Virus record (IMG/VR): IMGVR_UViG_3300044644_001125 | Coordinates: 248,001-312,000 of that record | Reading direction: 5' to 3' (one strand) | DNA length: 64,000 nt | In this document: piece after piece, positions 1 to 64,000 of the stretch | How positions within the stretch are numbered: the first letter of the stretch is position 1 | Layout: the number at the start of each line of letters is the position of its first letter | Notes under the pieces: generated by a model | Told to the model about the DNA's origin: nothing | The model's input: only the letters and a program-made list of their open reading frames with translations | Database searches by the model: none | Translations under genes and position numbers: made by a program

Positions 1-10
1 AAGAAAATCG

Positions 11-604
11 TTGGCCAAAGAACATGGTGAAGTATTCTCAATCGATGATGCTGTAATTGATGTCGATTTTAAAGCAGAATTTGCACCTAGACCACAATCA
101 GTTATCGAATTCTACGTTCCAAAAGAATTACGTGGGCAAGGTATTGGTACCAAACTATTACAAATGGCTGTTTCCAAGTATCCAATGCTTGGTGGTCAAG
201 TTAGTTCAATGGCTTCATTGAAGGTATTTTACAACTTAGATTTTAGAAATCCAAGTATTCCTAAAGGATCGATTCAAGATCATGTGGATATTATGAATGA
301 TTATAGTTCAGTGTATATGGCACATACCGATGATAAAGGTGTACCGTACAGTAAACTTAAAACTGAATCAGTTGATATTAGAACTTTAGTTGATACTATT
401 GATAAACTAGAATCAGAAATTCTAGCTGAAAAGTCTTTGAGTAAAGCACAACAACGGTTGTTTGGTGCGGTTAAACATGCCCAAGAAACTGGTGATGCAT
501 CCAGTCCTAAAATAGCAAAGATGGCTAAGTCGATTAGTAAATCAGATGTTAAAGACTTTGCTAGCACTAAGCATAAAGGCCTACCTGAGAAAAAGAAGAA
601 ATAG
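11..604 (+). CDS. Probable virion-packaged multidomain protein, probably 5'-truncated by the window edge: GNAT acetyltransferase-like domain plus C-terminal DUF3008-like domain
   Basis: GNAT acetyl-CoA motif VPKELRGQGIGTKLL; internal leader-like segment KLKTE-SVDIRTLVDTIDKLESE; C-terminal SKAQQR...KDFASTKHKGLP resembles DUF3008; the frame is open to the window start. Confidence 0.6.
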   Translation: MAKEHGEVFSIDDAVIDVDFKAEFAPRPQSVIEFYVPKELRGQGIGTKLLQMAVSKYPMLGGQVSSMASLKVFYNLDFRNPSIPKGSIQDHVDIMNDYSSVYMAHTDDKGVPYSKLKTESVDIRTLVDTIDKLESEILAEKSLSKAQQRLFGAVKHAQETGDASSPKIAKMAKSISKSDVKDFASTKHKGLPEKKKK

Positions 605-605
605 T

Positions 606-1418
606 ATGGAAATCCGTTATCTTTTAGATAAGTTGAAGTTGATTGAGTCTGAGGTGGAACAGCCAAAAGATGATGAAGTTCAAGAACCCGTTAAGGCAGA
701 ACCAGTCAAGCAAGAACCTCAAAAGGTTGATAAACCAGAACAACGATTGGCACCAAATGGAAAACCTTCCAAATTAAATGCTGGTCAATACCGCATGGTA
801 AGAACCCCTGAATTCAAAGCATGGTTTGGTGATTGGGAACACGATGAACATAAGTATCAATCTAGTGAAATCGTTGGCGCGAATGAAGAACCATTAGTAT
901 GCTATCGAGGCAACGTCGAAGATTTTGGTGATACATTCTCTTATGATAAGCAAAACCTAACACATAAATCAGTAAGTAATACATTTGGATTTTTCTTTAG
1001 TACAGACTCGAGCGATGCCACTCATTACACAGGTGACACGGGTAATACACAAGCCGTATTTTTAAATATAAGAAATCCATTAAGATTACGGCAAAAATAC
1101 ATTTCTGATATGGACGAGTTTGTTAAATTAATGAAAACCGCTAATGTGTCATTATCATCTGATACATTGGATAGTATCGTCAATTATTTGAATGGCATCC
1201 GTTCCTCATTTGATTTGCATGACACCCACAAATACTTAACCGGTGGTGGTTCATTACTACGTAATGATTTAATATCAGCTGGCTATGATGGTATGATGTT
1301 CCTCGAAAATAAACATGAAGGTGCAATCGTCGTTGCATTCAACCCAAACCAAGTTAAATCTGCGATTGGTAATGTAGGATTCAGTACCAAATCTGACAAA
1401 ATGCACGAGGAACTCTAA
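606..1418 (+). CDS. ADP-ribosyltransferase-like protein (ART-PolyVal-like), paralog 1, with MEIRYLLDKLKLIE leader
   Basis: Start placed at ATG 606 because the leader matches the next two genes; LAPNGKPS..RTPEFKAWFGDWE..EPLVCYRG..FFS..YDG..FNPNQVKSA. Confidence 0.7.
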   Translation: MEIRYLLDKLKLIESEVEQPKDDEVQEPVKAEPVKQEPQKVDKPEQRLAPNGKPSKLNAGQYRMVRTPEFKAWFGDWEHDEHKYQSSEIVGANEEPLVCYRGNVEDFGDTFSYDKQNLTHKSVSNTFGFFFSTDSSDATHYTGDTGNTQAVFLNIRNPLRLRQKYISDMDEFVKLMKTANVSLSSDTLDSIVNYLNGIRSSFDLHDTHKYLTGGGSLLRNDLISAGYDGMMFLENKHEGAIVVAFNPNQVKSAIGNVGFSTKSDKMHEEL

Positions 1419-2020
1419 TGGAAATCCGTTATCTTTTAGACAAATTAAAGTTACTTGAATCTGAGCAATTACTAGCACCAAATGGAAAGCCAAGTAATTT
1501 GAATCCGGTTCAATACCAACAAGTAAGAACACCTGCTTTTAAAGCATGGTTTGGTGACAGTAAAGTAGTTGATGAAAACGGTGAACCCTTGGTTGTATAT
1601 CACGCAACTAATGCTGATTTTACTGAATTTGATACTAATTTAGGAAGCGGAGTAGCAGGTAAAGGTACTTACGTTACTTCAATAAAACCATCTAATGACA
1701 ACTATGGGAATTATGTAATGCCATTGTTTGTTAGTATTCGCAATCCTATCGACTTTTCAAGTGGTGATAAGGCAATAAACGATAAAGCTGAAGATTTAGG
1801 ATTGGAAGGATTATTCGAATTGTCAAGCCTAGCACAAATTGACAAGTGGAGTGGCGAGTTAAAACAAAAACTGCAACAAGAAGGATACGATGGTGCTGAA
1901 TTAAAGGGTGATGGTAATGCTAGATATTTCGTAGCATATAACTCGAATCAAATTAAATCTGCCATTGGTAATACCGGATCTTTCAGTCAGCAATCAAACA
2001 AAGTACACGAGGGACTGTAA
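1418..2020 (+). CDS. ADP-ribosyltransferase-like protein (ART-PolyVal-like), paralog 2
   Basis: Same leader; RTPAFKAWFGDSKVVDENGEPLVVYHAT..GYDG..NQIKSA; TAATG stop/start overlap. Confidence 0.75.
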   Translation: MEIRYLLDKLKLLESEQLLAPNGKPSNLNPVQYQQVRTPAFKAWFGDSKVVDENGEPLVVYHATNADFTEFDTNLGSGVAGKGTYVTSIKPSNDNYGNYVMPLFVSIRNPIDFSSGDKAINDKAEDLGLEGLFELSSLAQIDKWSGELKQKLQQEGYDGAELKGDGNARYFVAYNSNQIKSAIGNTGSFSQQSNKVHEGL

Positions 2021-2775
2021 TGGAAATCCGTTATCTTTTAGACAAATTAAAGTTACTTGAATCTGAGATAGAATTACCAAAAGATGATGAACCAACCGTT
2101 GAACCAACTAAACCGGTTAAAGTAAAAAAACAGGCAAGACTAGCACCGAATGGGAAACCATCCAATCTTAATCCAACCCAATATTTACAGGTTAGAACGC
2201 CTGCATTTAAAGCATGGTTTGGCGATTGGGAAAATAACCCAGAATCTGCTAGTAAAGTAGTGGATACTAATGGTGAGCCTATGGTAATGCATCATGGAAC
2301 TAAGTCAAAAACAAAATTCACTAGTTTCAACGCACATTCACCAAACTTCTTTACACATGACCCGGAGTATGCAAAAGTATATTCTCATGGAAAATCACCT
2401 ATATCGGTGTTTTTAAATATAAAACAGCCATTTGATACACGTAATAGTGATGCTCTCGATTTCTATAATAACAAATTCGTGCCCTATTTCACTAATAGAT
2501 TTCCAAGATTAGCAGCTGAAGGATTGTCACCATTAAAACAAGGTGAAGCAGTTCCATTTATATGGGCTGATCAGTTATTTTCAGCATTGCGTTCATTTGG
2601 TCGGGCTGGTGAAAGTTCATATGATGGTATATATGTTGATGAGGGTGATACTCCGAAAATTGCCAAATCATCTGCGCAATTTGCGATAGTACCAATGGGC
2701 AATACACAGATAAAATCAGCAAAACAGAATGTTGGATATAACCCAGAATCTGACAACATTCACGAGGAACTTTAA
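2020..2775 (+). CDS. ADP-ribosyltransferase-like protein (ART-PolyVal-like), paralog 3
   Basis: Same leader; RTPAFKAWFGDWE..SKVVDTNGEPMVMHHGT..FFT..YDG..TQIKSA; TAATG overlap. Confidence 0.75.
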   Translation: MEIRYLLDKLKLLESEIELPKDDEPTVEPTKPVKVKKQARLAPNGKPSNLNPTQYLQVRTPAFKAWFGDWENNPESASKVVDTNGEPMVMHHGTKSKTKFTSFNAHSPNFFTHDPEYAKVYSHGKSPISVFLNIKQPFDTRNSDALDFYNNKFVPYFTNRFPRLAAEGLSPLKQGEAVPFIWADQLFSALRSFGRAGESSYDGIYVDEGDTPKIAKSSAQFAIVPMGNTQIKSAKQNVGYNPESDNIHEEL

Positions 2776-2987
2776 TGGACGAACTAGAACGAATTAAACT
2801 ACTGGCAGGGATTAAGCCATTTGCTGGATTATCCACATACCAGCCATCAGAACAACACGCAACTGCTACTATGAAACGTGATTTTGAAAAATCAAATAAC
2901 ATCCAACCTGGAACTCCAGAATGGTTTAGACTTTGGTTTGCACAAACTCACTTAACTGGTGAATCACCATTTGGAGACAAACAATGA
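2775..2987 (+). CDS. Small hypothetical phage protein
   Basis: Translationally coupled ORF; ELERIKLLAGI motif, related to QLRVLAGQ in the 3250 protein. Confidence 0.65.
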   Translation: MDELERIKLLAGIKPFAGLSTYQPSEQHATATMKRDFEKSNNIQPGTPEWFRLWFAQTHLTGESPFGDKQ

Positions 2988-3232
2988 GATTGCACGAATT
3001 ATTTGAAGAAGCTAGTGCCGGTGCAACAAGTGCAGGTGATATAGCGGCAGTATACAATCCAAATCTTGCCATTGGTAAAAGATCAAAAAGTTACGCAGGT
3101 AGCCCAGGAAAACCTGGAACAAAAGCACCAAAACCACCTAAAGTGGTTCAACCAACGAATTCAGATGGTACGGCTAAAAACGCGCTAAATATGAAAGACA
3201 ACTTGTTTGGTGGAACTCCCATTAAACGCTAA
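2984..3232 (+). CDS. Small probable internal head protein (MRLHELFE leader)
   Basis: ATGA overlap; leader ends in L-F-E and is followed by ASAGATSAG; K/P-rich. Confidence 0.65.
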   Translation: MRLHELFEEASAGATSAGDIAAVYNPNLAIGKRSKSYAGSPGKPGTKAPKPPKVVQPTNSDGTAKNALNMKDNLFGGTPIKR

Positions 3233-3249
3233 CCTTAAGGACCCCCAAA

Positions 3250-4713
3250 ATGAAAGACATTTTAGATAAACTCGATGCAATCGAAACACCAGTAGCTGGT
3301 GTAGCAGCACCCACATTACCATCACCAATTCAATTGGATGAAAGTGCACAATTACGTGTACTAGCAGGCCAATCTTCACTTCTTACTGAAGCAGCTAAGG
3401 TAAAGAAACCAAAAGCTAAGAAAGAAGAAAAAGTCGAAGAACAACAAGTTGAAAGTTTAGATGATGAAATGGAAGAAGATTTGGAAGAATCTGCAGAACA
3501 AGCAGCTGCACGTGCTAAATTTGAAAACTTAGTTACTAAAGTTGCACCTACGTCTAAATCTGGTTCTGCAACCGATGCAATGAAAGCACAGACTGGTAAA
3601 GATAAAAAACCAGTAGGTAAAGGTGGTGCAGCATTCAAAAAAGAACTCGATAAAGAATTGAAAACCGAAGATTCTAAACCAAGTGCTGGTTTAACTAAAA
3701 AAGAGAAATCTGCAGTAGTTAAGAAAGCAGTTGCCGGTAAAGATATTGGAAAAAAAGGTAAAGGCTTTGAGAAAGTTGAAAAAGCAGCAGCAAAAAGTGG
3801 AGCTAAAGACCCTAAAGCAGTTGCAGCAGCCGCTATGTGGAAAGGCCAAGCTAAAAAGAAAGCAGTTAAGGAATCAATCGAACCTAAACTAACTTTCAAA
3901 CAAATGGTCACTTTAGTTCAAGAAAGCGGTGGTCAACAACAAATCGATGCGGTTGATACTGAATTGTTTGCATGGGCACAACGTGTTGCTAGTGCCAAAT
4001 ACGAAGGTGTTAAACAAGAACTTTATGCCGGTATGGTATACGAAAACATGGGTGGTGAATTCCGTATGTTTGACGTATTATCGGAAGCAATGACCGGACA
4101 CCCTGATACTTGGTCAGATCCACGTTGGGATGGTCCAGATCCAGCAGAAGCACCTGTTTCACACAAGGCGTTGGAGTACTTCAATGATAATTTCTATGAA
4201 ATCGCATGGCCAAGTGTTGCAGAAGAACTCAAAGCTATGATTGAAAACGACGAAAGTGGCGATATCATGTGGCCAATTGTTGCTATTGGTAAATCCAAAT
4301 ATGGAAATGAAAAGGTCAACACCGCTGCCGAGCTTGGTAAAATTAAAAATGCAATTTTAAACATGCTCGACGAAAAAACAATCAACGACATATACGACAA
4401 TGCAATTTCTAAATTTTGGAGTAAGCATAATACCGACCCCAGTTTTCAAGATAAGAATGACGAGAGTTTTGAAGAATCATTCGACGAAGAATTCGAAGAA
4501 GCATTTGGTAAACATCAAGCTAAACAAAACTGGTTTGAAACGCTAAACGCAGCATTAGAATCAGAAGGTTTGGTTGACCAATGGCCAACTGGTCGTAATA
4601 TTTCATATGGTCAAACTGTACGTGTAAAATCAAATGATGGTGAACGTCTTATTTCAGTAACTCGTGAAACAGACGGCCGTTATGAACGACCAGTTCACTA
4701 CAAACTTCGTTAA
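3250..4713 (+). CDS. Probable internal head/core protein with multiple (I/L)-X-E processing-like sites
   Basis: AAGGA RBS; MKDILDKLDAIE leader; LDE-S, LTE-A, VKE-S, LSE-A sites; alternating acidic and K/A-rich tracts. Confidence 0.65.
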   Translation: MKDILDKLDAIETPVAGVAAPTLPSPIQLDESAQLRVLAGQSSLLTEAAKVKKPKAKKEEKVEEQQVESLDDEMEEDLEESAEQAAARAKFENLVTKVAPTSKSGSATDAMKAQTGKDKKPVGKGGAAFKKELDKELKTEDSKPSAGLTKKEKSAVVKKAVAGKDIGKKGKGFEKVEKAAAKSGAKDPKAVAAAAMWKGQAKKKAVKESIEPKLTFKQMVTLVQESGGQQQIDAVDTELFAWAQRVASAKYEGVKQELYAGMVYENMGGEFRMFDVLSEAMTGHPDTWSDPRWDGPDPAEAPVSHKALEYFNDNFYEIAWPSVAEELKAMIENDESGDIMWPIVAIGKSKYGNEKVNTAAELGKIKNAILNMLDEKTINDIYDNAISKFWSKHNTDPSFQDKNDESFEESFDEEFEEAFGKHQAKQNWFETLNAALESEGLVDQWPTGRNISYGQTVRVKSNDGERLISVTRETDGRYERPVHYKLR

Positions 4714-4736
4714 TCCTAAAAGATAATGAACACAAG

Positions 4737-4760
4737 AAGCCAGTCTAGTACTGGCTTTTT
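4737..4760 (+). terminator. Intrinsic terminator
   Basis: AAGCCAGT-ctagt-ACTGGCTT followed by a T run. Confidence 0.75.
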
Positions 4761-4775
4761 AAATTGGAGACCTAT

Positions 4776-4880
4776 ATGAGAATTCACGAAATACTAGAAA
4801 ACACAACCAAACAATTTCCAATTCCATGGAACTCGGCATGGAAGCCGAGTGACCCCCTAGGACGGGTTGCGACGCGCTAG
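4776..4880 (+). pseudogene. 5' fragment of a fourth leader-bearing ART-like gene
   Basis: GGAG RBS and ATG 4776 give MRIHEILENTTKQFPI..., stop at 4878-4880; FHGT (ttc cat gga act, 4822-4833) lies in a shifted frame. Confidence 0.55.
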
Positions 4881-6340
4881 CGGAGCAGAGGACGCGAGGG
4901 TCATTTAATTGACATGAGCGGCAACCGTCTTACCTGTTATTATACAGACATAGCTTACAAAGACAACTTCAATTTAACTAAATAGAGATATGAGCACATC
5001 TACTAAAATCACTGGATACAAAACGAAATGCCTGTTAAATCAGGAGCAGATCGCTTTGTTCGATAAATCAGTGGATGGTTGTGTATTTGCATATAACGAA
5101 TTTCTTGCATTGGTGAACGCCGAATATGCCATAACTGGTAAGATTTCTACCAAATGCTGTAGTGTCAAAGAATTAAGAAATAACAACCCGTGGTTAAAAG
5201 AGCTATCTAGTAGAGTAATCGATGGATCTCGTCTTAATCTATTGGATGCATTTAGCCGGTTCTTTAGTAAGCAAAATGACTTCCCAGTATTTAAAAACCG
5301 GTATAGTAAGAAATCACTAAGACATGCCGGCGATTGTTACTTGTACATGAAAAATGGGTATATGTACGCAGTTATTCCAAAAATTGGTCATGTGAAGCTA
5401 TTGACTGATTTCTCGGATTCAGCTAATCAATTTGATTATACAACTGTTACTGGGATAACCTTATCCCAAGATAGTCTTGGAAACTTTTATGTCTCATTTC
5501 ATGCGAAATCGACTACTGCTCATTTACCAAAGACCCATAAATCAGTTGGTATAGACCCAGGTCTTACTACTTTTGCGACCTTGAGCACTGGTAAAAAGAT
5601 CAAGAATCCAAGATTTCGTGAAAGAACAGAAAACCGAATGAAAGCGCTTCAGCGTAAACTCGCGAAATGTACCAAGAACTCAATAAGATATAACAAATAT
5701 AAGAAACAAATAGCTGCACTTCATCAGAAATCGGCAAATCAATTAAATGACTTCCATAAAAAGACATCAACTAAAATAACCAAAGGCTACGACAACATCT
5801 ATATTGAGGAAACTCAGACCAAAAACATGATGTCTCGTGGTAAGAAAAAAACAAAAAGCCCTAGACGCCTAGGGAAATCATTCGCTCAAGCCGGAATCAG
5901 TGCATTCCGTGAAATCTTGATAAGAAAGGCGGAGCTTGTTGGTAAAAAGGTTCATCTTGTACCAGCTCGCAATACAACAAAAACATGCAGTAGTTGTGGT
6001 CACATCCACAACGATTTAACTCTTAAAGATCGGTCATGGACTTGCCCCGTATGCGGTATTGAACATGACCGAGACATAAATGCTGCCCGTAATATATTAC
6101 AAAAAGGGCAAGCTAATCGGTTTACCGGAGGTGGACTTGTTGCACAGGGCAACAATACCGGGTTACCTAATCAAAAAAGGACGCAGCAAAGCGGGTTAAC
6201 TCCCGTTAGCAAAAGTACCAGTTCAGCTACTAGCAGTACCAGTAGCCTACCTGTTATTTAAACGTCTATTCACGGTTTATCCCGTGAACCGAGGACACGA
6301 CGTCCGAAGTTCTCAGGGATGCCGCGAAATACCGACGGTT
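4831..6340 (+). mobile_element. Non-autonomous tnpB-only element (IS200/IS605- or IS607-related); ends approximate
   Basis: GC-rich hairpins on both sides of tnpB (ACTCGGC/GCCGAGT 4831-4850; TTCACGG/CCGTGAA 6269-6288); lies between two fragments of an ART-like gene; no tnpA adjacent. Confidence 0.65.
4990..6261 (+). CDS. tnpB: RNA-guided endonuclease TnpB
   Basis: RuvC-I VGIDPG, RuvC-II IYIEE, zinc finger CSSC..CPVC, RuvC-III DRDINAARNI; N-terminal HTH-like region. Confidence 0.93.
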   Translation: MSTSTKITGYKTKCLLNQEQIALFDKSVDGCVFAYNEFLALVNAEYAITGKISTKCCSVKELRNNNPWLKELSSRVIDGSRLNLLDAFSRFFSKQNDFPVFKNRYSKKSLRHAGDCYLYMKNGYMYAVIPKIGHVKLLTDFSDSANQFDYTTVTGITLSQDSLGNFYVSFHAKSTTAHLPKTHKSVGIDPGLTTFATLSTGKKIKNPRFRERTENRMKALQRKLAKCTKNSIRYNKYKKQIAALHQKSANQLNDFHKKTSTKITKGYDNIYIEETQTKNMMSRGKKKTKSPRRLGKSFAQAGISAFREILIRKAELVGKKVHLVPARNTTKTCSSCGHIHNDLTLKDRSWTCPVCGIEHDRDINAARNILQKGQANRFTGGGLVAQGNNTGLPNQKRTQQSGLTPVSKSTSSATSSTSSLPVI

Positions 6341-6360
6341 TCTGCCACCTATGCTGGTGC
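6120..6360 (+). ncRNA. Putative TnpB omega-RNA (scaffold plus guide running into the flanking gene); boundaries uncertain
   Basis: Low-complexity C-terminal tail of tnpB followed by GC-rich hairpins (6269-6288; GGAC-acgac-GTCC); this is the expected position for TnpB guide RNAs. Confidence 0.45.
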
Positions 6361-6706
6361 CGAACCAAGCGCAACCGGTGAAATTACCCATTTCAAACAA
6401 TGTGGTAATGTGATGCCACTATTAATCAAACCCGGAAAATCAATGGTTGTCGATGCGAAAGGTGCTAACTGGAATGACATTTACATCAAAAAATATCCTA
6501 TCTTGGAAACAACCAACGATTTCGCGGAATATGCCCAATCAAATGGCAAGGATACTTTGTATATCAAAAACGTAAGAGATAATAAGACTTGGCAGAAAGA
6601 TAAACTTCCTAGCACGGTTGTATTTGCATTTCACCCATCTTATATAAGATCAATTAATGCAAAATTCGACCCAGCCAATCACGAAGATGAAGATTTAATG
6701 GCATGA
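6332..6706 (+). pseudogene. 3' fragment of the interrupted ART-like gene
   Basis: PTVSATYA..GNVMPLLIK..DTLYIKNVRD..VFAFHPSYIRSINAKFDP matches the C-terminal half of the ART-like family; no good RBS or start codon. Confidence 0.6.
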
Positions 6707-6769
6707 TATTATCAACTGTGTTATACTACATTCTCAGAATAACAGTCAATTACCACGAGGAGAAATAAG

Positions 6770-7033
6770 ATGAACACGATTGAATTGTTTTTAGCAGACT
6801 TGGAAAAGCTATGCGAGACGCACAATATCCAATTAATGTCCCCACCAAGTATAGCACCATTAGGAAACTCACAACGTAACTATTTGACATACCCGGGTGG
6901 TATAATGTCGGAGATGTTTGTACAACAGCAGCAAGTGGATATTACCATAAATCTACGAGCAATGCTAGAAGGTAATGTCCATCACGAGACAGACAACCGA
7001 CGTATTCACCCAGCTTTGAAGCATGACTATTAA
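6770..7033 (+). CDS. Hypothetical protein
   Basis: GAGGAG RBS; upstream extended -10 TGTTATACT at 6719. Confidence 0.65.
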   Translation: MNTIELFLADLEKLCETHNIQLMSPPSIAPLGNSQRNYLTYPGGIMSEMFVQQQQVDITINLRAMLEGNVHHETDNRRIHPALKHDY

Positions 7034-7118
7034 TCCCTAGTCATAGTACTGGCTTTTTAGTTTTTACTATGTTATACTGCATTCTCAGTTGGTAGTTTCA
7101 AGTATCTAAAAATAACAC

Positions 7119-7147
7119 TTGACAACTACCAACCACTCACCTACAAT
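7119..7147 (+). promoter_or_regulatory. Sigma70-type promoter
   Basis: TTGACA-17-TACAAT. Confidence 0.75.
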
Positions 7148-7176
7148 ACTAATTTTAACCACAACGAGAGAATCAA

Positions 7177-7434
7177 ATGTCAAAAATCTACGGACCTGAA
7201 GAAAAAGCAAAATTAGAACGTTTAATCAATGAAGGTTCTAACGTACTACGTGAAGTTGAAGACCTTTCAATGGGTCTTAAAGATACTGTAAAAGCAGTAG
7301 CTGAAGAACTTCAAATCAAACCTTCTATTATCAACAAAGCCATCAAGATTGCTCACAAAGGCAATTGGTCTACCTTTAATGAAGACTGGGAAGAAGTTGA
7401 AGCTATTCTTGATATCACTAAACGTTTAGATTAA
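7177..7434 (+). CDS. T4 DsbA-like double-stranded DNA-binding protein
   Basis: 85-aa helical protein with LKDTVKAVAEELQIKPSIINKAIKIAHK, the pattern of the DsbA/GapR-like family. Confidence 0.6.
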   Translation: MSKIYGPEEKAKLERLINEGSNVLREVEDLSMGLKDTVKAVAEELQIKPSIINKAIKIAHKGNWSTFNEDWEEVEAILDITKRLD

Positions 7435-7442
7435 TCTAGCAT

Positions 7443-7467
7443 GAGCAGCCTACGGGCTGCTCTTTTT
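7443..7467 (+). terminator. Intrinsic terminator
   Basis: GAGCAGCC-tacg-GGCTGCTC-TTTTT. Confidence 0.85.
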
Positions 7468-7502
7468 GTAATAGTTAATTTTGGGTCTAAATATTAGTTT
7501 AC

Positions 7503-7590
7503 GCTAGCACCTTGCTCGTACCTCACTCGTACATTACTCGTACATTGCTCGTACCTTGCTCGTGCATTGCGAGCACCGATAGGTGCGAGC
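7503..7590 (+). repeat. Six tandem 11-bp units (consensus RCTCGTACMTT) ending in a GCGA-GCACC-GATA-GGTGC-GAGC hairpin
   Basis: Units start at 7503, 7514, 7525, 7536, 7547 and 7558; hairpin at 7569-7590. Confidence 0.85.
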
Positions 7591-7612
7591 TTAACTGATA
7601 TTAGGATTTAAA

Positions 7613-7855
7613 ATGGCTAAAATAATCGAACAAAGTGACAAACTAGGTAGACCAGTAGTAGCAGGTAACTTCGTGGCATTCGCACATCACAACGACTTAC
7701 GAGTTGGTGTGGTAACCAAGGTATGCCCAAAACTAATCATGATAACAGAAATAGACAGAGAACGTAATAGGCATTATCGTAAGTATCAGTTTGACTTAAT
7801 CGTAATGGAAGAAAATCCACTGGTAACTATGTATTGCCTAAAACACGGCAAATAA
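7613..7855 (+). CDS. Hypothetical protein (possible SH3/KOW-like fold)
   Basis: AGGA RBS; DKLGRPVVAGNFVAF..VGVVTKV. Confidence 0.6.
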   Translation: MAKIIEQSDKLGRPVVAGNFVAFAHHNDLRVGVVTKVCPKLIMITEIDRERNRHYRKYQFDLIVMEENPLVTMYCLKHGK

Positions 7856-7934
7856 GTTATAATCAAAAAGGTTTACGACCGCCATAAGTGTCGGATTATA
7901 CGGTAAGATTGGCCATAAACAATCAGGAGTTTAA

Positions 7935-10106
7935 ATGAGTTATGTAGATGCTTTTTATGAAAAAGATCGCGATATTATCCACGTAGTTGAACGTGATACA
8001 GATGGCATTCGCCATTACCGAGAATTTCCAGCAAACTATGTCTTTTATTACGAAGACCCAAATGGTAACCATCATTCAATGAAAGGTAAACCATTGTCTA
8101 GGGTTAAAAGTAAAACCCACAAAGAACATCATAAGAATATTGCTATATTTGGTCAAACCAAGAAGTTATATGAAAGTGATATCAATGTTACCTATCGTTG
8201 CCTTGAAGACCATTACCTTAACGCAGATGCACCTAAACTCAATGTCGCGTATTTCGATATCGAGACCAGTATGTGTCCTGATCGTGGGTATGCCGCACCA
8301 GACGATCCTTTTATGCCAATTGTTTCTATTGCTGTATATCTTCAGTGGTCTGAAACTATGATTTGTTTGGCAATTCCACCAAAACATATGAGTATAAAAG
8401 AAGCTGAAGAGCAAGTAGCTGAGTTTGAGAACACGTTTATCTTTAAAACAGAAAAGGAATTATTAGATACATTCCTTACTATTATCGAAGATGCTGATGT
8501 ATTAAGTGGTTGGAATTCTGAATCATTCGATATTCCATATACCGTTAATCGAGTTGCTAAGGTTTTAAGCAAAAACGATACTCGTCGATTCTGTTTATGG
8601 GATCAATCTCCTAAGAAACGTGAATTCGAGAAGTTTGGTAAGGTTTCGACTACTTTCGATTTGGTTGGTCGAGTTCATATGGATTACTTGGACATTTATC
8701 GCAAGTATACCCATGAAGAAAAGCCATCTTATCGATTGGATGCTATTGCTGAATATGAATTAGGTGACCATAAAACTCCGTATGATGGTACATTAGAACA
8801 GCTATACAATCAAGACTTTAAGACTTTTATCGAATATAACCGACAAGACGTTGCACTGTTAGATAGAATGGATAAGAAGTTGAAGTTTATGGATTTGGCT
8901 AATACGACTGCTCATGGTTGTACTGTATTGTTACCAACTACGTTAGGTTCCGTTGCAGCTATTGAACAAGCTATTATCAATGAGGCGCATAGTAAAGGGC
9001 AGATTGCACCTAATAGAAAGCCACGTAATGATAATGAAAACACGCAAGCTGCTGGTGCGTATGTTGCTTATCCCAAAAAAGGTCTACATGATTGGGTTGC
9101 TTCATTAGATATCAACTCGCTGTATCCTAGTACGATTCGTGCACTTAACATGAGTCCAGAGACTATCATCGGACAGTTAAGACCAGTGGCAACTGATAAG
9201 TTTATTGCAGATCAAATGGCTACAGGTAAGAAGTTTGCTTCATGCTGGGAAGGTGTATTTTCGACTTTAGAATATGATGATGTTATGTCAAGAGATTCAA
9301 ATCGTATGCTTACTATCGATTGGGAAGAAGGTAGCAGTGATGAACTTAGTGCTGCTCAAACCTACGATTTAATTTTCAAATCTGGTCAATCATGGATGTT
9401 AAGTGCAAATGGTACTATCTTTACTTTTGAAAAAGAGGGAATTGTACCTGGGCTATTGAAAAAGTGGTACGCTGATAGGCAAGGTATGCAAGCGAAAATG
9501 AAAATTGCACGCGATGCCGGACTCGACATCGAAGAACGATACTGGAGTATTAAGGAGCAATTTTGTAAATTATTGCTAAATAGTTTATACGGTGCTTTGC
9601 TCAATAGCGGTTGCAGGTTTTTTGATAAACGTATTGGCCAAAGTACAACGTTGACTGGTAGGTCTATCACTAGACACATGACAGCTCAGGTTAATGAAAT
9701 TGTATGCGGTGAATATAATTATCTAGGAAAATCAATACTTTACAATGACACGGATTCGCTAGAATCTGGATCTATCATTCGAACAACGAGTGGAGATTTG
9801 ACTATCGAAGAATTGTTCGATCGTGGTAATTTGAAATGGAATTCTGGTGATAAAGAATATTCACGCGATGATGATATACGAGTAATACACTGCGATGGGA
9901 CTGACAACTTGTCATATACCAATTATAATTATGTTTATCGACATAAAGTGTCTAAAAGACGATTTAAAATTATGACAGCGAATGGAAAAACGGTAACAGT
10001 AACCGAAGATCATAGTGTTATGATCAAAACGGATACTGGATATATTGAAAAGAAACCGATGGATATTAAACCAGGTGATGTGGTAATGACTATTAATACA
10101 GTATGA
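7935..10106 (+). CDS. DNA polymerase family B (gp43-like), N-terminal part fused to the split intein N-half
   Basis: Exo I FDIET, Exo II GWNSESFD, Exo III YNRQD; motif A DINSLYPS; motif B KLLLNSLYG; motif C YNDTD then intein sequence. Confidence 0.95.
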   Translation: MSYVDAFYEKDRDIIHVVERDTDGIRHYREFPANYVFYYEDPNGNHHSMKGKPLSRVKSKTHKEHHKNIAIFGQTKKLYESDINVTYRCLEDHYLNADAPKLNVAYFDIETSMCPDRGYAAPDDPFMPIVSIAVYLQWSETMICLAIPPKHMSIKEAEEQVAEFENTFIFKTEKELLDTFLTIIEDADVLSGWNSESFDIPYTVNRVAKVLSKNDTRRFCLWDQSPKKREFEKFGKVSTTFDLVGRVHMDYLDIYRKYTHEEKPSYRLDAIAEYELGDHKTPYDGTLEQLYNQDFKTFIEYNRQDVALLDRMDKKLKFMDLANTTAHGCTVLLPTTLGSVAAIEQAIINEAHSKGQIAPNRKPRNDNENTQAAGAYVAYPKKGLHDWVASLDINSLYPSTIRALNMSPETIIGQLRPVATDKFIADQMATGKKFASCWEGVFSTLEYDDVMSRDSNRMLTIDWEEGSSDELSAAQTYDLIFKSGQSWMLSANGTIFTFEKEGIVPGLLKKWYADRQGMQAKMKIARDAGLDIEERYWSIKEQFCKLLLNSLYGALLNSGCRFFDKRIGQSTTLTGRSITRHMTAQVNEIVCGEYNYLGKSILYNDTDSLESGSIIRTTSGDLTIEELFDRGNLKWNSGDKEYSRDDDIRVIHCDGTDNLSYTNYNYVYRHKVSKRRFKIMTANGKTVTVTEDHSVMIKTDTGYIEKKPMDIKPGDVVMTINTV
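9756..10103 (+). other. Split intein N-fragment (116 aa, Ser1)
   Basis: Starts SLESGSIIRT..LTIEELF immediately after YNDTD; block B VTEDHSV; ends KKPMDIKPGDVV then a stop. Confidence 0.9.
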
Positions 10107-10113
10107 GGAGATA

Positions 10114-11844
10114 ATGATGAATGAATTGGAAGAACGTAATTTAACAGTACTAACATTTAAAAAGAAGTACCCACGGCAGTACAAGTACTTGCTTGAATAT
10201 TACGGCGGGGTTCGTGTATTTGACAAAGCAGCGGCGGTGTGTTTATATTTACGAGGGGCTAAACCTCCGACATGCTCTATTTGTGGGAAATTACTTGCGG
10301 TTGATAAATGGTCTAGGAATTCGTCATATTCGCCAAGGTGTAATACTCACTCGAAAACTAACCCTGATACTATAGTAACTCGTGAGATATTAGAGGAAAA
10401 TAACCCACATGGGTATACTATTGTTGACGTGCCACTATATGCGTCACCATCGACCTATATAAAACTACACTGCCATAATCATGGTGATTTTTCACAACCA
10501 GCGTCTAATTTCCTTAAAGGTATGCGGTGTAATAAGTGCTATGATCGTAGTACTGAAATTCCAGTAAAAGTCGATTATAATACTTGGTTGGAGCGTAGTA
10601 TTGGACATTTTGGTGATTTTTATGATTATTCAAAAGTCAGTTTTACAAGAGTGGAACAGGATATGATAACAATAGGATGCCCAGATCATGGAGATTATGA
10701 GCAACGTGCATCGACTCATATGCGCGGCCATGGTTGCCCAAAATGTGCAAACGCATTGAGTAGTACAAATCTAACTCGATCGACTGCAGAATTTATCAGG
10801 TTGGCAAATATCAAGCATTCTGGAAAATACCAATACCCGAATACAATATATAATGGTTCTCGTTCTATTGTGGAAATTGAATGCCCGATACACGGGCCAT
10901 TTAATCAAGTCGCGTATTACCATCTTGCTGGGAATGCGTGTCAGCAGTGTGGTTATGAGATATCAACAAGCAGGTCCGCTGCAGAAAAAGAATTGGTTGC
11001 GTGGTTGGAAGATACGGGTATTTCTAACGTAACCCACTCTAATAGGATTTTCAGTTACGAGTTAGACGTTTATCTACCAGATTATAACATTGCAATCGAA
11101 TATAATGGATTGCATTGGCATTCTTCCAATAGTAAAGATTTAGATTGGAAATATAAATCTGCACACTTGTACAAGACCACTGAGTGTGAAAGTCGAGGTA
11201 TTCAACTATTTCATATCAACGAATCAGAATGGGGATTGAATGCAACGAAAAAGGAAATATGGAAATCGATTATACTTGAAAACCTACAGGTCGCACCAAC
11301 GATATTAAAGATTACTGACTGCGATATCATAATTGTGGATTCTAGCACCGCAATCGAGTTCATGGAAGAGAATCATATTTATGGTTACTTTCCTGGATCA
11401 TCGCATATTGGTTTAGAACGTGATGGTGTACTGGTTGCATTAGCCACCTTTGCCAAATCTAATGATAGAAATGCGAAACCAAATACGTATGAACTGGTAA
11501 GGTATGCCACCCTAATATACACAAGCATACCATCCGCGTTTAGTGTAATACTTTCGCATTTCACACAGGATAAGACTGGTGCATTAATTGCATATGCTGA
11601 TCGTAGATTCGATAACGGTGCTTTATTTGAATCCAATGGGTTCGTGTTAGATTCAATTGAAAAACCAACATATCAATATATCAAAGGTCAAAAAACGTAC
11701 CATCGTTGCAAATTCACCAAATCAATTGCGGAAAATACATTACCAATATTTGACAAAAGCAAAACTTTGGTTGAAAATATGTATGATAACAAATACCGCA
11801 GAATGTGGGATTGTGGCCAATTGATTTATATTTTACAATTTTAG
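10114..11844 (+). CDS. Free-standing homing endonuclease-like protein (zinc-ribbon repeats, Vsr/DUF559-like PD-(D/E)XK domain, C-terminal GNAT-like domain)
   Basis: Own GAGGAG RBS; three CxxHG...CxxC repeats; ELDVYLPDYNIAIEYNGLHWHS..GIQLFHINESEW; C-terminal YELVRYA..AYADRRF..WDCG. Confidence 0.85.
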   Translation: MMNELEERNLTVLTFKKKYPRQYKYLLEYYGGVRVFDKAAAVCLYLRGAKPPTCSICGKLLAVDKWSRNSSYSPRCNTHSKTNPDTIVTREILEENNPHGYTIVDVPLYASPSTYIKLHCHNHGDFSQPASNFLKGMRCNKCYDRSTEIPVKVDYNTWLERSIGHFGDFYDYSKVSFTRVEQDMITIGCPDHGDYEQRASTHMRGHGCPKCANALSSTNLTRSTAEFIRLANIKHSGKYQYPNTIYNGSRSIVEIECPIHGPFNQVAYYHLAGNACQQCGYEISTSRSAAEKELVAWLEDTGISNVTHSNRIFSYELDVYLPDYNIAIEYNGLHWHSSNSKDLDWKYKSAHLYKTTECESRGIQLFHINESEWGLNATKKEIWKSIILENLQVAPTILKITDCDIIIVDSSTAIEFMEENHIYGYFPGSSHIGLERDGVLVALATFAKSNDRNAKPNTYELVRYATLIYTSIPSAFSVILSHFTQDKTGALIAYADRRFDNGALFESNGFVLDSIEKPTYQYIKGQKTYHRCKFTKSIAENTLPIFDKSKTLVENMYDNKYRRMWDCGQLIYILQF

Positions 11845-11850
11845 GAGTTT

Positions 11851-11988
11851 ATGATGCAATTTGTTTCAGAATTATCAACGGTGACATTCGTTGAGGAGTT
11901 ATCACCGTTTGATGACGAATACGTATACGACATTGGAGTTAACGCAACAGATCCATGGTTTTTTGGTAACGATATACTAGTTCATAAT
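11851..11988 (+). other. Split intein C-fragment (46 aa), terminal His-Asn, +1 Ser
   Basis: Block F VYDIGV and block G ILVHN followed by S. Confidence 0.92.
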
Positions 11989-12837
11989 TCAGTATATTTC
12001 TCTGCGTATGAAACACTTAAACCAGATATCGAAGCTGGTTTGATTCCATGGGATAAAGAATCAATCATTCAGTTTTATGATGCAATTGGTGAAGAAGTTA
12101 ACGAGACTTTCCCTAAATTCATGTCCACTGCGTTTCATTGCCCTAAAGCACGTGGTTCTGTTATTAAGGCTGGTCGTGAGATTATTGGGTCTAAAGCGCT
12201 ATTCATTACTAAGAAACGGTACGCGGTTCTTTACTTCGACAAGGAAGGTAAACGTACAGATATTGATGGTAAGCCTGGAAAAGTAAAAGCTATGGGTTTG
12301 GACTTAAGACGATCCGACACCCCACCTCCCATTCAAGACTTTTTAAGTAATGTATTGGATATGGTTCTTAATGGCAAACCACAAGAGGATACAATCAAGT
12401 ACATTACCGAATTCAGACAAGAATTCAAGAAATGGAATGGTTGGGAAAAAGGTTCACCAAAACGAGCTAATAACATTACCAAGTATGGTACACTATTAAC
12501 CGATAAAGGCAAAGCAACGATACCAGGTCAAGTCAGAGCTAGTATCAATTGGAATACTTTAAAACGCATGAATAGTGACAAATATACTATGTCTATTATC
12601 GATGGATCAAAAGTGGTAGTTTGTACACTCAAAGATAACCCGATGGGATTCAAGAGCGTAGCGTACCCAGTTGATGAACAAAGATTACCTCAATGGTTCA
12701 AAGAACTCCCATTTGATGAAGCCATTATGGAAGAAAAGTTAATTGATGATAAGTTGGACAACTTGATTGGCGTACTCAACTGGGATTTGAGTGAAACCCG
12801 TCAGAATAACTTCTTTAATTCGTTGTTTTCGTTTTAA
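11851..12837 (+). CDS. Split intein C-half fused to the DNA polymerase B C-terminal part (palm/thumb)
   Basis: AGGAG RBS; YVYDIGV..FFGNDILVHN|SVYF; KKRYA; KAMGLDLRRSDTP. Confidence 0.95.
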   Translation: MMQFVSELSTVTFVEELSPFDDEYVYDIGVNATDPWFFGNDILVHNSVYFSAYETLKPDIEAGLIPWDKESIIQFYDAIGEEVNETFPKFMSTAFHCPKARGSVIKAGREIIGSKALFITKKRYAVLYFDKEGKRTDIDGKPGKVKAMGLDLRRSDTPPPIQDFLSNVLDMVLNGKPQEDTIKYITEFRQEFKKWNGWEKGSPKRANNITKYGTLLTDKGKATIPGQVRASINWNTLKRMNSDKYTMSIIDGSKVVVCTLKDNPMGFKSVAYPVDEQRLPQWFKELPFDEAIMEEKLIDDKLDNLIGVLNWDLSETRQNNFFNSLFSF

Positions 12838-12840
12838 GTA

Positions 12841-12870
12841 TTGACATATTGCGGTTAGTTGTAATATACT
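12841..12870 (+). promoter_or_regulatory. Sigma70-type promoter overlapped by an inverted repeat
   Basis: TTGACA-18-TATACT; ATTGCGGTTAGT/ACTGACCGCAAT arms span the spacer and the -10 box. Confidence 0.65.
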
Positions 12871-12888
12871 GACCGCAATTTAAACAAA

Positions 12889-12910
12889 GCTCGTGCCTAT
12901 CGGCACTCGC
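12889..12910 (-). repeat. GCGA-GTGCC-GATA-GGCAC-GAGC hairpin (copy of the 7569 element on the opposite strand)
   Basis: Reverse complement of gctcgtgcctatcggcactcgc; compensatory stem changes relative to 7569-7590. Confidence 0.8.
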
Positions 12911-12933
12911 AATAACCAATAAAGGAAAATAGT

Positions 12934-13257
12934 ATGCTGAAACGTGAGGATGTAAAACTTACCATTGAGATGGCACCAAAGCAATACGAAAAAGAATTAG
13001 CATGGGATACTGGTATGATGTACTGTTTTTCATTAGATATTAATGGAAAAACTGGTTGGAGATTACCTACTATATCAGATGTACGAGATTTATGGTTCCA
13101 ATATGATGCTTCCGAAATAGATGGAATCTACTGGACAAATCAAACCACACCAGGTGAAGATTTCGCATGGGCTGTTGATTCTGACGGTATAGATGCTACT
13201 GGATATGATAAGTGTATGGCTAAACTCATGGTTAGACCAGTACGAGATATCACTTGA
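12934..13257 (+). CDS. Short DUF1566/Lcl-like (CLec-fold) protein, paralog of the 60588-61473 genes
   Basis: EMAPK..YCFSLDINGKTGWRLPT..YWT..AW..VRPVRD. Confidence 0.75.
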   Translation: MLKREDVKLTIEMAPKQYEKELAWDTGMMYCFSLDINGKTGWRLPTISDVRDLWFQYDASEIDGIYWTNQTTPGEDFAWAVDSDGIDATGYDKCMAKLMVRPVRDIT

Positions 13258-13282
13258 CAACCCATTCACAAACCATTAAACT
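13254..13282 (+). promoter_or_regulatory. Sigma70-type promoter
   Basis: TTGACA-17-TAAACT. Confidence 0.6.
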
Positions 13283-13348
13283 ACACAAAGCAGTACCAGA
13301 TTCCACTTATATGTGGATTATTTTAACTTCAAACCTCGAGATTATATT

Positions 13349-14089
13349 ATGATTAAAGATACTCTACAAGACATCGTAGCACACACACATTCATTAGGTA
13401 TTTTACCAACAGTAAAAGTAACTGGAACACCAACATCAACTTCTATTGAATCTATTGCCGAAGATAAATCGGTTATTTTGCAGGCTGAAGTACATAAGCC
13501 AGTTGCAGAATTTGAAGGTGTATTTGGTTTACCTAACTTAGATAAGTTAAACATCCATTTAAAATGTCCAGAATACCGTGAAGACGGAAAAATTGAAGTT
13601 GTACGTGAAGTACGTGACGGAGTTGAAGTTCCGACTTCCCTACATTTTGAAAATGCAGCAGGTGACTTTTCAAATGACTACCGTTTTATGAGTACTGCGG
13701 TTATTAACGAAAAGATCAAGAATGCTATTTTCAATGGTGCACAGTGGAAGATTTCATTTGAACCGACTATTGCAAGTATTACGCGTTTGAAGTATCAAAG
13801 TACGGCTCATTCACAAGAACCAGTTCTGGAAATAAGTACAAAGAACAATAACTTAATCGTTAGTTTTGGTGATGCATCTACGCATGCTGGTAGTTTTATA
13901 TTCCATACAGTTACTGCTACTGAATCCTTAAAATATACTTGGTCTTGGCCAGTACATCAAATCATTCAGATTCTTGGATTAGCTGGTACTAAAACCATGA
14001 ACATTTCTGATGTTGGTGCGATGCAAATTATAGTTGATAGTGGTATTGCTGTATATAAGTACATCTTACCTGCATTATCTAGTAAGTAA
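13349..14089 (+). CDS. DNA polymerase sliding clamp (gp45-like)
   Basis: About 246 aa, two-domain alpha/beta pattern ending YKYILPA; located just downstream of polB; likely start at ATG 13349. Confidence 0.65.
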   Translation: MIKDTLQDIVAHTHSLGILPTVKVTGTPTSTSIESIAEDKSVILQAEVHKPVAEFEGVFGLPNLDKLNIHLKCPEYREDGKIEVVREVRDGVEVPTSLHFENAAGDFSNDYRFMSTAVINEKIKNAIFNGAQWKISFEPTIASITRLKYQSTAHSQEPVLEISTKNNNLIVSFGDASTHAGSFIFHTVTATESLKYTWSWPVHQIIQILGLAGTKTMNISDVGAMQIIVDSGIAVYKYILPALSSK

Positions 14090-14095
14090 TCTTTT

Positions 14096-14120
14096 AGGGT
14101 GGTTAATAGCCACCCTTTTT
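14096..14120 (+). terminator. Intrinsic terminator
   Basis: AGGGTGGTT-aat-AGCCACCCT-TTTT. Confidence 0.7.
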
Positions 14121-14130
14121 CGGAGGTTTT

Positions 14131-14322
14131 ATGCAAAGAGTTACGATATTAACCCGTGAACAGATCAGTAAGTTGAGTGAAATCGCTGATAGATTTGAAG
14201 ATATACCACAATTTGAGATTTGGGAGAAATCCGAATCTGGTATTGGGGTTAATGATTATGTTAAGTTTGAACATGGTTCATTGTCAATTACGATTGATAT
14301 TACGGATGTGAGTAATTGGTGA
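14131..14322 (+). CDS. Hypothetical protein
   Basis: GGAGG RBS; conserved-looking SGIG and IDITDVSNW motifs. Confidence 0.7.
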   Translation: MQRVTILTREQISKLSEIADRFEDIPQFEIWEKSESGIGVNDYVKFEHGSLSITIDITDVSNW

Positions 14323-14900
14323 ACATGCCAGAAGTTATAGGGTCTTACGACCCAGCCGAATTGAATGACTTTGAAAACAACCACGAGTTGTACTTACAGT
14401 ATGATCGAAATCCAAGAAAGGATGAGTTGTTTTCTTTATCTCCAGATTCTAAGGTTTATATCCACTCGAAAGAAATCTACTGTTTGGATTCGAGTATTGA
14501 AAAACTTACGTATAGTATGGAGTTTAAAACTAAGTCAAATCCAGTATTAGGTACGTTTGTTTGGCAAGCTAGTGTGTGGCATTCTAAGATTGATCCAATC
14601 ACCACCGGATTGCCAGAAAAAGTATTTTTCGAATACTTGTTACCAACATACGAAACCGTGCTAACTGATTCTCGACAGTCTTGGGACGGTAAAAGATTCT
14701 GGATGGGATTGATTCCCAAGGCTTTTGAGAAAGGTTTGAATGTTTATTATTTTGACTTTAGTGATAACCGGCTAACCAAGATAATTGATTTAACCCATTG
14801 GAAATCGTTCTACAATCAGGTTGGGTCAAAGATATGGACTACTGCTGAAATAGGGCAGATGAAGCGTATGGTGATTACTTCTAAGTTGTTACAGGGATAA
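14319..14900 (+). CDS. Hypothetical protein, possible GNAT-like fold
   Basis: GTGA overlap; GLPEKVFFEYLL..LTDSRQSWDGKRFW. Confidence 0.55.
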   Translation: MNMPEVIGSYDPAELNDFENNHELYLQYDRNPRKDELFSLSPDSKVYIHSKEIYCLDSSIEKLTYSMEFKTKSNPVLGTFVWQASVWHSKIDPITTGLPEKVFFEYLLPTYETVLTDSRQSWDGKRFWMGLIPKAFEKGLNVYYFDFSDNRLTKIIDLTHWKSFYNQVGSKIWTTAEIGQMKRMVITSKLLQG

Positions 14901-14960
14901 ATACAATTGCTTACGTAAGCAATTTAAACCCTTTTTCAATAACCAATTAGGAACCAAACA

Positions 14961-15191
14961 ATGGCTACTATTGAACCATCAGTTTTTTATCATGGACGAC
15001 GTACAGTTGACCAAATCTTTGACGATTTAGATTCATATCTTGATTTCTGCCGTTTTGAGTTAAGAGAGTACAACCCAGCGGAGTTATACCGCAGAGATTC
15101 AGCAAATTACACTGCTTATCTTACGAGTAAACGTCCGCGAAAACCGTATCTAGGTAACAATCCTAGAAACAAGAAATACCAAAATTCGTAA
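14961..15191 (+). CDS. Hypothetical protein
   Basis: AGGA RBS; IFDDLDSYLDFCR..YNPAELY. Confidence 0.7.
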   Translation: MATIEPSVFYHGRRTVDQIFDDLDSYLDFCRFELREYNPAELYRRDSANYTAYLTSKRPRKPYLGNNPRNKKYQNS

Positions 15192-15240
15192 AACAAACAA
15201 GAGCAGATTCCTTAATCTGCTCTTTTAATTTGAGGTGATT

Positions 15241-15585
15241 ATGACTCCCGAAGACTTTTTTGATGCAGTTGAAAACGACACTGCTCCTTATACTATTAGA
15301 TTTAGACCACAGCATTTTTGTCCAATATTCAAACTTAATTCTAAACTTAGGGGCGCATGGAAAAACTATGCGTTTGAGAAGTATTATGGTTGGGATAGTT
15401 CGCCTACTATAAACCGCAAAACCTTGATGAAAATACACGGTGAATTGCATTATCTTTCAGAACATGCACCACTGCCAGTTCAATCCAAGTGGCAATCTGC
15501 GTATCGTAGATTTTCAGCACGACATCTACCAAGTAAGAATTATTACAGATGGGCTGATCGGTATACACCTTGCGGCTGGATTTAA
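15241..15585 (+). CDS. Hypothetical protein
   Basis: GAGGT RBS before ATG 15241. Confidence 0.6.
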   Translation: MTPEDFFDAVENDTAPYTIRFRPQHFCPIFKLNSKLRGAWKNYAFEKYYGWDSSPTINRKTLMKIHGELHYLSEHAPLPVQSKWQSAYRRFSARHLPSKNYYRWADRYTPCGWI

Positions 15586-15588
15586 AGG

Positions 15589-15617
15589 TTGACTTCTATT
15601 ATCTTTTAGACTAAACT
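15589..15617 (+). promoter_or_regulatory. Sigma70-type promoter with an ATTATCTTTTAG box in its spacer
   Basis: TTGACT-17-TAAACT; box at 15598-15609. Confidence 0.6.
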
Positions 15618-15644
15618 AGGCTTTTACAAATCAAGAGGTGAAAG

Positions 15645-16154
15645 ATGGAATTAATAACGATTGACCAGCGAGAGTTTAACGGATATGTTGCTAATATCTG
15701 TAGACAAATCGCAAAAACCAATTGGAAACCTGATTATGTTGTTGGTATTGGTCGTGGTGGTGCAGTTCCAGCAGTAATGATTAGCCAATACTTTGATGTT
15801 CCCTACCATTCAGTTGGCGTGAACTTGCACACCCATTCAAATACTGAGCATAACTGCTGGATTAGTTGTGATGCGTTTGGTGAATCTGGTGAACGTAAGA
15901 ATATCCTAGTAGTTGATGACTTAAACGAAACTGGTGAAACCCTAAACTGGATTGTTGATGATTGGCAATCTGCGTGTATACCAGATTCACCAGAATGGGA
16001 TTCCATTTGGAACGCAAACGTTAAATTTGCGGTAGTAGCAGATAATACCACTAGTAAGTTTAACAAAAATATTGACTTTTGTGGTTTTGAAATGCATTAC
16101 CCAAAAGAAGAATACCTTATAACTTTTCCTTATTCAAGATGGTGGCAACTGTGA
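15645..16154 (+). CDS. Type I phosphoribosyltransferase (purine PRT-like)
   Basis: YVVGIGRGGAVPAVMIS and PRPP-binding loop ILVVDDLNETGETL; C-terminal FPY. Confidence 0.85.
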   Translation: MELITIDQREFNGYVANICRQIAKTNWKPDYVVGIGRGGAVPAVMISQYFDVPYHSVGVNLHTHSNTEHNCWISCDAFGESGERKNILVVDDLNETGETLNWIVDDWQSACIPDSPEWDSIWNANVKFAVVADNTTSKFNKNIDFCGFEMHYPKEEYLITFPYSRWWQL

Positions 16155-16483
16155 AGCAGTGGACAACAGAAGTACAATACGACGAAACAACCGATTCACA
16201 TTTTATCATCTTACCAGATGATCTTTTAGATACAGTTGACTTAAACGGTGGTGATGACGTGGAATGGATTGATAATAAAGATGGTTCTTGGACTATTAAA
16301 CGAGTTGATTATGTGGCTGGTTCTACGCAATTAGACTTTAGTTCATACGACGAAATTATTGAATGGCCATTGGACTTGACTCCAGTTGATTCTGTGGTGT
16401 ATTCTGAAACTATGAAAGGTTTGACGAAATTAACACCAGTCAAAGCTGGTTGGTCTGCTCAGTTCATATTAAATACAATGTAA
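16151..16483 (+). CDS. AbrB/MazE-like DNA-binding domain protein
   Basis: FIILPDDLLDTVDLNGGDDVEWIDNKDGSWTIKR; GTGA overlap start. Confidence 0.6.
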   Translation: MKQWTTEVQYDETTDSHFIILPDDLLDTVDLNGGDDVEWIDNKDGSWTIKRVDYVAGSTQLDFSSYDEIIEWPLDLTPVDSVVYSETMKGLTKLTPVKAGWSAQFILNTM

Positions 16484-16535
16484 TACGTGTGGGTAGTTAT
16501 CTACCCACGGTTTTCCACCAATACGGGAATCAAAA

Positions 16536-17030
16536 ATGATTAAAGACGCACTTAGAAAGATAACAGGTATTGCTGCAATGGAAGAAACTGCTGCAGCAAC
16601 TATTAAACAATTAGAAGAAGCAGAGGCTAGACTTCAGAAAAAGATTAAGTCTGCTGAGAAAGCAACTAAAGCGGCTGAACAAGCAAAAGCCGAAGCAGAA
16701 GAAGCTATTATCAAAGCAGAACAGCAACAAGCCAATTACGCATCACCAAAAGATAAGGCAACCGCCAATGGTGAACCTTGGGTTGGCGTACTTGAAACTC
16801 ATGTAAATGCTGATAACATCCGTAATGGGTTCTTTGAACTTGATTGGAATGATATGTTTATCACCCAATTGAGAAATAACGGCTATGGTGCTAATGGCGA
16901 TTCTGATGAAAGTATTATCGACCGTTGGTTTAAAGAATTATGTGCTAATGTTGTAATGGAAGATGATTATCCAAGTGATATTACTACTGGTACACTTGAT
17001 ATTGCCTCTGTTTTGAGAGCAAACGCATGA
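16536..17030 (+). CDS. Hypothetical protein (coiled coil plus C-terminal domain)
   Basis: EPWVGV..NGFFELDWND..IIDRWF. Confidence 0.7.
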   Translation: MIKDALRKITGIAAMEETAAATIKQLEEAEARLQKKIKSAEKATKAAEQAKAEAEEAIIKAEQQQANYASPKDKATANGEPWVGVLETHVNADNIRNGFFELDWNDMFITQLRNNGYGANGDSDESIIDRWFKELCANVVMEDDYPSDITTGTLDIASVLRANA

Positions 17031-18046
17031 GCCACATCCTAGTTGATTTATCAAATACGTTTTATAGAGCAAGATTCTCTATTAACGGTGATGTTGACCT
17101 TAAACTAGGTATGGCATTTCATATTACGCTACATTCAATTAAGAAAGCATGGGAAGACTTCGATGGTAGTCATGTTGTTGTTTTCTTAGAAGGTCGTAGT
17201 TGGCGTAAAGACTTCTATCCACCGTATAAACGTAATCGTTCTGATACCAGAGCAGCACATACTGAAAAGGAAGCAATTGAAGAAAAGGTTTTCTGGGAAG
17301 CGTATGAAAAGTTAGCAAACTTTCTAACTGAAAAGACTAACTGCACGGTATTGCAACATCCTCGTTTAGAAGCAGATGACTTGATTGCTGGTTGGATTCA
17401 AAACCATCCCAATGATAATCATGTTATTATTAGTACAGATAGTGATTTTTATCAGTTAATTGCACCGAATGTACGTCAGTATAACGGTGTTAGTGAAACG
17501 ACAGTGTGTGAAAGTGGGTTCTTTGATGTAAAAGGTAAGTTGGTTATTGATAAGAAAACCAACTTACCAAAACCACCACCAGATCCACAATGGCTGCTAT
17601 TTGAAAAATGCATACGTGGTGATACGTCTGATAATGTGTTTTCTGCTTATCCAGGGGTTCGTACCAAAGGTAGTAAAAACAAAGTTGGTTTACTTGAAGC
17701 ATTTGAAGACAAAAAACACAAAGGTTTCAGTTGGAATAACCTAATGTTGCAGAAATGGACAGATCACAACGGTACTGACCATCGTGTTTTAGATGATTAT
17801 AATCGCAATTGTACGTTGATTGATTTGACCAAACAACCAGCTGATGTACGTGCTATTATTGATGAAACAATTCGGTCAGTTGAACCAAAGTCTATTAATC
17901 AAGTGGGTTCTAGGTTGATTAAGTTTTGCGGATTGTATGATTTAAAGAAGATTTCAGACCAATCCATTAAGTATGCATCTCCATTAGGTGCTTCATATAC
18001 CACTAAAGGAGTAAAACATGAGCAATATGACTTTGCCGACAATTGA
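17027..18046 (+). CDS. rnh: 5'-3' exonuclease/flap endonuclease (T4 RNase H-like)
   Basis: ILVDLSN, WRKDFYPPYKRNR, EADDLIA, STDSDFYQL, GDTSDNV. Confidence 0.88.
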   Translation: MSHILVDLSNTFYRARFSINGDVDLKLGMAFHITLHSIKKAWEDFDGSHVVVFLEGRSWRKDFYPPYKRNRSDTRAAHTEKEAIEEKVFWEAYEKLANFLTEKTNCTVLQHPRLEADDLIAGWIQNHPNDNHVIISTDSDFYQLIAPNVRQYNGVSETTVCESGFFDVKGKLVIDKKTNLPKPPPDPQWLLFEKCIRGDTSDNVFSAYPGVRTKGSKNKVGLLEAFEDKKHKGFSWNNLMLQKWTDHNGTDHRVLDDYNRNCTLIDLTKQPADVRAIIDETIRSVEPKSINQVGSRLIKFCGLYDLKKISDQSIKYASPLGASYTTKGVKHEQYDFADN

Positions 18047-18254
18047 AAGATTGTTTCAACGAGTTGCAGCTGCTGAGAAATCTCAACAGAAAGATATTCG
18101 ACTTTCTATACAAGAAGCACGTGAGTTAGCCACTGAATTGGCTGGTATGACTATGAATCTAGGTAAAACAGTTACTGAAATTCATAGTATGTTAGCTGAA
18201 ATCAAAGAATCTTCTACATCAGTTGAAGTTAAGTTTGATGGTGGTGGTTTCTAG
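18018..18254 (+). CDS. Hypothetical protein
   Basis: Overlapping ORF in the operon; ends VKFDGGGF. Confidence 0.65.
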   Translation: MSNMTLPTIERLFQRVAAAEKSQQKDIRLSIQEARELATELAGMTMNLGKTVTEIHSMLAEIKESSTSVEVKFDGGGF

Positions 18255-18649
18255 TGGACTTGAAATCCAAGTATACTAGGATATTCCTTGAAGTGGCTGG
18301 ACTGCCAGTTGACGATAGTTCAGTAAAAGAACATAGAAGTCGCTGGTGGGCCAACCTAAGAGCAACTAACCGAGGTTTAAGATTAACCGAAAAAGGGTTG
18401 CAATTTTTACTTTACCGTGCTAATATAACTTCTTACGAAGTCAATTTAAAGATCGAAGGTGATGTAACTGCTCAACTTTTGTTGCAATTGGATGAATTTA
18501 TCACTTGCCCTTGGTTCGCAAAACATGGTATAATTGTTGTATTCTGTGAGAAAATGGCATTTGAATTAATGATATTTGATGGTGATCTTAAGAAGTTGGG
18601 TAATAACAAAGCATCTGCTAAGAAATTCCAGCAAGAAATCGGAGACTAA
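18254..18649 (+). CDS. Hypothetical protein
   Basis: WWANLR..GLRLTEKG; coupled to the upstream stop. Confidence 0.65.
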   Translation: MDLKSKYTRIFLEVAGLPVDDSSVKEHRSRWWANLRATNRGLRLTEKGLQFLLYRANITSYEVNLKIEGDVTAQLLLQLDEFITCPWFAKHGIIVVFCEKMAFELMIFDGDLKKLGNNKASAKKFQQEIGD

Positions 18650-18651
18650 AT

Positions 18652-18909
18652 ATGTTTACTCCACTTGACGCATTAAAGAAAAGAGAATTAAAAACCTTAC
18701 CACCACATTTCCATAAAATAGAGATGTGTTATGATAAGGAATCTGAAGTAAGAGAATGGATTCGAAATAGACTTTCAGGACGATTTTGTATAGTTAGATA
18801 TCCTAGTAATAACAAGGATTCTGGAAAAACCGCCACCTATGTGGCTTTTGAAAACATGCATGAACTCACGTATTTCGCGTTAGCATGCACATTCTTTAGA
18901 GGAAATTAA
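18652..18909 (+). CDS. Hypothetical protein
   Basis: GGAG RBS; WIRNRLSGRF..VAFE..ELTYF. Confidence 0.65.
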   Translation: MFTPLDALKKRELKTLPPHFHKIEMCYDKESEVREWIRNRLSGRFCIVRYPSNNKDSGKTATYVAFENMHELTYFALACTFFRGN

Positions 18910-18910
18910 A

Positions 18911-19189
18911 ATGACTGAAGCTGTATTAGAAGCAACAACCGCAACCGTAGAATCTACAGAAACTGTTGACACAGCGGCAACAACCGCAGCAGAAGCATCG
19001 ACACAAGCTGCTGACGCAGCGGCTGCACCTGAATTAACATTAAATGACTTAGCTGTATTACGCCAAATCATCGAAGTTGCATCACAACGCGGTGCATTCA
19101 AAGCGGCTGAATTAGAAGCAGTTGGTAAAGCATTCAATAAATTATCAGCATTCTTAGATGCTGCAACTGAATCAGCAGCACAAGGCTAA
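18911..19189 (+). CDS. Hypothetical protein
   Basis: LTLNDLAVLRQIIEVASQRGAFKAAEL; codon usage suggests high expression. Confidence 0.7.
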   Translation: MTEAVLEATTATVESTETVDTAATTAAEASTQAADAAAAPELTLNDLAVLRQIIEVASQRGAFKAAELEAVGKAFNKLSAFLDAATESAAQG

Positions 19190-19195
19190 TCAATC

Positions 19196-19981
19196 ATGAG
19201 AACTCTCAAACACATTGGTAAAATTGCAAAAACCAAGGAAAATGTTCTTGTTGTATTCAGAACATTACCAGGTGATTCAGGCAGTGCTTTAGTATTACCA
19301 ACTGCTGGTTTGTCAGATTTGTATCATGATGCAGTGAATCAGTTGGTTGAAACAATTCAAGCACAAGAATCATTTGAGTTTGGTGAAATCTTATTCACTC
19401 GTATGTTCCCAGATGGTCGTCCAATGTTACGTGCATTGCGTGCTGATGGGTTGTTACATAAAGTACCAACTGATTCAGTTATGATGATGCCTACGTTGAA
19501 TGATGAAATCTTGTTGTCAGATTTGAATGTTTTAATTGCAGAACAACGCAATTGTGCAGTTGATGATTTGTGCCAGTTTGTTTCTGGTGCTAAAGCAAAT
19601 GCTGCTGCAAACGAAAATGCAGATCCAGTTCAAGATTTAGGTCGTGATGTTGGTGAACCAGCTAGAGCACAAGCTCCAGTTGCGCCGCTACAAGCCAATA
19701 CAAATGCTGTATTGTCTGATGCAGATATTGCTAAAAGCTATCGTAGCCAAGCAGAAGCTCTTTTGAAAGAAGCTGCTGAATTACGTAAACAAGCTGATGA
19801 CTTAGATCCACCTGCTGTGGTTGCAACCGTTGAAGCCAAACCAGCAGTAAAAGCACAGGCTAAACCTGCTGCAAAGACTGCTACTAAAGCTCCTGTAAAA
19901 ACAGTAGCTAAAACTGCTACGAAAACCGTTGCTAAGACTACTTCTAAAGTAGTTGAATCAAAGGAAACTTCTGACGTTTAA
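19196..19981 (+). CDS. Hypothetical protein with a K/A/T-rich histone-like C-terminal tail
   Basis: LKHIG..FRTLPG N-terminal domain; AKPAAKTATKAPVKTVAKT tail. Confidence 0.7.
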   Translation: MRTLKHIGKIAKTKENVLVVFRTLPGDSGSALVLPTAGLSDLYHDAVNQLVETIQAQESFEFGEILFTRMFPDGRPMLRALRADGLLHKVPTDSVMMMPTLNDEILLSDLNVLIAEQRNCAVDDLCQFVSGAKANAAANENADPVQDLGRDVGEPARAQAPVAPLQANTNAVLSDADIAKSYRSQAEALLKEAAELRKQADDLDPPAVVATVEAKPAVKAQAKPAAKTATKAPVKTVAKTATKTVAKTTSKVVESKETSDV

Positions 19982-19995
19982 TGTTTTGAATGTTG

Positions 19996-20030
19996 AAAAG
20001 CCCCAGAAGTTTTACTTCTGGGGCTTTTTT
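19996..20030. terminator. Bidirectional intrinsic terminator between convergent modules
   Basis: AAAAGCCCCAGAAGT-ttt-ACTTCTGGGGCTTTT. Confidence 0.9.
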
Positions 20031-20035
20031 GTTGT

Positions 20036-23000
20036 TTATGGTAATATTTCAATTGTAATCGAACCGTCAGCACCTTTTGCACCTGATTCGGTTCGAGAAG
20101 AACCAACATAAGTACTTCCAGCGCCACCATTCTTCGTATATAATACTGTTGGTGTTCCAACAATATTATCAGGATTATACATTAATACACCAGCCGATCC
20201 ACCGTATGCGTTCGTTGCAGGTGATTCTTCTGAACGACCATACTCACCACCCAATCCGCCACCAGCACCACCAGCACCACCACCAGAACTATGATATGAA
20301 GTACTAAATGTACCATTTGTTCCACTAACTATATATGAACCATTCAGCGGAATCACAGTGCCAACCAATAATGATAGCGTACTCCAAATGATTGATCCTG
20401 CTTGGTTTTTTATTACGATTGCACCTGAACCGGGTGAATTTGCTACTGTATTGGTTGCTGTGAAATATAGAGTATGTTGGCCCTGCGATAATGTTATTGT
20501 TGTGGTTTTTTCCGATGGGTAATGTGCAGAATACATAGTACCATAGTCTATATTCCAATGTATTTCATCATCCGCAGCGTATTCTACCGTGTATTGACCG
20601 GCTGGTAATGAGCCTAAATCAATAGCTTCGGTGATACTACCATTCGGACTAACAATACTTCGATAACTACCTTTCCAAACACCGTATGTTTTTAAAGTAG
20701 CTGGCCATGTACTGTATACCGTTGGTGTTTTATACCATCCGCTATTACTAATACCAGATAACCCAGGATATCCATTATATTCACCACCGCCACCGCCACC
20801 GGCACCACCTGCAAATACTAGGATTGATGGAGTTGCAGATGGTAGAAATACAGCAGATGCTCCACCGCCACCGCCACCGGCACCAGAACCCTCTGGGTGA
20901 ACACCCGCATTTCCACCCAAACCACCAGATATTACAGGTATTCCTGAAACACTACCCCATGAACCACCAACACCACCACCCGTACCATTATTAAATGATT
21001 TACCACCAACACCACCAGCACCAACTGCCATAATCAATGAATGATGTGATATATTATATGATGCAATTACGGTATTCGCGTCACCACCATCACCACCTCG
21101 ATTGGTAGTACCGTCACCATTAGAACCGCCACCACCACCTGCACCACCACGAACTGTTAATTTAACTTTCGTAGCAGATGCTGGTAATGCCGCTATATAG
21201 TTAACGGATTTTGTTAATGGGAATCTATCTATAATTCTCAATTGAACTGTACCATTAATGTAACTATTTGTACTAGCAACGATTGAAACTTCCGGTAAAC
21301 TTCCAGATACTGCCGCTGTACTGGTTTTTAGAACCAACGTACAATTCCCTGATGTATTTGTAGTTACAGTTCCAGTATTTTGGCCATTTTGATCGGTAAC
21401 ACCAAAAGATGATGGAATTGACCAATTTAATACTGTTACAGTCGTACAATTAGATACTACAACTGCAAGAGTTATCGTACTACCCAACGTTAATTCCAGA
21501 TTGGTATTTGTAACGCTAATTGCTTGACCAGTCGCGGTGAAACTTAACGATGGGGTATGTCCAGATTGCGCAAATGTTACAACTGCCGAGACAGAACCAC
21601 TTGCACTTGGAATTACTTGGAATGTGTTTTTTGTTGGATCTGCGACTATTGTTCCAGATGTTACAGGAATACTAGCATTCACTATACTCCCAACCGTATA
21701 ACTATCACCGACTTTGGCATTTAATATTTTAGCAGTATATGGTGCACCAGCGTAATACGGTGCTGTTTGAACCATACTAACAGATTCGGTTGAGTATATG
21801 AAATGGGTAGTGTGATCAGTTGTTATATTACCACTGACACAATTAATCCTAGTTATTACATCTGCGACACTATTGGATGTAAATGTACCAGTACCAGCGC
21901 CATTCGCATCTAATTGACGCATTGATGATCTAGTATACGTGCTACCGGTTTTGGTTTCTAGGTAATAATAACCATTCGCTGTACCGTTTGATACGGTATA
22001 TGTTACATTCGAATCTACATTAGCTGTACCATCTGGTGAGTATATAACAGTTGCAGTTGGTGCAGATACAGTAGAAACAGCCAACGTGCTAGTAAAAGAT
22101 GGATAATATTTGGCATTTGAAATAGTAGCAACTACATTAAAATCTTGATGCGGCTGCGCAATTCCAACATCATATGAACTATTTGTGCTATTAACAAATT
22201 CACCTGGGGTGAAGGTTATTAACGGATTTGTGAATCCGGTATCTGATGTCGCATAGGCTTTAACGGTATAATTAAATTTATCACCGACAATTGAACCAAC
22301 TGGCCATGAAGTCATTGATAACGTTAATTTGGTATACACAATCTTAGTATTTGGATCGGTATAATTAGCACCCTTTACAAATAAACCGGGGAATGTAGAA
22401 GTATCATTGATTTTAACTCTGCAGGTTCCACTATATGTTTGTGAAGCAACTATAACAGACGCTGTTAATATAAAGGTTTCACTACCTTCATTAAATGAAC
22501 TATCAGCTGCTATCGTTAATGGTATATTACAGGTTCCTGTAGTTGAACCGGACGGTACTATAGTGTGGGCAATACCCGACAAGGAAGCTGGGCTGAAGTC
22601 AGTAGCTGTTATACCAGTAGTACCACTCGCATTGGTGATAGTCCAATTAACAGTTGCATTGTTTGGAACATTCTGAGTGGTAACATCAACTGATATACCA
22701 GTTCCTTCATTAACTCCAGTAGTAAGCCAATTTGGATTTTGGTATAATGATATAGAAGGAACTGGAGTTCCAGATGTATCTCTCAACCATAGATAAAATG
22801 CACTTGATTGTATAACAGTACTACCGTTAGATTCCCAGCGTGCTCGAATTTTTAGTCTAATATCGCCATCCGTGGTATTGTTTGCCTTAGCCGCAATCTG
22901 AAAATATGCAGTGCTATCTGCAACAGTAACAGTACCAGTTGTAGCACTTGTGTTTGGTGGTACAATATCTAATCTATTAGATACATCTTGACCTGTTTCA

Positions 23001-24352
23001 CCAGTAACTTCCCATATAATAGGAGTGTCATTTGGTATACCAGTCGTGGTTATATTAATAGTTGCTTGTTTATTAGTGGTTTCGTTGATTTCTGTAGAAA
23101 CCGACCCAACAGTTAATGATACCGTATCAATGATAGTTATGATATTACTTGATGCTAATTGATTAGCATTTGGTAGAGTTGGATCTATATCAGATATGAA
23201 CAATTGTAACGTATTGGAGTCTAATATACCATCTTCTTTAATTTGAATATTAAAGTTATGCTGACCATTTACTAGTGTAATCTGACCAGTCATTGCAATA
23301 TTACCGCCAACAACCGGTGCTGTTAAATCTGCAGACGATACATTTCCACCAATAAAATACCAAACAGTTGATGGTCCACTGAAAACAGAAACCGACGCTA
23401 CGACGGTACTTCCTTCAAACGCAATACCTGGCGTGCCGGAATTAGCAGTTAATGTAACCTGATAACCGGGCATTGATGTTAACTCATATGTGGTAGCAAC
23501 TGTGGGTGCAGCCAACGATACGTTGTTGCCAGTTGCGATTCTATAAGTTACGCTACTTGTCAATGTACCAGAAACTAGTAAATCAGATGGTGTTTCTGCA
23601 ACGGCATCGTTAAATAGTATACTAACATCAACATATTGCCCCGTTTTAGAAGCAGTTACTGCGTATGAATTTGCAGCATATGTGCCAGTATCATTCGCCG
23701 TGAATACAGCTTGCGGCGAGCCAGTTAACGAATAATATCCTAATGCACTACCAGTTCCAGCACCAGTCGATGCTGTTGAATGGTGTTTAATTTTAATGGT
23801 TTTTAAACTAGCTAAGAATGCGTTCCACGAAGTACTCTTTGCACCAACCGGACTAGCTAAATTTGCATTCAATTGAATTTCACCACCAGCGTTAAAGAAG
23901 TAATTTGCTTTTAATGCAGTTCCAAAATCAAATCTAACTGTATGCTTAACTTGATTGTTCCAAGAAGTTGAACGAGTGCTTAACCCACCTGGTGATACCG
24001 CAGCTGGTGTTGTCGATTGATTGTCAGCCATGTCCCATTTATATGTTTCAATATTGGTCATAAATGGCTCAAAGAAATTCGTATAATCTGCATCATTGAT
24101 TATAGAATCTTTCAATATCATGGGTAAATCAGTCGCTAATACAATGGTACCAGTTTGATGTTGCCTTGCAAGTACCATATCTGTTCTTAGCTTCTGCATG
24201 TCAACTGCTTGTATTAGTGGTAGAGGAGATCCGGTTATTTGTGAGCTACCAACATTACTACCATAGCCAGTATCAGCAGTTCCTAAAACCGCAGCAATTC
24301 TAGCTTGTAAGTCATTATATCGTTTTTTGGTAATTAGGTCTGTACGAGCCAT
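20036..24352 (-). CDS. Long tail fibre/adhesin with Ig-like repeats and a glycine-rich C-terminal domain
   Basis: T/S/G-rich beta repeats, GGAGGGGG tracts, terminal GADGSITIE; last gene of the tail operon. Confidence 0.75.
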   Translation of the reverse strand: MARTDLITKKRYNDLQARIAAVLGTADTGYGSNVGSSQITGSPLPLIQAVDMQKLRTDMVLARQHQTGTIVLATDLPMILKDSIINDADYTNFFEPFMTNIETYKWDMADNQSTTPAAVSPGGLSTRSTSWNNQVKHTVRFDFGTALKANYFFNAGGEIQLNANLASPVGAKSTSWNAFLASLKTIKIKHHSTASTGAGTGSALGYYSLTGSPQAVFTANDTGTYAANSYAVTASKTGQYVDVSILFNDAVAETPSDLLVSGTLTSSVTYRIATGNNVSLAAPTVATTYELTSMPGYQVTLTANSGTPGIAFEGSTVVASVSVFSGPSTVWYFIGGNVSSADLTAPVVGGNIAMTGQITLVNGQHNFNIQIKEDGILDSNTLQLFISDIDPTLPNANQLASSNIITIIDTVSLTVGSVSTEINETTNKQATINITTTGIPNDTPIIWEVTGETGQDVSNRLDIVPPNTSATTGTVTVADSTAYFQIAAKANNTTDGDIRLKIRARWESNGSTVIQSSAFYLWLRDTSGTPVPSISLYQNPNWLTTGVNEGTGISVDVTTQNVPNNATVNWTITNASGTTGITATDFSPASLSGIAHTIVPSGSTTGTCNIPLTIAADSSFNEGSETFILTASVIVASQTYSGTCRVKINDTSTFPGLFVKGANYTDPNTKIVYTKLTLSMTSWPVGSIVGDKFNYTVKAYATSDTGFTNPLITFTPGEFVNSTNSSYDVGIAQPHQDFNVVATISNAKYYPSFTSTLAVSTVSAPTATVIYSPDGTANVDSNVTYTVSNGTANGYYYLETKTGSTYTRSSMRQLDANGAGTGTFTSNSVADVITRINCVSGNITTDHTTHFIYSTESVSMVQTAPYYAGAPYTAKILNAKVGDSYTVGSIVNASIPVTSGTIVADPTKNTFQVIPSASGSVSAVVTFAQSGHTPSLSFTATGQAISVTNTNLELTLGSTITLAVVVSNCTTVTVLNWSIPSSFGVTDQNGQNTGTVTTNTSGNCTLVLKTSTAAVSGSLPEVSIVASTNSYINGTVQLRIIDRFPLTKSVNYIAALPASATKVKLTVRGGAGGGGGSNGDGTTNRGGDGGDANTVIASYNISHHSLIMAVGAGGVGGKSFNNGTGGGVGGSWGSVSGIPVISGGLGGNAGVHPEGSGAGGGGGGASAVFLPSATPSILVFAGGAGGGGGGEYNGYPGLSGISNSGWYKTPTVYSTWPATLKTYGVWKGSYRSIVSPNGSITEAIDLGSLPAGQYTVEYAADDEIHWNIDYGTMYSAHYPSEKTTTITLSQGQHTLYFTATNTVANSPGSGAIVIKNQAGSIIWSTLSLLVGTVIPLNGSYIVSGTNGTFSTSYHSSGGGAGGAGGGLGGEYGRSEESPATNAYGGSAGVLMYNPDNIVGTPTVLYTKNGGAGSTYVGSSRTESGAKGADGSITIEILP

Positions 24353-24366
24353 TGTAAATCCTTATA

Positions 24367-26121
24367 TTAAAGCACAACTGCTTCGATTAATCGTATGTCG
24401 GTTGTATTATTAGTCTCTAAAGCAATTGCGAAAATATGATTGCTTGGTGATTTTGTTGTAACTGCAGTGCCGTCTACACCTGCTGTTAATTTGTCACCCT
24501 TTGTAACTGGACCACTAACCAAAACAGGAACTCTTCCTTTCAATGCGATGTAGGTACCATTAACCAATCCACTATTCATCATAAACGCTGGGTGTTCACT
24601 AACAACGCCAATTGCATAATCATCAATATTACATGCGGTTACTTCGACTGTTCCACCAATAGAAACTACAGTACCAACTGGGTATTCTTTATCTGTTAGG
24701 TATTTTTCAGCTAAATCAGCATATTGAGCCGACGTTGCAACACCATTAAATTTGTTAGCTGCGATGTCCATGTTACCATCACGCACCGCGATAGTGTTAG
24801 CAAGTTTTGCAATAGTTGCAGTTTTATAAACAGTATCACCAACACCAGAAACCGTATAATCTTGAACTTTTAATTTGTTAGCAGTATCAATAGTTCCGAT
24901 TACACTGTTTACGTTGATAGCACCGTTGGCATCACGAACAACAACAGTATTTGGTGTTGCTGGTATACTTGGATTTAAACCGGTAAGTTGTGTAGCACTA
25001 CCAGTCAAAGTACCAGTTACATTACCGGTGAATGTACGATTGGTTGCATGTAGTAATACATCACCATTAGATGCTAATACATTACCGGTTACGTTACCGG
25101 TTACGTTACCAGTTACGTTACCAGCCACCGTACCTGTTATATCACCAACAAATGTAGGTGCTGACACAGTACCAGTCGAGTTTAAAGTAGAAACGTATGC
25201 GGCATTCCATCTATTTGTCGTAGCACCTAAATCAACCACACCACCATTACCAGGCATTACAATTTGTTTACCAATAACTAAAACACCTTGGGTTGCAGTA
25301 CTACTTGCAATTTTAAAAGTGATTGGGTTTTCTAGTGTATTTTCAAGAATTACTTGATCGCTACCATCAATTCTAACGGATAAATCGTTGTTATTACCAA
25401 CAGTGAATCCAGGGTTTTTAAAGTGAACAAGTGTTTCAAATGTTGGATTATCACGACGCATATAATATTGAGCATCAAACCCACCCAATTGAAGAGCATT
25501 TGATGTAGTACCCCAGTAAATCCAATCGCCTAAACTAACACCAGATGAACTTTTTGCTAGTGTTACACCTTGTTTAATGATCGTAAAATCAGGAATAACG
25601 TCAGCACTCAATTGAAATTCTGCATCTTGATTCAATACGATAACTACCTTACCATTCGCAGATAGGGTCGTAATTTTATGAGTAACACCAGTTGTATCCA
25701 TTACGGTTGGTGATGCTAATGATGATTGCCCAGTCGTTAAATCTGGACCAATAAGTTTAAATGTAGTTCCATCCCAAGCATGTAGTTGAAGAGTGTTACT
25801 ATTGAACCACAAATCACCACGTGCTGGATTTACTGGTTCTACTGAACCAAATTCCGCACCACCTAGTACTTTGAACTTTTCACTGTCATATACTTTTATT
25901 TTTTTGGTACCAGTGTCGTACCATAACTGGCCTTGAATTGCTTTGGGTGGCTGAGTTGCATTTGCAAAACTTTCCAAAATATGAAGGAAGTTTTCATTTT
26001 GAACTTCACCATAACCAGCATAATTCTTACCAATAAAGGTTAAATCAGTTGAGGTATCGATAGTACCATCGGCAACTGTTGTTAATTGTGTTCCATTAAA
26101 TTTGTTTACTTGATATGCCAT
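24367..26121 (-). CDS. Tail fibre protein with a C-terminal autoproteolytic chaperone-like domain
   Basis: Shared N-module GKNYAGYGEVQNENFLHILESFA..GQLWYD; GNVT repeats; YADLAEKY..ALKGRVP. Confidence 0.75.
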   Translation of the reverse strand: MAYQVNKFNGTQLTTVADGTIDTSTDLTFIGKNYAGYGEVQNENFLHILESFANATQPPKAIQGQLWYDTGTKKIKVYDSEKFKVLGGAEFGSVEPVNPARGDLWFNSNTLQLHAWDGTTFKLIGPDLTTGQSSLASPTVMDTTGVTHKITTLSANGKVVIVLNQDAEFQLSADVIPDFTIIKQGVTLAKSSSGVSLGDWIYWGTTSNALQLGGFDAQYYMRRDNPTFETLVHFKNPGFTVGNNNDLSVRIDGSDQVILENTLENPITFKIASSTATQGVLVIGKQIVMPGNGGVVDLGATTNRWNAAYVSTLNSTGTVSAPTFVGDITGTVAGNVTGNVTGNVTGNVLASNGDVLLHATNRTFTGNVTGTLTGSATQLTGLNPSIPATPNTVVVRDANGAINVNSVIGTIDTANKLKVQDYTVSGVGDTVYKTATIAKLANTIAVRDGNMDIAANKFNGVATSAQYADLAEKYLTDKEYPVGTVVSIGGTVEVTACNIDDYAIGVVSEHPAFMMNSGLVNGTYIALKGRVPVLVSGPVTKGDKLTAGVDGTAVTTKSPSNHIFAIALETNNTTDIRLIEAVVL

Positions 26122-26157
26122 TACTTAACTCCATGGGGCTTCATTATATTTAGCCGT

Positions 26158-27948
26158 TTAAACTCGACCTACAACGATGTTAATAACACCATATTCACCA
26201 TCAAAATCCTCAATGGCTTTACCAATCACTGTTCCAATTTTAGGGTGTGTGTCTGAAATAGCATACCCATTACTACCACTAACCATCAAATCACCTTTTT
26301 TTACAGTTCCAGTAACTTTACATGGTACTTTACCTTGTAGTGCTACTGGAACAACGAACTCGCCAGATGCCATTGAATTCATCAAATAAGCAGGTTGTGT
26401 CGAAACGACACCAGCGACTCTTGGTGATTTACTCGAACCGATTGTGACTTCAAACTCACCACCAAACTCAACTACTGTACCAGCAGGATATTGACTATCT
26501 GCTATATAGTTTTCAGCCAAGTCAGCATATTGCGCTTGTGTTGCAACACCATTGAATTCAGTTGCATAGATTTTGTTGAATTTATATGCGGTTGAACCAA
26601 GATTAACTGATTGCTTCGTATAGATGGTTGCTTTAGAATCCCAGTTCAGCAAACCAGCAGCAGTTGATGTGATAAATGATAATGATGCACCAGTAGTGCC
26701 CATATCCACATCTAAGTTACCAGTCGTTGATTTAATTGTTGGTGCTGATGTTGATACTGACAATTTAAGTTGGCTACCGTTATCTGGACCGACTGTAATA
26801 CCAGTATTTGCAACATACAGCATATCTAAAGTACCAAGTGTTTTTAGATTAGACGAAACTACAGTTGGATTTAATGATGTACCAGTCAACGTAGTTGCGT
26901 TTGCTGGTGGGTCGATATCTCTAGTTCCATCAAACAACACACCATTGATACGACGTGCAGTTGCTAATTGTGTTGCAGTATTTGAATTACCGGATAAGTT
27001 AGCACCTCTGAATTCTTTTGCTTGTACGATACCAAACGTGCTTAGTGATGTATCAGGTGCAGTGACAGTTCCAGTAACATTACCAACTAAGTTTGCAGTA
27101 ACAGTACCAGCACTAAAAGATCCGTTTCCATCCCTGACAACAACCGTACCTGGTGAAGAAGTAGAAGCAGCATTTAATGTCCAAATTTGTTCTGAAGTTC
27201 CATCAAAATCATTACCTAAAAGATAATTGCCTGCTTTTAGTAACTTAGTTGTACCAGCCTTGAGCGTAATTGAGCTTTCACCAGTAAACCCAACACCATT
27301 GATGGTAACTGTATTCTTCAATCTAGTAGCAGTATCAGCATTACCTGAAAATGCACCTTTCATTGAAAGTACACTAGAAATCGTTAATCCAGCAACTAAG
27401 TCTAAAAAACCATTGATTGGGTTTGATGCAGCAATAGTAAACGCAGTAGCTGAACAAACAGCAATTGCAACGTCATTTACTGTTAAAATTAATATTGGTC
27501 TAGTTGTACCGGTAGAATCAACCACGCTAGTTGCTTTAGCTCTGGTAGTACCAAAGTTAACAACAGATTCGGGTCCAATAAATTGCCATTCAAAATTATG
27601 ATAGGCATGTAATTGGGATGATTTTGTATCGAACCATAACTGGCCTGGTGTTGGTGTTAACGGTGCGGTGTCAGTTACGGTAGCTGAACCAATTGGACTC
27701 CAATTTGAACCATTGTATACATTTAAAATATTTGAGTTCGTATCAAACCAAGTTTGACCAGTAACTGGTCTATTAGGAGCACCATCATTAGCAAAGTTTT
27801 CTAAAAGATAAAGGAAGTTTTCATTTTGAATTTCACCATATCCTACATAGTTTCTACCAACTAATCCAATATTAGAATCAACGTTAAGTTGACCATCTTG
27901 TAAGGTCGTAAATTCAGTTCCATTGAATTTATTAATTGTATAAGGCAT
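26158..27948 (-). CDS. Tail fibre protein with a C-terminal autoproteolytic chaperone-like domain
   Basis: Shared N-module; ATARRINGVLFDGT fibre motif; YADLAENY..ALQGKVPCKV. Confidence 0.75.
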   Translation of the reverse strand: MPYTINKFNGTEFTTLQDGQLNVDSNIGLVGRNYVGYGEIQNENFLYLLENFANDGAPNRPVTGQTWFDTNSNILNVYNGSNWSPIGSATVTDTAPLTPTPGQLWFDTKSSQLHAYHNFEWQFIGPESVVNFGTTRAKATSVVDSTGTTRPILILTVNDVAIAVCSATAFTIAASNPINGFLDLVAGLTISSVLSMKGAFSGNADTATRLKNTVTINGVGFTGESSITLKAGTTKLLKAGNYLLGNDFDGTSEQIWTLNAASTSSPGTVVVRDGNGSFSAGTVTANLVGNVTGTVTAPDTSLSTFGIVQAKEFRGANLSGNSNTATQLATARRINGVLFDGTRDIDPPANATTLTGTSLNPTVVSSNLKTLGTLDMLYVANTGITVGPDNGSQLKLSVSTSAPTIKSTTGNLDVDMGTTGASLSFITSTAAGLLNWDSKATIYTKQSVNLGSTAYKFNKIYATEFNGVATQAQYADLAENYIADSQYPAGTVVEFGGEFEVTIGSSKSPRVAGVVSTQPAYLMNSMASGEFVVPVALQGKVPCKVTGTVKKGDLMVSGSNGYAISDTHPKIGTVIGKAIEDFDGEYGVINIVVGRV

Positions 27949-27966
27949 TTCTAATCTCTCCTGAAC

Positions 27967-29769
27967 CTATTGTATGGCAATGGTTGAATCATGAACCCAT
28001 TGATTCGCTGAAATGATGAAAACTTCAATGGTTCTTGTAATTGTAATACCAGATGAATAACCAATAGTACTACACAATACTCGTAATTTAACACCATCTA
28101 AACCGCCAATGTAATTTTGAACTGGCATCAACTGGTCTATAATACCTTGAATATTAGCAATGGTAGTTGACTCTGTGATATCAATACTCAATGCTAAGTT
28201 TTGTGATTTGATTTGATTATCCACATATTCTAAATTTGCGGCATCATTTCTATCTACTGGGTATGCAACACCTGTAATACGTGGACGTATACCAGTTGAA
28301 CTTGGGATTAAAGCAACGTTTCCAATGTTACTACCAGAACCATTTAGGGCTATTCTCAAATCTTGGTTTGGTTGATGGGTTGATATAGTATTCCCAGTTA
28401 ATCGTATATACGTATCACCTGGTCCAATATTAACAACCGCTTGTGTACCAAACGAGGTTACACCTGGGATGCTGGTGATAGCAGCACCAAGTGAAGTGCC
28501 CGTTAATACAGTAACACCATTAATTTTGAATTCTTTACCAGCCGCTAAGTTGAAATTCTCGGTACTATTCCAAGCATTTTCACTCAATGCTGGTAAGTTA
28601 TCAGTATATCCACCTGAAATAGCTTCTGTCGTTGAAGTAGAAGCTGCTTGATTTGTAGACGACCAAATTAGACCATGACTCGATGCACCTTGTACAATAA
28701 CACCACCACCACTCGCGTTACTATCAGTTGGCGTTGTACCAGCATGTTTAGCCAATACGATATTTTTATCTTCTACAGTAATATTTGTTGTATCGATTGA
28801 TGTTGTTGTTCCATTGACATCTAAATTGCCATTGATAACAATATCACCACCAACCGTCAATGTAAACGCAGAATCAACCGCAACTGTACCTGCGGTAGAA
28901 CCGTTACTTGGTGTAATTACAATTGCTTTTTCTTGAGTATTGGTTGAATTTTTAACACCAAGTGCTAGTGTATTAGTTTGAATTGTATTAGCTAGTATAA
29001 CACTACCAGAATTGACTGATAAACTAGCAGTACCTGCGGCACCAACAATAATACCATCGTCGGTTGTTACCCTCAATTGGCCGGTAAGCGCGTTGGTCGT
29101 GGTGGTCTTAACATACGATGATGCAGGTAATCCGCCTAAATTGTCAGAGTTTGTACTAGTTGCATTGATTTTAAAACCATCCAACGTACCAACATTAAAA
29201 CCAATAGATATTGACCCAGTAAAACCGGCAATTGCACTGGGATTTTCTAATGTAAAGTTGTCATTGGCGTACAATCCCATCAATCTACCGTTATTGTACA
29301 AGCAAGTTACAACTCTAGTATTACCAACCGAGTCTAAAACACTTAATGTTTTTAACCCACTTAATAATTGGCTATCGGTATAAGTTGGTCCAAGTAAAAC
29401 TTGTTCAGTTCCGTTCCAGTAAAATAATTGTTTATTGGAGTCGTTATACCACAAATCACCAATACCTGGACTTGCTGGACCAGTCGATGATATTGTAGCT
29501 GAACTAACTGGTACGAACGAAGTTCCGCTATACACTTTTAATGCTTTTGCAGTTGAATCATACCAAAGCTGTCCTTTTATTGGATGCTCTGGGTAATCTG
29601 TACTAGCAAAGTTTTCAAGTAATTTGACGAAATTCTCATTTAGAACTTGACCAAAACCGGAGTAATTCTTACCAATTAGCGTGATATCAGTGCTATATTG
29701 ATCGATAGAACCATCTGGTACTTCTGCAATTTTTGTTTTACTATCAGATTTGTGAATAATATATGACAT
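27967..29769 (-). CDS. Tail fibre protein
   Basis: Shared N-module GKNYSGFGQVLNENFVKLLENFA; GNLDVNGTTT..VEDKNIVL; DAANLEYVD. Confidence 0.7.
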   Translation of the reverse strand: MSYIIHKSDSKTKIAEVPDGSIDQYSTDITLIGKNYSGFGQVLNENFVKLLENFASTDYPEHPIKGQLWYDSTAKALKVYSGTSFVPVSSATISSTGPASPGIGDLWYNDSNKQLFYWNGTEQVLLGPTYTDSQLLSGLKTLSVLDSVGNTRVVTCLYNNGRLMGLYANDNFTLENPSAIAGFTGSISIGFNVGTLDGFKINATSTNSDNLGGLPASSYVKTTTTNALTGQLRVTTDDGIIVGAAGTASLSVNSGSVILANTIQTNTLALGVKNSTNTQEKAIVITPSNGSTAGTVAVDSAFTLTVGGDIVINGNLDVNGTTTSIDTTNITVEDKNIVLAKHAGTTPTDSNASGGGVIVQGASSHGLIWSSTNQAASTSTTEAISGGYTDNLPALSENAWNSTENFNLAAGKEFKINGVTVLTGTSLGAAITSIPGVTSFGTQAVVNIGPGDTYIRLTGNTISTHQPNQDLRIALNGSGSNIGNVALIPSSTGIRPRITGVAYPVDRNDAANLEYVDNQIKSQNLALSIDITESTTIANIQGIIDQLMPVQNYIGGLDGVKLRVLCSTIGYSSGITITRTIEVFIISANQWVHDSTIAIQ

Positions 29770-29778
29770 GTTATTACC

Positions 29779-31440
29779 TTATGCTTTAATAATATAGCGA
29801 ATTGCTGCGAACGGGTCGGTATTTGCTATCGATGGAACTCTAAACACGTTTGAACCAACGTATGCAGTGGAACCCTTATAGGTTTCACCAATAACAGCAA
29901 ACAGTGCACTATAATCGTCTCGATTTTTTTCAGAACCATCACATGCCAAATACCCAACTGGTACTGCACTTCCAGCAAATTGGCTGATGGTACCAACCGG
30001 CGTGGTTAATACAGTACCTGCGCTATTCTTGATGGTATCAGTGTATACTGTCTTTGCGTATACTTCATTCCATCGTTTACTTGCGGTTCCTAATAAAATA
30101 GTATCGGTTGAATTTGGGATTATATTAGCACTAACAGTAGTCAATCCGGTTACAGTCAATGTTTCACCAACTGATGCGGCTTTTGTGATACTGATCCCAC
30201 CATTAATACCAAAGGTCGTCGGTGTTAATGAACCAGCCGGTCCACTTAATTGTTCAGTATATACAGTCTTGACATGAATTTCTTTCCAACGTTTTGGTGT
30301 GATACCAGCATTTCCAAGGATGTAAGAATCCGTAGTTGTTGGAATAATATTACTATTTGCAGTAGTCAATCCAGTTATTGTTAAATCAGCACCAACTGTG
30401 ATATTCTTTGCAACGCTCAATCCACCTAGTGTTTTAATACTGGTTTGTGTCGTGTTATTTACAAGTAAAGTACCACTTGAACGAATATTACCAGTAACAT
30501 CTAACGATTCGCTAGGTGCTAAGTTGTTAATACCAACTTTATCATTAATAACTCGTAATGTCGTTTTTGGAGTTCCATTAATATTCGTTTGTAAATCAAT
30601 CCCACTACCAGAAACGGTGTTGTAAAGTTTAGCAGATTCGGTTGTATAGAATGCAGTAAATTCAGATTCAGCACCAATAGTTATACCCGAATTATGTCTA
30701 ATGTTTATTGGGTATTCAGTAGAACTTATCTTATCTGAACGCATAAAATTAACAGCCGGTACTGTAAATCCATTAACGGTTAATGCACTAGCGGTTGATG
30801 CCGTTCCAGTTAATTGTGGTTTAAACCCACCAGAAAATTTAGTTAAGTCGGAATCGGTATTCATATTAATACCAGATGTCAATTGACCAAAACCAACGAT
30901 TAATGGATTGGGTGTAAATGTATCTTTACTAATGATTAGAACTGGGACATCTTCGACGTATAATGACAAGATAGATCTATCAATACCATCAGTATCTTTG
31001 ATATGTTCGACCGTCGTCCCATACGATTTACCATCTTTTGAACTAACATTTGGACCAACCAATACCCATTTAGAACCATCAAATATATTAAGTTGATTGT
31101 TCGCTAAATTGACATACAGTTGTCCAGCTTTTGATGAATCGAGCGCAGGTTCTGATGTACTTTTACTGATATTACTAGCAGCCTGCCACGACGTTCCATC
31201 CCACAACTTTAGATAACCATTGTCGTTGTCATACCAGATTTGACCTTCGACTGGGTTAGATGGTTCTGTAGCATTTGCAAAATTTTCAAGCAGATGCAAG
31301 AAGTTTTCAGCAATTAACTGCCCATACCCAGAGAAATTCCGACCAGCATACTTTAAACTGGTTTCTATATTTTGAGTATTGTCATAAACCGTGATTGGCG
31401 TTTTGTTACTTGAATCGCTATAATCTATATTATACGGCAT
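29779..31440 (-). CDS. Short tail fibre-like protein with a tail collar domain
   Basis: Shared N-module; PVGTISQFAGSAVPVGYLACDGS..YSALFAVIG..YIIKA collar motif. Confidence 0.8.
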   Translation of the reverse strand: MPYNIDYSDSSNKTPITVYDNTQNIETSLKYAGRNFSGYGQLIAENFLHLLENFANATEPSNPVEGQIWYDNDNGYLKLWDGTSWQAASNISKSTSEPALDSSKAGQLYVNLANNQLNIFDGSKWVLVGPNVSSKDGKSYGTTVEHIKDTDGIDRSILSLYVEDVPVLIISKDTFTPNPLIVGFGQLTSGINMNTDSDLTKFSGGFKPQLTGTASTASALTVNGFTVPAVNFMRSDKISSTEYPINIRHNSGITIGAESEFTAFYTTESAKLYNTVSGSGIDLQTNINGTPKTTLRVINDKVGINNLAPSESLDVTGNIRSSGTLLVNNTTQTSIKTLGGLSVAKNITVGADLTITGLTTANSNIIPTTTDSYILGNAGITPKRWKEIHVKTVYTEQLSGPAGSLTPTTFGINGGISITKAASVGETLTVTGLTTVSANIIPNSTDTILLGTASKRWNEVYAKTVYTDTIKNSAGTVLTTPVGTISQFAGSAVPVGYLACDGSEKNRDDYSALFAVIGETYKGSTAYVGSNVFRVPSIANTDPFAAIRYIIKA

Positions 31441-32036
31441 TATAGTACCTCAGTTAAACCAGTTAAACTTTGAATACGGATCGTATAATCAATCTGCAAC
31501 AATCTATTCAAGGATTTTTGAACTGGGTGGAAAATCACGTGTGTTAATAGTTTAGTACTACCATCTGGGTTGGTTGTTATCAAACCCAACTCATCGAATA
31601 CAAAATTACCATTCATATCAACACTGTTATCAAATGCTTCTTGATTTGTTGGTTCGCCATAGTCTAACAGACAAGAAATTACAATGTCACTAAAAGTAGC
31701 ACCACTGATGTGTCTAACTTCCATCTTATTGCGAACTGGGTCCGTGTTTGCGATGTTAAATTGATTGACAATTTTTGAATACGTTTGGTTATATAGACTA
31801 CAATTCACTCCTACGGTGTTAGGTGTAAGATATGAAATCAAACCAGTTGGGTCTACTAACGTACCACCCGTACCGAATGCCATTGCATCTATACCAAGGC
31901 CATTATTAGTTAAACTATTAGCCATTGCAACACTAATATTTTCATAATGAATGGCGTTGTCTTTGTCTTCAAAGACTTCATGTGTGATTGGGTCAAATAT
32001 CTTAATATGACCGAGAATTTTGTAAGTTAATTGCAT
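31440..32036 (-). CDS. Virion/baseplate structural protein
   Basis: GHIKIFDP..NAIHYEN..FVFDELGL..THVIFHPVQKSLNR; lies in the tail operon. Confidence 0.7.
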   Translation of the reverse strand: MQLTYKILGHIKIFDPITHEVFEDKDNAIHYENISVAMANSLTNNGLGIDAMAFGTGGTLVDPTGLISYLTPNTVGVNCSLYNQTYSKIVNQFNIANTDPVRNKMEVRHISGATFSDIVISCLLDYGEPTNQEAFDNSVDMNGNFVFDELGLITTNPDGSTKLLTHVIFHPVQKSLNRLLQIDYTIRIQSLTGLTEVL

Positions 32037-32056
32037 CTATAATACCGGTTGTAAGG

Positions 32057-32188
32057 TTAGGCTCTAGTCGAAACGAAAACTTCTTCCGTTTCTGGATCAA
32101 AAATCTTGATGTGGCTTTCATAATGAAAGCCACTTGTTTCGTCTGGGGTATTGTCCAATTGTTCTTCTTCAATACTGCCGTCTGCCAT
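32057..32188 (-). CDS. 43-aa microprotein absent from the ORF track, homologous to the N-terminus of the next gene
   Basis: MADGSIEEEQLDNTPDETSGFHYESHIKIFDPETEEVFVSTRA; AGGA RBS and CTAAATA upstream. Confidence 0.7.
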   Translation of the reverse strand: MADGSIEEEQLDNTPDETSGFHYESHIKIFDPETEEVFVSTRA

Positions 32189-32217
32189 AATTAATCCTGT
32201 TAGTTTGTATCTGGTAT

Positions 32218-35200
32218 TTAGCCTATCATCGCGGTGGTTTTTTGCGATATAAACTTAGCCATTGGTGTATTATTTTCCAATAACGTAATACCAGCACTTG
32301 CCGCCGTTGCAGTTTGTTCATACCAAACTTTACCAACCTTTCTATAAACAACGACGTTAACACTTGCATTAACCGGTATACTATCAAGTACCGAATCAGT
32401 CAGCCTGATGTAGTTGGAAGTACCATCGACCGAGAATTCAGCATCTAACAATTCATCAGCACGTGGGCTAGTAGAACCTAATGATTCATTGAATACATGC
32501 ATTGGATTTTTACGCAATCTTCTTCCGCCCACAAATACTTCAACCTGATCGCATGGACCATATCCAGTAGGTATATTACCAGCAGCCCAATTAGTTCTAA
32601 CAGATTTAACTGGAATATAACTCAATGGTCCAACCGATCTAGTAGAACCATCAATCATGAATGATTCTTTCATCTCAGTTTCGTTGTATGGGATTCGTTC
32701 TTGTATACTTACATCAGCAACATCAGTTCCTGCAGTATATAACTCTGCAATTGCAGTTCCCATACTACCACGTCTTAACTGTGATAATGTATTGTCAGTA
32801 AGCATCAAATACTCGATACGTTCGCCGTTAATCAATACAGTACCAGGTTGATTTCTTGCAGCAACAGGAATAGATAGCAGTGAGGCGTCAGTTACTAAAA
32901 TCTCAGTATCATAGTAGTTCAAATCTTTAGCCAATTGGATAGTTCCAATTGAATATCTGTTATATCTAAAGACATTTAGCATATCTTTTGATATTTCATA
33001 TGATTTGGTACTGCACAATTTCGATCCAAATAATACAACTTTAACCATATCAGATTCACTAGTGGTGTCTAGTAGATATACTTTTGTTTTATCATCGGAT
33101 AGATAATAATCACGGATTGGTGTTAATTTAACGCCGTTCACATAAACCCAAACATAACTTGAATCAATTGGCTTCATTGCTAATGCGTAACTAGCTTTTC
33201 CACCAACATGCTCATCTGTCAATAATTGCATAGTTTGGTATTGTGTAAACCAGACAACATTAACCACATCGTTCGTAGTCAGTTCACTACTGATAATCAA
33301 CGTATTTCCGTTAATGCTATACTCGGCATTTGAATTGTTTTCTATTAATACCACGTCATTAATAACCAATGAGTCAATAGTAACCAGTGTCATTTCTTCA
33401 TTGAAAACGTAATCGACCAAGAATGATTTTAAAACACCATTGACATATACTTTAATATTACTAGGTGTTGCATAACCACTTCCTAGTTCAATTTTGAATT
33501 GTGCAGTTGAGCCAGTATAAACACCGTAGGTTGTATCAACACCAGTCAACGCGCTACCATTAACATTCACAATCATTGGCGTATATTGATGGTTGGTTGG
33601 TTCTACTGCAAACATTGACAAGGTGAATTCTGGGTTATCGGTATAAATGAAGGTTTGTTCATTAATTCTTGCGATTGACGTATCAAAATCAACATTTGCA
33701 TTTGCACCAAAGCACACAACCTTAACATCGTCAGACACGGTAGGCATTGGGTTTACTGTAACTTCCGTTTTACCAGTTATTTTCTTGCCTGTTGTACTAC
33801 CAAAACTTGCGTCAGTGCTAATACCATTAACAGTTACATAAACTGATGTGGTATCTTTAAACTTAGCATTTGTTGCAAATTTGGCTGATTTACCATCAGC
33901 AACGAACGATTTTGAATCGAGAATTGCAACACCACCAACCCCAATCGCCGTGATTTCAATGATAGCACCAGCCGTAACCGGTAATACAAACTTAACTGTA
34001 TTGTTAGTTAGATTAATGGTATAGTGCGTGTCAATTGACTTCTTAACCTTATTCACCGTCACAATAACCGATGAGAATTCGATGATAGGTAAACCAATAC
34101 TATAGGTTGTTGTAATACCATCACTGATAAACACTGTTGAATGCAGTGGGGTTGAACCAGTTGATTTAGTATCAAATACTTTAATACTTAAACTATCAAG
34201 TACTTGACCTGGTACGTTTTCTTCAGTTGCTGATACATTCTCTGGACTTATAAATTTACCACCTTCAATTATAATTTCCTCAGCCTTCAAACCAGTTGCA
34301 GTTGTATACGCGTTGTTCAATCTCTCCAACGAACCACCACTCATATTGGTATCCACGATATTTGGGTCATTAATAACCAATGAACCATCGCTTTCTTCAG
34401 GTCTAAAGATTAACGTATCGCCTTGTATCGTGTCAAAATATGAACCAATATCAATAGTTGCCGACACGCCATCACCGATAAATGTTGGCATTTGTGCATA
34501 TGGATTGATTGTACTAGTTGAATCCCATTGCGATGTATATGCAATATCATCCAATCTAATAACTGATGGCATTGACCCATCATACAAGGTGTATGCCGTT
34601 GATTTCAATCCATACTGTTTAACAGATTTCCATGATTCACGTTTAACATAGATATTAATGTGTTGACCAGCTACTGGAACAAATGGCAAAGTGACGGTTG
34701 TTGCTATTACTGGATTCGCAATACCATCACAAACATAATAGTAATCACTACTTTGTTCAACACTATCCCAATTATCAGTGAACCAAGGTTGTGAATCCCA
34801 ACCACCAGTCACATCAAATGTAGTTCCTTGAACTTGAACTCCACCAAAATCCACACCTGTTATTAACTGAGATAATTGATTACCTTTCATACCTGACATT
34901 GGTTGGTAGTATTTCGATATACGGTTAACACTATCAAGTAAACTATCGTGTTTTTCGTAATTTACAACAATAACATCACCAACTATTGGATTGTTATTGA
35001 ATATAATCATACCAGAAGTAGCTATATTAGCATTACCAGCCGGTATTACCAATTCAACCGTATATTCGCTACTAAGAATCAATTTATCATTGATATAAAC
35101 AGTGATTCTATTTTTTTCATTTAGTGGAGCATACATCAAATTGAAAACTGATGTATAACCAGTCGCAATAAATGTTTCAGTATTATACAGCGATTGATAT

Positions 35201-38200
35201 AATCCAGTTTTTGAAATTCTATCAAACTTCATTGCTACATTAAATAGTCTGACCTTACTATCACCAATTACTGCGATAGCCGAAGCACTTTTTGATCCGG
35301 GTGTATTACCACCAATCAATTCAACTGTTGGTGCTTCTTTATAGCCAATTCCAGCATTTTCAATGATAATATTAGATACCACGCCATTTGATATGTAGGC
35401 TTTTGCAGTGGCACCTACACCAGTTCCTGTTATCACAACAGATGGTGGTTGATTGTAGTTTTCACCACCAGATGCTAAAATTATTTGTTTAACCGTAAAC
35501 GTATTGTTATCAGTCCACCACTTCCATGGATATTGATTTAAAGTATACCAATCATAGATGGTTACCGGTTTATTGGAACCGCCGGTATATGCAACTGGTA
35601 AGTCAAAATCACCAATAGCAATAGACGATTCTTCAGTTGTATCATACTTACTAATATACTCACGAATAGTTGATCGATAGGGTTTAACCTCTTCGATGTA
35701 ACTTTGGAAACTTTGCAAACTATCGTTTTTATAATTCAATGGTTGTTCAAAAGGTCCAACATTATGAACTGCTGTTAAGAAACTGGTTTTAAAAGCCCAA
35801 TCAACATATAACTGTTCCGCAAAAACTGCGCGAACACAAGTGAAGAATAGATTACCCCATTCAGTGGCATTATTACCAATGCAAATATCATGTTTTACTG
35901 CCCGTAAGATATTACGGAGTTCTAAACTAGAATCCATATCATAGCTAATAGAATCAAACGCAGCAGAACTATCATAACCAACTCCAGAGGTAACATCATC
36001 ATACAATTTTGTAGATAATTGAATTGTTCCGTTTTCTCTACCAACCATAGTATAGAAATCAGAGAAAATACCGGCATCTACTGGAACTGCGATGCACTCG
36101 AAGGTTGCCCAACCACCAGATTCGAACTCTTTTATTCTAATCAGATCGCCAATTACTGGATTAATTGTCTTAATTGATACGATTGCTGTGATTTCATTGG
36201 TTACTTTTGAAGAACTATTATAACCAGTTGCCCACCAATCAACGTATGACCAGTATTTGGTAGTATCATATGCTTGCGCTGAACTTCTAACAAATTGTTT
36301 ACTTACTGAATCCCACGCATATATACTCCAATAACCACTAATAGTAGAATCAGAATTAACTAATACAGAATATGGTCTTACTGTCGCGGTTGCATTGCTG
36401 TATTTTTTACCACTACTAATAATATTAGCCTGGATTGCACTACCATTTTTATCAATAATCAGTTGAACAACCGCACCAGTTCCATCACCAGATACGGTCA
36501 CTAATGGTCCTTGATACCCAACCCCTTGATAATTATACGCAGGTATACTGATACTTTCATACACTGGTACGTTTGGTTTATAGCCGTATCCTTGTTTTAC
36601 GATATTAACTGCTGTTACTTTACCATTAGTTAATTCCACACCCAACTCGGCTTGAGTTACTCGAGTAATACCAACATTTTGTAAATCCTGATAGGTATCG
36701 ACTGTTGTATCGTAGTAGTTTAACTCAACGATCGGTGCTTGATCTACCAAATTAAGGTTACTAAAGTTCATGTTACCAGTAAACGGTTCAGTAGTTAAGA
36801 TTGAATTTACATTAGTAATTACCATTTTAAGGGCAGGTAATCTATCAATAAACATACTTTGGCGTGGTCTAAAACTAACACCATATTTCAATTTAGTTGG
36901 TAGTGTATTATCTGGTACTCTATTACCAACAACATCTCTACCAATTACACTATCAATCCACTTTGCTTCTAATTCGTTAGATAATTCAAATGATTCGCTA
37001 CCTTCAGACAATAACTGATATTCGTTATGAACTGGCACTTGATTATATGAATCTTTGAAATATTCAATATTAACCAATGCAGTTTCTGTTGTTAGTACCG
37101 AACCAAAGTTATAAGCTAACATTGCAGCAGGTGAACATAAACCAACAAACGCAATACCAGTACCAATTGGGTTATCAATCGCATTTGCAACATCCAATGC
37201 TGATAAATTTCTACCAATCACAGCATCTGGTATTAATGCCGTGTTTTTAACCCAGTAGTAATACTGCGTTCCAGTGACTACACCAGTTACTGAATTATAC
37301 AACTCTTTAACAACCATAACGGAATCATCTGAGTACAACGGCTGCCCAGAAATACCAGAAGCTAATCCTTCCGTTGTATCTGCCAATGATGCCCATTCTG
37401 AAGGTAATATTGTAGTTTTAACCCATTCATAAACATCGACCGTTGAACCAGTAACTTGAACATTCCAATGGCCTGTCCGATAAGTTAAATCATCTTGTTC
37501 AGCATACATCCATTTTGATTTAGAAATATCCCACCAAAGTGTCCCAACATTCTTATCTGCCCATGCTTGTGATGGTTCTATGATTTGAGTTTCATCATTG
37601 GTACCAATAGAATAGACCGCTGGGTCATACATTGTTTTAAACGTGATTTCCTGTTCAGCAATATTCAATACTTTTAACTTTGAATTATCAACGTAATCAA
37701 CATCTTGAATTTTCAAACTGTTAACATTGTCATATAATGAAATGCTTTTAACATTGCGAGTATCGACTACTTGTTGTTGAGATGCAATTATATCCCAAGC
37801 ACCATTAGAATTGGTATTCGTGAACATACGCAAACATCCCACTAATGTGTCACTAGTCGGTAATGTGTAAGTTGGTGAACCAACAAATATTGATGAATCA
37901 GTGCATGCTAAACTTCCACCAAATGATTCATAAGGACGTAATGTAGGTTTTAATTCTGAAGTTAGTAGGTATTGGTCGCCTTTCTTTTCGAATACATAAA
38001 CTGCACCGGCATATCCACGTTCACTATAGAATGTAGTTCTACCACCATCAAAAGTAGCATTGAATGAATCATAAGTTACATAGTCAGTATTTTTCGCACT
38101 AATTACTATTCTATTGTCACTAATAGCAACACTACTACCAAATTGTTCATTGGTGATATATTCAAAACTTTCAATAGTTTGTGATAATACATACTGAGAA

Positions 38201-41200
38201 TTAACCTTGGTATATACATACGCTTTACCTTGGTCGATAATTGAACTATCTGCATTTGGACTAGTTATAACTAGTGTTGAACCAGTTGGATTGATAGCAA
38301 TCGCATGTCCAAATTTATCACCAGTAGCATCACCAACCATATCATCAAGTTTAACAACCGAACTGTCATTCGATGCGTATATATAAACTGAGCCTTTTGG
38401 CTGATTTTCACCAACTGGATTTCCAACAACTAACGTAGATCCATCAGAAGTCATTACTAACGATTTACCAAATTCGTCCATATCAGTGCTGTTTTCTGGT
38501 AATGTATAAGTGGCGTCACCAAATACCCATTCTGAATTTGTATATCTATAAGTGTATACAATACCATGGTTATTTGTTAACGTGCTATCACCTGGGTGAA
38601 CTGCTGCAGAAACAGCTAAAAGATAATCGGTATCCGATGTTTTACCAAGTGCAACCGCTGTTCCAAACTGAACAGTATTCTCTAAATCTGGACTAACAAA
38701 TGAAGTTGAATATCTCCAGTTATTATCGTAATATTCATACACTGAAATAACACCTTGATTGGTTATATTACTCGGTGTACCAGTAGAATCTGATATGATA
38801 TTTGATGCCTCCTTCCACTTTGTTTTATCAGCAGTGGTATCATTGATACTATCGCCGATAATTTCAACAATAGATTCCAACAATGCATTTGAAGTTTTTA
38901 CAATAGCACCAATTGGATATATTGCAGTATTAGTATACGCACCTCGGTAATTACTACGAATATGAGATGCACTAGGTGACCCAACAATCAAGAATTTATT
39001 GTCTGGTGATATCGCCATCGATTTACCGAATGAACCATCCAATGAGCTACTACCAGTACGAATCCCTGAAATTGGTTCAACTGATTGATACCAATCCAAC
39101 CCAGTAGTTCCAACCGAATAAACTTCAATTCTATTAGAACCAGGAATACTGGTAATAACTTGGTTTAATGTTTTTGCATACACCGTGGTTGTACCAACAC
39201 CAATTGGATTATCACCATAAACTGTAGGACTAACTACTGAATATTGGTCTTTCTTTTGTGATACTTCCCACTTATCAGAATCATTCGCATCAACCCACAG
39301 TTTAGCACCGACTGGCAACGTAGCAGCATACAAATCATCAATATCAGAGTATGATTTATATCTAGCTTTCTTGAAGGTACAAGCATAAATTGGTTTGTTT
39401 TGGTTTAATGTTGGGATTGTAGATAGCAATGAACTATCAATAGAGACAGTATTCCAAGTCACACCAACTACTTTAAATATACCAGAAAACGCAGTGATTG
39501 TTCCTAGTGGTCTGACAGCAAATACATCACCAACTTCATAGGTATGTCTACTAGAAAGTTCAAAATCAATTGTACTGGTTTCTGTGATGTTTACTACGCG
39601 CAACGCAGTATCATTGAATCTAAAGACATTCCAAGAATAATCATCGAATGTTACCCAGATATTGGCATTGTCTTTAATTGCACGGATATCAAGATTTAGA
39701 ATATCATCAATAGTTTTAACCATATATGAAACGTGTTTAGTGTTAACATACCCAGCAGTTCTCGATGGTTCTGTTTCATATGATAACTTATTAATACCAA
39801 CTGTATTACTTGGAGTTAATGTGAAATCAGATGACTTGATTTGGTACGCAATACCATCAGATACGGATGTATCAGTAACTAGTAATGGTTGTGGGTTAAG
39901 TTTTATTTTATTCTTCTCGATATAAAACTCAAATTCTTCGATTGCATCCACCCCACCAAACTGGCCAACTCTAAATGCCCATTCTTCATTAAGAACAATA
40001 CTAGAATCACCAGATCTGCTTAGTTTATCAAATACCTTGGTTACTGCATTAATTGTACCTTTTTCACGAATAAATCCTTGATATAGCTGGAATTGAGTAA
40101 CTGGATCTTCTGCTAAATCTTGCAAATAACCTCTAGGTTGATACCCAATGGCATGCCTTGCTAGAGTTCGTTGTGATTCACCAATACCTTCCGCAGTAGT
40201 ATCGTAATATTCATCAAATTGGTTAATCTTATAATCAAAGTTAGAAACCAATTCCTTTGTTGGGTTTGTATCAAGTTTAGACCAAACTGCATTGTCAAAT
40301 GATTCGGTGCTTGTATGTGATTTAATACAAGTCCAATTTGTTGAACGATAAGCAACAATATCACCTAGTTTGTAATCTTTATATTGTTGCCAAACAACAA
40401 TATTAACATTGTCGAATAAGAATCCTGGGCTTGTGTAATCACCATCCCAATCAACTGTTCTAAATCCCTGTGATTTGATTCTACCTTGTCTATAACCTGT
40501 AGTTTTATCATAGATAACATCGTTGAAAACCGTTCTATCAGAAAATACGGTTACATGCTCTTTTAGAACACAGTACATATTAAGGTAATAAATCCCATCA
40601 GTTGTCGAATCTGGTGTGATGACAATATTTTGGAAAGTTCTAGTTACATTAAGTTGTTCAATCGGGAATACTTGACCATTACTTTTTAAGATTTCGTAAT
40701 CATAAAATCCATCAGTTAAGCTATCAACAACACCACCATTCATATTAATTTCAATTCTACTTGAAATTGGACTTAATGAAATAAGAGATCCAGCTGCCCA
40801 ATTATGCTTCGTCCAGAACATGAATTCTTTACAACTCGTTGTCCAGTTAATAGGCACTCGGTTTTCAGCATCATATCCACTGAATACAAATCCGATAGAT
40901 TTCAAGTAAACTTCATAACCCAACAAGAAATCAACTACTTCTTGAATAGATTCCAAGGTAGTTCCATATAGCATTTGTTTAATAGTAAACTTATTGAATG
41001 ATTTACGATTTTTAGCTACAACTTCGCCGGTTATCGGCAAATTTGACAGCAACTTCCAGTAATCGTGCTCATCATTAAATGTCGTACTTGAATTGGTTTT
41101 TAATGCTCTGTAAAAATGCTGTTCATATCTTACGATTTGACCATTCGCATACGTTACATTTGGTTCCCAATCAGTATAGGCCGCACTAACACCACCAACA

Positions 41201-44200
41201 GAAATGACTTGGTCGGTATTCTGTGGAGTAATAGTCAAATATGGATCTTTACTAGAAGCCAGAGCTTCGTAATAATTAAAGAATTGATTATTTGAGTTAT
41301 ATCCACTAATTACCCAACCAGTATCTGATTTAGTTATCATCACACCACTATACGTTATAGTACGAATGGGTGAACTAACATTGAATATAATGTCATAGTT
41401 TTCAGGTGGAACAAATACTGTACTACCGAGTGTACTTGTTTTACTATCAAGTATATACTTTTGTTGGTCTGTTACTACGAAACCAGATAGTCGGGTAGAT
41501 AACTTCACATCTAAGTTCTTGATTTTTTTCTCAACCAATACTGGGTCGGTACCTTTGGATTTAGCATGGTCAACCAAATAGGTAATCAAACCAGTGGATT
41601 GCACTGTGTTAGTTGGGATAACCAAGTCTGATAAGGTAACAAATACACCACTTGTAGTGTGTACTGTTTGTCCAACCAAATTGGTTTTTGTTCTTGACGA
41701 ATCAAATCTATCTGAAATATATTCAAATGGTTTCATCAAACACATAGCAATACTAACCGTAAACGCCCAGTCTGAACTAGAACGCCAAGCATATTCTACC
41801 GGTGATACATCACCAAATACAAAACTACCTTGTGTTGCATATATGTCATAATTATGAGCTAATCTTGACATCAATGGACTTAGCAATGCACCATGTTCAT
41901 CAACTGGTAAATGATCTAATAAGGTACTACGCTTATATCTAGCATATTCACCTGCTCTTTCACCTTGACGGATAATACCGTCACGTAAATCTTCCCATAG
42001 AATCAAGTTATTGCTTGTATATGGTGCTGGACCATATTCGGATTCCCACCACAACGGCTGTTGTGAAAAACCAAGCATCTCCCATGGGCATCTATGTGGT
42101 CGATCTGTGTCATAAAACCAATTATAAATTCCACGCCAGTACCCAGGCAATCCCTGCGTACTAGTAGGATCTGTCATATTACTATAATTATAAGTGAACG
42201 TATTCGATGAATCATACCAATCATTATTAGTATAAGTCATCTGATATTGTGTAGACCACTTATAGAATTCGGTTTTAATTACAGAATCTATCTCGTCTTT
42301 TGAATACAAGCCAGTGTCGTAATAACCACCCATGATTGAATCCAAATCAAATATATCTGAATTATATTCTTGTTTGATATTGTTATAGATTCTTAATTCC
42401 AATTCTAATAACAAATCATCACGATAGTCTTCATACGCTGCAGTTATACTACCATCATGCCCCTGAATAACCATCCGAGGTGTGACATAAGTATCATCCA
42501 AGAATTTCATTGGTGTGAATTTCTTAAATAATCCCATTGATGTTGGTGTTGCTGGTATATAGTTAACTGACGTTGACAAGTATTCACGAATTTCGACAAT
42601 ATCACCTTCGAATAATTCAGTTAACAATGTAACATAACCGAATACATCATTAAACATGTAGTCGGTTGTATTCAGCAAGTGTGTTGGCTTTAACAACCCA
42701 TCGGCTACTCGATACACGTATACATAAACCGCTGAAGTACTTATTTCTGTCAAATTGATTTTTTTCGACAATGCAAATGTTTTAATTCCAGTATCTTCAA
42801 CTGTATATCTTATTGGCGTATAAGCACCACTACCGAGCATGTCAGAATTTGCAAATGGGCTTTCTGCTGTTTTGGTAGATGTCATCAACGTTATCAATTC
42901 ATCAACTGCATCAACGTTATTCATACCAGCATATTGCGATGCCTGTTCAATGAAGTTATTCTTAAATTCAGTATACATCTTTTTAGCATACTGTATGGAT
43001 TTTATAACGTTGTGAGTTTTATCACATAATACAGTAACTGCCAATGGTGCAAGCCCAGCATGTTTCAAAAATCTCGATGCATACTGTTGGTAATTAGTCA
43101 AGTCACGAAGATTAGACACACCTGGAGTTATCCCAGAAAAATCCGAAAAGAACTCAACTGCTGATGATATATGGTCATCCGCTTGTCCAAGCGTAAATGT
43201 CGTCATTTCTTGATTTAACGGGTTCTTTTCCAACCCAACTGGCATTTGATAATACCCAGTATTTGGATCGATATTAGCAATTATCTTAATAGATACGATA
43301 TCATTAACCGCTAAGTTTTTTGGAAACGTAAACTGATCACCTTCTCTGAAATACGTTCCAGTATAAGGTTTTCCATTTATGTACAATCTAACAATTAGGT
43401 CTGATAACGGTATGTTTGAAAAATCAATGGTAGTAAAGGTTACTACTGTCGTAGCCTCTGTGATTTTTTGACTATCGATGATAGGTTGGATGTACTTGTT
43501 ATCAGTTTTAATCCAGCCATTATCGAATTCTAAGCCAATATTAGTTAGTTTGTAATACCCGGATTCTATCTTTTTTGTTGTAGTTACTTTGTTTATCGCA
43601 TAAGTAAACGTGTCAATACCAAAGTTCCAATTGAACTGGATATCTCCAATGTTACCGATGTTTAGGTAACTTAAACTGAATCCAAGCTGAGTATCTGTTC
43701 TACCATTACCAACTTTATAACTAAGAATTTTAGAACCAGCAAATGTACTACCTGGATAATATTCAGTATTTGAAAAACTAATTTCATTATCGTCGTATAC
43801 ATCAAATAAAGGTGCTTGGTTAACTGCAGTTTTTTGTTGACTTAATACCCATTTAACACCATCAAAATGGAACATTTCACCACCAAAGTTTTTACCATGT
43901 TTGATAAGAACGCATTGGTCAATGTATGGTAATGAATCATCCACCTCTATCAAATGAATTTGTGGAACTATAGTTGTGGTGGTATCAGTTATTGATTGCG
44001 TATTATGGTTGAAGTTCATTAACTGAACTTCGTAAATCTTATTATTGACTAAGTTATCAGTATCTGCGGTTACTAATATTCTAGCACCGTGAAATAAGGT
44101 TTCATTATCAATTTGGTACCCAGAACTACCTTCAATTGTAGAAAAAACATCAGTGGTTAGGGTATCAACAAAATCAACTGGTCTTTTTGCAATCGCACCA

Positions 44201-45807
44201 TAATTGAATAGTCTTAAATTTGACGAGAACTCGATGATAGGACGTTTTGCTCTATTAGTTTCTGGTGCAGAGTATTCTTGCCCACGAATAGCACATGAGT
44301 ACTCAAGAACAGAACGATGGAACCATCGATTGTATCGACTCCATGAATTAGAATCAATACTAGAATGTGATATCGTAATATAATCTTGGTCAGTTGGATA
44401 AGCACTAGCCTCATCAAATGGCTGTGTGTCGAATCCTTCGTTGTCAAAAAGAACATCAGGAACATCTTTAGAAATTCTAGGTGTTACCAAATCGGCAAAT
44501 GGCATCAATGTTATAGACGAACCAACACCACTAACCAACCAAGTACCACTAGCATATGTCGATGGAGTTACTGAACCCCTGAATTCAACAACTAAACCAT
44601 TGGTGAATACAATACCATTGCTACTTGTGTAGTTTTTTAATCCAACGATTTCAGCATTAACATCAATTTCAGTATTAATCTTAATATCGGCAATGATGAA
44701 TCTACCCAATTTATTTGGATCTAATGGGCTTTGATAATATAAGGAATCAGGTGCATCATAAGGAACTTGGAATGTAACAGTTGCATTACTTGTACCATTA
44801 TTCATCACACCTGTGTTATATTCCAACGAAGGTGCTTTAACAACATACCCAATGAATCTCCATTCAGCCGAACCAGTCACAGGTAGGGATATTACATCGC
44901 TTGGTATGTTAGCAATTGCTTCCCATAATCCATTTGAATATACAACAGTCGAACCAATCTTATATTCAGTTCCGGTGATATATTCATTAAATGCAGTTTG
45001 ATATATGAATCTAACGAATTCCCAATCAGTAATTAAATTAGGAACTGTTCTGGTTGCACTTGCAACAATTCGAGTTTTTGCACGAATTAACTGGTTTTCA
45101 TAAACCGCAAGTTGACCTTGGGTATATGCAAGTACTGGATTGTAAGAAATTGAACCGGTATCATACTGCGTTCTAATGATAAAACTATCATTAGGTGTAT
45201 TAACATTAAACTTGTAAGTTTGACCACGATATAGGGTCAATGTTGGATTGTTAACTACATTAGCTACATTCGTGACTTGTGTGAACACAAAAGAATTAGC
45301 AGCAACTGTTACATTGTACTCACTAATTACCTTTGCACTATGCCCAATTACTGGAACTGAAAGAGGACCATCTGGTTCCCAGAAGTATTCACGATAATTG
45401 ATAAATTTATCCCAACTAATTGGTGGATTCCACGAATAATGTTGTTGTGATGTGATATGGTCATCTCTATCATTAGTATTACCAAAGAATTTAAGTTGGT
45501 TCTTTAAATCAATGTAATCATAAAAGTTTTCGATTTTATCGCCATCTGTAAACACCACACCAGGTTCTAACTGATATCTACTACGAAGCGTGTTATCAGA
45601 ATCCAGATAGGTATCAGAACCACTGTATGTTTTTCCGTATCTTCGACCGACATAACCAACTGTCTTTTGTAAAAGACCAGGTTGAATTAATGGATCGACA
45701 GCGGCCGCCATGAATTTGTTGTTTGTTTCCGTTTTAAAAACGCCTGGCAATAAGTCAACAGTTTTTCTTATTGGTAATTGGCTTTCTGGGTAAAATTGTT
45801 CAGTCAT
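32218..45807 (-). CDS. Giant baseplate wedge/structural protein (4529 aa; gp7-like position)
   Basis: Uninterrupted ORF downstream of the gp6-like gene; CBM-like W..Y..G.IV.Y repeats, FG-GAP-like propeller repeats, VKPYRS motif, repeated VYVNG Ig-like units. Confidence 0.7.
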   Translation of the reverse strand: MTEQFYPESQLPIRKTVDLLPGVFKTETNNKFMAAAVDPLIQPGLLQKTVGYVGRRYGKTYSGSDTYLDSDNTLRSRYQLEPGVVFTDGDKIENFYDYIDLKNQLKFFGNTNDRDDHITSQQHYSWNPPISWDKFINYREYFWEPDGPLSVPVIGHSAKVISEYNVTVAANSFVFTQVTNVANVVNNPTLTLYRGQTYKFNVNTPNDSFIIRTQYDTGSISYNPVLAYTQGQLAVYENQLIRAKTRIVASATRTVPNLITDWEFVRFIYQTAFNEYITGTEYKIGSTVVYSNGLWEAIANIPSDVISLPVTGSAEWRFIGYVVKAPSLEYNTGVMNNGTSNATVTFQVPYDAPDSLYYQSPLDPNKLGRFIIADIKINTEIDVNAEIVGLKNYTSSNGIVFTNGLVVEFRGSVTPSTYASGTWLVSGVGSSITLMPFADLVTPRISKDVPDVLFDNEGFDTQPFDEASAYPTDQDYITISHSSIDSNSWSRYNRWFHRSVLEYSCAIRGQEYSAPETNRAKRPIIEFSSNLRLFNYGAIAKRPVDFVDTLTTDVFSTIEGSSGYQIDNETLFHGARILVTADTDNLVNNKIYEVQLMNFNHNTQSITDTTTTIVPQIHLIEVDDSLPYIDQCVLIKHGKNFGGEMFHFDGVKWVLSQQKTAVNQAPLFDVYDDNEISFSNTEYYPGSTFAGSKILSYKVGNGRTDTQLGFSLSYLNIGNIGDIQFNWNFGIDTFTYAINKVTTTKKIESGYYKLTNIGLEFDNGWIKTDNKYIQPIIDSQKITEATTVVTFTTIDFSNIPLSDLIVRLYINGKPYTGTYFREGDQFTFPKNLAVNDIVSIKIIANIDPNTGYYQMPVGLEKNPLNQEMTTFTLGQADDHISSAVEFFSDFSGITPGVSNLRDLTNYQQYASRFLKHAGLAPLAVTVLCDKTHNVIKSIQYAKKMYTEFKNNFIEQASQYAGMNNVDAVDELITLMTSTKTAESPFANSDMLGSGAYTPIRYTVEDTGIKTFALSKKINLTEISTSAVYVYVYRVADGLLKPTHLLNTTDYMFNDVFGYVTLLTELFEGDIVEIREYLSTSVNYIPATPTSMGLFKKFTPMKFLDDTYVTPRMVIQGHDGSITAAYEDYRDDLLLELELRIYNNIKQEYNSDIFDLDSIMGGYYDTGLYSKDEIDSVIKTEFYKWSTQYQMTYTNNDWYDSSNTFTYNYSNMTDPTSTQGLPGYWRGIYNWFYDTDRPHRCPWEMLGFSQQPLWWESEYGPAPYTSNNLILWEDLRDGIIRQGERAGEYARYKRSTLLDHLPVDEHGALLSPLMSRLAHNYDIYATQGSFVFGDVSPVEYAWRSSSDWAFTVSIAMCLMKPFEYISDRFDSSRTKTNLVGQTVHTTSGVFVTLSDLVIPTNTVQSTGLITYLVDHAKSKGTDPVLVEKKIKNLDVKLSTRLSGFVVTDQQKYILDSKTSTLGSTVFVPPENYDIIFNVSSPIRTITYSGVMITKSDTGWVISGYNSNNQFFNYYEALASSKDPYLTITPQNTDQVISVGGVSAAYTDWEPNVTYANGQIVRYEQHFYRALKTNSSTTFNDEHDYWKLLSNLPITGEVVAKNRKSFNKFTIKQMLYGTTLESIQEVVDFLLGYEVYLKSIGFVFSGYDAENRVPINWTTSCKEFMFWTKHNWAAGSLISLSPISSRIEINMNGGVVDSLTDGFYDYEILKSNGQVFPIEQLNVTRTFQNIVITPDSTTDGIYYLNMYCVLKEHVTVFSDRTVFNDVIYDKTTGYRQGRIKSQGFRTVDWDGDYTSPGFLFDNVNIVVWQQYKDYKLGDIVAYRSTNWTCIKSHTSTESFDNAVWSKLDTNPTKELVSNFDYKINQFDEYYDTTAEGIGESQRTLARHAIGYQPRGYLQDLAEDPVTQFQLYQGFIREKGTINAVTKVFDKLSRSGDSSIVLNEEWAFRVGQFGGVDAIEEFEFYIEKNKIKLNPQPLLVTDTSVSDGIAYQIKSSDFTLTPSNTVGINKLSYETEPSRTAGYVNTKHVSYMVKTIDDILNLDIRAIKDNANIWVTFDDYSWNVFRFNDTALRVVNITETSTIDFELSSRHTYEVGDVFAVRPLGTITAFSGIFKVVGVTWNTVSIDSSLLSTIPTLNQNKPIYACTFKKARYKSYSDIDDLYAATLPVGAKLWVDANDSDKWEVSQKKDQYSVVSPTVYGDNPIGVGTTTVYAKTLNQVITSIPGSNRIEVYSVGTTGLDWYQSVEPISGIRTGSSSLDGSFGKSMAISPDNKFLIVGSPSASHIRSNYRGAYTNTAIYPIGAIVKTSNALLESIVEIIGDSINDTTADKTKWKEASNIISDSTGTPSNITNQGVISVYEYYDNNWRYSTSFVSPDLENTVQFGTAVALGKTSDTDYLLAVSAAVHPGDSTLTNNHGIVYTYRYTNSEWVFGDATYTLPENSTDMDEFGKSLVMTSDGSTLVVGNPVGENQPKGSVYIYASNDSSVVKLDDMVGDATGDKFGHAIAINPTGSTLVITSPNADSSIIDQGKAYVYTKVNSQYVLSQTIESFEYITNEQFGSSVAISDNRIVISAKNTDYVTYDSFNATFDGGRTTFYSERGYAGAVYVFEKKGDQYLLTSELKPTLRPYESFGGSLACTDSSIFVGSPTYTLPTSDTLVGCLRMFTNTNSNGAWDIIASQQQVVDTRNVKSISLYDNVNSLKIQDVDYVDNSKLKVLNIAEQEITFKTMYDPAVYSIGTNDETQIIEPSQAWADKNVGTLWWDISKSKWMYAEQDDLTYRTGHWNVQVTGSTVDVYEWVKTTILPSEWASLADTTEGLASGISGQPLYSDDSVMVVKELYNSVTGVVTGTQYYYWVKNTALIPDAVIGRNLSALDVANAIDNPIGTGIAFVGLCSPAAMLAYNFGSVLTTETALVNIEYFKDSYNQVPVHNEYQLLSEGSESFELSNELEAKWIDSVIGRDVVGNRVPDNTLPTKLKYGVSFRPRQSMFIDRLPALKMVITNVNSILTTEPFTGNMNFSNLNLVDQAPIVELNYYDTTVDTYQDLQNVGITRVTQAELGVELTNGKVTAVNIVKQGYGYKPNVPVYESISIPAYNYQGVGYQGPLVTVSGDGTGAVVQLIIDKNGSAIQANIISSGKKYSNATATVRPYSVLVNSDSTISGYWSIYAWDSVSKQFVRSSAQAYDTTKYWSYVDWWATGYNSSSKVTNEITAIVSIKTINPVIGDLIRIKEFESGGWATFECIAVPVDAGIFSDFYTMVGRENGTIQLSTKLYDDVTSGVGYDSSAAFDSISYDMDSSLELRNILRAVKHDICIGNNATEWGNLFFTCVRAVFAEQLYVDWAFKTSFLTAVHNVGPFEQPLNYKNDSLQSFQSYIEEVKPYRSTIREYISKYDTTEESSIAIGDFDLPVAYTGGSNKPVTIYDWYTLNQYPWKWWTDNNTFTVKQIILASGGENYNQPPSVVITGTGVGATAKAYISNGVVSNIIIENAGIGYKEAPTVELIGGNTPGSKSASAIAVIGDSKVRLFNVAMKFDRISKTGLYQSLYNTETFIATGYTSVFNLMYAPLNEKNRITVYINDKLILSSEYTVELVIPAGNANIATSGMIIFNNNPIVGDVIVVNYEKHDSLLDSVNRISKYYQPMSGMKGNQLSQLITGVDFGGVQVQGTTFDVTGGWDSQPWFTDNWDSVEQSSDYYYVCDGIANPVIATTVTLPFVPVAGQHINIYVKRESWKSVKQYGLKSTAYTLYDGSMPSVIRLDDIAYTSQWDSTSTINPYAQMPTFIGDGVSATIDIGSYFDTIQGDTLIFRPEESDGSLVINDPNIVDTNMSGGSLERLNNAYTTATGLKAEEIIIEGGKFISPENVSATEENVPGQVLDSLSIKVFDTKSTGSTPLHSTVFISDGITTTYSIGLPIIEFSSVIVTVNKVKKSIDTHYTINLTNNTVKFVLPVTAGAIIEITAIGVGGVAILDSKSFVADGKSAKFATNAKFKDTTSVYVTVNGISTDASFGSTTGKKITGKTEVTVNPMPTVSDDVKVVCFGANANVDFDTSIARINEQTFIYTDNPEFTLSMFAVEPTNHQYTPMIVNVNGSALTGVDTTYGVYTGSTAQFKIELGSGYATPSNIKVYVNGVLKSFLVDYVFNEEMTLVTIDSLVINDVVLIENNSNAEYSINGNTLIISSELTTNDVVNVVWFTQYQTMQLLTDEHVGGKASYALAMKPIDSSYVWVYVNGVKLTPIRDYYLSDDKTKVYLLDTTSESDMVKVVLFGSKLCSTKSYEISKDMLNVFRYNRYSIGTIQLAKDLNYYDTEILVTDASLLSIPVAARNQPGTVLINGERIEYLMLTDNTLSQLRRGSMGTAIAELYTAGTDVADVSIQERIPYNETEMKESFMIDGSTRSVGPLSYIPVKSVRTNWAAGNIPTGYGPCDQVEVFVGGRRLRKNPMHVFNESLGSTSPRADELLDAEFSVDGTSNYIRLTDSVLDSIPVNASVNVVVYRKVGKVWYEQTATAASAGITLLENNTPMAKFISQKTTAMIG

Positions 45808-45818
45808 TAGTCACACTT

Positions 45819-48800
45819 CTAGGTTGATGATGTAATTGTTGTTGAACTCGCTCTAACTTCAGTAGCTGAAATGGCGGTTACTATATCAATATTGTCTACG
45901 GTTGCACCGCTAACTAATATTTCATCGTGTTTACTTTGTATTTCAAACAAACTACCGAATGATTGGGCAGTTTGCTTTGGGACAATGATTATATTACTGA
46001 TATCTGGTGAAACTGAATTCAAAATATAGGTAGTTAATTCACCCAAATAGAATCTATCACCAAAATCCCAGTAATTGATATCAAAAAACTCATTGACTGC
46101 CGTTATTATTCTAACTTTCAGGTCATTGTCATTGATTGTTTTATTTGGATTTTTAACAACTTTGAACTGAGCCTGTAATTGTTCATCTGCTAATGCACCA
46201 AATAACACTTTATATCTAACAGGATGGTAAATTATTTCATCACTGATTGATTTGATTGCATTGAGTTTAGAACCGAAGCTAATTCTTAGACTATCACTAC
46301 TTGGTGGTTCTGGTGGTGTTGTTAATCCACCACTCAAATAACTACGGAAAGCAGTATCATACGACCGTGTCATGATAGAAAGATCCATGATGTTACTCGA
46401 ACTTGGGTCTATTCTTCTCGCAGAATTGGCATTGTGTACGTACTGGAACTTAAGTCCAGATCTACCAACAACTGCTTTATATGAACTAATCAACGTAAAC
46501 GTATTCGTTGTTCTATTAACTTCCTTGACGTAATCTTCAGCGGAATCATAAAAGTATATCAGTTGGCCGGTAGTATACTGTGTTATATCAGTAGTTAATT
46601 CGGATTCTCGCACTACAATACTAGTAATTGATGTATCCACGAAATCATGGTATACGTTACCAGCGCCATCAGTTGTTTCCTTGAAGAAAATATACAAGTT
46701 TGCTTTATCTTCACCATTAGAATCTAATGAATGCGCTGTATCTTCACCCACTAACATGACAAATGATTCTGGGTTATCAACAACACCATCACTATTTGCA
46801 TCACTGAATGTTAGTTTAACTTCAGCATTACTAACGTATCCATCATTGAATTTAACAGTATCCGAAATTTCAAACGTAACATCGGTATTTAACTGGTTGA
46901 TTCTATCTGGTCCAGTGTTAATCCCAAGAATTCTAACGTTATCCTTTACAACTTTACCAAGTTGATCGTTATATGCCTTCTCATATGAATCAAAATAGAA
47001 TCTATTTTGCTCAATACTGCCAAACACGTAATCTAATGCTCTTACCCGAACCGTGTATTGGTCAGCTTCTTTAACAAAAGCAACTATCCACGACGCATCG
47101 GTATTGGTATTTGTCGAATCACCAGCAGATATTAGATTAAAACTGGCAGTTAGATCAATATTGGACGGTGTTATCAAATACCACGACGCAGCAGTAACAT
47201 CATATCTTAATCCAAAATTAACATTTTGATAGGCTTGGTTAACAATCTCTGATTCCAAACCAACTGGCAGGTTATTAACGAATTTTGGTACAATTCTCGA
47301 TATAATCGAACCATTAGGGATAACATCATTAAAGGTTACTGTACCAAGACCATTACTAAGTACACCTAGGCCATTATTGGTACCATCACCAACAACTTTA
47401 ATAACTTTAACCCATAACTCATTGACTTGCGCTGGGTCGGTTGCATCAGTAGTTACTAACTTTCCATTTTTAAATGAATTTCCAGTTGGTGGCGTGAACT
47501 TAACCATTGCTCCATATGAAATGTATTTTAAATTATTAGTACCGTATGCCTGTCCAACCTTTTTAACAAGTCCGTTATTAACGAAATATCCAGTTGATAT
47601 GTTAGTTCCCGATGAACATTGTGTCCAAGTAGTTAATCCATCAAATAACTTCTTATCATATTTTGTAATATAGAAGTTGTAAACATCGGTTTTAGTGATA
47701 GCAGGTTCTACAATCTGTCTAATTGCATTGATAATGTCATTTTTGGTATTGAACTTAAATGACAAGGTATGTTCGATATCATCTTTGTAAATATACCCAT
47801 CGTCGGCAAATACATTAACCGAACTATACTTACCACTGGCATCGATTATTTCAAAATTACGTGAAATACCACTAGATGTTCGGTTAACTGCTTTGATTTT
47901 GATGATATCTTGCGAACTTGAAAGTGGTGCTAAATTGTAATCCTCACCAGTTATCATTCTATTTTGTGTATAGTACATCGCAGGTGCATTTGTTCTAATG
48001 CTTTCCACACTTTCAGTTGCAGCCGCATTAGAAACAGTCTGTTGCAAACCTAATCCAATAGTTATCGTTTGTTTTGCACCGGTTTTATTGACGTATGGAA
48101 TACTAATCGAAATACCACGCATTTCAGTTGGTGAGATTGCATAAGATAAACCATTACTTACTCGGTAAAATACTCTGAATTTACCTTGCGGTACATTACC
48201 ATACACACCATCGGCAAATGACAATTCAATTTTATCGTTTTCTTTTGATGTAACTGCAAAGATGTTACGAATACTACGTGATAAGCTGTTATATGCGATG
48301 TTATTACCAACCAAGTTTGATACTTGAGCCCATTGATTCAATTGTTCGTTTTTTGGACCAAGTGCAAACATCCAAACATCATCGTTATTGATGTTTTGAC
48401 TTTCGACTGCGATCTTTTCATTTGGGATAGGTGTATCTATTGAGAAATCAGCTAATTCCAAACTACCTTGTTTGAACATTAGATGGAATCCATTACTTGC
48501 ACTACCTGGTCCTTTACCGTCGTTACGATAAACGAACCCAAGTTGATTACCTGGATAGGGTGCTTCTTCGTAGATAGATTCGCTATTTTTAAACGATGTA
48601 CTAACAACTTCAAATGCCATACTTCTGCCAGCAACAGATTTGCTATACGTATAGATTGGCACATCGGTATTAATCGTATTGAAGCGGTATTGTTGTGTTG
48701 GAATACCACCAATCGTAGCAGACCCTTGGCTTTTTCCAAATTCAGTATTAGCAGCCATTGCTGCATTTAATACTATAATGAATTGCTCGTACCAATTAGA

Positions 48801-49247
48801 ATTGGTAGGGTCATTCCATGTAATATGTTGCTGTGCTAAATTTCTACCATTACTATCAATCAATGGTTCTGTAGTAGAAACATAGGTGAATTTCAATAAC
48901 CCAGAGGCTGCCACGTTACGTTTTGGACTGTAACTTAGCATTCTTGCTATCTTTAATACACTTTCTTTTCGTTCGGCTAACTCTAAGAAGTTTTCTCTAC
49001 TTGCCAAATCGATTCTAAATGATAAACTTTGGCCCAAAAACGCTATAGCATCTATTAATGCCATGTATTCAGATGATTCAATATAATCATTGAAGTCTTC
49101 TGGGTAGTTTTCACGGATGTAAGTGATCATTACTCTGCGCAAATTTTCAAAATCATATGATTTGAAATCGGCATTCTTGAAAGTCTGGTATATACGAGTC
49201 CAGTCTTCGTTTAAAATCAAATTGTTTTGTCTAGTGGTTGATGTCAT
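45819..49247 (-). CDS. Baseplate wedge protein (gp6-like)
   Basis: DFENLR..FNDYIESSE..ENFLELAERKESVLKIARMLSY; ESVESIRTNAP..QNRMITGEDY. Confidence 0.85.
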   Translation of the reverse strand: MTSTTRQNNLILNEDWTRIYQTFKNADFKSYDFENLRRVMITYIRENYPEDFNDYIESSEYMALIDAIAFLGQSLSFRIDLASRENFLELAERKESVLKIARMLSYSPKRNVAASGLLKFTYVSTTEPLIDSNGRNLAQQHITWNDPTNSNWYEQFIIVLNAAMAANTEFGKSQGSATIGGIPTQQYRFNTINTDVPIYTYSKSVAGRSMAFEVVSTSFKNSESIYEEAPYPGNQLGFVYRNDGKGPGSASNGFHLMFKQGSLELADFSIDTPIPNEKIAVESQNINNDDVWMFALGPKNEQLNQWAQVSNLVGNNIAYNSLSRSIRNIFAVTSKENDKIELSFADGVYGNVPQGKFRVFYRVSNGLSYAISPTEMRGISISIPYVNKTGAKQTITIGLGLQQTVSNAAATESVESIRTNAPAMYYTQNRMITGEDYNLAPLSSSQDIIKIKAVNRTSSGISRNFEIIDASGKYSSVNVFADDGYIYKDDIEHTLSFKFNTKNDIINAIRQIVEPAITKTDVYNFYITKYDKKLFDGLTTWTQCSSGTNISTGYFVNNGLVKKVGQAYGTNNLKYISYGAMVKFTPPTGNSFKNGKLVTTDATDPAQVNELWVKVIKVVGDGTNNGLGVLSNGLGTVTFNDVIPNGSIISRIVPKFVNNLPVGLESEIVNQAYQNVNFGLRYDVTAASWYLITPSNIDLTASFNLISAGDSTNTNTDASWIVAFVKEADQYTVRVRALDYVFGSIEQNRFYFDSYEKAYNDQLGKVVKDNVRILGINTGPDRINQLNTDVTFEISDTVKFNDGYVSNAEVKLTFSDANSDGVVDNPESFVMLVGEDTAHSLDSNGEDKANLYIFFKETTDGAGNVYHDFVDTSITSIVVRESELTTDITQYTTGQLIYFYDSAEDYVKEVNRTTNTFTLISSYKAVVGRSGLKFQYVHNANSARRIDPSSSNIMDLSIMTRSYDTAFRSYLSGGLTTPPEPPSSDSLRISFGSKLNAIKSISDEIIYHPVRYKVLFGALADEQLQAQFKVVKNPNKTINDNDLKVRIITAVNEFFDINYWDFGDRFYLGELTTYILNSVSPDISNIIIVPKQTAQSFGSLFEIQSKHDEILVSGATVDNIDIVTAISATEVRASSTTITSST

Positions 49248-49318
49248 AATGGTTCCATTTAGCGATACTGATATTTATCAGTTTTCGCAACCCAAAATTA
49301 GACCATCAACCACCGATA

Positions 49319-49759
49319 TTATGCGATTACTGCGTTATTTTTGTCAAAACTCAAGGTCATACGGTCACTTATATCAAATGGCATATAAGTTAGTTCTAAA
49401 TCGATTCTAATACCAAGCGTGGTGGTTGTTATAACCAATTTATCCACTCTAAGTCTAGGATCGTAGTTGACAATAGCTTCCACGTCCTTTGCAATAATCG
49501 ATTTGGTTTCTTCTGTGAATGGCTCGAATAACATATCCCATATTACAGTACCAATCATTGGATTTTCTAACTTTTCACCACGCCGTATATAGAAATGGTT
49601 TAGTAAATCCCGTTTTACGATATCAATATCGTGTAACTTATAGTTAGTTGATTTTGAGTTTGAATCAAAACCTTTAAATGTAAAGCTACCTTGGTTACTA
49701 TCACCGACAGAGGCTTTATTGACTGCTACTGTTTTCTGATTATATAATTTATTCGCCAC
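49319..49759 (-). CDS. Baseplate wedge subunit (gp25-like)
   Basis: DIVKRDLLNHF..RGEKLENPMIGT..LFEP..YDPRL. Confidence 0.85.
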   Translation of the reverse strand: MANKLYNQKTVAVNKASVGDSNQGSFTFKGFDSNSKSTNYKLHDIDIVKRDLLNHFYIRRGEKLENPMIGTVIWDMLFEPFTEETKSIIAKDVEAIVNYDPRLRVDKLVITTTTLGIRIDLELTYMPFDISDRMTLSFDKNNAVIA

Positions 49760-51314
49760 GTTTCTTTCCTTCTTTTGTTATGTCCGTTTTGTCAGGCACT
49801 GATACGGTTGGATCTAAATTCTCATGCAATGACCATGGCTCATGCATTGGGATTCTTCGTAGGATACTTTGTAGCGGTTTTTCTGCTTGATATCTCTTTT
49901 CCTTCCATGCAACCGCAGTACTTGTTACTGGGATATCATGTATCTTAAACGGTTCTGCTGGTGCTGCTATTTCCGCGACATTCTTATCACAGTTCATGTA
50001 TATTTGGTCTGCAGTTACAGAATGTGTAGTCTGACTTCTTATATGCGTTGATGATCCAGCTGTAAACTTATTTGACTTACCTGATTGTAACTCGAAATTA
50101 AACGCAGTTGTTACTTGCCCATTTGCACCAATTACCAACGTAGTATCACCAGCACTTTCCATACGAATACCACCTAAACCAGAATCTGCACCTGCACTTA
50201 GATTGAAATTCCTACCAGCTTCTAAATTAATATCCCTATCTGCACGGATATTCAAATCATTTTCTGTATGGATTGAAATGGAATCCTTAGCATATATGTC
50301 AATTTTACCATTACTAGTCAGTTCAACCCACGCCGTTCCTCTTGAATTTGCAATATAAATCAAATCCTCTGAGTTGTGCATCAATATTTGATGCCCAGTG
50401 CGAGTTCTTACCCTAAAATATTCATTGTATGGTATATTCAGAGAACCTTTTCCGGTATTAGTGATGTCTTCGTATTCCATTTTACCAGTCGAAGCATGCG
50501 ACTTACGTTGCATCTTATCTTGACCATCATCCATCACGAACTGGGTTCCGCCAACGCGACTTACTGGAATAGCAGACGGCGTTTGACTTTGATTAGTCCC
50601 AACTGGTGCCATTTTCGAACCTTTACGTCTATCAACCGGACCAGGTGTTGAAATACCAAACACCATACTAGGTGCTTCTCGTCTACTAGAGCTATTCGTA
50701 ACACCACGAATCCCGTCTTCAACCAATCCTTGCTCCAAATAACAAGCAGCCATTGGATGTAATGCTTTTTTCAACTTACTAGCATCGATTTCTTTGTCAG
50801 TTGAGTTATGGCGTTTGTTAATTTCTGCAACAGGTAACGGTGACTTTGTATCAAATGAATCTTTATCTGCTTTACTAGCATCAACCGTAGATGAACCAGC
50901 AATACCAGGAACCATATGATTAGTAAATCTGGATGGAACAGCCGCAAACCAATATCCTTGTGAGGAATCACCATCGACAAACACAACGAGGACTGTAACA
51001 CCGATGTCCGGTGGTACAAACCACATCCCATAACTCTTCTGGGTGTCATTAAATCCACCAAGTCCATCAGTCTTTTCACTGGTATTATTACCAGTATGTT
51101 CAGCTGCCGTGTAGCCAAAGAATGGTGGTGCATATTTCACAATATACGATTGCATTGTATTACCAACCTGGTTTCCTTGTGGTTTCATTAGAGTAACCTC
51201 TAAACTTCCCATGTAGGTTGGATCTAAATTATTAACAATCCTAGCGGAATATATCCCAGTTCCTAACTTTGATTTACTAGTCGCGCTCGCTGGCTGCCTT
51301 GTATGTTCTGCCAT
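49749..51314 (-). CDS. Baseplate hub/spike protein (gp5/VgrG-like OB-fold plus beta-helix)
   Basis: DPTYMGSLEV, GMWFVPPDIGVTVLVVF..GD, RTRTGHQILM, beta-helix repeats; no lysozyme domain recognised. Confidence 0.8.
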   Translation of the reverse strand: MAEHTRQPASATSKSKLGTGIYSARIVNNLDPTYMGSLEVTLMKPQGNQVGNTMQSYIVKYAPPFFGYTAAEHTGNNTSEKTDGLGGFNDTQKSYGMWFVPPDIGVTVLVVFVDGDSSQGYWFAAVPSRFTNHMVPGIAGSSTVDASKADKDSFDTKSPLPVAEINKRHNSTDKEIDASKLKKALHPMAACYLEQGLVEDGIRGVTNSSSRREAPSMVFGISTPGPVDRRKGSKMAPVGTNQSQTPSAIPVSRVGGTQFVMDDGQDKMQRKSHASTGKMEYEDITNTGKGSLNIPYNEYFRVRTRTGHQILMHNSEDLIYIANSRGTAWVELTSNGKIDIYAKDSISIHTENDLNIRADRDINLEAGRNFNLSAGADSGLGGIRMESAGDTTLVIGANGQVTTAFNFELQSGKSNKFTAGSSTHIRSQTTHSVTADQIYMNCDKNVAEIAAPAEPFKIHDIPVTSTAVAWKEKRYQAEKPLQSILRRIPMHEPWSLHENLDPTVSVPDKTDITKEGKKRGE

Positions 51315-51329
51315 TTGTATATCCTGATT

Positions 51330-53771
51330 TTATGGGGTTTTGAATTGGTTTATTGTTTGTTTTACAGAATTAATAGTACCAGCAACTTCCGAGGCTGCAC
51401 CAGGAATAGAAGATACCATATCAGCTACTTTACTCAACTCTGACGTTTGATGAAACGATGCTAGGTCTGGGATTACTTCTGCGACTGCATTTTTTACAGA
51501 CTTCAATGCCTGGAACTGCCATAATCCACTATTTGGTGTGGTTGATGGGTTTTCACTTCCTAAGAATGATGATAATGTTTCTGATTTTTTACCAGATGAT
51601 TGTAAATCTGGCACATCCGATGGTTGACATGGTTTTCTAATACAAGTCAGTTTTTGCTTAAATAAGCCATCATTGATAACATTTTCACAAGTTATAACTT
51701 GATATATACCACTAAATTGTGATTTCAACTTAGCTTCTTTGTCAATAAATCCATATAGTCCATCACCACCCATATTAACATCGACTGGAGTTCTAAACGT
51801 AACATTGATATGAACTTCTCTATCCTGATAGTTCATAGTTCCATCAGCTGTCATTTGTGGACTAGCGTCTGACACTGGGCTGAAGTAATTTGCAGTACCG
51901 CTATCAACCATCCAATAAGGGTCGCCCATAACTTCTAATTGCAATTTAATCATATCACCGCTACCAGCACCGAGTAATATTTTATGAAAACGCAATGCGG
52001 TTTCTATTTCAGTGTCGGTTGCACCTGAGCCACCAGAAGATTCTGTCAAAAAAGTTGGATCAGTATGAACTCGTGGACGCATTGCAACAGCAGCACCAGG
52101 TGTTGATCCTGGATTTACTACTTGTTTAGTCGGTAATACTTCAGAAGTTGTTGAGTTGACGTTAGGATCCGCTATCTTACCAGATTGACTTGCTGGCGAT
52201 GAATTAGTCGCGGCATAGAACAAATTGTTAAGTTCAATATCAAATCGTAAAACGTTTGTATTCTTACCAGTGTAAATGTAGTTATACGCCTTACATACTT
52301 GCTTCTTAAGCGTATCATACCCATCCGGCACAGCACCAGGTGGTGTTACGATAGATTGATGCACCCAATACGGTCTTACCCTAAACGTAATTTTTTTCGC
52401 AAACTCACCAGCGATAACATTACTAACACCTGGAATAATCTCAATTTGAATGTCAATCATAAAATGGCGTATCAAGCCATCCTTAATATTCTCTGGTTTA
52501 AGTTGATACTTACAATAATCCGATTTCTTTACTATATCAGTTATCACATCGGTTATACGTTTACCTTGATCGTATTGAAATGCTCGATTCTTTGGATCAA
52601 CAAGCATGGTTCCTTCATCTTGCATCCCTTTATCATTGTAAACATCATCGGGTTGCTTCATTGGAATGGTTCCACCAGTACTGCCAGTAAACCCAAGACT
52701 AGATCGACCAATATCGTTCATTAAGGGATCTTCAAGTTCCATATTCGTACCAGCGATTGCTTTTGGATTGCTACTACCAGGCGTTACAGTCGCAGAATCA
52801 GGTATCGTTGCCATTGCAATTGACGTGAAATCCTCAATATTCTCTGGGAATTGAATATCATATGTGTCTGGTCTTCCACTCTGACCTTCTTGAACTTTAG
52901 TTTGTTCAAAATTATTCAAGAAAGAAACTAAACTGTTTTTACCTGTTTTTAAAATCTCGACAACAGTACCTTCCGAATCAGCAATTAGTTTAGCATCTCG
53001 CATTAATGTGTTATAAACATCACTATGCCCAAGTTCATTCCATGGAATTGCAGTTACGTTGTAGGTACTACCAGCTTCGGTTACTTTGAATTTAACATTT
53101 GATATCCTTATGGTAAAATACTTTGGCTGCATCACAGTCAATATAGTACCATCGGTATCATAGCCTTTAAATTCCAATATCAATACAAAGGAGGCTTCAC
53201 CATAAGACGTATAGTTGGCATTTATAGCAGCATTTTGCAAACTTTCAATAAATTGGCCCATTGAATACGGTTCAAATATGTCAAATCGATAATTGATTGA
53301 ATTTGAGTTACCAACCTTTTGATCGGGTGCAACGGTCATCAAAAAATTGAAGTTATTAAGAAAAAACTCAGGTGTTCCACGTGATGTTCTAACACGTTCG
53401 GCATCGTATCGACCAGCAGACGAGAAAATAACATTGGATAACGTACTCGATTTACTTCTATACAACGCTGGTTGATTATATTCTTCAGCTGTTAAACAGG
53501 CAAGCGTCCACAACGGTGTACACGACGCAAACTGTTCCAGTACATTATCAACGACATTAGGTAATTCATTATCATTACCTGTCGTCGTATCAGCAGCGGT
53601 TCCTGTAGAAACAGTTGCACCTGGATTTGCCATTGATTGAAAAGATGGAGTTATGGCAGTAGCTATACCAGTTGATATATTAGAAGGAACAAATACCGGT
53701 TGTCCATTTGCAATCGGTGTCATTGGTATTTCTGTCGAGCCAGGTTCTCCTAATCCAATAGTTACCGTCAT
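51330..53771 (-). CDS. Baseplate hub protein (gp27/late control D-like)
   Basis: Position between the gp53-like and gp5-like genes; LEVMGDPYW, FSGIYQVITCENVINDGLFKQKL. Confidence 0.65.
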   Translation of the reverse strand: MTVTIGLGEPGSTEIPMTPIANGQPVFVPSNISTGIATAITPSFQSMANPGATVSTGTAADTTTGNDNELPNVVDNVLEQFASCTPLWTLACLTAEEYNQPALYRSKSSTLSNVIFSSAGRYDAERVRTSRGTPEFFLNNFNFLMTVAPDQKVGNSNSINYRFDIFEPYSMGQFIESLQNAAINANYTSYGEASFVLILEFKGYDTDGTILTVMQPKYFTIRISNVKFKVTEAGSTYNVTAIPWNELGHSDVYNTLMRDAKLIADSEGTVVEILKTGKNSLVSFLNNFEQTKVQEGQSGRPDTYDIQFPENIEDFTSIAMATIPDSATVTPGSSNPKAIAGTNMELEDPLMNDIGRSSLGFTGSTGGTIPMKQPDDVYNDKGMQDEGTMLVDPKNRAFQYDQGKRITDVITDIVKKSDYCKYQLKPENIKDGLIRHFMIDIQIEIIPGVSNVIAGEFAKKITFRVRPYWVHQSIVTPPGAVPDGYDTLKKQVCKAYNYIYTGKNTNVLRFDIELNNLFYAATNSSPASQSGKIADPNVNSTTSEVLPTKQVVNPGSTPGAAVAMRPRVHTDPTFLTESSGGSGATDTEIETALRFHKILLGAGSGDMIKLQLEVMGDPYWMVDSGTANYFSPVSDASPQMTADGTMNYQDREVHINVTFRTPVDVNMGGDGLYGFIDKEAKLKSQFSGIYQVITCENVINDGLFKQKLTCIRKPCQPSDVPDLQSSGKKSETLSSFLGSENPSTTPNSGLWQFQALKSVKNAVAEVIPDLASFHQTSELSKVADMVSSIPGAASEVAGTINSVKQTINQFKTP

Positions 53772-53772
53772 T

Positions 53773-54072
53773 CTATACTCCTAGATATTGTGATAATCTG
53801 CTTTTCTTTGGGATGTATATTGCAACACCAGTTTCAAAATCATAAATTGGATCTTTTATTACACTCATATTACGTTGAACAAACACCCACCATAGTTTTG
53901 GGTTACCGTATATGTCATAGGCTAGTAAATCTGGTCTATGACGATGCTGTGATTGAATTATGTGCAATGCATCATCTGGTTCTGATGGCACTGGTCTCAT
54001 CTGCAGTAATTCCAAATACAACGCATTTTGTGGTGTTGTATTCCAAGGGGATGAATTTGAATATTTTGCCAT
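53773..54072 (-). CDS. Baseplate wedge LysM-like protein (gp53-like)
   Basis: RPDLLAYDIYGNPKLWWVF..N..DPI..IYIP. Confidence 0.8.
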   Translation of the reverse strand: MAKYSNSSPWNTTPQNALYLELLQMRPVPSEPDDALHIIQSQHRHRPDLLAYDIYGNPKLWWVFVQRNMSVIKDPIYDFETGVAIYIPKKSRLSQYLGV

Positions 54073-55085
54073 TATAGATATCCTAAACCGCTATTGTCTA
54101 CCATCGCGCCTTTCGCGTATGATTTTAAATTAAATTGTCTTACTGTTGTTCTATTATAAATTGGGCTAACCACTACCGTCACTGTACTTATGATTGGAAC
54201 CCACGTCACTTTACCGTCAACCGTGCACCGAATATAGTTTACTGAATCCTTGAAATCAACCGTAAATGATTTGATGACTACTGGTACATTATCGAAAATA
54301 TGCTTACCATATCCAGATAATCTACAAATAATTGGTGGATTACCCACGTGATTGCCACTACCAAAAAACATTTTAGTCGCTGTTCTAAAAAAGGTTGTGG
54401 CAGCAAGCCAATACTCTGCATCCGTCTCCGTTTCGCACGAAAACTCACCAGAAATGCTAATATCTTCTACTTGGCTGTCTTTATATGCTTGAAATGGGTA
54501 GTTGCTATGTACTACACTGGTTGTTGTATAGTTTGCTTTTGTTGTTAATGTGATATTTGGAACATATGGCCAAATAGCACCACCTGTTTTTTCTAATCTT
54601 TTGAATAATTTTGAATCGAATAGCTGCCAAGGGGCATTGATTCTAACTCTCCAATCGTTCTGTGCTGTTGGTGATAAACTAATAGATGCCTGCTTTTCTG
54701 CAAACAATTCAGCACCAGTTGGGTTTTTACTATTACTAAGCCGTAACGTACTTAAAAAATCATTAGCTTGCCCTGCCAAGGTTGATAAGCTACCAGCCAA
54801 GTTAGTGAAATCAGATAACCCTGAATTACCAGTAAATTCAGCAATTGTAGTTTCTGCCTGTGCAAGACCATCAAACCCACCAATGATACCAGCATCGCTT
54901 GCTACTTGATTACTAGCCATAGACATGTATGTATTAGCAACATTATCGGCAGCTGCAGTATTATTACCAAGCGATAAAGCACCGCTTGCGTTAACCGCAT
55001 TCGCAACTGCGGTATTTACTTGGCTTGTATTCACGCCTGGACTAACGCCAGTCGTTGGATTGTAACTAAAGGTATCGATTGCCAT
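54072..55085 (-). CDS. Tail tube initiator/baseplate protein (tube fold)
   Basis: WPYVPNIT..HSNY..PPIICRLSGYG..FDNVPVVIKSF; first gene of the tail operon. Confidence 0.6.
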   Translation of the reverse strand: MAIDTFSYNPTTGVSPGVNTSQVNTAVANAVNASGALSLGNNTAAADNVANTYMSMASNQVASDAGIIGGFDGLAQAETTIAEFTGNSGLSDFTNLAGSLSTLAGQANDFLSTLRLSNSKNPTGAELFAEKQASISLSPTAQNDWRVRINAPWQLFDSKLFKRLEKTGGAIWPYVPNITLTTKANYTTTSVVHSNYPFQAYKDSQVEDISISGEFSCETETDAEYWLAATTFFRTATKMFFGSGNHVGNPPIICRLSGYGKHIFDNVPVVIKSFTVDFKDSVNYIRCTVDGKVTWVPIISTVTVVVSPIYNRTTVRQFNLKSYAKGAMVDNSGLGYL

Positions 55086-55109
55086 TGCTAAATATTCTCC
55101 TATTAGTAC

Positions 55110-55116
55110 TATTTAT
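55110..55116 (-). promoter_or_regulatory. T4-late-like promoter (ATAAATA) for the tail operon
   Basis: 25 nt upstream of the first tail gene; the same NTAAATA motif precedes minus-strand genes at 49272, 32215 and 26147. Confidence 0.55.
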
Positions 55117-55169
55117 TCCATAAAAAGTATGTTATAATAGGTCTTATCAAATTCATTTGGAGAGAGTTA

Positions 55170-56018
55170 ATGGCTGACCACGTGGTACCAAAAGCAAAGT
55201 ATTTGACAAACAAAGAGTTACTAAAAGCAATACACGCAAGTAAAAATACTTTTTGTTCGTACACAAAACCTGAATATGGATTCTATGACTGTATCGTAAC
55301 TGATATCGGTGAAATCAATGAAGATACAATCAACGATGCTAAACAAAGCCGTGCTACTCGATTATCAAGAGCAGCACATGAAAAAGCCCAACTAGAAGCT
55401 GGTAAGAAAATCCCAGCAATCGAATTTGAAGTCGATTACACCACCATTTGTGAAAATGATTTAGTATTCAGAATCATGACGTTTGACCACATTCCCCTAC
55501 AGCCAGACCGTAAGAAAACGGTTAAAACTGTTGCTGATGCTCGTGCCAAAGTAAACTTCCCACCTTTCCAACATTGGAAATTCAATGAGAATAAAGAGTT
55601 AGTTTGTGTTGGTAAAAGTCATTGGGATGGTGATGTCGATACTGGTCATTTCAGTATCACAAAAGGTCAGATGTCTAACTTGCTAGGTAAGATGTTAATG
55701 AAATTGGCTGAAAGATATTCTTCACGTAGCAACGTTCGCGGATATACCTATAATGATGAGATGCGAGGCCAGGCAGTACTTCAGTTAACGCAGGTTGCAC
55801 TCCAATTCGACGAGTCAAAATCATCTAATCCATTCAGTTTCTATACACAATGTTGCACGAACGCCTTCTTACGTGTGATAAACATTGAGAAAAGAAATCG
55901 TGAAATTCGTGATGACATCCTTGAAAGTGCAGGTTTAAACCCTAGTCATACTAGAATGAATTCGGATACCTATGGAGAAAGAATGAATGATGGTTATACT
56001 TGGATTGATGTAGACTAA
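55170..56018 (+). CDS. Late transcription sigma factor (gp55-like)
   Basis: YLTNKELL; KLAERYS..RGYTYNDEMRGQA..QFDESKSSNPFSFYTQ..NAFLRVINIEK. Confidence 0.85.
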   Translation: MADHVVPKAKYLTNKELLKAIHASKNTFCSYTKPEYGFYDCIVTDIGEINEDTINDAKQSRATRLSRAAHEKAQLEAGKKIPAIEFEVDYTTICENDLVFRIMTFDHIPLQPDRKKTVKTVADARAKVNFPPFQHWKFNENKELVCVGKSHWDGDVDTGHFSITKGQMSNLLGKMLMKLAERYSSRSNVRGYTYNDEMRGQAVLQLTQVALQFDESKSSNPFSFYTQCCTNAFLRVINIEKRNREIRDDILESAGLNPSHTRMNSDTYGERMNDGYTWIDVD

Positions 56019-56039
56019 AAGATAATTGTTCTACTAATT

Positions 56040-56063
56040 AAGCCCAGCGAAGCTGGGCTTTTT
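56040..56063. terminator. Intrinsic terminator between convergent genes
   Basis: AAGCCCAGC-gaa-GCTGGGCTT-TTT. Confidence 0.8.
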
Positions 56064-56064
56064 C

Positions 56065-56514
56065 TTATCTCACTTGCACGATATACTCACCTGAACTTGG
56101 ATCATTTGTTACTACCTTAAATCCATATCGTTTACTTAATTGTCGAGTTAATGATTGATATACACCACGTCTGTCATTAGTCCCATCATCCTTTGCCGCT
56201 GAGTACCCAATGTACATAATCTTTGGGTTTTGTTTAATCCAAACCAATGCACATGCTATCACGGTTGATAGTATCTTACGAGCAAAACCTTCTGTATTGA
56301 ATCCATCAAATGAATCATTAATTTCGTATATTAAAGTAGCATAGTTAGATTTATTTCTGTGAAACAAAACCATACCCGAATGCTTTTCACCAGATGGTGT
56401 TTCAAACGCAAACTCAAATATATTTGAATCAGTTTGTTTGTATTCTAGTGGAGTATCTAATGCCTCCACTAGATCAATGTTGTCAATTATGTCAAGCAGT
56501 TCTCGCATTTGCAT
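56065..56514 (-). CDS. Hypothetical protein with a head-targeting-like leader
   Basis: MRELLDIIDNIDLVE-A leader resembles those at 606-4776. Confidence 0.6.
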   Translation of the reverse strand: MQMRELLDIIDNIDLVEALDTPLEYKQTDSNIFEFAFETPSGEKHSGMVLFHRNKSNYATLIYEINDSFDGFNTEGFARKILSTVIACALVWIKQNPKIMYIGYSAAKDDGTNDRRGVYQSLTRQLSKRYGFKVVTNDPSSGEYIVQVR

Positions 56515-56863
56515 TTCTCTTTTCCTTTACTTGTATGTAGATTGCCTCTGGTTCCACGTCGAAGTATTTGTACAATGCACCGCACAACCAACCATCTATA
56601 CCCAATGCCTTACACACATACCAGTTACCGGTTTCTTCATTTCCACGTGTTTTCAATTCTAACTTATATTTATAGGATGGAAATGGGTTTTTAGAAAAGA
56701 TACAGAGGAATCCATCGTGTGCATTTGGAATATGACTAACCATAGCGTCAATAATCAAATCAGCACCCGATACAAATGCTTCTTTGTTCAATCCTGTTGT
56801 TTCGTCATCAAATACCCAAACCCCGTGGTAATTGTAAATCTCAATAATATTGATTGCGTTCAT
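56492..56863 (-). CDS. Hypothetical protein (DUF6717-like)
   Basis: GAGG RBS; WVFDDE..GL.KEAFVSGAD..FS..PFP..GNWY..GWLC.AL.KYF. Confidence 0.65.
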   Translation of the reverse strand: MNAINIIEIYNYHGVWVFDDETTGLNKEAFVSGADLIIDAMVSHIPNAHDGFLCIFSKNPFPSYKYKLELKTRGNEETGNWYVCKALGIDGWLCGALYKYFDVEPEAIYIQVKEKRNANARTA

Positions 56864-56892
56864 ATTACACCTCGTTAGTTGAATGAGCCGTT

Positions 56893-56974
56893 AATATATA
56901 GTATAATGGACCTATAGTCAATACCTAAAAGATAATTAAATCACAATTGACTTCCATTATCTTTTAGTTATAAT
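56893..56974. promoter_or_regulatory. Divergent sigma70-type promoter pair containing an inverted pair of CTAAAAGATAAT boxes
   Basis: Minus strand TTGACT(56921-16)-17-TATATT; plus strand TTGACT(56947)-16-TATAAT; boxes at 56925 (+) and 56956 (-). Confidence 0.65.
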
Positions 56975-57005
56975 ACCAGCAACTTAACCCAACTAGGACA
57001 ATTAT

Positions 57006-57206
57006 ATGAAAATAGAACCATTTGATGCACTCATAAGAGAAAAATACGGTGTATCAGTTTACGACTGCAATCGTGACCCAATTAAAGAAATGCGAACTTG
57101 GTGCATTAATACGTTTGGTGAGCATACCGTCAGAGTATCGCTTTCCAATTTCTATTTCCTAAAAGAATCAGATAGACTGTTGTTCATCATGCGATGGACT
57201 GAATAG
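57006..57206 (+). CDS. Hypothetical protein
   Basis: AGGA RBS; WC..FG..FYF..ESD..LF..RW, typical of small phage proteins. Confidence 0.65.
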   Translation: MKIEPFDALIREKYGVSVYDCNRDPIKEMRTWCINTFGEHTVRVSLSNFYFLKESDRLLFIMRWTE

Positions 57207-57210
57207 CCAC

Positions 57211-57239
57211 TTGACAAACCACTACATACCTTATACAAT
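57211..57239 (+). promoter_or_regulatory. Sigma70-type promoter
   Basis: TTGACA-17-TACAAT. Confidence 0.75.
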
Positions 57240-57269
57240 TCACCAATCATAACTAACCTGAAGAACAAT

Positions 57270-58286
57270 ATGACAGATAATTTATTCAAGAAAGTAGCAG
57301 TATTCACTGATTTGCACATCGGTGCTAAGTCTAATTCAACCACACACAATGAAGATTGTGAACAATTCATCGATTGGTTTATCGAAACAGCAAAGGCTAA
57401 TGACTGTGAAGTTGGTATGTTCTTAGGTGATTTTCATCACAATAGAAGTTCACTTAATATCTTATCAATGGATTATAGTGTACGTTGCCTTGAAAAAATG
57501 GGTGCTGCATTTGAAAAGTTCTATTTCTTACCAGGCAACCACGATTTGTACTTAAAAGATCGCAGAGACGTATGTAGTGTTATCTATGGTAAGTTCATTC
57601 CAGGGATTACAATCATTGAAAAACCAATGACTATTGGTAATGTAACGCTTTGCCCTTGGTTGATTGGTGAAGAATGGAAAACAGTTGGTAAAACCGGTGG
57701 TCGATATATCTTTGGTCATTTTGAATTACCTGGTTTCTTCTTAAACTCGATGGTTAGAATGCCAGATACTGGTGAAATTCGCAATGAACAGTTCAAACCA
57801 TACGAACTTGGTTTCAGTGGACATTTCCATCAAAGACAATCTAATGGCAATATCAACTACATTGGTAATGCGTTTCCACACAATTATGCGGATGCTGGTG
57901 ATGATGCCCGTGGTATGATGATTTTAGAATGGGGTGGTGAACCTCAATACCTTTCATGGCCTAAACAACCTACTTATAGATCATACAAGCTAAGTGAAGT
58001 TATCAGTGAACCAGATAAGTTGCTTAAAGAAGGTATGCATTGCCGTGTAACTATTGATATTCCTATTACATTTGAGGAAGCAAACTTCATCAAGGAAACT
58101 TTCATACCACAGTACAACCTGCGTGAGATGCACTTGGTTCCTTCTAAAGCAGATATCAACCCTGACTTAGCTCCAGTTGATATTAGTTTTGAAACAGTTG
58201 ATACTATTGTTATGAGTCAAATTGAATCAATTGATACTGAATCATTTGATAAGAATTTGTTGATGGCAATCTATCAAGAACTGTAG
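57270..58286 (+). CDS. Recombination endonuclease subunit (gp47/Mre11/SbcD-like)
   Basis: Metallophosphoesterase motifs DLH, GDFHH, GNHD, GHFE, SGHFH. Confidence 0.9.
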   Translation: MTDNLFKKVAVFTDLHIGAKSNSTTHNEDCEQFIDWFIETAKANDCEVGMFLGDFHHNRSSLNILSMDYSVRCLEKMGAAFEKFYFLPGNHDLYLKDRRDVCSVIYGKFIPGITIIEKPMTIGNVTLCPWLIGEEWKTVGKTGGRYIFGHFELPGFFLNSMVRMPDTGEIRNEQFKPYELGFSGHFHQRQSNGNINYIGNAFPHNYADAGDDARGMMILEWGGEPQYLSWPKQPTYRSYKLSEVISEPDKLLKEGMHCRVTIDIPITFEEANFIKETFIPQYNLREMHLVPSKADINPDLAPVDISFETVDTIVMSQIESIDTESFDKNLLMAIYQEL

Positions 58287-58295
58287 GTGGTGATA

Positions 58296-58658
58296 ATGAA
58301 TATGCAAGAAACCTATTTGTTTGAACAGTTCCGTTCTGTATTCCCAGAGATTGAAAAGCAATTCTATATACCTTATGTTCGTAGTGGTTCTAAACGACAT
58401 TATCGCTATGACTTTCGGTATCAAAACAAGATAATTGAATTTCATGGTGATTTCTGGCATGCGCATCCTTTGCTGTATGCCGAAGACTTCGTTAATCCAA
58501 CTACGAAGAAAACTGCGTTTGAAACTTGGACTTCTGATTATCACAAGAATCAATACGCCATTGACAATGGTTATTCTTTACTGGTTGTTTGGGAATCTGA
58601 TTTTAACGCCAACCGACAAGAAGTTGTTGACCGTTGTACTAATTTCCTGTTAACATAA
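58296..58658 (+). CDS. Stand-alone Vsr/DUF559-like PD-(D/E)XK endonuclease domain
   Basis: YDF..KIIEFHGDFWH..D..K...A...GYSLLVVWESD. Confidence 0.75.
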   Translation: MNMQETYLFEQFRSVFPEIEKQFYIPYVRSGSKRHYRYDFRYQNKIIEFHGDFWHAHPLLYAEDFVNPTTKKTAFETWTSDYHKNQYAIDNGYSLLVVWESDFNANRQEVVDRCTNFLLT

Positions 58659-58686
58659 ACTATCCATCCTACAATTACTGACTATC

Positions 58687-60456
58687 ATGATAACAATTAA
58701 GAATCTAACTGCAAAAAACTTCCTATCTATTGGGAATCAAACTCAATCCGTTTCCTTTGATAATGGGTTATTGACCCTTGTACTAGGCGAAAACCTTGAC
58801 ATGGGTGGGCCTGAAAAACGGAACGGCTGTGGTAAAACGGTAATGGTTAACGCATTAAGTTACGCATTATTCGGTTCTGCGTTGACTAATATCAAGCGTG
58901 AAAACCTTATTAATAAGATAAATGGTAAGAATATGCTTGCCACTGTATCATTTGACAAGGATGGTGTTGAATACAAGATAGAACGTGGTAGAAAACCAAA
59001 TATCTTGAAGTTTTCTATCAATGGAAAAGACCAAGTGCTACAAGATTTGGATGAAAGTCAAGGTGATTCAAGAGAAACTCAAAAGGCTATTGAAGAAATC
59101 TTAGGTATGAAATTGGAGATGTTCAAGCACATAGTTGCTCTGAATACTTACACTGTTCCATTCTTAGGAATGAAACCAGGTGAACAACGAGAAATCATTG
59201 AACAGTTACTTGGTATTACCCAATTGAGTGAAAAAGCTGATTCGTTAAAGGTATTAGTAAAAGAATCAAAAGATTCGATTGCGACTGAAAACACTCGCAT
59301 TACTACAGTACAAGCATCGAATGACCGTATTCAACAAAGTATTGAAGCCTTAATTCGTAAAGAAAAGATGTGGAATGAAACTCGTGATAGAGCAGTTGTT
59401 TCTATCAACAAAGATATTGAACGATTAAGTCCAATTGACATTGATGCCGAGATTCAAGCACAACGAGAGTATACTGTTTGGCATGCTAGTAAGAAAGAAC
59501 GTGATAGTATTAACTCATTAATTGCAAAGCAATCTACTGCAGTTGAACGAGAAGAACGTGTTCTTAAATCACTAGAGCAAGAGTTAGTTCACTTAGCAGA
59601 ACATAAATGCCATGCCTGTGGTCAAGAGTTACATGACGACAAACATGAACAGTTATTAGCTACTAAAAGTGAACAATACCAAACTAGTTTAAAGTCAATT
59701 GCTTCACATAAAGAAGAATTAGACTTGTTAGATGAAGCTATCATTACTTTAGGTGAGATTGGTCCTTGTCCAACTGTTAAGTATGATACCCTAGAACAAG
59801 CCTTGAATCACAAGAATACAATTGCTTCACTAGAGAAAGAGTTGGCTAGTAAGTTAGCTGAAACCAATCCCTACTTAGAACAAATCGAAGACTTGAAAAC
59901 GACTGCTATTCAAGATGTTTCATGGGACAAAATGAATGAATTAGTCAGAGTTAAAGAGCACCAAGACTTTCTCTATAACTTGTTAACTAACAAGAATAGT
60001 TTTATCCGTAAACGTATCATCGATCAAAACTTGGCATTCTTGAATCAAAGACTTTCTGTTTACTTAGGTCAATTGGGTCTACCACATCAAGTAGAATTCC
60101 AAAATGATTTATCTGTATCGATTACCCAATTAGGTCAAGATTTAGATTTCTACAACCTATCTCGTGGTGAGATGAATCGTTTAATCTTGTCTTTAAGCTG
60201 GTCTTTTAGAGATGTTTGGGAGAACTTATACCAACCAATCAACTTGTTATTCATTGATGAGTTGCTAGATTCTGGTTTAGATTCATCTGGTGTTGAATGT
60301 AGTATCTCTGTTCTAAAACAAATGACTCGTGAACGTAACAAGAATGTGTTCTTGATTTCACATAGAGATGACTTAACCAGTAGAGTTAATCACGTGTTGA
60401 AAGTTATCAAAGAAGGTGGGTTTACTCATTATGCTACTGACGTCGATATTGTCTAA
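58687..60456 (+). CDS. Recombination ATPase subunit (gp46/Rad50/SbcC-like)
   Basis: KNFLSIGN, Walker A NGCGKT, zinc hook CHACG, signature LSRGE, Walker B LFIDE, ISH. Confidence 0.92.
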   Translation: MITIKNLTAKNFLSIGNQTQSVSFDNGLLTLVLGENLDMGGPEKRNGCGKTVMVNALSYALFGSALTNIKRENLINKINGKNMLATVSFDKDGVEYKIERGRKPNILKFSINGKDQVLQDLDESQGDSRETQKAIEEILGMKLEMFKHIVALNTYTVPFLGMKPGEQREIIEQLLGITQLSEKADSLKVLVKESKDSIATENTRITTVQASNDRIQQSIEALIRKEKMWNETRDRAVVSINKDIERLSPIDIDAEIQAQREYTVWHASKKERDSINSLIAKQSTAVEREERVLKSLEQELVHLAEHKCHACGQELHDDKHEQLLATKSEQYQTSLKSIASHKEELDLLDEAIITLGEIGPCPTVKYDTLEQALNHKNTIASLEKELASKLAETNPYLEQIEDLKTTAIQDVSWDKMNELVRVKEHQDFLYNLLTNKNSFIRKRIIDQNLAFLNQRLSVYLGQLGLPHQVEFQNDLSVSITQLGQDLDFYNLSRGEMNRLILSLSWSFRDVWENLYQPINLLFIDELLDSGLDSSGVECSISVLKQMTRERNKNVFLISHRDDLTSRVNHVLKVIKEGGFTHYATDVDIV

Positions 60457-60474
60457 AAGATAATCGAATCTACT

Positions 60475-60499
60475 AAGCCCAGTTAATTCTGGGCTTTTT
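60475..60499 (+). terminator. Intrinsic terminator
   Basis: AAGCCCAG-ttaatt-CTGGGCTT-TTT. Confidence 0.8.
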
Positions 60500-60526
60500 G
60501 TTGTCTAAAAGATGATTGAAAAACAG

Positions 60527-60554
60527 TTGACATTCCAAAATAAGCCTGTATACT
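60527..60554 (+). promoter_or_regulatory. Sigma70-type promoter for the DUF1566-like triplet
   Basis: TTGACA-16-TATACT. Confidence 0.7.
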
Positions 60555-60587
60555 ACGCACAACTTAAACAAAATTAGAGAAACTATC

Positions 60588-60884
60588 ATGAAATTCGAAA
60601 TAGCACCTAAATCAACTGAGATAGAATCCAACTGGTTTGATGCAAAACTCTATTGCTTCTCCCTTAACATAGATGGTAAGACTGGTTGGAGATTACCAAC
60701 AAGGGCAGAACTAAATGAAATTTATGAATCTGATAATGATTTCGTTATTTGCACCTACTACTGGACATCTGCTGAATTTAGCGGCACCGGTGCTTGGACT
60801 CAACTATTCATTAATGGGATCCAGAACTTCCGCACGAAGGATTACGACAAAAATCAGGTTAGAGCAGTAAGGGACTTAGCATGA
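60588..60884 (+). CDS. Short DUF1566/Lcl-like (CLec-fold) protein 1
   Basis: W.DA..YC..L...GWRLPT..EL..YWTS..AW...F..G.Q....K....VRAVR. Confidence 0.8.
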   Translation: MKFEIAPKSTEIESNWFDAKLYCFSLNIDGKTGWRLPTRAELNEIYESDNDFVICTYYWTSAEFSGTGAWTQLFINGIQNFRTKDYDKNQVRAVRDLA

Positions 60885-61177
60885 AATTTGAAATAGCACC
60901 GAAAGAAACAGAGACCCAAGCCAATTGGGATGATGCCCGTTTGTATTGCTTTGCTCTTAATATAGATGAGAAAGTTGGCTGGAGATTACCTACTATTAAA
61001 GAGTTAAACTATATAAATCGTGTGATTAATGATCTTTCAACCGAAGATTACTGGTCATCAATAGAACGACCAGACAAAAGATACGCAGAATGCTATACCA
61101 CAATCGATGGTGGTTATACGGTCAATACATTAAAACACGATTTAGGCTATGTTAGCGCAGTAAGGGACTTAGTATGA
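60881..61177 (+). CDS. Short DUF1566/Lcl-like protein 2
   Basis: MKFEIAPK..GWRLPTIKEL..YWSS..VSAVRDL; ATGA overlap. Confidence 0.8.
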   Translation: MKFEIAPKETETQANWDDARLYCFALNIDEKVGWRLPTIKELNYINRVINDLSTEDYWSSIERPDKRYAECYTTIDGGYTVNTLKHDLGYVSAVRDLV

Positions 61178-61473
61178 ACTTTGAAATAGCACCCAAAGAA
61201 TACGAGATACGAGGAAACTGGGATGATTCCAGATTCTATTGCTTTGCTCTTAATATAGATGGAAAATCAGATTGGAGATTACCAACTAAAGAAGAACTTA
61301 ACGAAATCTTCCAATCAGCACATGATTTCGAGGATGGCTCGTATTGGTCTTCTACTCCTTCCGATGTTGATGAGGTAGGCGTGCGGGTTCAAATATTCGA
61401 TACTAGTGGATTCGAATACTCCGCAATAAAGTCCAGTCCCTACGGATATACCAGAGCCGTCAGAACAATCTAA
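61174..61473 (+). CDS. Short DUF1566/Lcl-like protein 3
   Basis: MNFEIAPK..DWRLPTKEEL..YWSST..TRAVR; ATGA overlap. Confidence 0.8.
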   Translation: MNFEIAPKEYEIRGNWDDSRFYCFALNIDGKSDWRLPTKEELNEIFQSAHDFEDGSYWSSTPSDVDEVGVRVQIFDTSGFEYSAIKSSPYGYTRAVRTI

Positions 61474-61548
61474 TCGTTGCGAGCCACAAACCAGTAAAAT
61501 CCCACCAGATAAATAGGTTCACTACCAACCAAAACAAGTGAACCTACA

Positions 61549-62070
61549 ATGACCAGCAAATCAAAAAACAAAGGCAATACATGGGAACGTGAGATTGCAA
61601 ATCACTTATCCTCCATTTACAATCTAAAATTTTTAAGATGCCAAGGTAGCGGAGCATTCGTCGGAGGTAAAAACACACAGCGAAAAGCAGTATTAGATGC
61701 TGGTCAAATCCAAAGTTTCAAAGGTGATATTATCCCACCAACCGAATGGACTTCCTTTAACAGTGAAGCCAAGAACTATGCAGATTTTCCTTTTCATCAG
61801 TTATATTCAGGTGAAGTCAAACAACTTGAAACTTGGCTAGGTCAATTGGTTCAAGTGGCAGATCCAAATGATATGAATATCCTCATGTTTAAGATCACAC
61901 GTAAAGGAAAGTACGTTGCGGTTGAATCTGACAAAGGATGGGACATATCACATCCTCATACCAATTACACTTCAGTTAAGTTTGGCAACTGGCAAATCTT
62001 TGATTATGATTCTTTTTGGCAACATAATCATCAATTAGTCAAGCAATTAAGCACTATTTCGCCAGACTAA
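61549..62070 (+). CDS. Holliday junction resolvase-like PD-(D/E)XK nuclease (Hjc type)
   Basis: SKNKGNTWERE..SGA..GDI..EAKNY. Confidence 0.75.
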   Translation: MTSKSKNKGNTWEREIANHLSSIYNLKFLRCQGSGAFVGGKNTQRKAVLDAGQIQSFKGDIIPPTEWTSFNSEAKNYADFPFHQLYSGEVKQLETWLGQLVQVADPNDMNILMFKITRKGKYVAVESDKGWDISHPHTNYTSVKFGNWQIFDYDSFWQHNHQLVKQLSTISPD

Positions 62071-62103
62071 ATATCATTTTATTATTTCTCAAAAACTAAT
62101 ACT

Positions 62104-62523
62104 ATGAAAGATAAGGTAATCGTATATACTGATGGTGGGTGCATTCCTAATCCCGGAAAGGGTGGTTGGGGTGCTGTACTTATGTGCAACAACAAAGAAA
62201 AAGAACTCTTTGGTGGTGTAGATGGTACTACTAATAACCGCATGGAACTAATGGCAGCAATCCAAGCATTAAATGCCTTAACCAGACCATGTGATGTCAC
62301 AATCTATAGTGATTCAAAATATGTTGTAGATGGAATCACTAAATGGTATCCCAATTGGATTAAGAACGGTCGTACCAATTTCGTTAATCCAGACTTATGG
62401 CATGCACTGGCTGCAGCAGCTAAACCTCACAATGTCACTTGGCAATGGATCAAAGGCCATTCAGGAATTCCTGGCAATGAACGTGCCGATGAACTGGCTA
62501 TGCGAGCTATTGAGTATTGTTAA
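62104..62523 (+). CDS. rnhA: Ribonuclease HI
   Basis: [46 protein letters not shown]. Confidence 0.95.
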
Positions 62524-62611
62524 CTGTTTGTTGACTATTATTTTCTTAATAGTTAACAATAAGTGCTGTTTTTCTCTACTAAATAGAGTATAATCAATCT
62601 ATATCAGAACA

Positions 62612-62801
62612 TTACCGAGACCATCTCAAATATATTTTCACAAAAGTGTTGACAACAGGGATTAACTAAGTTACAATTAATCATACTAAAGAATTACCCA
62701 AAAGCAGTTTACCGAGACCATCTCAAATCCATACCGACACCAAGTCTATATTTTCTTTTACTTACAGAGACCATCTCAAATCATTACCGACACCAAGTCT
62801 A
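62612..62801 (+). repeat. Direct repeats: TTACCGAGACCATCTCAAAT x3 and TACCGACACCAAGTCTA x2
   Basis: Copies at 62612, 62709 and 62762; the last two are 40-nt composites. Confidence 0.9.
62649..62677 (+). promoter_or_regulatory. Sigma70-type promoter with no ORF downstream
   Basis: TTGACA-17-TACAAT. Confidence 0.75.
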
Positions 62802-62849
62802 CTCGCACAAAAGCAATTACTCAATTATCTTTTAGGCACCCGCCAAACT

Positions 62850-63345
62850 TGCTCACCGAATTACTAGATAGAACATAGAAAGGTGAGAGAATTGCTAAGA
62901 AAGCCGCGCACAGGCGACCATTACGTGCCCTTAAACCCTGGTCTACTTGAATCACAGGGGATGGAAGTTCCGACATTAGCAACGGAGATATAGTTCACTA
63001 CCCCACCAGATGAGTTATGGGATATGCCTTCATACAACCCATTTGAACTATAGCAAAAACGAATAACCAAGGCTAAAGATGGGTTGAGAAAACCCACGTT
63101 TACTAGATAAGGTAGCTGTTGTCTAGTAAGCCACCGTCAGATTAATAAGACTGAGCTCGAGGTACCGGCTGACCGCCTCTGTAATGCTCTACATGCTACT
63201 GTGATGCGATGCTTGTACGCAGAACCCTTGGACGTTTCAGTTCCACAATTAGAAATGTCCATTGTCCTTTGAATTAACCCGAGTTTTTCGGGTTAAGATG
63301 TTCAGCTCCACAACCCGCAGTGAGGGCTCCGCTGGCGCGTCGCTT
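62850..63345 (+). ncRNA. Putative large structured non-coding RNA; family not identified
   Basis: GC-richer ORF-free tract with many helices: 62852/62882, 62989/63044, 63080/63091, 63100/63120, 63153-63189 nested, 63230/63252, 63274/63288; upstream promoter. Confidence 0.7.
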
Positions 63346-63405
63346 TAATAATAGATTTAATTATTGATTTTAATAATTGTAGGAGCATATAAGATTAAAT
63401 GAATT

Positions 63406-63911
63406 CTAAAAGATAATGTACCTAATAGATACCTGCTTAAGCCACGCGCACATACATTTTTAGATGCATTCGAACCCATACATTTTAGCTGTTTCCATTC
63501 GCGCACATACATTTTAGATTCCATTATAGCTTTTTACCAGATGCACACATACATTATAAACTCCATACGAACACATACATTTTAAACTAAAAGATAATTC
63601 AATTAATAACTCAACTATAAGATCATCTATAAGACCATTAATATAAACATCAATAAGAACATCATAACTAAAAGATAATAGATCAGTAATTCACATCATC
63701 TATAAGACAATTATCTTTTAGTAATCGACATCATCTATAAGACAATCATTAATACATTATCTTTTAGTATTATTCTTTTAAATGGATAGCTACGTCTGGA
63801 GTTTATTCATTATCTTTTAGTTTCTATTATCTTTTAATGGATAACTGCGTCTAGTGGTTTCTATTATCTTTTAGTAATGATCATCAGGTGGATGGGTTCA
63901 TTATCTTTTAG
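63406..63911. repeat. AT-rich iteron-like cluster (candidate replication origin)
   Basis: CTAAAAGATAAT x3 (+) then ATTATCTTTTAG x6 (one variant); CACATACATT-type unit x5; CATCTATAAGAC x3. Confidence 0.8.
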
Positions 63912-63954
63912 TGCGTTCGTCAAATAAATAGGTTCCGGTTCATCGCGGGTTTGC

Positions 63955-63962
63955 TATAAATA
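63955..63962 (+). promoter_or_regulatory. T4-type late promoter for a gene starting at 63998, beyond the window
   Basis: Perfect TATAAATA, AAGGA RBS, ATG at 63998. Confidence 0.65.
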
Positions 63963-64000
63963 CTTGCAATACCCCATTCGAATAAGGAACCCAATCAATG

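Follow-up and report, generated by a model that had tools for sequence, protein, structure and literature searches.

Why should a phage carry several ADP-ribosyltransferase (ART) genes head to tail, with starts that are nearly identical and catalytic cores that diverge, and what purpose would the common start serve? The question is raised by the beginning of a 64,000-nucleotide stretch of DNA (the window, to which coordinates refer unless genome positions are given) from the 327-kb genome of a freshwater myovirus of jumbo size, which belongs to the GAP32/CBB group and encodes a protease, a scaffold and a capsid protein of T4 type. The answer favoured here, and which is considered probable, is that the ART genes belong to a late operon encoding internal head proteins that would be tagged by a leader, packaged, cleaved and injected, with exchangeable cassettes carried behind the leader.

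A tandem array of ART-PolyVal genes

Three genes, ART1 to ART3, are coupled through TAATG stop/start overlaps at 1415–1419, 2017–2021 and 2772–2776, in agreement with an initial annotation made from the sequence of the window (Table 1). These three genes are real, but the set to which they belong is larger than that annotation had proposed: a fourth ART-PolyVal gene, ART0 (genome 247226–247909), lies just upstream of the array, as does the GNAT-DUF3008 gene, and p487 lies downstream, these genes too being leader-bearing. The GNAT assignment comes from homologues of 51–68% identity that have Pfam GNAT matches, and from a motif A reading RGQGIGTKLL; p487 gave no match in family searches. The operon extends over genome positions of about 245384–252760, its genes overlapping or abutting, and adjoins a ClpA/B-like gene, which it follows, and a DNA polymerase gene, outside the head module. 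A GC-rich hairpin and T-run beyond p487, seen by eye, were read as the operon terminator; a terminator scan listed this hairpin on the minus strand only, not on the plus strand, and its 4 matches equal the shuffled expectation (mean 4.0). A megablast search of window positions 1–6000 against isolated phages gave no match.

Table 1. Positions of genes, leaders, conserved blocks and remnants of the operon and its surroundings in the window
Feature	Position	Strand	Details
GNAT-DUF3008, 3′ part	1–604 (whole gene, genome 247906–248604)	+	starts 94 nt before the window; leader MNMRDILDKLKLVESE
Internal leader-like segment	374–430	+	DIRTLVDTIDKLESEILAE, between GNAT and DUF3008 parts
DUF3008 module	431–601	+	57 aa, basic, pI 10.3; Pfam PF11450, 31 bits (cutoff 24)
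ART1	606–1418	+	270 aa; ART-PolyVal; Arg replaces the family's catalytic His (codon 906–908); YDG 1284–1292
ART1 class-A leader	606–653	+	MEIRYLLDKLKLIESE; predicted cut after LIE14
ART2	1418–2020	+	200 aa; canonical H-Y-D copy: H62 (1601–1603), Y85, D158 (1889–1891)
ART2 leader	1418–1465	+	
ART3	2020–2775	+	251 aa; ART-PolyVal; His kept (2293–2295); Phe at strand-2 Tyr position; D at 2623–2625
ART3 leader	2020–2067	+	
N-terminal conserved block LAPNGKPS...FKAWFGD	ART1 747–833; ART2 1469–1558; ART3 2140–2226	+	
ART2 segment swapped for ART2b cassette (205 aa) in relative L008	1545–1945	+	about residues 43–176, entire catalytic core
p70	2775–2987	+	small protein, same operon as the ARTs; start MDELERIKLLAG
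p82	2984–3232	+	small basic protein, pI 9.9; class-B leader MRLHELFE↓E
p487	3250–4713	+	487 aa, Lys/Ala-rich; class-A leader variant MKDILDKLDAIE (3250–3285); last operon gene
GC-rich hairpin, then T-run	about 4737–4763	+	read as operon terminator
ART5 5′ remnant	4776–4831	+	class-B leader MRIHEILEN
IS element inserted in ART5	4832–6335	+	with TnpB (ORF 4990–6261); about 184 nt of gene lost
ART5 3′ remnant	6336–6737	+	96% identical to relative L088, 8515–8916

That the genes encode ARTs, which had been suggested from their motifs, is borne out by both profile and structure. Against a curated PF18760 (ART-PolyVal) cutoff of 31.2 bits, ART1, ART2 and ART3 score 63, 90.7 and 42.8 bits, ART0 scores 58.2, and ART5, in the intact form found in relative L088, scores 34. 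ART-PolyVal is the sole Pfam match of ART1–3 at E≤0.1, and membership of the R-S-E family (T4 Alt/VIP2 clade) was not found. The AF2 model of ART2 (pLDDT 94, pTM 0.87) has best matches that are overwhelmingly ART-fold chains: 326 chains reach Z≥5, and almost all of the best matches are of ART fold, at Z 6–7.2. These include PARP/tankyrase, diphtheria toxin, MbcT and AcrIF11, headed by 9k3a_B (Z 7.2), an ejection protein that cyanophage A4 packages. As such Z values are middling, the fold call rests on the consistency of the matches together with the HMM result; a profile of the ART alignment searched against PDB sequences gave no match.

The active site of ART-PolyVal consists of H (strand 1), Y (strand 2) and D (strand 5) (PMC5512222), and the strand-1 His is conserved in at least 90% of the family, for which no characterised member was found in the literature searched. 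The divergence of the first catalytic strand, as initially described, is evident: CYRG in ART1, VYHA in ART2 and MHHG in ART3. As the family is of H-Y-D type, the YRG of ART1 and the YTG of ART0 depart from the catalytic His. The complete H-Y-D set is found in ART2, with H-F-D in ART3, R-F-D in ART1 and T-W-D in ART0, while ART4 has Asn in place of the His. Judged by these residues, ART0, ART1 and ART4 may not be transferases. A broader form of this idea, which seems somewhat doubtful, takes these three and perhaps ART3 as pseudoenzymes or enzymes of altered chemistry, acting as NAD+ binders, NADases, decoys or structural internal proteins, in which case the array would not be a series of transferases with separate targets. 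It draws on the Thr, Arg or Asn at the His position, and on the Trp or Phe that replaces the strand-2 Tyr in ART0, ART1 and ART3. It is opposed by the retention of the strand-5 Asp and the NAD-fold blocks in every copy, by purifying selection on ART1, and by the R-S-E transferases, which normally have Arg at the strand-1 position, the Arg of ART1 lying within an H-Y-D family background. Such a role would in any case not conflict with packaging.

The LAPNGKPS...FKAWFGD block and an HE(E/G)L end are present in all three ARTs, as had been noted. Their interpretation as constant ends specific to this phage did not stand, the LAPNGKPS..FKAWFGD block and an NQxKSAxGN..F tail being family-wide, at up to 64% identity in unrelated phages; the lineage-specific part of the ART genes is the 14–16-aa leader only. 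Metagenome depth spikes over the LAPNGKPS...FKAWFGD block. That ART-PolyVal domains usually sit inside giant polyvalent proteins, as initially stated, agrees with the searches, in which homologues are overwhelmingly units of such proteins: the family matches are mostly proteins of 1000–7000 aa with up to 24 matched stretches. Tunturiibacter phage Tunturi_5, considered as a comparable array, was set aside, its four matching places all lying inside one 1362-aa polyvalent protein. Polyvalent proteins combine 2 to 15 unrelated effector domains in a single large polypeptide; each ART gene here is a leader plus one domain (200–270 aa), and the only two-module proteins are GNAT-DUF3008 and, in a relative, P0153.

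The description of the array as diversified is correct in that the cores diverge, but the ART2 core, at least, clusters with units of foreign polyvalent proteins, so that diversification includes import and is not solely in-place divergence. In a poorly resolved tree of the cassette cores, whose family sample consisted of the best matches to ART2, 16 of 69 branches are well supported, which supports only “at least two origins”.

Leader peptides and the head genes

ART1–3 all begin with MEIRYLLDKLKL(I/L)ESE, confirming the near-identical start that first drew attention to the locus. The leaders of ART2 and ART3 have 100% nucleotide identity over about 48 nt, the cores behind them only 30–50%. 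ART0 and GNAT-DUF3008 bear a variant, MNMRDILDKL(D/K)L(I/V)E, and the class-A tag, found on ART0–3, GNAT and p487, is common to proteins that are otherwise unrelated and recurs at the DUF3008 joint. When all six reading frames of the 327-kb genome were scanned with a degenerate form of the leader, every match but 1 unrelated one fell in this cluster, 6 at N-termini and 1 internally; a stricter pattern, run against IMG/VR, was matched only in the contigs of relatives L008 and L015, apart from a chance match inside a sheath gene of contig L091.

A second leader, class B, follows the pattern M(R/K)IxE(I/L)(I/L)xE and occurs at 15 ORFs against about 0.7 expected. It is present on at least 10 other proteins and is closely similar to the capsid targeting sequence (CTS) of T4, MKTYQEFIAE. 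As this leader also heads ART5 in L088 and stand-alone GNAT homologues, the same cargo families are found behind either tag. A search for the class-B pattern only found no copy in the isolated relatives Pectobacterium phage CBB and Vibrio phage 2.275.O, so the tags, in their present form, are lineage-specific.

The head genes are of T4 type. A prohead protease of the gp21 family (Peptidase_S77; PF03420, 82.7 bits) is encoded at genome positions 1349–1975, with the profile match at 1415–1846, and adjoined by scaffold-like and Gp23 genes, the Gp23 capsid protein having 65–68% identity to those of the jumbo phages GAP32, CBB and PA5oct. Class-A tags end in LIE↓S, LLE↓S, LVE↓S or LIE↓A, and that of p487 in AIE↓T (arrows mark tag ends or cleavage sites). 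This end, L-x-E then S, resembles the likely cleavage site of the capsid protein, a conserved QLSE↓SATAG located where T4 gp23 has LTE65↓A; the counterpart in T4 IPII and IPIII is IAE10↓A. The residues that follow the leader of p82 mimic the predicted mature N-terminus of the capsid protein. L-x-E is a short motif, frequent by chance.

The sequence GCTAAATAC lies 11 nt before the first ATG of the operon, and also precedes scaffold, sheath, adaptor and structural genes; from this association solely, we infer that it is a late-type promoter. The T4 late promoter, TATAAATA, was rejected as a promoter here: the window contains just 2 occurrences, where 8.9 would be expected, and therefore the T4 motif is not used.

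Together, the T4-type protease, the L-x-E↓S leader end and the late-type promoter motif are consistent with packaging and cleavage, as judged from sequence; injection, and different targets for the separate ART copies, as initially suggested, would fit as well. In the mechanism proposed, the cargo comprises ART-PolyVal enzymes of one domain each (four or five of them), the GNAT acetyltransferase, the basic DUF3008 module and the Lys-rich 487-aa protein, and the precursor of each would begin with a short amphipathic leader. Acting like the T4 CTS, the leader would bring the precursor into the prohead scaffolding core, and the gp21-type protease would cut it off after L-(I/L/V)-E14. Once mature, the enzymes would accompany the DNA and hit host macromolecules as the next infection begins, the ARTs using NAD+ and the GNAT acetyl-CoA. 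Earlier work had already predicted that ART-PolyVal and the neighbouring GNAT are effectors packaged in virions (PMC5512222, PMC9503650). Weighing against the mechanism are the chance frequency of L-x-E, the location of the operon outside the head module, the acidity of the mature ARTs, and the lack of class-B matches in CBB and Vibrio phage 2.275.O.

It is also conceivable, if unlikely, that the enzymes are made late and kept in the producing cell, where, before lysis, they would modify components of the phage or host, or else the phage's DNA or proteins, with a leader that is not a packaging tag. The position of the operon after a ClpA/B-like gene would suit such enzymes, as would the acidity of the mature ARTs (pI 4.9–6.6) and the AF2 model of ART2, which shows the leader as a confidently predicted helix joined to the domain. 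This is countered by the presence of the leader on unrelated cargo, with the same cargo types behind a second, T4-CTS-like tag; by the agreement of the leader end with the likely cleavage site of the capsid protein; and by ART-PolyVal being typical of virion-associated polyvalent proteins and of a solved pre-ejectosome protein. In enzymes that stay in the cell, the leader helix could be regulatory or inhibitory, serve oligomerisation, or be a handle for a partner common to these proteins, the adjacent ClpA/B-like chaperone for instance. A predicted complex of the protease with ART2 residues 1–40 had a score of 0.01, which weighs neither for nor against binding. A secretion signal was ruled out, the leader being without a hydrophobic stretch.

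Cassette exchange among relatives

Recombination between the constant ends, initially proposed as the source of the shuffled cores, is seen directly on comparison with five relatives. The content of the array differs in L008, L088, L089, L015, L104 and protein P0153; contigs that are about 80–100% identical in their flanks have six different array architectures. The five related contigs and lake metagenomes display cassette replacement, deletion and in-frame fusion, with the junctions of these rearrangements mapping to the leader and the constant blocks. In L008, which is elsewhere 97–100% identical to the present phage, the catalytic core of ART2 has nevertheless been swapped for that of ART2b, and ART2 and ART2b alleles coexist in lake metagenomes. 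P0153 and P0035 are intermediate, fused forms, the GNAT joint of P0153 continuing into an ART and not into DUF3008. The segment joining GNAT to DUF3008 in L089 is a complete leader copy, NIRDILDKLDLIESE, and the leader-like segment at the same joint in the present phage may be a joint for internal cleavage and for recombination. ART5, interrupted here by an IS element, is intact in L088 (203 aa). The cassettes are under purifying selection, with dN/dS values against relatives of 0.07–0.11 overall and 0.09–0.10 for ART1. These population data provide a concrete view of how phages reshuffle their sets of putative first-minute effectors.

Because highly identical DNA recurs head to tail in the leader and the family-conserved N- and C-terminal blocks, these double as homology arms. 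Between such repeats, cassettes are exchanged, lost, duplicated or fused in frame, yielding strain-specific effector sets.

The near-identity of the leaders might alternatively be mainly a DNA or RNA feature, with the peptide incidental, reflecting a signal for translational coupling, a site where recombination is frequent, or the promoter-associated ATTATCTTTTAG motif. This appears highly improbable. The sequence TTATCTTTTAG does lie within the leader codons of ART1–3, the genome has about 250 occurrences of the motif, most of them within promoter spacers, and its embedding could account for part of the nucleotide conservation of these leaders; the identity of the ART2 and ART3 leaders and the location of rearrangement junctions in leaders also fit. 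However, the leaders of ART0, GNAT and p487 retain the peptide pattern DILDKL.L.E in other codons and without the DNA motif, the peptide varies conservatively in relatives (LLEAE and IIETE, for example), and a role as recombination arm is compatible with a role of the peptide.

Building on the favoured explanation of packaged, exchangeable cassettes, a more tentative proposal gives the leader a dual role, as both packaging address and protease site, and as a DNA-level, in-frame joint at which modules may be swapped, deleted, or fused into and split from polyproteins. The array would thus be a living intermediate between stand-alone internal proteins as in T4 and giant polyvalent proteins, and the replacement of His by Arg, Thr or Asn would mark new chemistries or targets. 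If true, this would account for the way in which polyvalent proteins come to be assembled, and for the (I/L)-x-E ends of the ART units within them.

Relation to known phage and effector systems

ART-PolyVal units of polyvalent proteins (Iyer et al. 2017, PMC5512222) share with the present genes the Pfam family, the N-terminal block and the C-terminal tail, GNAT as a typical neighbour, and a predicted delivery with the DNA; they differ in that each unit here is a separate 200–270-aa gene with its own leader. If the proposed explanation holds, the commonest enzymatic domain of polyvalent proteins can also be deployed as separate, hot-swappable genes, and the His/Arg/Thr/Asn active-site series provides natural variants with which to probe the modification targets of ART-PolyVal. 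The anti-CRISPR AcrIF11 (PDB 6kyf), the second-best Foldseek match, is likewise a small, stand-alone phage ART on the diphtheria-toxin-like side, but has no detectable sequence relationship to these proteins, no leader, and no known packaging. Polymorphic toxin and effector cassette loci similarly join a constant targeting part to exchangeable catalytic cores, with recombination at conserved junctions; here, in contrast, the locus is phage-encoded, delivery is proposed to be by the capsid rather than a secretion system, and there are no interleaved immunity genes.

T4 supplies the precedent for tagged internal proteins, through its CTS, the processing of Alt and its polymorphic internal proteins (PMC3012670, PMC9026906). 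The Glu-to-Asp change that corresponds to E14D in the present leader prevents processing in T4 but leaves targeting intact. As in T4 IPI, IPII, IPIII and Alt, a short N-terminal tag on unrelated cargo stops at (L/I)-x-E, with a small residue next; there is a gp21-family protease, the cargo varies between close relatives, and one cargo class is an ADP-ribosyltransferase. Unlike those of T4, the class-A tags are of 12–16 aa and of other sequence, in a system known here from its sequence; the ARTs are of the H-Y-D ART-PolyVal family, whereas Alt is of the R-S-E clade; the mature ARTs are acidic, whereas the internal proteins of T4 are basic; and four or five ART cassettes stand in tandem in a 327-kb GAP32/CBB-like jumbo phage. 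If the leaders are indeed capsid-targeting tags, they would represent a clear case of tag plus cargo outside the T-even phages, involving many proteins of a jumbo phage with a wide distribution among lakes. Both candidate tags (12–16 aa for class A, 9 aa for class B) and their cognate protease are open to testing in vitro. Tagged proteins include one of 382 aa, besides the 487-aa p487.

Composition and extent of the array

The initial annotation described three translationally coupled genes with a near-identical start, a shared block and a common end, and re-reading the sequence bears this out. In the source record, a single 327,256-bp IMG/VR virus sequence (GC 38%), of which the window covers bases 248001-312000, the stop and start codons of ART1, ART2 and ART3 overlap as TAATG, the N-termini read MEIRYLLDKLKL(I/L)ESE, each gene carries an LAPNGKPS...FKAWFGD block and an HE(E/G)L end, and the strand-1 motifs are YRG, YHA and HHG, respectively. 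The ART2 and ART3 leaders are nucleotide-identical over ~48 nt, whereas the cores share only 30–50% nucleotide identity.

The array exceeds these three genes. A whole-genome search with ART-PolyVal (PF18760) revealed a fourth copy, ART0, and ART0 is separated from ART1 by a GNAT-DUF3008 gene with a second, internal leader-like segment directly ahead of its basic DUF3008 module. ART3 is followed by p70, p82 and a Lys-rich 487-aa protein, p487, and then by a GC-rich hairpin and T-run, seen in the sequence and read as a putative operon terminator; a consensus terminator scan listed this hairpin on the minus strand only, its four hits equalling the shuffled expectation. Beyond it lies a fifth copy, ART5, disrupted by an insertion sequence (IS) carrying TnpB, with ~184 nt of the gene lost, and intact in a relative. 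The ART5 leader is unlike the class-A leader, the short N-terminal segment of ART0–3, GNAT-DUF3008 and p487, and six-frame matches to a degenerate leader pattern are confined in this genome to the array cluster and one unrelated place.

Coordinates of the array and of other features (W, window; G, genome)
Feature	Position	Strand	Remarks
ART0	G 247226-247909		just 5' of window; leader MNMRDILDKLDLIE
GNAT-DUF3008	G 247906-248604		leader MNMRDILDKLKLVESE
ART1	W 606-1418	+	270 aa
ART2	W 1418-2020	+	200 aa
ART3	W 2020-2775	+	251 aa
p82	W 2984-3232		82 aa, basic
p487	3' of ART3		N-terminus MKDILDKLDAIE
Hairpin + T-run	W ~4737-4763		3' of p487 gene
ART5, 5' piece	W 4776-4831		leader MRIHEILEN
IS with TnpB	W 4832-6335		TnpB 423 aa
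ART5, 3' piece	W 6336-6737
ATTATCTTTTAG (examples)	W 619-630, 1431-1442, 2033-2044, 4716-4727
Family-B DNA polymerase	W 7935-12837		723-aa + 328-aa ORFs
Tail-fibre-like paralogues	W 24367-31440	-	four, 553-600 aa
4529-aa ORF	W 32218-45807	-	followed by 1142-aa ORF
ClpA/B-like ATPase	G 240530-244578		upstream of window
~100-aa paralogue arrays	G 238020-240350, ~158000-161100, 324234-326550
Further class-B ORFs	G 70975, 112424(-), 112494, 114341(-), 115150(-), 125802(-), 144846, 322574, 326727		and others

Other interruptions were observed nearby. The related contig L008 lacks the IS at the ART5 site, and has a different TnpB and serine-recombinase-like pair a few kb downstream. The DNA polymerase is split by a 576-aa HNH/homing-endonuclease-like ORF. 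The ClpA/B-like ATPase has a ~1.2-kb interruption, and in the downstream piece of the gene an inserted segment, which looks like an intein, ends ...VHHN↓T at the second P-loop (arrows mark junctions and predicted or known cuts); in L008 and L088 this gene is an intact 774-aa ORF.

With 2 copies in the window against 8.9 expected, the T4 late motif is not used by this phage. Instead, GCTAAATAC is enriched 5' of genes, preceding those for the scaffold, tail sheath, head-tail adaptor and other structural proteins, and one copy lies 11 nt ahead of the first ATG of the array operon, whose genes all abut or overlap; this suggests late co-expression. The genome also carries a very large excess of a 12-nt motif, ATTATCTTTTAG, with 247 copies of its 9-nt core in 327 kb. 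This motif is mostly intergenic, and occurs between the two boxes of sigma70-like promoters (TTGACA-N5-motif-TATAAT) as well as directly 5' of GCTAAATAC; it is also found within the leader codons of ART1–3.

ART fold and active site

The proposed ADP-ribosyltransferase (ART) identity is well supported. All ART copies pass the Pfam ART-PolyVal model, and the best structural matches of an AlphaFold2 model of ART2 (72-row alignment, mean pLDDT 94) are nearly all ART folds, headed by a packaged ejection protein of cyanophage A4 (Z 7.2) and including tankyrase/PARP, diphtheria toxin, MbcT and the anti-CRISPR AcrIF11; as Z scores of 6–7 are middling taken alone, the assignment draws on the consistency of the matches and on the HMM.

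The family comprises 16,070 representatives at E≤0.001. The expectation that ART-PolyVal domains usually sit within giant polyvalent proteins holds, and stand-alone forms are unusual, because almost all of the best 150 matches are proteins of 1000–7000 aa with several matched stretches; only three of these 150 are short full-length proteins, all with the same leader. The 4529-aa ORF of this phage contains no ART-PolyVal; it has FG-GAP repeat and CBM_5_12 matches, and probably encodes a fibre or surface protein of giant size.

ART1–3 do share constant ends, as had been noted, although the LAPNGKPS..FKAWFGD block and an NQxKSAxGN..F tail are kept throughout the family. The block, which reaches 64% identity in unrelated phages, is modelled confidently as an integral part of the domain, leaving the leader, on sequence comparison, as the only lineage-specific portion.

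The ART-PolyVal active site is H-Y-D (PMC5512222), with the His at least 90% conserved. It is complete in ART2 (H62, Y85, D158) and reads H-F-D in ART3, while the His position holds Arg in ART1, Thr in ART0 and Asn in ART4, a cassette from relatives. Some copies may thus have altered chemistry or none; despite its Arg, ART1 is under purifying selection (dN/dS ~0.1).

Cassette exchange among relatives

Recombination between constant ends had been proposed, and cassette exchange is well supported: array content differs among relatives, with junctions in shared segments. Relative to this genome (ART0, GNAT-DUF3008, ART1, ART2, ART3 and broken ART5), L008 has ART2b (205 aa) in place of ART2 and lacks ART5, and L088 lacks ART0, carries ART2b, has ART4 in place of ART3 and retains an intact ART5. 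ART2 is followed by ART4 in L015, GNAT directly by ART2 in L089, and ART2b by ART4 in L104. Over the operon L008 is 97–100% identical to this genome; identity is 100% to window ~1440, collapses over 1545–1945, the entire catalytic core, and is again 100% from 1961. The ART0 junction of L088 falls within the 47-nt leader common to ART0 and GNAT. The homologue P0153, an in-frame fusion of leader, GNAT, internal leader and ART, shows that the internal leader of GNAT is a joint after which DUF3008 or ART can stand.

The locus occurs in at least 19 lake/freshwater metagenome runs (2016–2025), with 48–100% of its sampled words. In lake metagenomes both ART2-position alleles coexist, since the depth of the ART2 core is at most one-third of that of its flanks and an alternative contig bridges the same constant blocks. 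A tree of ART cores, weak overall, groups ART2 with foreign polyvalent-protein units with strong support, forcing at least two origins.

Elsewhere, the tail-fibre-like paralogues have common N-terminal parts (phrog_14394/15511) and divergent C-termini, forming, as judged from sequence, a second constant-end, variable-end array. Long tandem arrays of ~100-aa paralogues (...EIAPKSTEI...GWRLP...YWSSTE) have many units joined by the same AGATCTAAAAGATGATTGA junction.

The leader as a candidate packaging tag

Internal proteins of T4 that are otherwise unrelated share a 10-residue capsid targeting sequence (CTS), which takes them into the prohead core and is then cleaved off by the gp21 protease; Alt undergoes the same processing, and T-even phages differ in their internal-protein sets (PMC3012670, PMC9026906). 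The present phage has a prohead protease of the gp21 family and a scaffold-like protein, and its Gp23-type capsid protein is 65–68% identical to those of jumbo phages GAP32, CBB, PA5oct and Vibrio phage 2.275.O. T4 IPII and IPIII both begin MKTYQEFIAE↓A, and T4 gp23 has LTE65↓A; the phage's own capsid protein reads QLSE↓SATAG, with L-x-E↓S also in CBB and the Vibrio phage. Similarly, class-A leaders end in LIE↓S, LLE↓S, LVE↓S or LIE↓A, that is, L-x-E before a small residue, resembling the IAE↓A of IPII and IPIII.

A second tag, class B (M(R/K)IxE(I/L)(I/L)xE), starts 15 ORFs against ~0.7 expected, and is essentially one residue from the T4 CTS in length. ART5 and stand-alone GNAT homologues carry it, so the same cargo families stand behind either tag, as an address label predicts. 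Packaging of the tagged cargo, cleavage of the leader and injection would be the best-supported mechanism, which we infer with moderate confidence. The literature searched yielded no account of stand-alone, tagged ART-PolyVal arrays.

The array genes may also be linked to polyvalent proteins via their unit ends, which is suggestive only. P0035, a 2538-aa polyvalent protein of another T4-type phage, starts exactly where the ART2 leader ends (SEQLLAPNGKPSNL), and (I/L)-x-E closes every one of its ART units, a pattern that the C-terminal (V/I/M)-H-E of the array genes fits; the processing of T4 Alt likewise includes C-terminal trimming. The P0035 gene (L103 2128-9744), flanked by gp13-like and tail sheath genes, can be translated only if TGA is read as Trp, and its phage therefore seems to have recoded this stop codon.

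In p82, the residues following the T4-CTS-like class-B tag resemble the region of the capsid protein that spans the predicted cut (ELFEEASAGATSAG against QLSESATAGATSAG; 45% identity over 29 aa, pairwise E 1e-4); possible roles for p82 are those of a mimic, a decoy or an assembly factor. At least ten further ORFs have a class-B start like the T4 MKTYQEFIAE, among them one with DUF6321, one with weak metallopeptidase matches and one adjoining the portal gene; together they may amount to an extensive head-targeted protein set. Starts that nearly match the T4 CTS, MKTFKQFREE or MKSYDQFKTD, are also seen in homologues of window 431-601 from marine and other phages (the DUF3008 proteins P0196, P0217, P0226 and P0267). 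Some DUF3008 proteins are fusions with DUF6321, and the DUF3008 family may be widespread as an internal head protein.

Follow-up and report, generated by a model that had tools for sequence, protein, structure and literature searches.

A dispersed, lineage-specific 12-bp box in an uncultivated freshwater jumbo phage and its possible role as an operator of early promoters

The C1 repressor of phage P1 acts on dispersed operators and the repressor of phiC31 on conserved intergenic repeats, and in both cases 15–20 sites serve temperate immunity. According to iteron/DnaA-box logic, one protein can bind origin arrays as well as promoter sites, and at oriE of T4 an early-promoter transcript lies beside iterons. 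In mycobacteriophage L5 (Cluster A), the repressor gp71 recognizes an operator and additional "stoperators" (PMC9283540; PMC6550527), and T4-type phages carry promoter-early stem-loop (PeSL) cassettes (PMC2839356). How jumbo phages that use host RNA polymerase regulate their genes is poorly understood, and for uncultivated freshwater lineages next to no information exists. Here we describe a 12-bp box, CTAAAAGATAAT, in such a phage, which was found in lake metagenomes of ~20 studies.

Abundance, invariance and conservation of the box

The 64-kb stretch of DNA analysed here (the window) contains 17 exact copies of the box compared with 0.02 expected. In the whole phage genome (327 kb) there are 139, against 0.1–0.5 expected under Markov models of orders 1–4 and none for the reversed control word, and the box is the commonest 12-mer of this genome. 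Non-coding and gene-edge DNA, 14% of the genome, holds 117 of the 139 boxes (~111–117 intergenic copies versus 0.03–0.07 expected), and the density is ~33-fold higher between genes than within them. Counted in this way against a Markov background, and separately for intergenic and coding DNA, the recurrence claimed in an earlier, sequence-only reading of the window is confirmed and is stronger than claimed. All exact boxes listed there (4716+, 15598−, 27216+, 56015+, 56925+, 56956−, 60453+, and 62824−) are correctly placed; a coding box at 38616 and an array at 63406–63911 had been missed (Table 1). The coding copy at 27216, 7 nt past which lies CTTTTAG, the complement of the first seven bases of the box, had been taken as a sign of chance hits, but the genome contains 22 coding copies (11–12 sense, 10 antisense), far above expectation. 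The 11/12 matches in the ART leaders are present and encode R-Y-L-L-D as described, but as paralogous coding sequence they add no support; they are a single event that was copied, not three.

Table 1. Boxes and associated features in the window (strand as given; a point marks features without a single strand).
Feature	Position	Strand	Context
11/12 matches, C at position 12	616..2041 (616, 1428, 2030)	-	encode R-Y-L-L-D in the N-termini of ART-PolyVal genes, MEIRYLLDKLKL
Exact box	4716..4727	+	3 nt past stop of ORF 3250-4713; hairpin 4737-4757 9 nt on
Exact box	15598..15609	-	in 17-nt spacer of promoter TTGACT(15589)...TAAACT(15617), upstream of ORF 15645-16154
Exact box	27216..27227	+	coding DNA, antisense to ORF 26158-27948
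Exact box	38616..38627	+	coding DNA, antisense to 4529-aa ORF 32218-45807
Exact box	56015..56026	+	bases 2-4 form TAA stop of late-sigma gene 55170-56018; terminator 56040-56060 13 nt on
Facing box pair	56925..56967	.	56925+ / 56956-, bracketing -35 TTGACT of plus-strand promoter 56947-56974
Exact box	60453..60464	+	includes stop of sbcC (58687-60456); terminator 60475-60496 10 nt on
One-mismatch variant CTAAAAGATGAT	60505..60516	+	10 nt before promoter TTGACA-16-TATACT (60527-60554)
Non-coding RNA gene	62649..63300	+	promoter TTGACA-17-TACAAT (62649-62677), leader, Polynucleobacter-1 motif, conserved 3' part, terminator hairpin ~63278-63300
Exact box	62824..62835	-	leader of non-coding RNA; plus strand reads ATTATCTTTTAG
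Array of 8 exact boxes and 1 variant	63406..63911	.	63406+, 63587+, 63668+, 63710-, 63756-, 63809-, 63863-, 63900-; variant 63826-

The word is non-palindromic, with C1 and G7 invariant. Positions 1–9 and 11 show at most five variants each against the 139 exact copies, tolerance being confined to positions 10 and 12; with the tolerated variants included, the genome holds ~215 boxes, and a variant also occurs in the junction of ~30 tandem Lcl_C/DUF1566 genes. Operator sets are rarely so close to perfectly invariant, and the same invariance would also fit recent spread. The flanks, representing 114 unrelated contexts, have an information content of ~0, and downstream there is weak conservation of the form nGAnnnA. 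Since 102 of the 139 boxes have unique flanks, no copied unit larger than 12–15 bp exists. Between co-directional genes, as called like promoters and terminators by our own simple models, 35 boxes point forward and 32 backward (p = 0.81), and such indifference to orientation is more in keeping with a DNA site than with an RNA signal or promoter.

In the close relatives G001 and G010, only 7 substitutions were found in 720 aligned box positions compared with ~5.7% in the ±60-nt flanks, corresponding to a ~5-fold lower rate of change (binomial P = 3e-11), and the site in G010 orthologous to the variant at 60505 is an exact box. The box is absent from G009, G006, and G002–G005, although orthologous promoters and terminators persist there, and a complete 364-kb relative lacks it. 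G009 retains orthologs of the terminators that follow the late-sigma gene and sbcC, and there is no box at either. As these relatives possess the same terminators and promoters without it, the box is a lineage-specific overlay and not a part of either element.

Because the 12-mer is invariant, under selection, and embedded in more than 100 unrelated contexts, a single trans-acting factor, as already suggested by the sequence-only reading, is the most economical explanation. Alternatively, the box could be a selfish or recombination-spread short repeat resembling PeSLs and lacking a dedicated binder, whose invariance would stem from recent spread or gene conversion. In line with this, the box is restricted to one lineage and almost free of variation, repeats abound in the genome (24 promoter cassettes, the Lcl_C/DUF1566 genes, and four RNA modules), and some indels that distinguish G000 from G001 have a box at their end (e.g., genome 96887 and 90788). 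However, boxes are not enriched near the homology breakpoints of these two genomes (8 of 46 lie within 15 nt of a box versus 7.4 for random intergenic positions; p = 0.47), and a recombination junction was rejected as a general explanation. The predominance of unique flanks also speaks against a spreading repeat, as do the promoter registers and pair spacing described below, which imply function, and the late-sigma stop, where the box arose together with a short insertion and a synonymous change of GAT to GAC, which does not resemble the insertion of a cassette. We regard such spread as an unlikely origin of the pattern; if it nevertheless applied, the box would still be a precise lineage marker.

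Promoters, box pairs and gene ends

The sequence-only reading had also placed the box within early-type promoter regions, and its overlap with sigma-70-type promoters proved to be real: 29 boxes lie inside promoter footprints, as opposed to 16.7 ± 3.8 for random intergenic positions, and they keep preferred registers. Measured from the start of the −35 element, forward boxes prefer −14 (8 cases) and reverse boxes +14 (9 cases). The upstream register, box-N2-TTGAC, positions the box just ahead of the −35, whereas in the spacer register, TTGACN-N8-ATTATCTTTTAG-AAT, the TAG of the box forms the first half of the −10. At strong TTGACA-17-TAGAAT promoters, forward boxes occupy ~−50 to −39 and reverse boxes ~−21 to −10, with the TTGAC of the −35 intact. 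Other boxes lie in the initial transcribed region or face each other in pairs across the −35. In the window, box 56956 sits in the spacer of TTGACT-16-TATAAT (56947–56974), and its partner 56925 lies between this plus-strand promoter and a divergent minus-strand promoter (56921–56893), abutting the −35 of the latter. Boxes are often attached to the 24 early-promoter cassettes of the genome, which have a conserved 5′UTR and an inverted repeat on both sides of the −10, but about half of these cassettes lack one. Among inverted box pairs, 19 face each other and 2 diverge, with a spacing peak at 26–28 nt, and several direct arrays have spacings near 32–33 nt.

With moderate confidence, we propose that one sequence-specific DNA-binding protein recognizes the box, which would serve chiefly as an operator of early promoters. 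Once bound, the protein would obstruct RNA polymerase at host-type (sigma-70-like) early promoters, so that promoter boxes would be operators for the temporal shut-off of early genes. Only ~26% of the intergenic boxes, however, fall into predicted promoter footprints, and repression of initiation can therefore not be the whole story. The remaining boxes, which occupy short intergenic spaces, gene ends, and arrays next to four paralogous non-coding RNA genes, would load the same protein to form roadblocks, to provide cooperative or looping partners, or to offer a platform for binding.

The promoter registers could also be read without a separate factor, if the box were a promoter-architecture element for host RNA polymerase (a UP-like A-tract ahead of the −35 and a T-tract ahead of the −10), perhaps adjusted to ADP-ribosylated alpha. 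Alt and ModA of T4 modify Arg265 of alpha and thereby alter the use of UP elements, and the phage analysed here encodes several ART-PolyVal ADP-ribosyltransferases; the forward and reverse positions at strong promoters would also suit such an element. UP elements, however, are degenerate A/T tracts located at −40 to −60, whereas C1 and G7 are invariant here and only ~12 boxes lie upstream of a −35, and a UP element was rejected on these grounds. Moreover, three quarters of the boxes are outside promoter footprints, about half of the early-promoter cassettes are boxless, and relatives have the same promoters without the box. We consider this explanation highly improbable.

Nor does the box behave like the one-directional promoter of a phage-specific middle or late class with GATAAT as its −10, to which we give very little credence. 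GATAAT is contained in the box, TTGACA is found exactly 17 nt upstream in a few cases (genome 89447 and 92943), where the box provides the −10, the downstream nGAnnnA shows its weak conservation, and the phage encodes a gp55-like late sigma factor. However, 32 of the 67 boxes between co-directional genes oppose transcription, facing pairs 16 nt apart would have to be convergent promoters, several boxes run straight into a terminator, and no additional sigma factor of the Sigma70_r4 type was found. The structural-gene block (window 20–55 kb) contains no intergenic box, which also speaks against a T4-type late promoter, and late genes are instead preceded by T4-like ATAAATA or TATAAATA. A T4 MotA box was rejected as well: in T4 middle promoters it lies near −30 and replaces the −35, whereas the boxes described here occupy the positions given above next to an intact TTGAC.

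Coupling of the box to termination, the other role assigned to it by the sequence-only reading, is not supported. Of 65 intergenic terminators, only ~10 are accompanied by a box at a distance of up to 15 nt, in 5–6 cases just before the stem and in 5 just after it, and the terminators of G009 exist without any. The boxes 9–13 nt before the hairpin after 4716 and the terminators after 56015 and 60453 are real, but they do not support a general link, and boxes at gene ends precede the next promoter equally often. In 22 cases, a forward box overlaps a same-strand stop codon. Tight intergenic packing accounts better for this, in combination with the sequence of the box, which with a following TGA provides stop codons in all three frames.

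Non-coding RNA modules and box arrays

Downstream of the box at 62824, at a distance of 79 nt, the non-coding RNA matches the Polynucleobacter-1 motif (Rfam RF01718; 62903–63053). The genome contains four paralogous modules of this kind, all of which score 68–80 bits with the RF01718 covariance model (gathering threshold 37). Together they carry 29 boxes, 5–9 each, in mixed orientation and with irregular spacing; in the window, the array is interspersed with ACATACATTTTA and CATCTATAAGA repeats. The genes flanking the four modules are not conserved, GC skew follows gene orientation, and no sign of replication initiation emerged for the origin-like cluster suggested by the sequence-only reading. 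All four leaders retain a reverse box, which is unpaired in the consensus fold and is accompanied by a hairpin with two compensatory pairs. According to contig-level read data, RNA-library contigs cover the non-coding RNA including box 62824, but not the adjacent array.

These features would suit a box that acts at the RNA level, where the one or two unpaired AUUAUCUUUUAG of the leader would base-pair as a 12-nt seed with CUAAAAGAUAAU at the stop codons and 3′ ends of mRNAs, which would constitute an sRNA regulon. The conserved unpaired leader box beside its compensated hairpin, the RNA-library contigs, and the forward boxes on same-strand stop codons are compatible with this. Transcribed boxes show no sense bias, however (35 versus 32 between genes, 11–12 versus 10 within them), so that half of the sites would be identical and not complementary to the RNA's own box. 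Many boxes furthermore lie in promoter spacers, upstream of a −35, or in arrays without RNA coverage, and facing pairs of fixed spacing are a DNA-level feature. A seed target was rejected as a general explanation, and we judge the RNA-level reading very unlikely.

If the box is instead a protein-binding site, the modules might indicate a larger scheme, in which a regulon of 140–215 sites on one 12-bp word is read by a protein without a recognizable DNA-binding domain, and the arrays beside four ~600-nt RNA copies link early shut-off to an RNA/iteron module, possibly to several RNA-primed replication origins. This extension is speculative and in our view rather doubtful.

The putative binder and comparison with known systems

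Most likely, the box-binding protein is phage-encoded, having been acquired by, or having evolved in, this narrow lineage alone. We infer protein binding, repression, and the phage origin of the binder alike. Six-frame scans of the genome gave no match to HTH_3, HU/IHF, Bro-N, Sigma70_r4, or ParB_N, the HTH_3 search, whose control was positive, not being exhaustive for repressors. A MotCF scan had no match in the phage, and its control likewise had none in any genome. Family scans detected no DNA-binding domain in 30 proteins adjoining boxes, and the predicted folds of two small candidate binders are of low confidence. Phage_integrase and Resolvase were not found in six-frame scans with positive controls, and the phage looks strictly lytic. 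The clean site set, with one exact word in more than 100 independent contexts and boxless sister lineages, makes this a directly testable system, from which, if the model is confirmed, a new DNA-binding fold may emerge.

As in iteron systems, each of the four modules has an array of 5–9 boxes directly downstream of a structured RNA that is driven by a promoter, and the same word occurs at promoters, but here no initiator gene or skew signal was found, and the arrays are mixed in orientation and irregular in spacing. The genome resembles PeSL-bearing phages in its repeated early-promoter cassettes with an inverted repeat around the −10 and a conserved leader (PMC2839356). The box, however, is a separate 12-mer that is present on about half of the cassettes and also elsewhere, and it is no marker of indel boundaries (p = 0.47). 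With the P1 C1 and phiC31 systems, in which a single regulator is responsible, it shares many scattered, conserved sites, single and paired, over promoters and intergenic spaces; these phages are temperate, whereas the phage described here is a jumbo phage of lytic type whose sites are seven to ten times as numerous.

Of the known systems, the operator/stoperator system of L5 comes closest, although neither its orientation rule nor its lysogeny features were found here. Sites of L5 are aligned with transcription and no longer function in reverse orientation, whereas the box obeys no orientation rule (35:32). L5 has "more than twenty" sites compared with 139 exact ones (~215 with tolerated variants), the phage described here has no detected integrase, resolvase, or recognizable repressor, and the facing pairs and the arrays next to non-coding RNA genes have no counterpart in L5. 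In both phages, however, one asymmetric word (12–13 bp) is present in many near-identical copies throughout the genome (PMC9283540; PMC6550527), a few copies lie in promoters and the majority in the short spaces between genes, where they often touch stop or start codons, and the word varies between related phage lineages. If confirmed, the model would extend the logic of one repressor with many scattered sites from temperate mycobacteriophages to a lytic jumbo phage.

Abundance and sequence of the box

The 12-base word CTAAAAGATAAT (hereafter the box) is present in 17 exact copies in the window, where 0.02 are expected, and in 25 copies against an expectation of 0.94 if one mismatch is allowed. 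The sequence-only reading had placed boxes in promoters, before terminators and at an origin-like cluster and suggested that one phage factor may connect them; all box coordinates and contexts it gave are correct, and a second coding copy at 38616, antisense to a very long open reading frame, as well as a dense array at 63406-63911 had escaped it. The window comprises bases 248,001-312,000 of a 327,256-bp IMG/VR virus record, and this jumbo phage genome is essentially complete, because the contig of a relative joins the record's end to its start. Counted across the genome against Markov models of order 1-4, and in intergenic versus coding DNA, as that reading had proposed, the box lies far above expectation: it is the commonest 12-mer, with 139 exact copies where 0.1-0.5 are expected, and the reversed control word is absent. 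According to a simple gene model of our own (427 genes, 86% coding), 117 of these copies lie between genes or overlap a gene edge, the intergenic expectation being 0.03-0.07, and 22 lie inside genes, which amounts to an approximately 33-fold higher density in intergenic DNA.

Positions 1-9 and 11 of the box are essentially fixed (at most five variants each, compared with the 139 exact copies), position 10 tolerates G (45 copies) and position 12 tolerates C (21 copies) or G (8 copies). The only signal in the flanks is a weak nGA...A on the 3' side. Grouping of the 139 copies at 60% flank identity gives 114 unrelated contexts, of which 102 are unique, and duplication of a larger unit therefore does not account for their number. 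Most of the G10 variants stem from junctions between approximately 30 small, often tandem Lcl_C/DUF1566 paralogues, where the word encodes the C-terminus ...RDLKDD* and its G makes the ATG of the next gene; these paralogous copies were left out of the statistics. Many of the paralogues end in ...VRDLKD(D/N)*, with the overlap of stop and next start (ATGA) inside the variant box. A few members have kept the box although it is shifted by one frame, which points to a constraint acting at the DNA level.

The nearest relatives of the family-B DNA polymerase are found in PA5oct-like phages, at only 48% identity; these are also the nearest isolates, and a megablast search with the region gave no match among deposited phages. 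Near-identical DNA is present in lake and freshwater metagenomes from approximately 20 studies. The gene set includes a gp55-like late sigma factor, SbcCD, RusA, RNase H and ART-PolyVal ADP-ribosyltransferases, and family scans of the phage genome found neither an integrase nor a resolvase. The DpdA-like homolog (see the table) hints at a 7-deazaguanine modification of the phage DNA. MRIHEIL-type starts occur in further genes of the phage; together with the N-terminus MEIRYLLDKLKL of the tandem paralogues at 546-2775 they may, we assume, direct proteins into the capsid, as do the leaders of T4 Alt and of the T4 internal proteins.

Features of the window and of the phage genome, with their coordinates
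Feature	Window	Genome	Remarks
RNA/array modules L018-L021	62550-63950	34.3-35.5 kb (reverse strand), 164.9-166.3 kb, 232.4-233.6 kb	
Examples of GCGAGCACCGNTAGGTGCGAGC	7569	224680, 324198, 255569 (= window 7569)	
Family-B DNA polymerase, two ORFs	7935-10106, 11851-12837		Split by HNH-type homing endonuclease
HNH-type homing endonuclease	10114-11844		576 aa; interrupts the polymerase
Lcl_C/DUF1566 paralogues	60588-61473	116.8-118.7, 157.8-161.0, 224-232, 324-326.5 kb	
Tandem paralogues with common N-terminus MEIRYLLDKLKL	546-2775		At least the first (546-1418), on whose scan the assignment rests, is an ART-PolyVal ADP-ribosyltransferase
TnpB/Cas12f-like (OrfB_IS605) genes, two	4990-6261	136646-137929	Each ~110-270 nt 3' of a box
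Single 4529-aa ORF	32218-45807 (minus strand)		Within structural block; one antisense box
Three-gene cassette	56065-57206		149 aa, DUF6717 (123 aa), 66 aa; behind double-box divergent promoter
Early-promoter cassettes, 24		77-101 kb	Conserved leader CCTTAACAAAGCACTACGGAG
DpdA-like queuine tRNA-ribosyltransferase homolog (phrog_887)		73448-74209	Box array and tandem repeat upstream
77-aa basic ORF		198794-199027	Ribosomal protein bS21-like by eye

Placement at promoters, gene ends and terminators

Two registers predominate at promoters: box-N2-TTGAC (eight cases) and TTGACN-N8-reverse box (nine cases), in the latter of which the TAG of the box forms the first half of a TAGAAT-type -10 element. 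Other promoter boxes are located 10-12 nt upstream of the -35, at +5 to +20, or, in forward orientation, within the spacer. Promoters with boxes include those at window 56947-56974 and 15589-15617, and a box-N2-TTGAC case at genome 90738. Predicted promoter footprints fully enclose 29 intergenic boxes, compared with 16.7 +/- 3.8 for random intergenic positions. The early-promoter cassettes consist of a TTGACA-17-TAGAAT-like promoter with an inverted repeat around the -10 and a conserved leader, and about half of the 24 carry a box or its variant. Because the positions vary relative to the promoter elements, yet nearly always stay within the polymerase footprint, we infer that a putative box-bound protein would more likely repress than activate transcription. 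An UP-like element cannot explain why the C and G of the box are invariant. That the box is itself a late promoter is excluded, since late genes are preceded by TATAAATA, a rare word with seven copies, or by ATAAATA, but not by the box.

Inverted neighbors face each other in 19 cases and diverge in two, mostly at 26-28 nt from start to start, and several direct arrays have a spacing near 32-33 nt. Between co-directional genes, 35 boxes are oriented along transcription and 32 against it. This lack of orientation, together with the facing pairs and with boxes that run straight into terminators, excludes a directional promoter. It also bears on the idea that the box is the target of an RNA seed: as transcribed boxes show no sense bias, the idea lacks support for the boxes in general, but it may apply to a subset, since the box copy in the RNA leader of the modules described below is unpaired.

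Twenty-two boxes overlap a stop codon on their own strand, and the box combined with TGA supplies stop codons in all three frames. Among 65 intergenic terminators, five to six boxes lie 6-15 nt before the stem, three of these being the sites in the window, and five lie 7-11 nt after it. The coupling of the box to termination that had been proposed is thus not borne out: the association is minor, and terminators do not need the box, because orthologous terminators in the relative G009 lack it. We attribute the association to the packing of intergenic regions. Two other parts of that proposal, a single factor and control of promoters, are plausible.

A second repeated element, GCGAGCACCGNTAGGTGCGAGC, has 23 copies in the genome, all of them intergenic. 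A start codon usually follows it at a distance of 10-20 nt, and a box often precedes it by 8-25 nt.

Modules of non-coding RNA and box arrays

Four paralogous modules of approximately 1.3 kb each contain 29 of the box copies. Each begins with sigma-70-type promoters, followed by a leader that contains a reverse box or two, a hairpin supported by two compensatory pairs, the Polynucleobacter-1 motif of Rfam (68-80 bits), approximately 250 conserved bases, a terminator, and finally an array of boxes and two other short repeats. The encoded RNA has a length of approximately 600 nt. Its Polynucleobacter-1 motif has until now been listed only for Burkholderiales and freshwater metagenomes. In two metatranscriptome runs, RNA-library contigs span window positions 62617-63215 and none of 63216 to 64000; being contigs of an RNA library, they fit, albeit weakly, an RNA that is transcribed and a downstream binding platform that is not.

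The modules may be origins of replication. A promoter-driven RNA beside arrays recalls iteron origins and T4 oriE. GC skew tracks gene strand only, and the data examined contained no evidence of replication from the modules. At L038, a locus in a box-negative relative, the RNA leader (8480-8620) has ten tandem copies of the 14-nt unit TTACCCTAAAGCAG, which occupy the place of the box-containing leader units.

Lineage distribution, candidate binders and known systems

Two close relatives possess the box, with 45 copies in the 72 kb of G001 and 21 in the 51 kb of G010. Aligned boxes differ by seven substitutions in 720 positions and two deletions, whereas their +/-60-nt flanks differ by 5.6-5.8% (binomial P = 3e-11 for substitution in box versus flank). 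No box was found in G006 (complete, 364 kb), in G002-G005 or in G007-G008. G009 (23 kb) also lacks it, although its sbcD is 91% identical at the protein and approximately 76% at the DNA level, and it keeps the late-sigma and sbcC terminators, the following promoter and the non-coding RNA, all without the box. The box, shared with G001 and G010 but missing from other relatives with the same elements, therefore constitutes a lineage-specific layer over a conserved regulatory scaffold. No other dispersed over-represented 12-mer replaces it in G002, G006 or G009; an apparent 9-copy motif in G009 proved to be a single 14-nt tandem repeat. An origin of the box in a host or prophage was rejected, as the facing-pair pattern had no match among 185,579 bacterial and archaeal genomes. 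Lineage restriction and near-perfect identity would also suit a recombination repeat, but HSP boundaries between the phage and G001 do not cluster at boxes (p = 0.47), and this explanation is not supported.

All these alternatives fare worse than a site in the DNA that a single protein recognizes, to which the sequence data point because the word is exact, kept by selection, independent of its flanks and blind to the direction of transcription, and also because promoter registers and pair geometry are preferred and boxes occur in arrays that appear untranscribed. Six-frame genome scans with HTH_3, HU/IHF, Bro-N, Sigma70_r4 and ParB_N were all without match, as was one with MotCF, for which the control was uninformative. 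Thirty proteins encoded beside arrays or behind double-box promoters were scanned with Pfam and PHROG, which revealed no DNA-binding regulator or domain; the families encountered were DUF2201 metallopeptidase/VWA-like, MazG-like pyrophosphatase, DpdA-like and TnpB-like proteins, homing endonucleases, DUF5710 and DUF6717. A 66-aa basic protein behind a double-box promoter (genome 89943/89971) gave a sub-threshold TEA-domain match only and had no Atlas neighbor; its model (pLDDT 59) and that of a duplicated 64-aa basic protein with a possible helix-turn-helix by eye (pLDDT 57) are unreliable. PDB sequence searches with three candidate binders found no match. The three-gene cassette is present in box-positive G010 and missing from box-negative G009 and G006; its DUF6717 protein is unlikely to be the specific binder, because the family is widespread in bacteria at approximately 50% identity. 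Phyletic profiling left 273 of 427 genes without a homolog in G006, too many to narrow the candidates.

The early-promoter cassettes of this phage, but not its box, are similar to the PeSL cassettes known from T4-type phages (PMC2839356). For the box itself, the nearest analog is the repressor of L5 and other Cluster A phages together with its operator and stoperators, more than twenty sites that share an asymmetric 13-mer and are located in promoters and short intergenic spaces (PMC9283540). Orientation dependence and a temperate setting, both defining features there, fail in this phage, and the box system would therefore work like the L5/Cluster A system rather than belong to it.

Follow-up and report, generated by a model that had tools for sequence, protein, structure and literature searches.

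Do short hairpins of the general form GCGA-stem-GNNA-stem-GAGC, which occur at four loci of a viral genome, form one family, and what might read them? The question is raised by a window of 64,000 nt (positions 248,001 to 312,000 of the virus record IMGVR_UViG_3300044644_001125), for which the original prediction had proposed a single strand-specific hairpin family. The carrier is a Rak2-like freshwater (lake water) jumbo myovirus with a 327-kb genome. All four hairpins exist exactly as predicted, with the correct coordinates and strands (Table 1), and the loose pattern had 4 matches in the window versus 0.19 expected from shuffles. They do not form one family: a 22-nt family includes the hairpins at 7569 and 12889, and those at 4869 and 63326 are a separate 18-nt pair.

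Table 1. Hairpins and a predicted promoter in the window (positions of the window).
Feature	Sequence	Position	Strand	Context
18-nt variant	GCGA-CGC-GCTA-GCG-GAGC	4869..4886	+	inside a 33-38-nt insertion upstream of tnpB (4990-6261)
22-nt member	GCGAG-CACC-GATA-GGTG-CGAGC	7569..7590	+	sense, 22 nt before the start codon (ATG) of ORF 7613-7855
Predicted sigma70-like promoter	TTGACA-N18-TATACT	12841..12870	+	consensus match only (sequence reading, promoter scan)
22-nt member	GCGAG-TGCC-GATA-GGCA-CGAGC	12889..12910	-	antisense to the flanking + genes
18-nt variant	GCGA-CGC-GCCA-GCG-GAGC	63326..63343	-	~15-nt insertion in the variable 3' end of a four-copy non-coding element

Structure and constraint of the 22-nt family

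The unit of the larger family is T-GCGAG-N4-GNTA-N4'-CGAGC-C, with the core GCGAG-N4-GNTA-N4'-CGAGC and an upstream flank T-N. A genome-wide pattern search revealed 48-50 copies of this type: 48 when the search was anchored on the two constant pentamers (327,256-bp genome; 0-1 in each of 20 shuffled genomes), and about 50 when one mismatch was tolerated, with a mean spacing of 6.5 kb. The majority stand alone or form direct arrays, and inverted doublets are few (genome positions 147,109/147,155, 245,257/245,329, and 106,849 with a degenerate partner; others are found in relatives at 23.5 kb).

The proposed covariation of the stems was borne out. In an alignment of 34 distinct sequences from the phage and its relatives, which leaves aside two flank-anchored rows that are non-family or aberrant (L182:3682 and L211:2166), 97.9% of the cells are paired versus 74.6% after shuffling, and changes on both sides occurred at five of the seven pairs. 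The covariation score of 0.572 versus 0.119 was matched by 0 of 500 shuffles, and the signal collapses in slid controls. The family contains 12 distinct stems, and the single mismatches tolerated in them are T.G (6) and G.A (5), never A.C or C.A. Invariant are the G.A/A.G positions (unchanged in 183 instances), the outer G-C and C-G pairs, and the loop T. The GA/GA clamp is thus as fixed as had been claimed, but the loop of this family is GNTA and not the general GNNA. The motif strand can be modeled as a helix of 5 bp with free sequence, two tandem G.A pairs, and two G-C pairs, capped by the GNTA tetraloop, the G and A of which could pair.

The expected difference in stability between the strands was also found: by predicted energies, the motif strand is the more stable of the two in 49 of 50 copies. 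The mean free energies for the 50 copies are -12.7 versus -10.4 kcal/mol with RNA parameters and -6.1 versus -5.5 kcal/mol with DNA parameters.

Comparison of 15 orthologous pairs revealed 0 differences at 330 hairpin positions, in contrast to 69 differences at 1800 positions (3.8%) of the 60-nt flanks, and the hairpin is under selective constraint. Turnover among relatives includes the wholesale exchange of stems for sequences used elsewhere in the family, one case of presence/absence of 22 nt, one tandem duplication, and the loss of a cassette between two direct hairpin copies. Synteny breaks near hairpins are found in 10 of 147 cases versus 3.5 expected.

Genomic context of the copies

The gene calls and promoters behind the location statistics are crude predictions, the promoters being consensus matches. 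On this basis, 49 of the 50 copies are intergenic, while intergenic DNA makes up 11% of the genome (p about 1e-45). The copies cluster in bins with a median gene size of 81-113 aa and many sigma70-like promoters, and none is present in the structural block. The small-gene, promoter-rich blocks that contain them are early or hyperplastic regions. Typically, a copy occupies the gap that separates a stop codon or terminator from the next promoter or Shine-Dalgarno site, and 17 copies are located 14-38 nt upstream of a plausible start. About 15 of the 50 are found 8-34 nt upstream of a predicted -35 box, in either orientation, and others precede only a Shine-Dalgarno sequence. Divergent spacers contain 12 copies, convergent spacers one. 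A U-tract or T-run does not follow the hairpin in either orientation, which argues against a canonical intrinsic terminator.

The suspected strand bias is absent with respect to the genome strand (28 copies on + versus 22 on -). Relative to neighboring genes, there is a moderate bias toward the mRNA-sense orientation (26:10, p=0.011), which falls to 21:10 (p=0.07) once the five copies that go with a single paralogous gene family are set aside. In spacers of up to 90 nt, seven of seven copies are sense.

In the window, an AGGA stands between the 7569 hairpin and the ATG of its ORF, and the hairpin is kept in place in the relative L150, with C for A at loop position N and A for the last C. The 12889 hairpin lies 51 nt past the stop of an ORF for the C-terminal part of PolB and 23 nt ahead of the start codon (ATG) at 12934, and it is identical in L150 and L154. 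The predicted promoter in front of it, with the inverted repeat ATTGCGGT/ACCGCAAT flanking its -10 element, would transcribe the hairpin in antisense, inside the leader of gene 12934. It had been suggested that these two copies bracket the polymerase locus; they turned out to be ordinary members of a family with a copy every few kilobases, in ordinary intergenic spacers, and with positions kept in relatives. The family is also not associated with the four tnpB genes of the phage.

Possible functions and readers

We tentatively interpret the 22-nt family as a lineage-specific extragenic hairpin similar to REP and PeSL (promoter-early stem-loop) elements, which acts mainly in transcripts and additionally as a recombination linker, and would give this interpretation somewhat less than an even chance. 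The hairpin would be a structured punctuation mark, mainly of transcripts. A stable hairpin in a leader or between cistrons may shield adjacent cistrons from nucleases or insulate them from each other, and the constant arms may offer short homologies for phage recombination, by which copies would be converted and gene cassettes shuffled. About one quarter of the copies are in antisense orientation with respect to their genes, and several that are found past a terminator but ahead of the following -35 box may never be transcribed; therefore, a purely RNA-level role cannot cover every copy. The invariance of the clamp and of the loop T would imply a specific reader, i.e., a protein or a nuclease. 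A plain stability element would need neither feature, an observation that counts against the interpretation preferred here.

An unlikely alternative is that the hairpin is a dedicated operator, i.e., an RNA hairpin bound by one trans-acting protein of phage or host that defines an early-gene regulon. The protein could be a translational repressor, an antiterminator, or an endoribonuclease, and the tandem arrays of 3-5 hairpins that occur in long spacers could be decoys or sponges, like CsrB for CsrA. An invariant clamp, closing pair, and loop T around a free stem are the signature of recognition of structure plus bases, and many copies end 4-10 nt ahead of a Shine-Dalgarno sequence. One array starts 16 nt after a sigma70-like promoter (consensus match), arrays in relatives have periods of 34 and 45 nt, and the sense bias is in agreement with the same idea. 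However, homologs of RegA, RegB, and L7Ae were not found in the phage, a candidate partner was not identified, and the antisense copies and those upstream of promoters are left unexplained.

Somewhat less probable still is a signal at the DNA level, which would require extrusion of the hairpin, in single-stranded form or as a cruciform, and its recognition by an enzyme, be it of the HUH/RAYT type, a primosome, an N4-like hairpin-dependent polymerase, a topoisomerase or gyrase, or a cassette-moving recombinase. G.A-closed loops and tandem G.A pairs stabilize short DNA hairpins, and the early promoters of phage N4 are extruded hairpins of this type; N4 has three of them, all at the same end of the genome, and a giant RNA polymerase of the virion reads them. 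Like those of N4, the hairpins of the family are short, strand-specific as DNA, carried by a dsDNA phage, and stabilized by purine-purine loop pairs, but they number about 50 and occur in both orientations. Of the copies directly in front of -35 boxes, eight are sense and eight antisense, some of them behind terminators, and so loose an orientation would fit a DNA-level signal. A flipped hairpin among relatives and a duplicated copy with an inverted inner stem-loop (loop TATC, the reverse complement of GATA) also point to events at the DNA level.

The searches for a corresponding enzyme argue against this alternative. The 327-kb genome did not match the Y1/HUH transposase domain that includes RAYT (PF01797) at E<=1, while control genomes matched, so that the recognition by a Y1/REP-associated transposase put forward in the original prediction lacks its enzyme in the phage; for the primosome, named there as well, nothing in the analysis points that way. 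The beta subunit of multi-subunit RNA polymerases (PF00562) was not matched in the phage, with 14 of 14 controls positive. The search for a T7-like RNA polymerase (PF00940) was also empty, but none of the control genomes matched either, and thus absence is not shown by it. An ORF of 4,529 aa is fibre-like, with FG-GAP and CBM repeats only. Moreover, the predicted advantage of the motif strand as DNA is small (0.6 kcal/mol), target-site duplications were not seen at hairpin indels, and the bias tracks gene direction and not the genome strand.

It is improbable, a little more so than the DNA-level signal, that the family is a functionless selfish or neutral repeat, a palindrome spread and homogenized by phage recombination (gene conversion) and tolerated only between genes. 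Its restriction to one lineage and the exchange of stems for those of other members would be in agreement with such a history, as would the fact that some copies were multiplied by duplication together with a paralogous gene family. However, self-correction or conversion of a palindrome, if it acted alone, should erase the G.A/A.G mismatches, which are invariant throughout, and neither the unchanged orthologous positions nor the near absence of copies from convergent spacers would be expected.

The 18-nt pair, known systems, and a look-alike in Nocardioides

The original prediction had linked the left end of tnpB and the 3' end of a large RNA by a near-identical pair of hairpins. The two copies, GCGA-CGC-GCYA-GCG-GAGC, are indeed identical at 17 of 18 positions, but they stand outside the 22-nt family, with a 3-bp stem and without the conserved G5:C18 pair, and both are insertions without a counterpart in paralogs. 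The pair is confined to two loci, in the phage genome and in relatives, and has not spread. A TTGACA at 4909-4914 follows the 4869 hairpin at a distance of 22 nt, and the hairpin is kept in place in L160 and L169; its insertion is missing in the paralogous tnpB copy at 182.4 kb of the genome. The element with the 63326 hairpin has a length of about 560-640 nt and contains a Polynucleobacter-1 RNA match; the insertion is missing in its other three copies, and the hairpin is kept in place in L161, L164, and L166. At most, the 18-nt copies are distant derivatives of the 22-nt design. The position of one copy upstream of tnpB resembles that of IS200/IS605 end hairpins, but an element end was rejected, since the hairpin is missing from the paralogous tnpB element and TnpA is absent.

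That four short palindromes are alike by chance is very improbable, and for the 22-nt family chance is excluded by the shuffles and the covariation. For the 18-nt copies only, it must be considered that the same 18-mer occurs within coding sequence of unrelated GC-rich viral contigs (9 of 12 unrelated matches shown fall in codons of an HNH-type gene), and therefore an 18-mer match alone is weak evidence; against chance, the pair has a common clamp, loop, and closing pair, and each copy was inserted at a non-coding site.

Repeated intergenic hairpins are already known from bacteria (REP) and T4-type phages (PeSL). With regard to distribution, the proposed label "REP-like" is fair for the 22-nt family. 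As in REP/BIME elements, short palindromes outside genes are repeated tens to hundreds of times, alone, in arrays, and (in the phage, only a few times) as inverted doublets; they are located between genes or directly past stop codons and have variable stems with conserved ends. However, the unit has 22 nt versus about 35 nt for REP, and its mismatches are conserved tandem G.A pairs, in contrast to the bulges of REP. Furthermore, the GTAG foot 5' of the hairpin is absent, the carrier is a virus, and its genome encodes no RAYT/Y1 transposase.

In T4-type phages, PeSL are stem-loops that are specific to a lineage, stand beside early promoters, and bring about the shuffling of cassettes (Arbiol et al., 2010, PMC2839356; Comeau et al., 2014, PMC4122927). 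The 22-nt family is similar: in a large myovirus, a conserved stem-loop specific to the lineage recurs in the spacers of hyperplastic regions with small genes, some copies (the minority given above) lie just upstream of a predicted sigma70-like promoter, and close relatives differ by indels and cassettes, with an excess of synteny breaks near the hairpins. PeSL are, however, described as effective terminators with simple G-run/C-run stems and a fixed order with the promoter (PMC2839356, PMC4122927), while the hairpins described here lack a U-tract, occur in either orientation, and combine a fixed GNTA loop with a non-canonical G.A clamp, and the phage is Rak2-like and not T4-type.

The 22-nt family differs from these in the invariant non-canonical clamp around a free, co-varying stem, the demonstrable selection, and the strand-asymmetric stability, and these three features therefore make it well suited to the question of what reads elements of this kind. 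The family also supplies short, well-defined oligonucleotides for biophysics and pull-downs. To our knowledge, next to nothing has been described about gene regulation in Rak2-like jumbo phages, and a specific reader, if it exists, would uncover a layer of regulation or recombination in them.

In IMG/VR, a degenerate 17-base pattern matched only about 14 contigs, all of them 70-98% relatives of the phage. The low-GC contigs matched in a metagenome collection are again relatives, except for one unrelated contig with 44% GC (L210), and six stretches of higher GC content (51-72%) have one match each, five of them with mismatched stems. Rfam 15 covariance models did not match at the hairpins in the window or at the Nocardioides loci considered next.

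Chromosomes of Nocardioides contain a repeated hairpin TGCGAG-N4-GNNA-N4'-CGAGCC with co-varying stems, in 24-83 copies per genome versus 0-1 for a reversed control pattern; we know of no earlier description of it. It shares with the phage the core and a GAGC/GCGA variant with a second tandem G.A in place of two stem pairs. In contrast to the phage hairpin, it forms part of a longer palindrome (GGTGGTTGAGGT...CTCGAAACCACC), its loop position 3 is not fixed, and the genomes have 72% GC and belong to bacteria unrelated to the likely host type of the phage. A Y1 transposase was not found in Nocardioides either. The two hairpins may be homologous or convergent. One further idea, which we regard as no more probable than a neutral repeat, is that the G.A-clamped hairpin is a structure-specific site for a factor that binds a folded single strand (extruded DNA or nascent RNA) and organizes early transcription units or moves cassettes, by a principle like that of attC or N4; the module would have been recruited independently in Nocardioides or transferred. 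The look-alike suggests that the design of a G.A-clamped hairpin is reusable in very different genomes.

A clamped 22-nt hairpin family read on one strand

The four hairpin sequences from which the original prediction started were all present in the window as written, and the proposed pattern matched four times versus an expectation of 0.19. The grouping of the four into a single set, however, could be upheld only in part. The hairpins at 7569 (+) and 12889 (-) belong to a family of 22-nt units, and those at 4869 (+) and 63326 (-) form a separate 18-nt pair. A search of the genome for further copies, with the two constant pentamers alone as anchors, yielded 48, compared to 0-1 in each of 20 shuffled genomes. 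In this genome-wide search the family unit was GCGAG-N4-GNTA-N4'-CGAGC, in most cases with T-N before it and C-W-W-T after it. The phage and its relatives together contain 183 distinct instances; in 163 of them, which use 12 different stems, the five inner pairs are all Watson-Crick.

The covariation of the stems noted originally was confirmed with 34 distinct sequences, which were picked by their flanks only (the aberrant rows L182:3682 and L211:2166, two loci in other sequences, were excluded). In this set 97.9% of the cells are paired, versus 74.6% in shuffles, both sides have changed at five of the seven pairs, and none of the shuffle or slid controls approached the observed covariation. 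No variation is seen at the G.A/A.G positions, at the loop T or in the outer G-C and C-G pairs; loop position 2 is free, and the G5:C18 pair co-varies once, to A:T. Some copies carry a second tandem G.A (GAGC/GCGA) in place of two stem pairs.

A difference in stability between the strands had also been anticipated, and nearest-neighbour folding predicts a stability advantage of the motif strand over its complement in 49 of 50 copies. The predicted mean energies are -12.7 versus -10.4 kcal/mol with RNA parameters and -6.1 versus -5.5 kcal/mol with DNA parameters. Single mismatches are rare and comprise T.G (n=6) and G.A (n=5), which are benign on the motif strand; A.C and C.A, the benign ones on the other strand, are absent. 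The modelled stability bias, the mismatch types and the second tandem G.A all indicate that the structure would be read on the strand named originally, as either RNA or DNA.

Genomic placement and possible roles

Nearly all copies (49 of 50) are intergenic, the intergenic share of the genome being 11%. They cluster at 80-160, 220-240 and 320-327 kb, where the median gene encodes 81-113 aa and sigma70-like promoters are dense, and the structural block at 268-304 kb contains none. In co-directional spacers 26 copies are sense versus 10 antisense (p=0.011), a bias that declines to 21:10 (p=0.07) after removal of five copies that travel with a DUF1566/Lcl_C paralogous family. Where the spacer is at most 90 nt long, all seven copies are sense. 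Divergent spacers harbor 12 copies (in 7 of 29 spacers) and convergent spacers a single one (in 1 of 19). In 17 copies the distance from the hairpin end to a plausible start codon is 14-38 nt, and a Shine-Dalgarno sequence typically follows after 4-10 nt; about 15 copies have a predicted -35 box 8-34 nt downstream (8 sense, 8 antisense). A module of terminator, antisense hairpin, 11 nt, TTGACA-N17-TATAAT and gene is repeated in the relatives. Copies also form inverted doublets and tandem arrays (2-5 units) with periods of 34-78 nt, and one tandem array is flanked by two copies of the same promoter.

The hairpin is best filed as a repeated extragenic hairpin of the REP/PeSL type, and the PeSLs, promoter-early stem-loop cassettes of T4-type phages, are the closest phage precedent (PMC2839356, PMC4122927). 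Most likely it acts mainly as RNA, in leaders and between cistrons; the preference for the sense strand, the copies in tight intercistronic spacers, their rarity in convergent ones and the array behind a promoter favour this view. A role at the DNA level is less probable; the antisense copies and those upstream of promoters speak for it. The invariance of the clamp, i.e., the tandem G.A/A.G pairs with the outer G-C pairs, and of the loop T argues for a specific reader, although none was found here.

A host-derived REP was rejected within the scope of the sequences covered. In the metagenome collection the matches on low-GC contigs are phage relatives and one unrelated array; among 401 genomes of the family of one Burkholderia genome it was not found, the single matches there being at control level. 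High-GC genomes dominate among the matches listed in a scan of bacterial genome contigs. The original prediction of a REP-like or primosome/HUH-recognised ssDNA signal did not gain a transposase: PF01797, the Y1/REP-associated transposase family, is absent from the phage, and a HUH/RAYT system was therefore rejected. A hairpin promoter of the N4 type is also considered unlikely, since PF00562 (beta-subunit RNA polymerase homologue) has no match in the phage, nor has PF00940 (T7-like RNA polymerase), which however did not match any control genome either, and since the giant ORF is fibre-like. Sigma-70 region 2, RegA, RegB and L7Ae have no matches in the phage and were discarded. The hairpin is probably not a canonical intrinsic terminator, as no T-run follows the family copies in either orientation, and a fixed promoter in its upstream flank was rejected because this flank, though AT-rich, has no conserved -10 box at a constant distance.

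Conservation, exchange and spread

Fifteen orthologous hairpins differ at none of 330 positions, compared to 69 of 1,800 in their flanks. At other orthologous sites a stem has been exchanged whole for one that the family also uses in other places (AGCC instead of CACC or TGCC), or loop position 2 differs; further differences are one presence/absence of 22 nt, a tandem duplication with the inner stem-loop inverted, one flipped copy, and a cassette missing from between two direct copies. The exchanged stems and altered cassettes show that the copies recombine as well. Of 147 synteny breaks, 10 are at most 25 nt away from a hairpin versus 3.5 expected, and this enrichment of only threefold led us to reject hairpins as the main module boundaries. 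A contig joint 7589->12889 in sequencing run X5, with a 20-nt side and a depth of 3.4, was read as an artefact of the repeats or as a different locus that has a convergent doublet.

With a 17-base degenerate pattern only about 14 IMG/VR contigs were retrieved, all of them 70-98% identical relatives. In the metagenome collection, contigs below 45% GC that matched were lake relatives and one unrelated 44%-GC contig, and at higher GC six stretches had one match each, five of them with mismatched stems. In the unrelated contig (L210:4990-5250) a tRNA gene is closely followed by a tandem array of four units spaced at about 78 nt, each unit ending with GCGAG-CGGC-GTTA-GCCG-CGAGC-C. In two metatranscriptome runs the relatives are covered by sparse contigs only, which are uninformative at the hairpins. 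No Rfam model covers the hairpin, and neither the hairpin sequences nor the motif were found in cultured phages or in the searchable literature.

A similar repeat is present in Nocardioides genomes (72% GC), with 24-83 copies each of TGCGAG-N4-GNNA-N4'-CGAGCC and 0-1 matches to a reversed control pattern. Its stems co-vary, it holds two tandem G.A motifs and sits inside a longer palindrome; its loci have no Rfam match, and PF01797 is absent from five of the genomes that carry it. Its likeness to the phage hairpin may be due to homology or to convergence.

The 18-nt pair, neighboring motifs and the phage

The 18-nt sequence GCGA-CGC-GCYA-GCG-GAGC is restricted to 4869 and 63326. The former lies within an insertion of 33-38 nt upstream of tnpB that a paralogous tnpB element lacks, and the latter has been inserted into one of the four copies of a non-coding element, at its 3' end. 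Both are kept in place in relatives, which have no additional sites. A spreading 18-mer family was rejected, as there are only two loci and other matches are mostly in coding stretches of GC-rich contigs. The pair and the 22-nt family have the clamp, the closing pair and the design of the loop in common. Taking one GC step from each arm of a 22-mer with stem CCGC gives the 18-mer; that it descends from the family is a conjecture. The copies of the non-coding element (about 560-640 nt, 79-83% identical) each have a strong match to the Polynucleobacter-1 RNA motif and are bounded by the motif CTAAAAGATAAT in opposite orientations. The element is a candidate for a large structured RNA of the phage.

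With up to one mismatch allowed, the genome has about 270 copies of the 11-mer CTAAAAGATAA (172 intergenic), usually with T as the next base, often as inverted pairs on either side of a TTGACA -35 box and frequently 10-25 nt upstream of hairpins. The 11-mer looks like a putative operator, at which an abundant DNA-binding protein of the phage would regulate early promoters. In sigma70-like promoters the -10 box lies between short inverted repeats that are variable and co-varying, e.g., ATTGCGGT...ACCGCAAT or GGGTAC...GTACCC. The phage sequence GGATAAATAAG, which resembles the T4 late-promoter core TATAAATA, lies in divergent spacers, after hairpin arrays and ahead of two larger genes.

Coordinates of features in the window and elsewhere
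Feature	Window	Elsewhere	Remarks
11-mer CTAAAAGATAA	4716, 56015, 56925(+)/56957(-), 60453, 60505, 62825(-), 63406, 63587 and on
TnpB genes (OrfB_IS605 / Cas12f-like TNB), n=4	4990-6261	genome 182.5, 172.5, 136.6 kb
Tandem 11-nt repeats (CTCGTACMTTR)	7520-7568		directly upstream of hairpin 7569; about 3 units fewer in the relative L150
Family-B DNA polymerase	7935-12837		split: N-terminal part with intein-like end, HNH/homing endonuclease ORF, C-terminal part
HNH/homing endonuclease ORF	10114-11844		576 aa, inside split polymerase
-10-bracketing inverted repeats	12841-12880	many early promoters, e.g., genome 85-92 kb
Lcl C-terminal-like paralogues	12934-13257	genome 224.7, 238.0, 238.4, 324.2, 324.9, 325.9 kb
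ORF of 4,529 aa	32218-45807 (-)		FG-GAP and CBM_5_12 repeats; adjoins baseplate genes
Non-coding element	62821-63460	copies at genome 310.8 (window copy), 232.6, 165.2, 35.2 kb	Rfam match 62903-63053 (+), Polynucleobacter-1 RNA motif, 80 bits
GGATAAATAAG		genome 124,09x and 131,62x
Nocardioides REP-like repeat, GGTGGTTGAGGT-GCGAG-N4-GNNA-N4'-CGAGC-CTCGAAACCACC		loci L029, L035, L046, L059, L135, L140

The window (248,001-312,000) comes from a single virus record of 327,256 bp and 38% GC, which runs round its ends, as seen from the overlap with a relative's contig. The runs that contain the phage are lake-water metagenomes. The baseplate wedge protein of the phage shares 33-36% identity with its counterparts in Atu_ph07, SCTP-2, RaK2 and related jumbo myoviruses, and the 4,529-aa ORF presumably encodes a giant fibre or adhesin. 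A hairpin precedes most copies of a paralogous family of small proteins (about 100-130 aa, N-terminus M(K/N)FEIAPK), whose Lcl C-terminal (DUF1566-like) likeness rests on one Pfam match, of ORF 12934, just below the gathering score. No TnpA is encoded in the phage genome despite four tnpB genes, and the flanks of the copies at 252.9 and 182.5 kb are about 84-93% identical. Relatives without 2,263 bp of the polymerase locus (window 9757-12021) have an uninterrupted polymerase gene, as seen in a joint in run X2 and at locus L154.

Follow-up and report, generated by a model that had tools for sequence, protein, structure and literature searches.

How can a DNA polymerase gene that is broken inside its own catalytic motif still provide a phage with a complete enzyme? 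This question is raised by a locus in the 327-kb genome of a freshwater (lake) jumbo phage, lying within the 64-kb window (the whole stretch of DNA that was analysed), and consisting of a family-B DNA polymerase (PolB) gene in two pieces with a selfish endonuclease gene between them. Judging from the residues on both sides, the break is flanked by a naturally split class-1 intein of the Ser1/Ser+1 type, with no catalytic cysteine. The best explanation, to which we give a probability of roughly 0.87, is that the fractured polymerase is rejoined by split-intein trans-splicing and that the endonuclease spreads the block. Re-reading of the sequence confirmed all coordinates and sequences of the initial annotation, and resolved the locus into the following features:

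7925..7929, + strand: AGGAG ribosome-binding site of ORF A (sequence read), with the ATG at 7935 lying 5 nt downstream
7935-10106, + strand: ORF A, N-extein and IntN (723 aa)
7935..9755, + strand: PolB N-extein (607 aa), with the exonuclease domain, motifs A and B, and motif C to YNDTD
9756..10103, + strand: IntN (116 aa), first residues SLESGSII
10104..10110, + strand: TGA stop of ORF A (10104-10106) and the overlapping AGGAG of ORF B (sequence read)
10114..11844, + strand: ORF B, free-standing homing endonuclease (576 aa; possible start at the second ATG, 10117)
10471..10950, + strand: three zinc-ribbon repeats of the endonuclease, DUF723/treble-clef type (invariant columns in alignment A4)
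10975..11238, + strand: nuclease core of the endonuclease, with conserved E316, D318, E329, N331, W335 and H336
11296..11841, + strand: GNAT/Mom-like C-terminal domain of the endonuclease (AF2 model, Foldseek and profile matches)
11842..11847, + strand: TAG stop of ORF B and the overlapping AGGAG of ORF C (sequence read)
11851-12837, + strand: ORF C, IntC and C-extein (328 aa)
11851..11988, + strand: IntC (46 aa, or 45 aa if the start is the second ATG, 11854), ending in ILVHN
11989..12837, + strand: PolB C-extein (282 aa and stop), starting with Ser+1 (SVYF), with the KKRYA motif and the C-terminal region

An AGGAG stands 3-6 nt upstream of all three ORF starts, and those of ORF B and ORF C overlap the stop of the ORF before; the IntC half was correctly described as a separate ORF with its own ribosome-binding site, the AGGAG in question overlapping the stop of ORF B. 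No terminator-like site was found on the + strand between 7462 and 13302, nor any Rfam family (e.g. group I intron) in 4500-13500, and the 64-kb window holds neither tRNAs nor a second copy of the intein or endonuclease.

The two exteins add up to one polymerase. Pfam matches of the N-extein are DNA_pol_B_exo1 (PF03104, E = 5e-21) and DNA_pol_B (PF00136, E = 4.5e-23), the C-extein matches DNA_pol_B, and the polymerase motifs are split over both, with DINSLYPS, KLLLNSLYG and YNDTD in the N half and KKRYA in the C half; exonuclease and polymerase domains, motifs A, B and C, and KKRY, as expected of a family-B (T4 gp43-like) polymerase, are thus all present over the pair. The insertion point lies between the second Asp of motif C and the next Ser (YNDTD^SVYF), which in an alignment with RB69 gp43 corresponds to YGDTDS, the equivalent of D623^S624; by the same alignment, the C-terminal region of the C-extein is taken to be the thumb. 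A close relative, L007, carries a single unbroken PolB of 889 aa that reads YGDTDSSYF across the insertion site. Joined exteins and L007 PolB are collinear codon for codon at 94% amino acid identity, the C-extein corresponding to L007 residues 608-889, and 607 + 282 = 889, so that taking the element out gives back the host protein with no residue gained or lost. The unbroken protein thereby bears out the claim that PolB is broken in motif C and that its exteins join to YNDTD-SVYF. Among 50,697 phage records, megablast with the locus as query found no near-identical DNA; its nearest cultured relatives are recognisable solely at the protein level, the N-extein being 48% identical to PA5oct/MIJ3 PolB.

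The intein halves carry a full set of catalytic features. IntN has Ser1 directly after YNDTD, an NX motif at R62-H63 (YVYRHK) and block B at T83-E-D-H86, while IntC has block F D27 (VYD27IGV) and block G H45-N46, followed by Ser+1. The NX motif, in which Arg or Lys stands before a His on the N-terminal side of block B, is the signature of Ser1/Ser(Thr)+1 inteins (Pasch 2023). The sole Cys of the intein, at IntN position 46, is non-catalytic, and its position is common to relative L005 and absent in PA5oct, Aes508, PTm1 and CP21; IntC has no Cys. Net charge is -6 over IntN residues 1-55, +5 over residues 56-116, and -9 in IntC, which has neither Lys nor Arg. IntN and IntC match consecutive parts of one PDB chain, 9hth_A (E = 6e-10 and, at residues 136-170, E = 0.004), and other solved inteins match the halves at 2e-5 to 0.04. 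These matches, together with the residues themselves, upheld the description of a Ser1/Ser+1 split intein with a 116-aa IntN containing TEDH, a 46-aa IntC and its only Cys in IntN. An alignment to intein/HINT models, suggested as a check in the initial annotation, recovered 9hth_A and fell short with Pfam Intein_splicing (PF14890), for which IntN scored 29.9 bits (E = 5.9e-7) and IntC 13.8 bits, both below the 35.8-bit gathering cut-off. We counted these sub-threshold scores against the splicing reading. The 9hth_A chain is the crystallised Aes123 PolB1 split intein, in a form whose first residue and terminal Asn position are both Ala. Designed 'Bagel' repeat proteins, the top PDB match of IntC, were discarded, as they offered no individually significant stretch.

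Across seven relatives (alignment A3), Ser1, VT.DHS and the NX-motif His are invariant, with R or K before the His in every row, and the catalytic residues are kept in relatives down to ~30% identity. Among the 120 best C-half homologues, 84-85 have the pattern of block F Asp, HN and +1 residue, and 42 of the top 120 end in HN|S like the IntC of the window. Taken with the 9hth_A matches, the uninterrupted L007 gene, the layout kept in relatives and the indel-free contigs described below put the arrangement far beyond chance. Identity to the proven Aes123 intein is ~36%, a distance that was likewise counted against splicing.

That an endonuclease gene lies between the halves, as in known fractured genes, agrees with matches of the ORF B product to phrog_559 and phrog_3339 (homing endonuclease; E = 4e-95 and 3e-81) and with a profile match to PDB 3r3p, the catalytic domain of I-Bth0305I. 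It shares 38% identity with the 'Hef-like homing endonuclease' found at the corresponding position in PA5oct, and has 505 homologues at E <= 1e-10. In a 52-sequence alignment of the family (A4), the columns of three zinc-ribbon ligand sets are invariant (C120 H123 C139 C142; C189 H192 C208 C211; C257 H260 C276 C279), and Pfam DUF723 and DUF4379 match relatives of the protein. The 3r3p match (E = 2.1e-7) needed the A4 profile, since a single-sequence phmmer search against PDB returned a chance match only. D318, E329, N331 and H336 stand opposite D196, the conserved Glu, N208 and H213 of I-Bth0305I, D318 and H336 aligning with the D196A and H213A positions of the crystal, and the D222 position, which holds the last residue of the motif, is occupied by a conserved His (H351) in the subfamily of the window's enzyme. 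The catalytic set of the family comprises a Mg-binding Asp, an acidic residue where Vsr has Phe62, a general-base His and a second Asp. Comparison with the Vsr-like endonucleases of Aes508 and PTm1 was weak by hhalign (E = 3e-4 and 1e-3, probabilities 39% and 20%) and not significant by pairwise BLASTP. The homology of the nuclease core places the enzyme in the EDxHD (Vsr-like) family, to which Hef-type enzymes like it had already been assigned. In an AF2 model (pLDDT 90.9), the best Foldseek match in PDB was phage Mu Mom (8bv8, E = 2e-6); a search with the whole model retrieved the GNAT/Mom-like domain alone, with the nuclease core not among the top 50. The profile also matches the GNAT structures 2bsw and 2fia, Pfam Mom matches relatives weakly, and the GNAT/Mom-like domain may serve in DNA binding.

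A broken gene in a metagenome assembly (here an IMG/VR contig) could owe its stops to sequencing or assembly errors, or could be a decaying pseudogene in a phage replicated by another polymerase. Yet the three-ORF layout recurs with the same stops in L003 (92% nucleotide identity) and L005 (~80%), and L006 (~75%) keeps the N half, IntN and the ORF A stop up to the end of its contig; these relatives, 8-25% diverged in DNA from the window, come from other samples. Contigs from four independent aquatic metagenome runs (X2, X4 and X6 included) cover both stops with no indel, and, while run X2 is possibly the same sample as the source, contigs of other studies span the stops as well. Moreover, ORF B lies in another frame than ORF A, so that removing the stops does not yield a single reading frame. 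Purifying selection acts strongly on the exteins (dN/dS 0.01-0.09) and acts on the intein and endonuclease too (dN/dS 0.1-0.2), with values of 0.10-0.15 for IntN, 0.11 for IntC against L005, and 0.19-0.21 for the endonuclease. The stops are genuine, and the concern that they might be errors in one contiguous intein found no support in these contigs and relatives; error or decay is barely conceivable as an account of the locus. Genuine stops could still be bypassed by recoding into a fused protein, either by TAG read-through (endonuclease-IntC-C-extein) or by a frameshift that would lead to a nested intein-endonuclease of the classical kind. ORF B and ORF C do share a frame, with one TAG and 6 nt between them, here as well as in L005 and PA5oct, but a shared frame is expected one-third of the time and is absent in Aes508. 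All three ORFs have an AGGAG and an ATG of their own, joining ORF A with ORF B would take a +1 shift at a place where no slippery or structured signal was noticed and no Rfam family matched, and the endonuclease family is known as free-standing, all of which makes recoding very improbable.

It is also conceivable that the half-inteins act as a non-splicing, high-affinity dimerisation module, and that the polymerase is a non-covalent two-chain enzyme. Non-splicing assembly is known for fractured phage genes (Aeh1 NrdA, and T4-like gp43A/B splits without inteins), and in Aes508 a GIY-YIG endonuclease gene makes a further split in gene 43, at an intein-less site. Against such a module, the residues retained are those of the chemistry and not just of association (Ser1, R-H, T..H, Asp, H-N and Ser+1), IntN and IntC have dN/dS of ~0.1, a 162-residue domain would stay right after the catalytic DTD of motif C, and homologues at the same site do splice. 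We consider this arrangement unlikely, and prefer trans-splicing, which is inferred from the conserved catalytic residues and by analogy with the homologous inteins.

On this reading, motif C holds a mini-intein, and a free-standing Hef-type EDxHD endonuclease gene has been inserted where inteins usually carry their endonuclease. The locus encodes three proteins, all on one strand and with starts that are tightly coupled (N-extein with IntN, endonuclease, and IntC with C-extein). Once the halves have been translated, the acidic IntC (-9) would pair with the second, basic lobe of IntN (+5), both folding into one HINT domain, and class-1 trans-splicing would then run through oxyesters, by an N-O shift at Ser1 and transesterification to Ser+1, and be completed by Asn46 cyclisation and an O-N shift, giving an 889-aa polymerase with motif C intact. 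The endonuclease is predicted to cut intein-free alleles of co-infecting relatives, after which the whole IntN-endonuclease-IntC block could be spread by recombination. We infer both the target of the endonuclease and the dependence of replication on trans-splicing; a second replicative polymerase is possible, because the inspected window is 64 kb of a 327-kb genome.

Several known systems resemble this one. Like the fractured genes of Dassa et al. 2009 (PMC2677866), the locus has an N half with IntN, a free-standing endonuclease ORF, and an IntC with the C half on one strand, the two halves being separately initiated and the split lying at the canonical endonuclease position. The fractured three-gene layout is conserved in L003, L005, PA5oct, Aes508, PTm1 and L022, and is common to at least 85 metagenomic protein clusters. 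Well-studied members of the Dassa set (gp41-1, NrdJ-1 and IMPDH-1) presumably use Cys1, unlike the Ser1 of the window. In the Pseudomonas jumbo phages vB_PaeM_MIJ3/PA5oct, the three-gene layout has already been described (Imam et al. 2019, PMC6892783), with the same host gene, DTD^S site, Ser1 and Ser+1, and gene order. Unlike these phages from clinical Pseudomonas, the window derives from an uncultured lake phage; its intein is only ~36% identical to that of PA5oct, whose IntC has an N-terminal extension of ~35-40 aa that the window's has not, and PA5oct keeps YGDTD where the window has YNDTD.

Inteins of this kind have also been studied at the bench. Trans-splicing in vitro is documented for Aes123 PolB1 (PMC11923092), and for CP21 PolB1 and LCGC14 PolB2 (PMC12707363). 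The Aes123 intein, from T4-like Aeromonas phages, is naturally split, Ser1/Ser+1, and placed at the DTD^SVY site of a gp43-type PolB; it is also split at the endonuclease position (120 + 39 aa, compared with 116 + 46 aa in the window), and in both loci IntN carries the [RK]-H NX motif and a Vsr-like endonuclease gene separates the halves. That Aes endonuclease is shorter (353 aa) and without zinc-ribbon repeats or a GNAT/Mom-like domain, pairwise similarity being confined to the nuclease core, and Aes gene 43 has two more interruptions, a GIY-YIG endonuclease gene and a group I intron. I-Bth0305I (PMC3239194, PDB 3r3p) has the same Vsr-like EDxHD core, but is intron-encoded and has NUMOD DNA-binding repeats, in contrast to the zinc ribbons and GNAT/Mom-like domain found here. 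CP21 PolB1, LCGC14 PolB2 and GOM-OPS-1 PolB2 (PMC12707363) are, like the intein of the window, phage or metagenomic split PolB inteins, with IntN of 115-120 aa, IntC of 42-46 aa and a single dispensable IntN Cys (C43, C24 and C57, respectively, compared with C46). They were selected and tested in vitro, whereas the window's intein is known from sequence; CP21 aligns at ~34% over IntN, and LCGC14 and GOM-OPS-1 were compared by description. Two published properties were counted against splicing, namely the ~30% in vitro efficiency of the natural Aes intein (PMC11923092) and the aggregation-prone behaviour of the CP21 and GOM-OPS-1 inteins (PMC12707363).

The novelty of the locus is modest, as the arrangement, the chemistry, the endonuclease family and a related jumbo-phage layout are all published, and no concept is changed. 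The suggestion of a new, nearly cysteine-less trans-splicing tool accordingly holds for Ser1/Ser+1 and the one Cys, and overstates the newness, given that Aes123, engineered into the CL and CLm inteins (Humberg 2025, PMC11923092), CP21, LCGC14 and GOM-OPS-1 are already characterised. Efficient cysteine-less split inteins are nonetheless scarce, with two efficient and mutually orthogonal ones counted in the 2025 literature, and a natural Ser1/Ser+1 pair with one removable Cys and dozens of relatives offers reasonable candidates for protein engineering. For phage biology, an essential replication enzyme would be completed only after translation if splicing takes place, and a selfish endonuclease gene is carried inside a selfish intein.

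Alleles with and without the intein, as well as a recombination scar, can all be recovered from the same lakes. In run X3, an intein-free joined contig occurs beside insert-bearing contigs (depth 12.2 vs ~4.3), and run X2 likewise contains both. Identity between the window and L007 drops from 95-99% to 63-79% around the junction, while identity to L003 stays at 92-98% throughout this divergent block, and the centring of the block on the insertion site is a mobility signature. An L005-like donor of the block was rejected, the window being no closer to L005 there. The recombination event may have been a gain in the window lineage or a loss in L007, and both are compatible with the data. As both alleles occur in the same samples and the divergence is centred on the site, the block could be homing today; a natural lake population would then allow the spread of a fractured gene to be followed in the field. 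We tentatively join this to two further proposals, that the intein family shifted register and +1 nucleophile without loss of function, and that the window's intein could be an efficient Cys-less trans-splicer orthogonal to CLm and LCGC14, given its ~36% identity to Aes123; the three together are a possibility that we hold at somewhat worse than even odds. A shift of register, if true, would mean that a split intein can move both its insertion point and its +1 nucleophile with function kept. The family is found at two motif C registers, two residues apart (DTD^S and GD^TDS), the second being that of the contiguous PolB mini-intein of Salicola phage SCTP-2, whose IntN is closer to the window's than any other in the phage collection (44% identity) and which lies in the same motif C, but is unsplit, has no endonuclease and sits two residues upstream (YGD^TDS, Thr+1).

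The region from 7935 to 12837 is occupied by three consecutive + strand ORFs, of which the first and last encode the two parts of a family-B DNA polymerase (PolB) and the middle one a free-standing homing endonuclease.

Features of the window discussed in the text
7935-10106, + strand: ORF A, 723 aa, N half of family-B polymerase (607-aa N-extein, 116-aa IntN)
10114-11844, + strand: ORF B, 576 aa, 7 nt after ORF A, homing endonuclease
11851-12837, + strand: ORF C, 328 aa, 6 nt after ORF B, 46-aa IntC and 282-aa C-extein
32218-45807, minus strand: 4,529-aa ORF, FG-GAP and CBM5/12 matches

ORF A matches the Pfam models DNA_pol_B_exo1 (E 5e-21) and DNA_pol_B (E 4.5e-23) and reads as polymerase up to YNDTD, after which 116 aa (SLESGSII ... 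VTEDHS ...) lead to a TGA, while the first 46 aa of ORF C end in ILVHN and are followed by SVYF and the remaining polymerase, including KKRYA. IntN holds one Cys (position 46) and IntC none. Re-reading of the sequence found the initial annotation of these ORFs (coordinates, YNDTD end, 116-aa IntN, 46-aa IntC, SVYF start, sole Cys in IntN) to be accurate in every detail, and its separate ribosome binding site for the C-terminal ORF was borne out by AGGAG and a double ATG before ORF C. All three ORFs carry AGGAG 3-6 nt upstream of a double ATG, and the internal sites (ORF B, ORF C) overlap the stop codon of the preceding ORF. No terminator-like site was found on the + strand from 7462 to 13302, nor any Rfam match in the scan of 4500-13500. 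ORFs A and B are in different frames; ORFs B and C share one, with a single TAG between them (11842-11853, with the 6-nt gap), and read-through of this TAG, if it occurred, would yield an endonuclease-IntC-polymerase fusion. The common frame, also seen in the relative L005 and in PA5oct but not in Aeromonas phage Aes508, is probably a coincidence. Neighboring genes are phage genes (tail-fibre-like proteins, baseplate hub, SbcC-like protein, 5'-3' exonuclease), the nearest cultured PolB proteins come from two Pseudomonas jumbo phages, PA5oct and MIJ3 (48% identity), and the locus recurs in > 20 metagenome runs, from lakes or aquatic sites and belonging to many studies. Over 1935-16103 the window matches IMG/VR contig UViG_3300044644_001125 (327,256 bp) without a difference.

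The mechanism first proposed, a split PolB joined by predicted protein trans-splicing, is very likely right (probability roughly 0.87). A close relative, L007, encodes PolB as a single uninterrupted 889-aa protein with 94% protein identity to the joined exteins of the window (607 + 282 = 889 aa), which are codon-for-codon collinear with it. Across the junction L007 reads YGDTDSSYF and the window YNDTD/SVYF. In RB69 gp43 the aligned residues are YGDTDS, which places the break between the counterparts of D623 and S624. Joining the exteins restores motif C of family-B polymerases, as had been claimed, and by these alignments the junctions are exact. PolB is likewise unbroken in ten further relatives (~60% identity), and is broken at the same residue as in the window in the relatives L003, L005 and L006. 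The Gly of YGDTDS (window 9741-9743) is kept in 11/11 intein-free relatives and is replaced in the intein-bearing alleles, by Asn in the window and L003 and by Ser in L005 and L006, which may reflect adaptation at the -4 position of the extein or may simply mark the imported block.

Judged from their sequences, IntN and IntC are an intein of a known family. The proposed comparison with intein profiles and known split PolB inteins matched both halves to PDB 9hth_A, a PolB intein whose crystallised form has Ala in place of residue 1 and of the terminal Asn (IntN to residues 2-118, E 6e-10; IntC to residues 136-170, E 0.004, SVY C-extein included), and the Pfam intein model was matched below its threshold only. 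IntN also matches the solved TFIIB, RadA, VMA and PolC inteins, and the PolB16 intein was matched weakly, by IntC alone (E 0.07). In an alignment of the inteins of the window, PA5oct, Aes508, PTm1, CP21, SCTP-2 and L005, the catalytic motifs are invariant, namely Ser1, VT.DHS, and a His after Arg or Lys (R62-H63 in the window), the [RK]-H 'NX' motif being a signature of Ser1/Ser(Thr)+1 inteins (Pasch 2023). Net charge, counted from the sequence, is +5 for IntN 56-116 and -9 for IntC, which has no Lys or Arg, a separation of charges such as would be expected if the halves assemble by 'capture and collapse' (PMC11923092).

Were the two stops sequencing errors in one contiguous intein, a split would be illusory. 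The ORF boundaries are shared by L003, at 92% nt identity, and by L005, at about 80%, the ORF A stop is retained in L006 (about 75%), and contigs from three aquatic metagenome runs (X2, X4, X6) span both stops without an indel, so that the error alternative was not borne out. In comparisons with L003, L005 and L006, dN/dS was 0.10-0.15 for IntN, 0.11 for IntC, 0.19-0.21 for ORF B and 0.01-0.09 for the exteins, values that are rough against L005 and L006 because synonymous sites are saturated. The stops are real, and the intein, endonuclease and extein parts are maintained.

ORF B matches phage homing-endonuclease families (E 4e-95), has > 500 homologues, and shares 38% identity with the 'Hef-like homing endonuclease' found at the same position in PA5oct. 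A 52-sequence alignment revealed three zinc-ribbon repeats of the C..H..C..C type, as well as a core with E316, D318, E329, W335 and H336; its profile matches I-Bth0305I (PDB 3r3p, E 2e-7), with D318 and H336 aligned to the two positions at which the crystallised protein is mutated, and Hef-type enzymes were earlier placed in the EDxHD/Vsr-like family (PMC3239194). The last 180 aa (11296-11841) adopt, in a predicted model (pLDDT 90.9), a GNAT fold nearest to phage Mu Mom, a DNA-modifying protein. The fractured-PolB endonucleases of Aes508, PTm1 and the relative L022 are shorter, having only the nuclease core in common with ORF B.

Intein-free and insert-bearing alleles occur together. In the lake metagenome run X3, one contig fuses 9757 to 12021 via 30 nt identical to L007, at a depth of 12.2 versus ~4.3 for insert-bearing contigs, and X2 holds a similar mixture. 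Window-to-L007 identity along the joined gene is 95-99% at the ends and 63-79% in a block reaching from ~900 nt before the junction to 200 nt past it, a pattern expected of recombination accompanying gain or loss of the element; within that block identity to L003 is 92-98%. An L005-like donor of the divergent block was rejected, as the window is no closer to L005 there. Over the first ~225 nt of polB (7935-8160) the window, L005 and L007 share 95-99% identity, though L005 is elsewhere ~80% identical, which points to more mosaic recombination inside the gene.

Searching with ORF C, a query for which full-size polymerases were excluded by length, gave 2,902 clusters with E <= 1e-10. Among the best 120 of these, 84-85 start with an IntC, ending in HN/S (the window type) in 42-43 and HN/TDS in 41-43. 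Homologous PolB inteins thus occupy two motif C registers two residues apart, DTD^S (Ser+1) and YGD^TDS (Thr+1), and naturally split forms exist in both, in about equal numbers among those best 120 of 2,902 C-half homologues. L022 (4602-6981) confirms that the HN/TDS class is split as well, its N half ending YGD/SVTGD... and a Vsr-like endonuclease lying between the halves, and the contiguous intein of Salicola phage SCTP-2 has the same register. In the IntC tree a single change separates the two registers, with modest support (76).

The initial annotation also suggested a new, nearly cysteine-less Ser split intein. The sequence is indeed divergent (<=44% identity to any phage-collection intein, with ~75% relatives in metagenomes), but such inteins and this layout had been published before. 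A 2009 study defined fractured genes and the family of Vsr-like endonucleases (PMC2677866), and a description of the split PolB intein of MIJ3/PA5oct, endonuclease included, followed in 2019 (PMC6892783). T4-like Aeromonas phages carry Aes123 PolB1, a naturally split, Ser-dependent intein (120 + 39 aa) from which the CL and CLm inteins were engineered (PMC11923092), and CP21 PolB1, LCGC14 PolB2 and GOM-OPS-1 PolB2, each with one dispensable Cys in IntN, were tested in 2025 (PMC12707363). The window element therefore adds a fairly divergent sequence to an already described type, and its novelty is moderate to low. By annotation, gene 43 of Aes508 (L019, 1033-6355) is broken three ways, by a GIY-YIG endonuclease gene without an intein, a group I intron, and a split intein accompanied by a gene for a Vsr-like endonuclease.

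Upstream of the locus, a 2.28-kb segment (4762-7039) is missing from L007 (3962-5867 compared). It contains a TnpB-like gene (4990-6261; Pfam OrfB_IS605 and Cas12f1-like TNB) and three small ORFs, and on either side of it lies a copy of a ~16-nt hairpin/T-run sequence (4746-4761 and 7044-7058). L007 has in its place a minus-strand ORF pair (432 aa and 204 aa) just upstream of polB, which may be another transposable element. Large genes of virion or tail-fibre-like type form a block at 20036-53771 that includes the 4,529-aa ORF.
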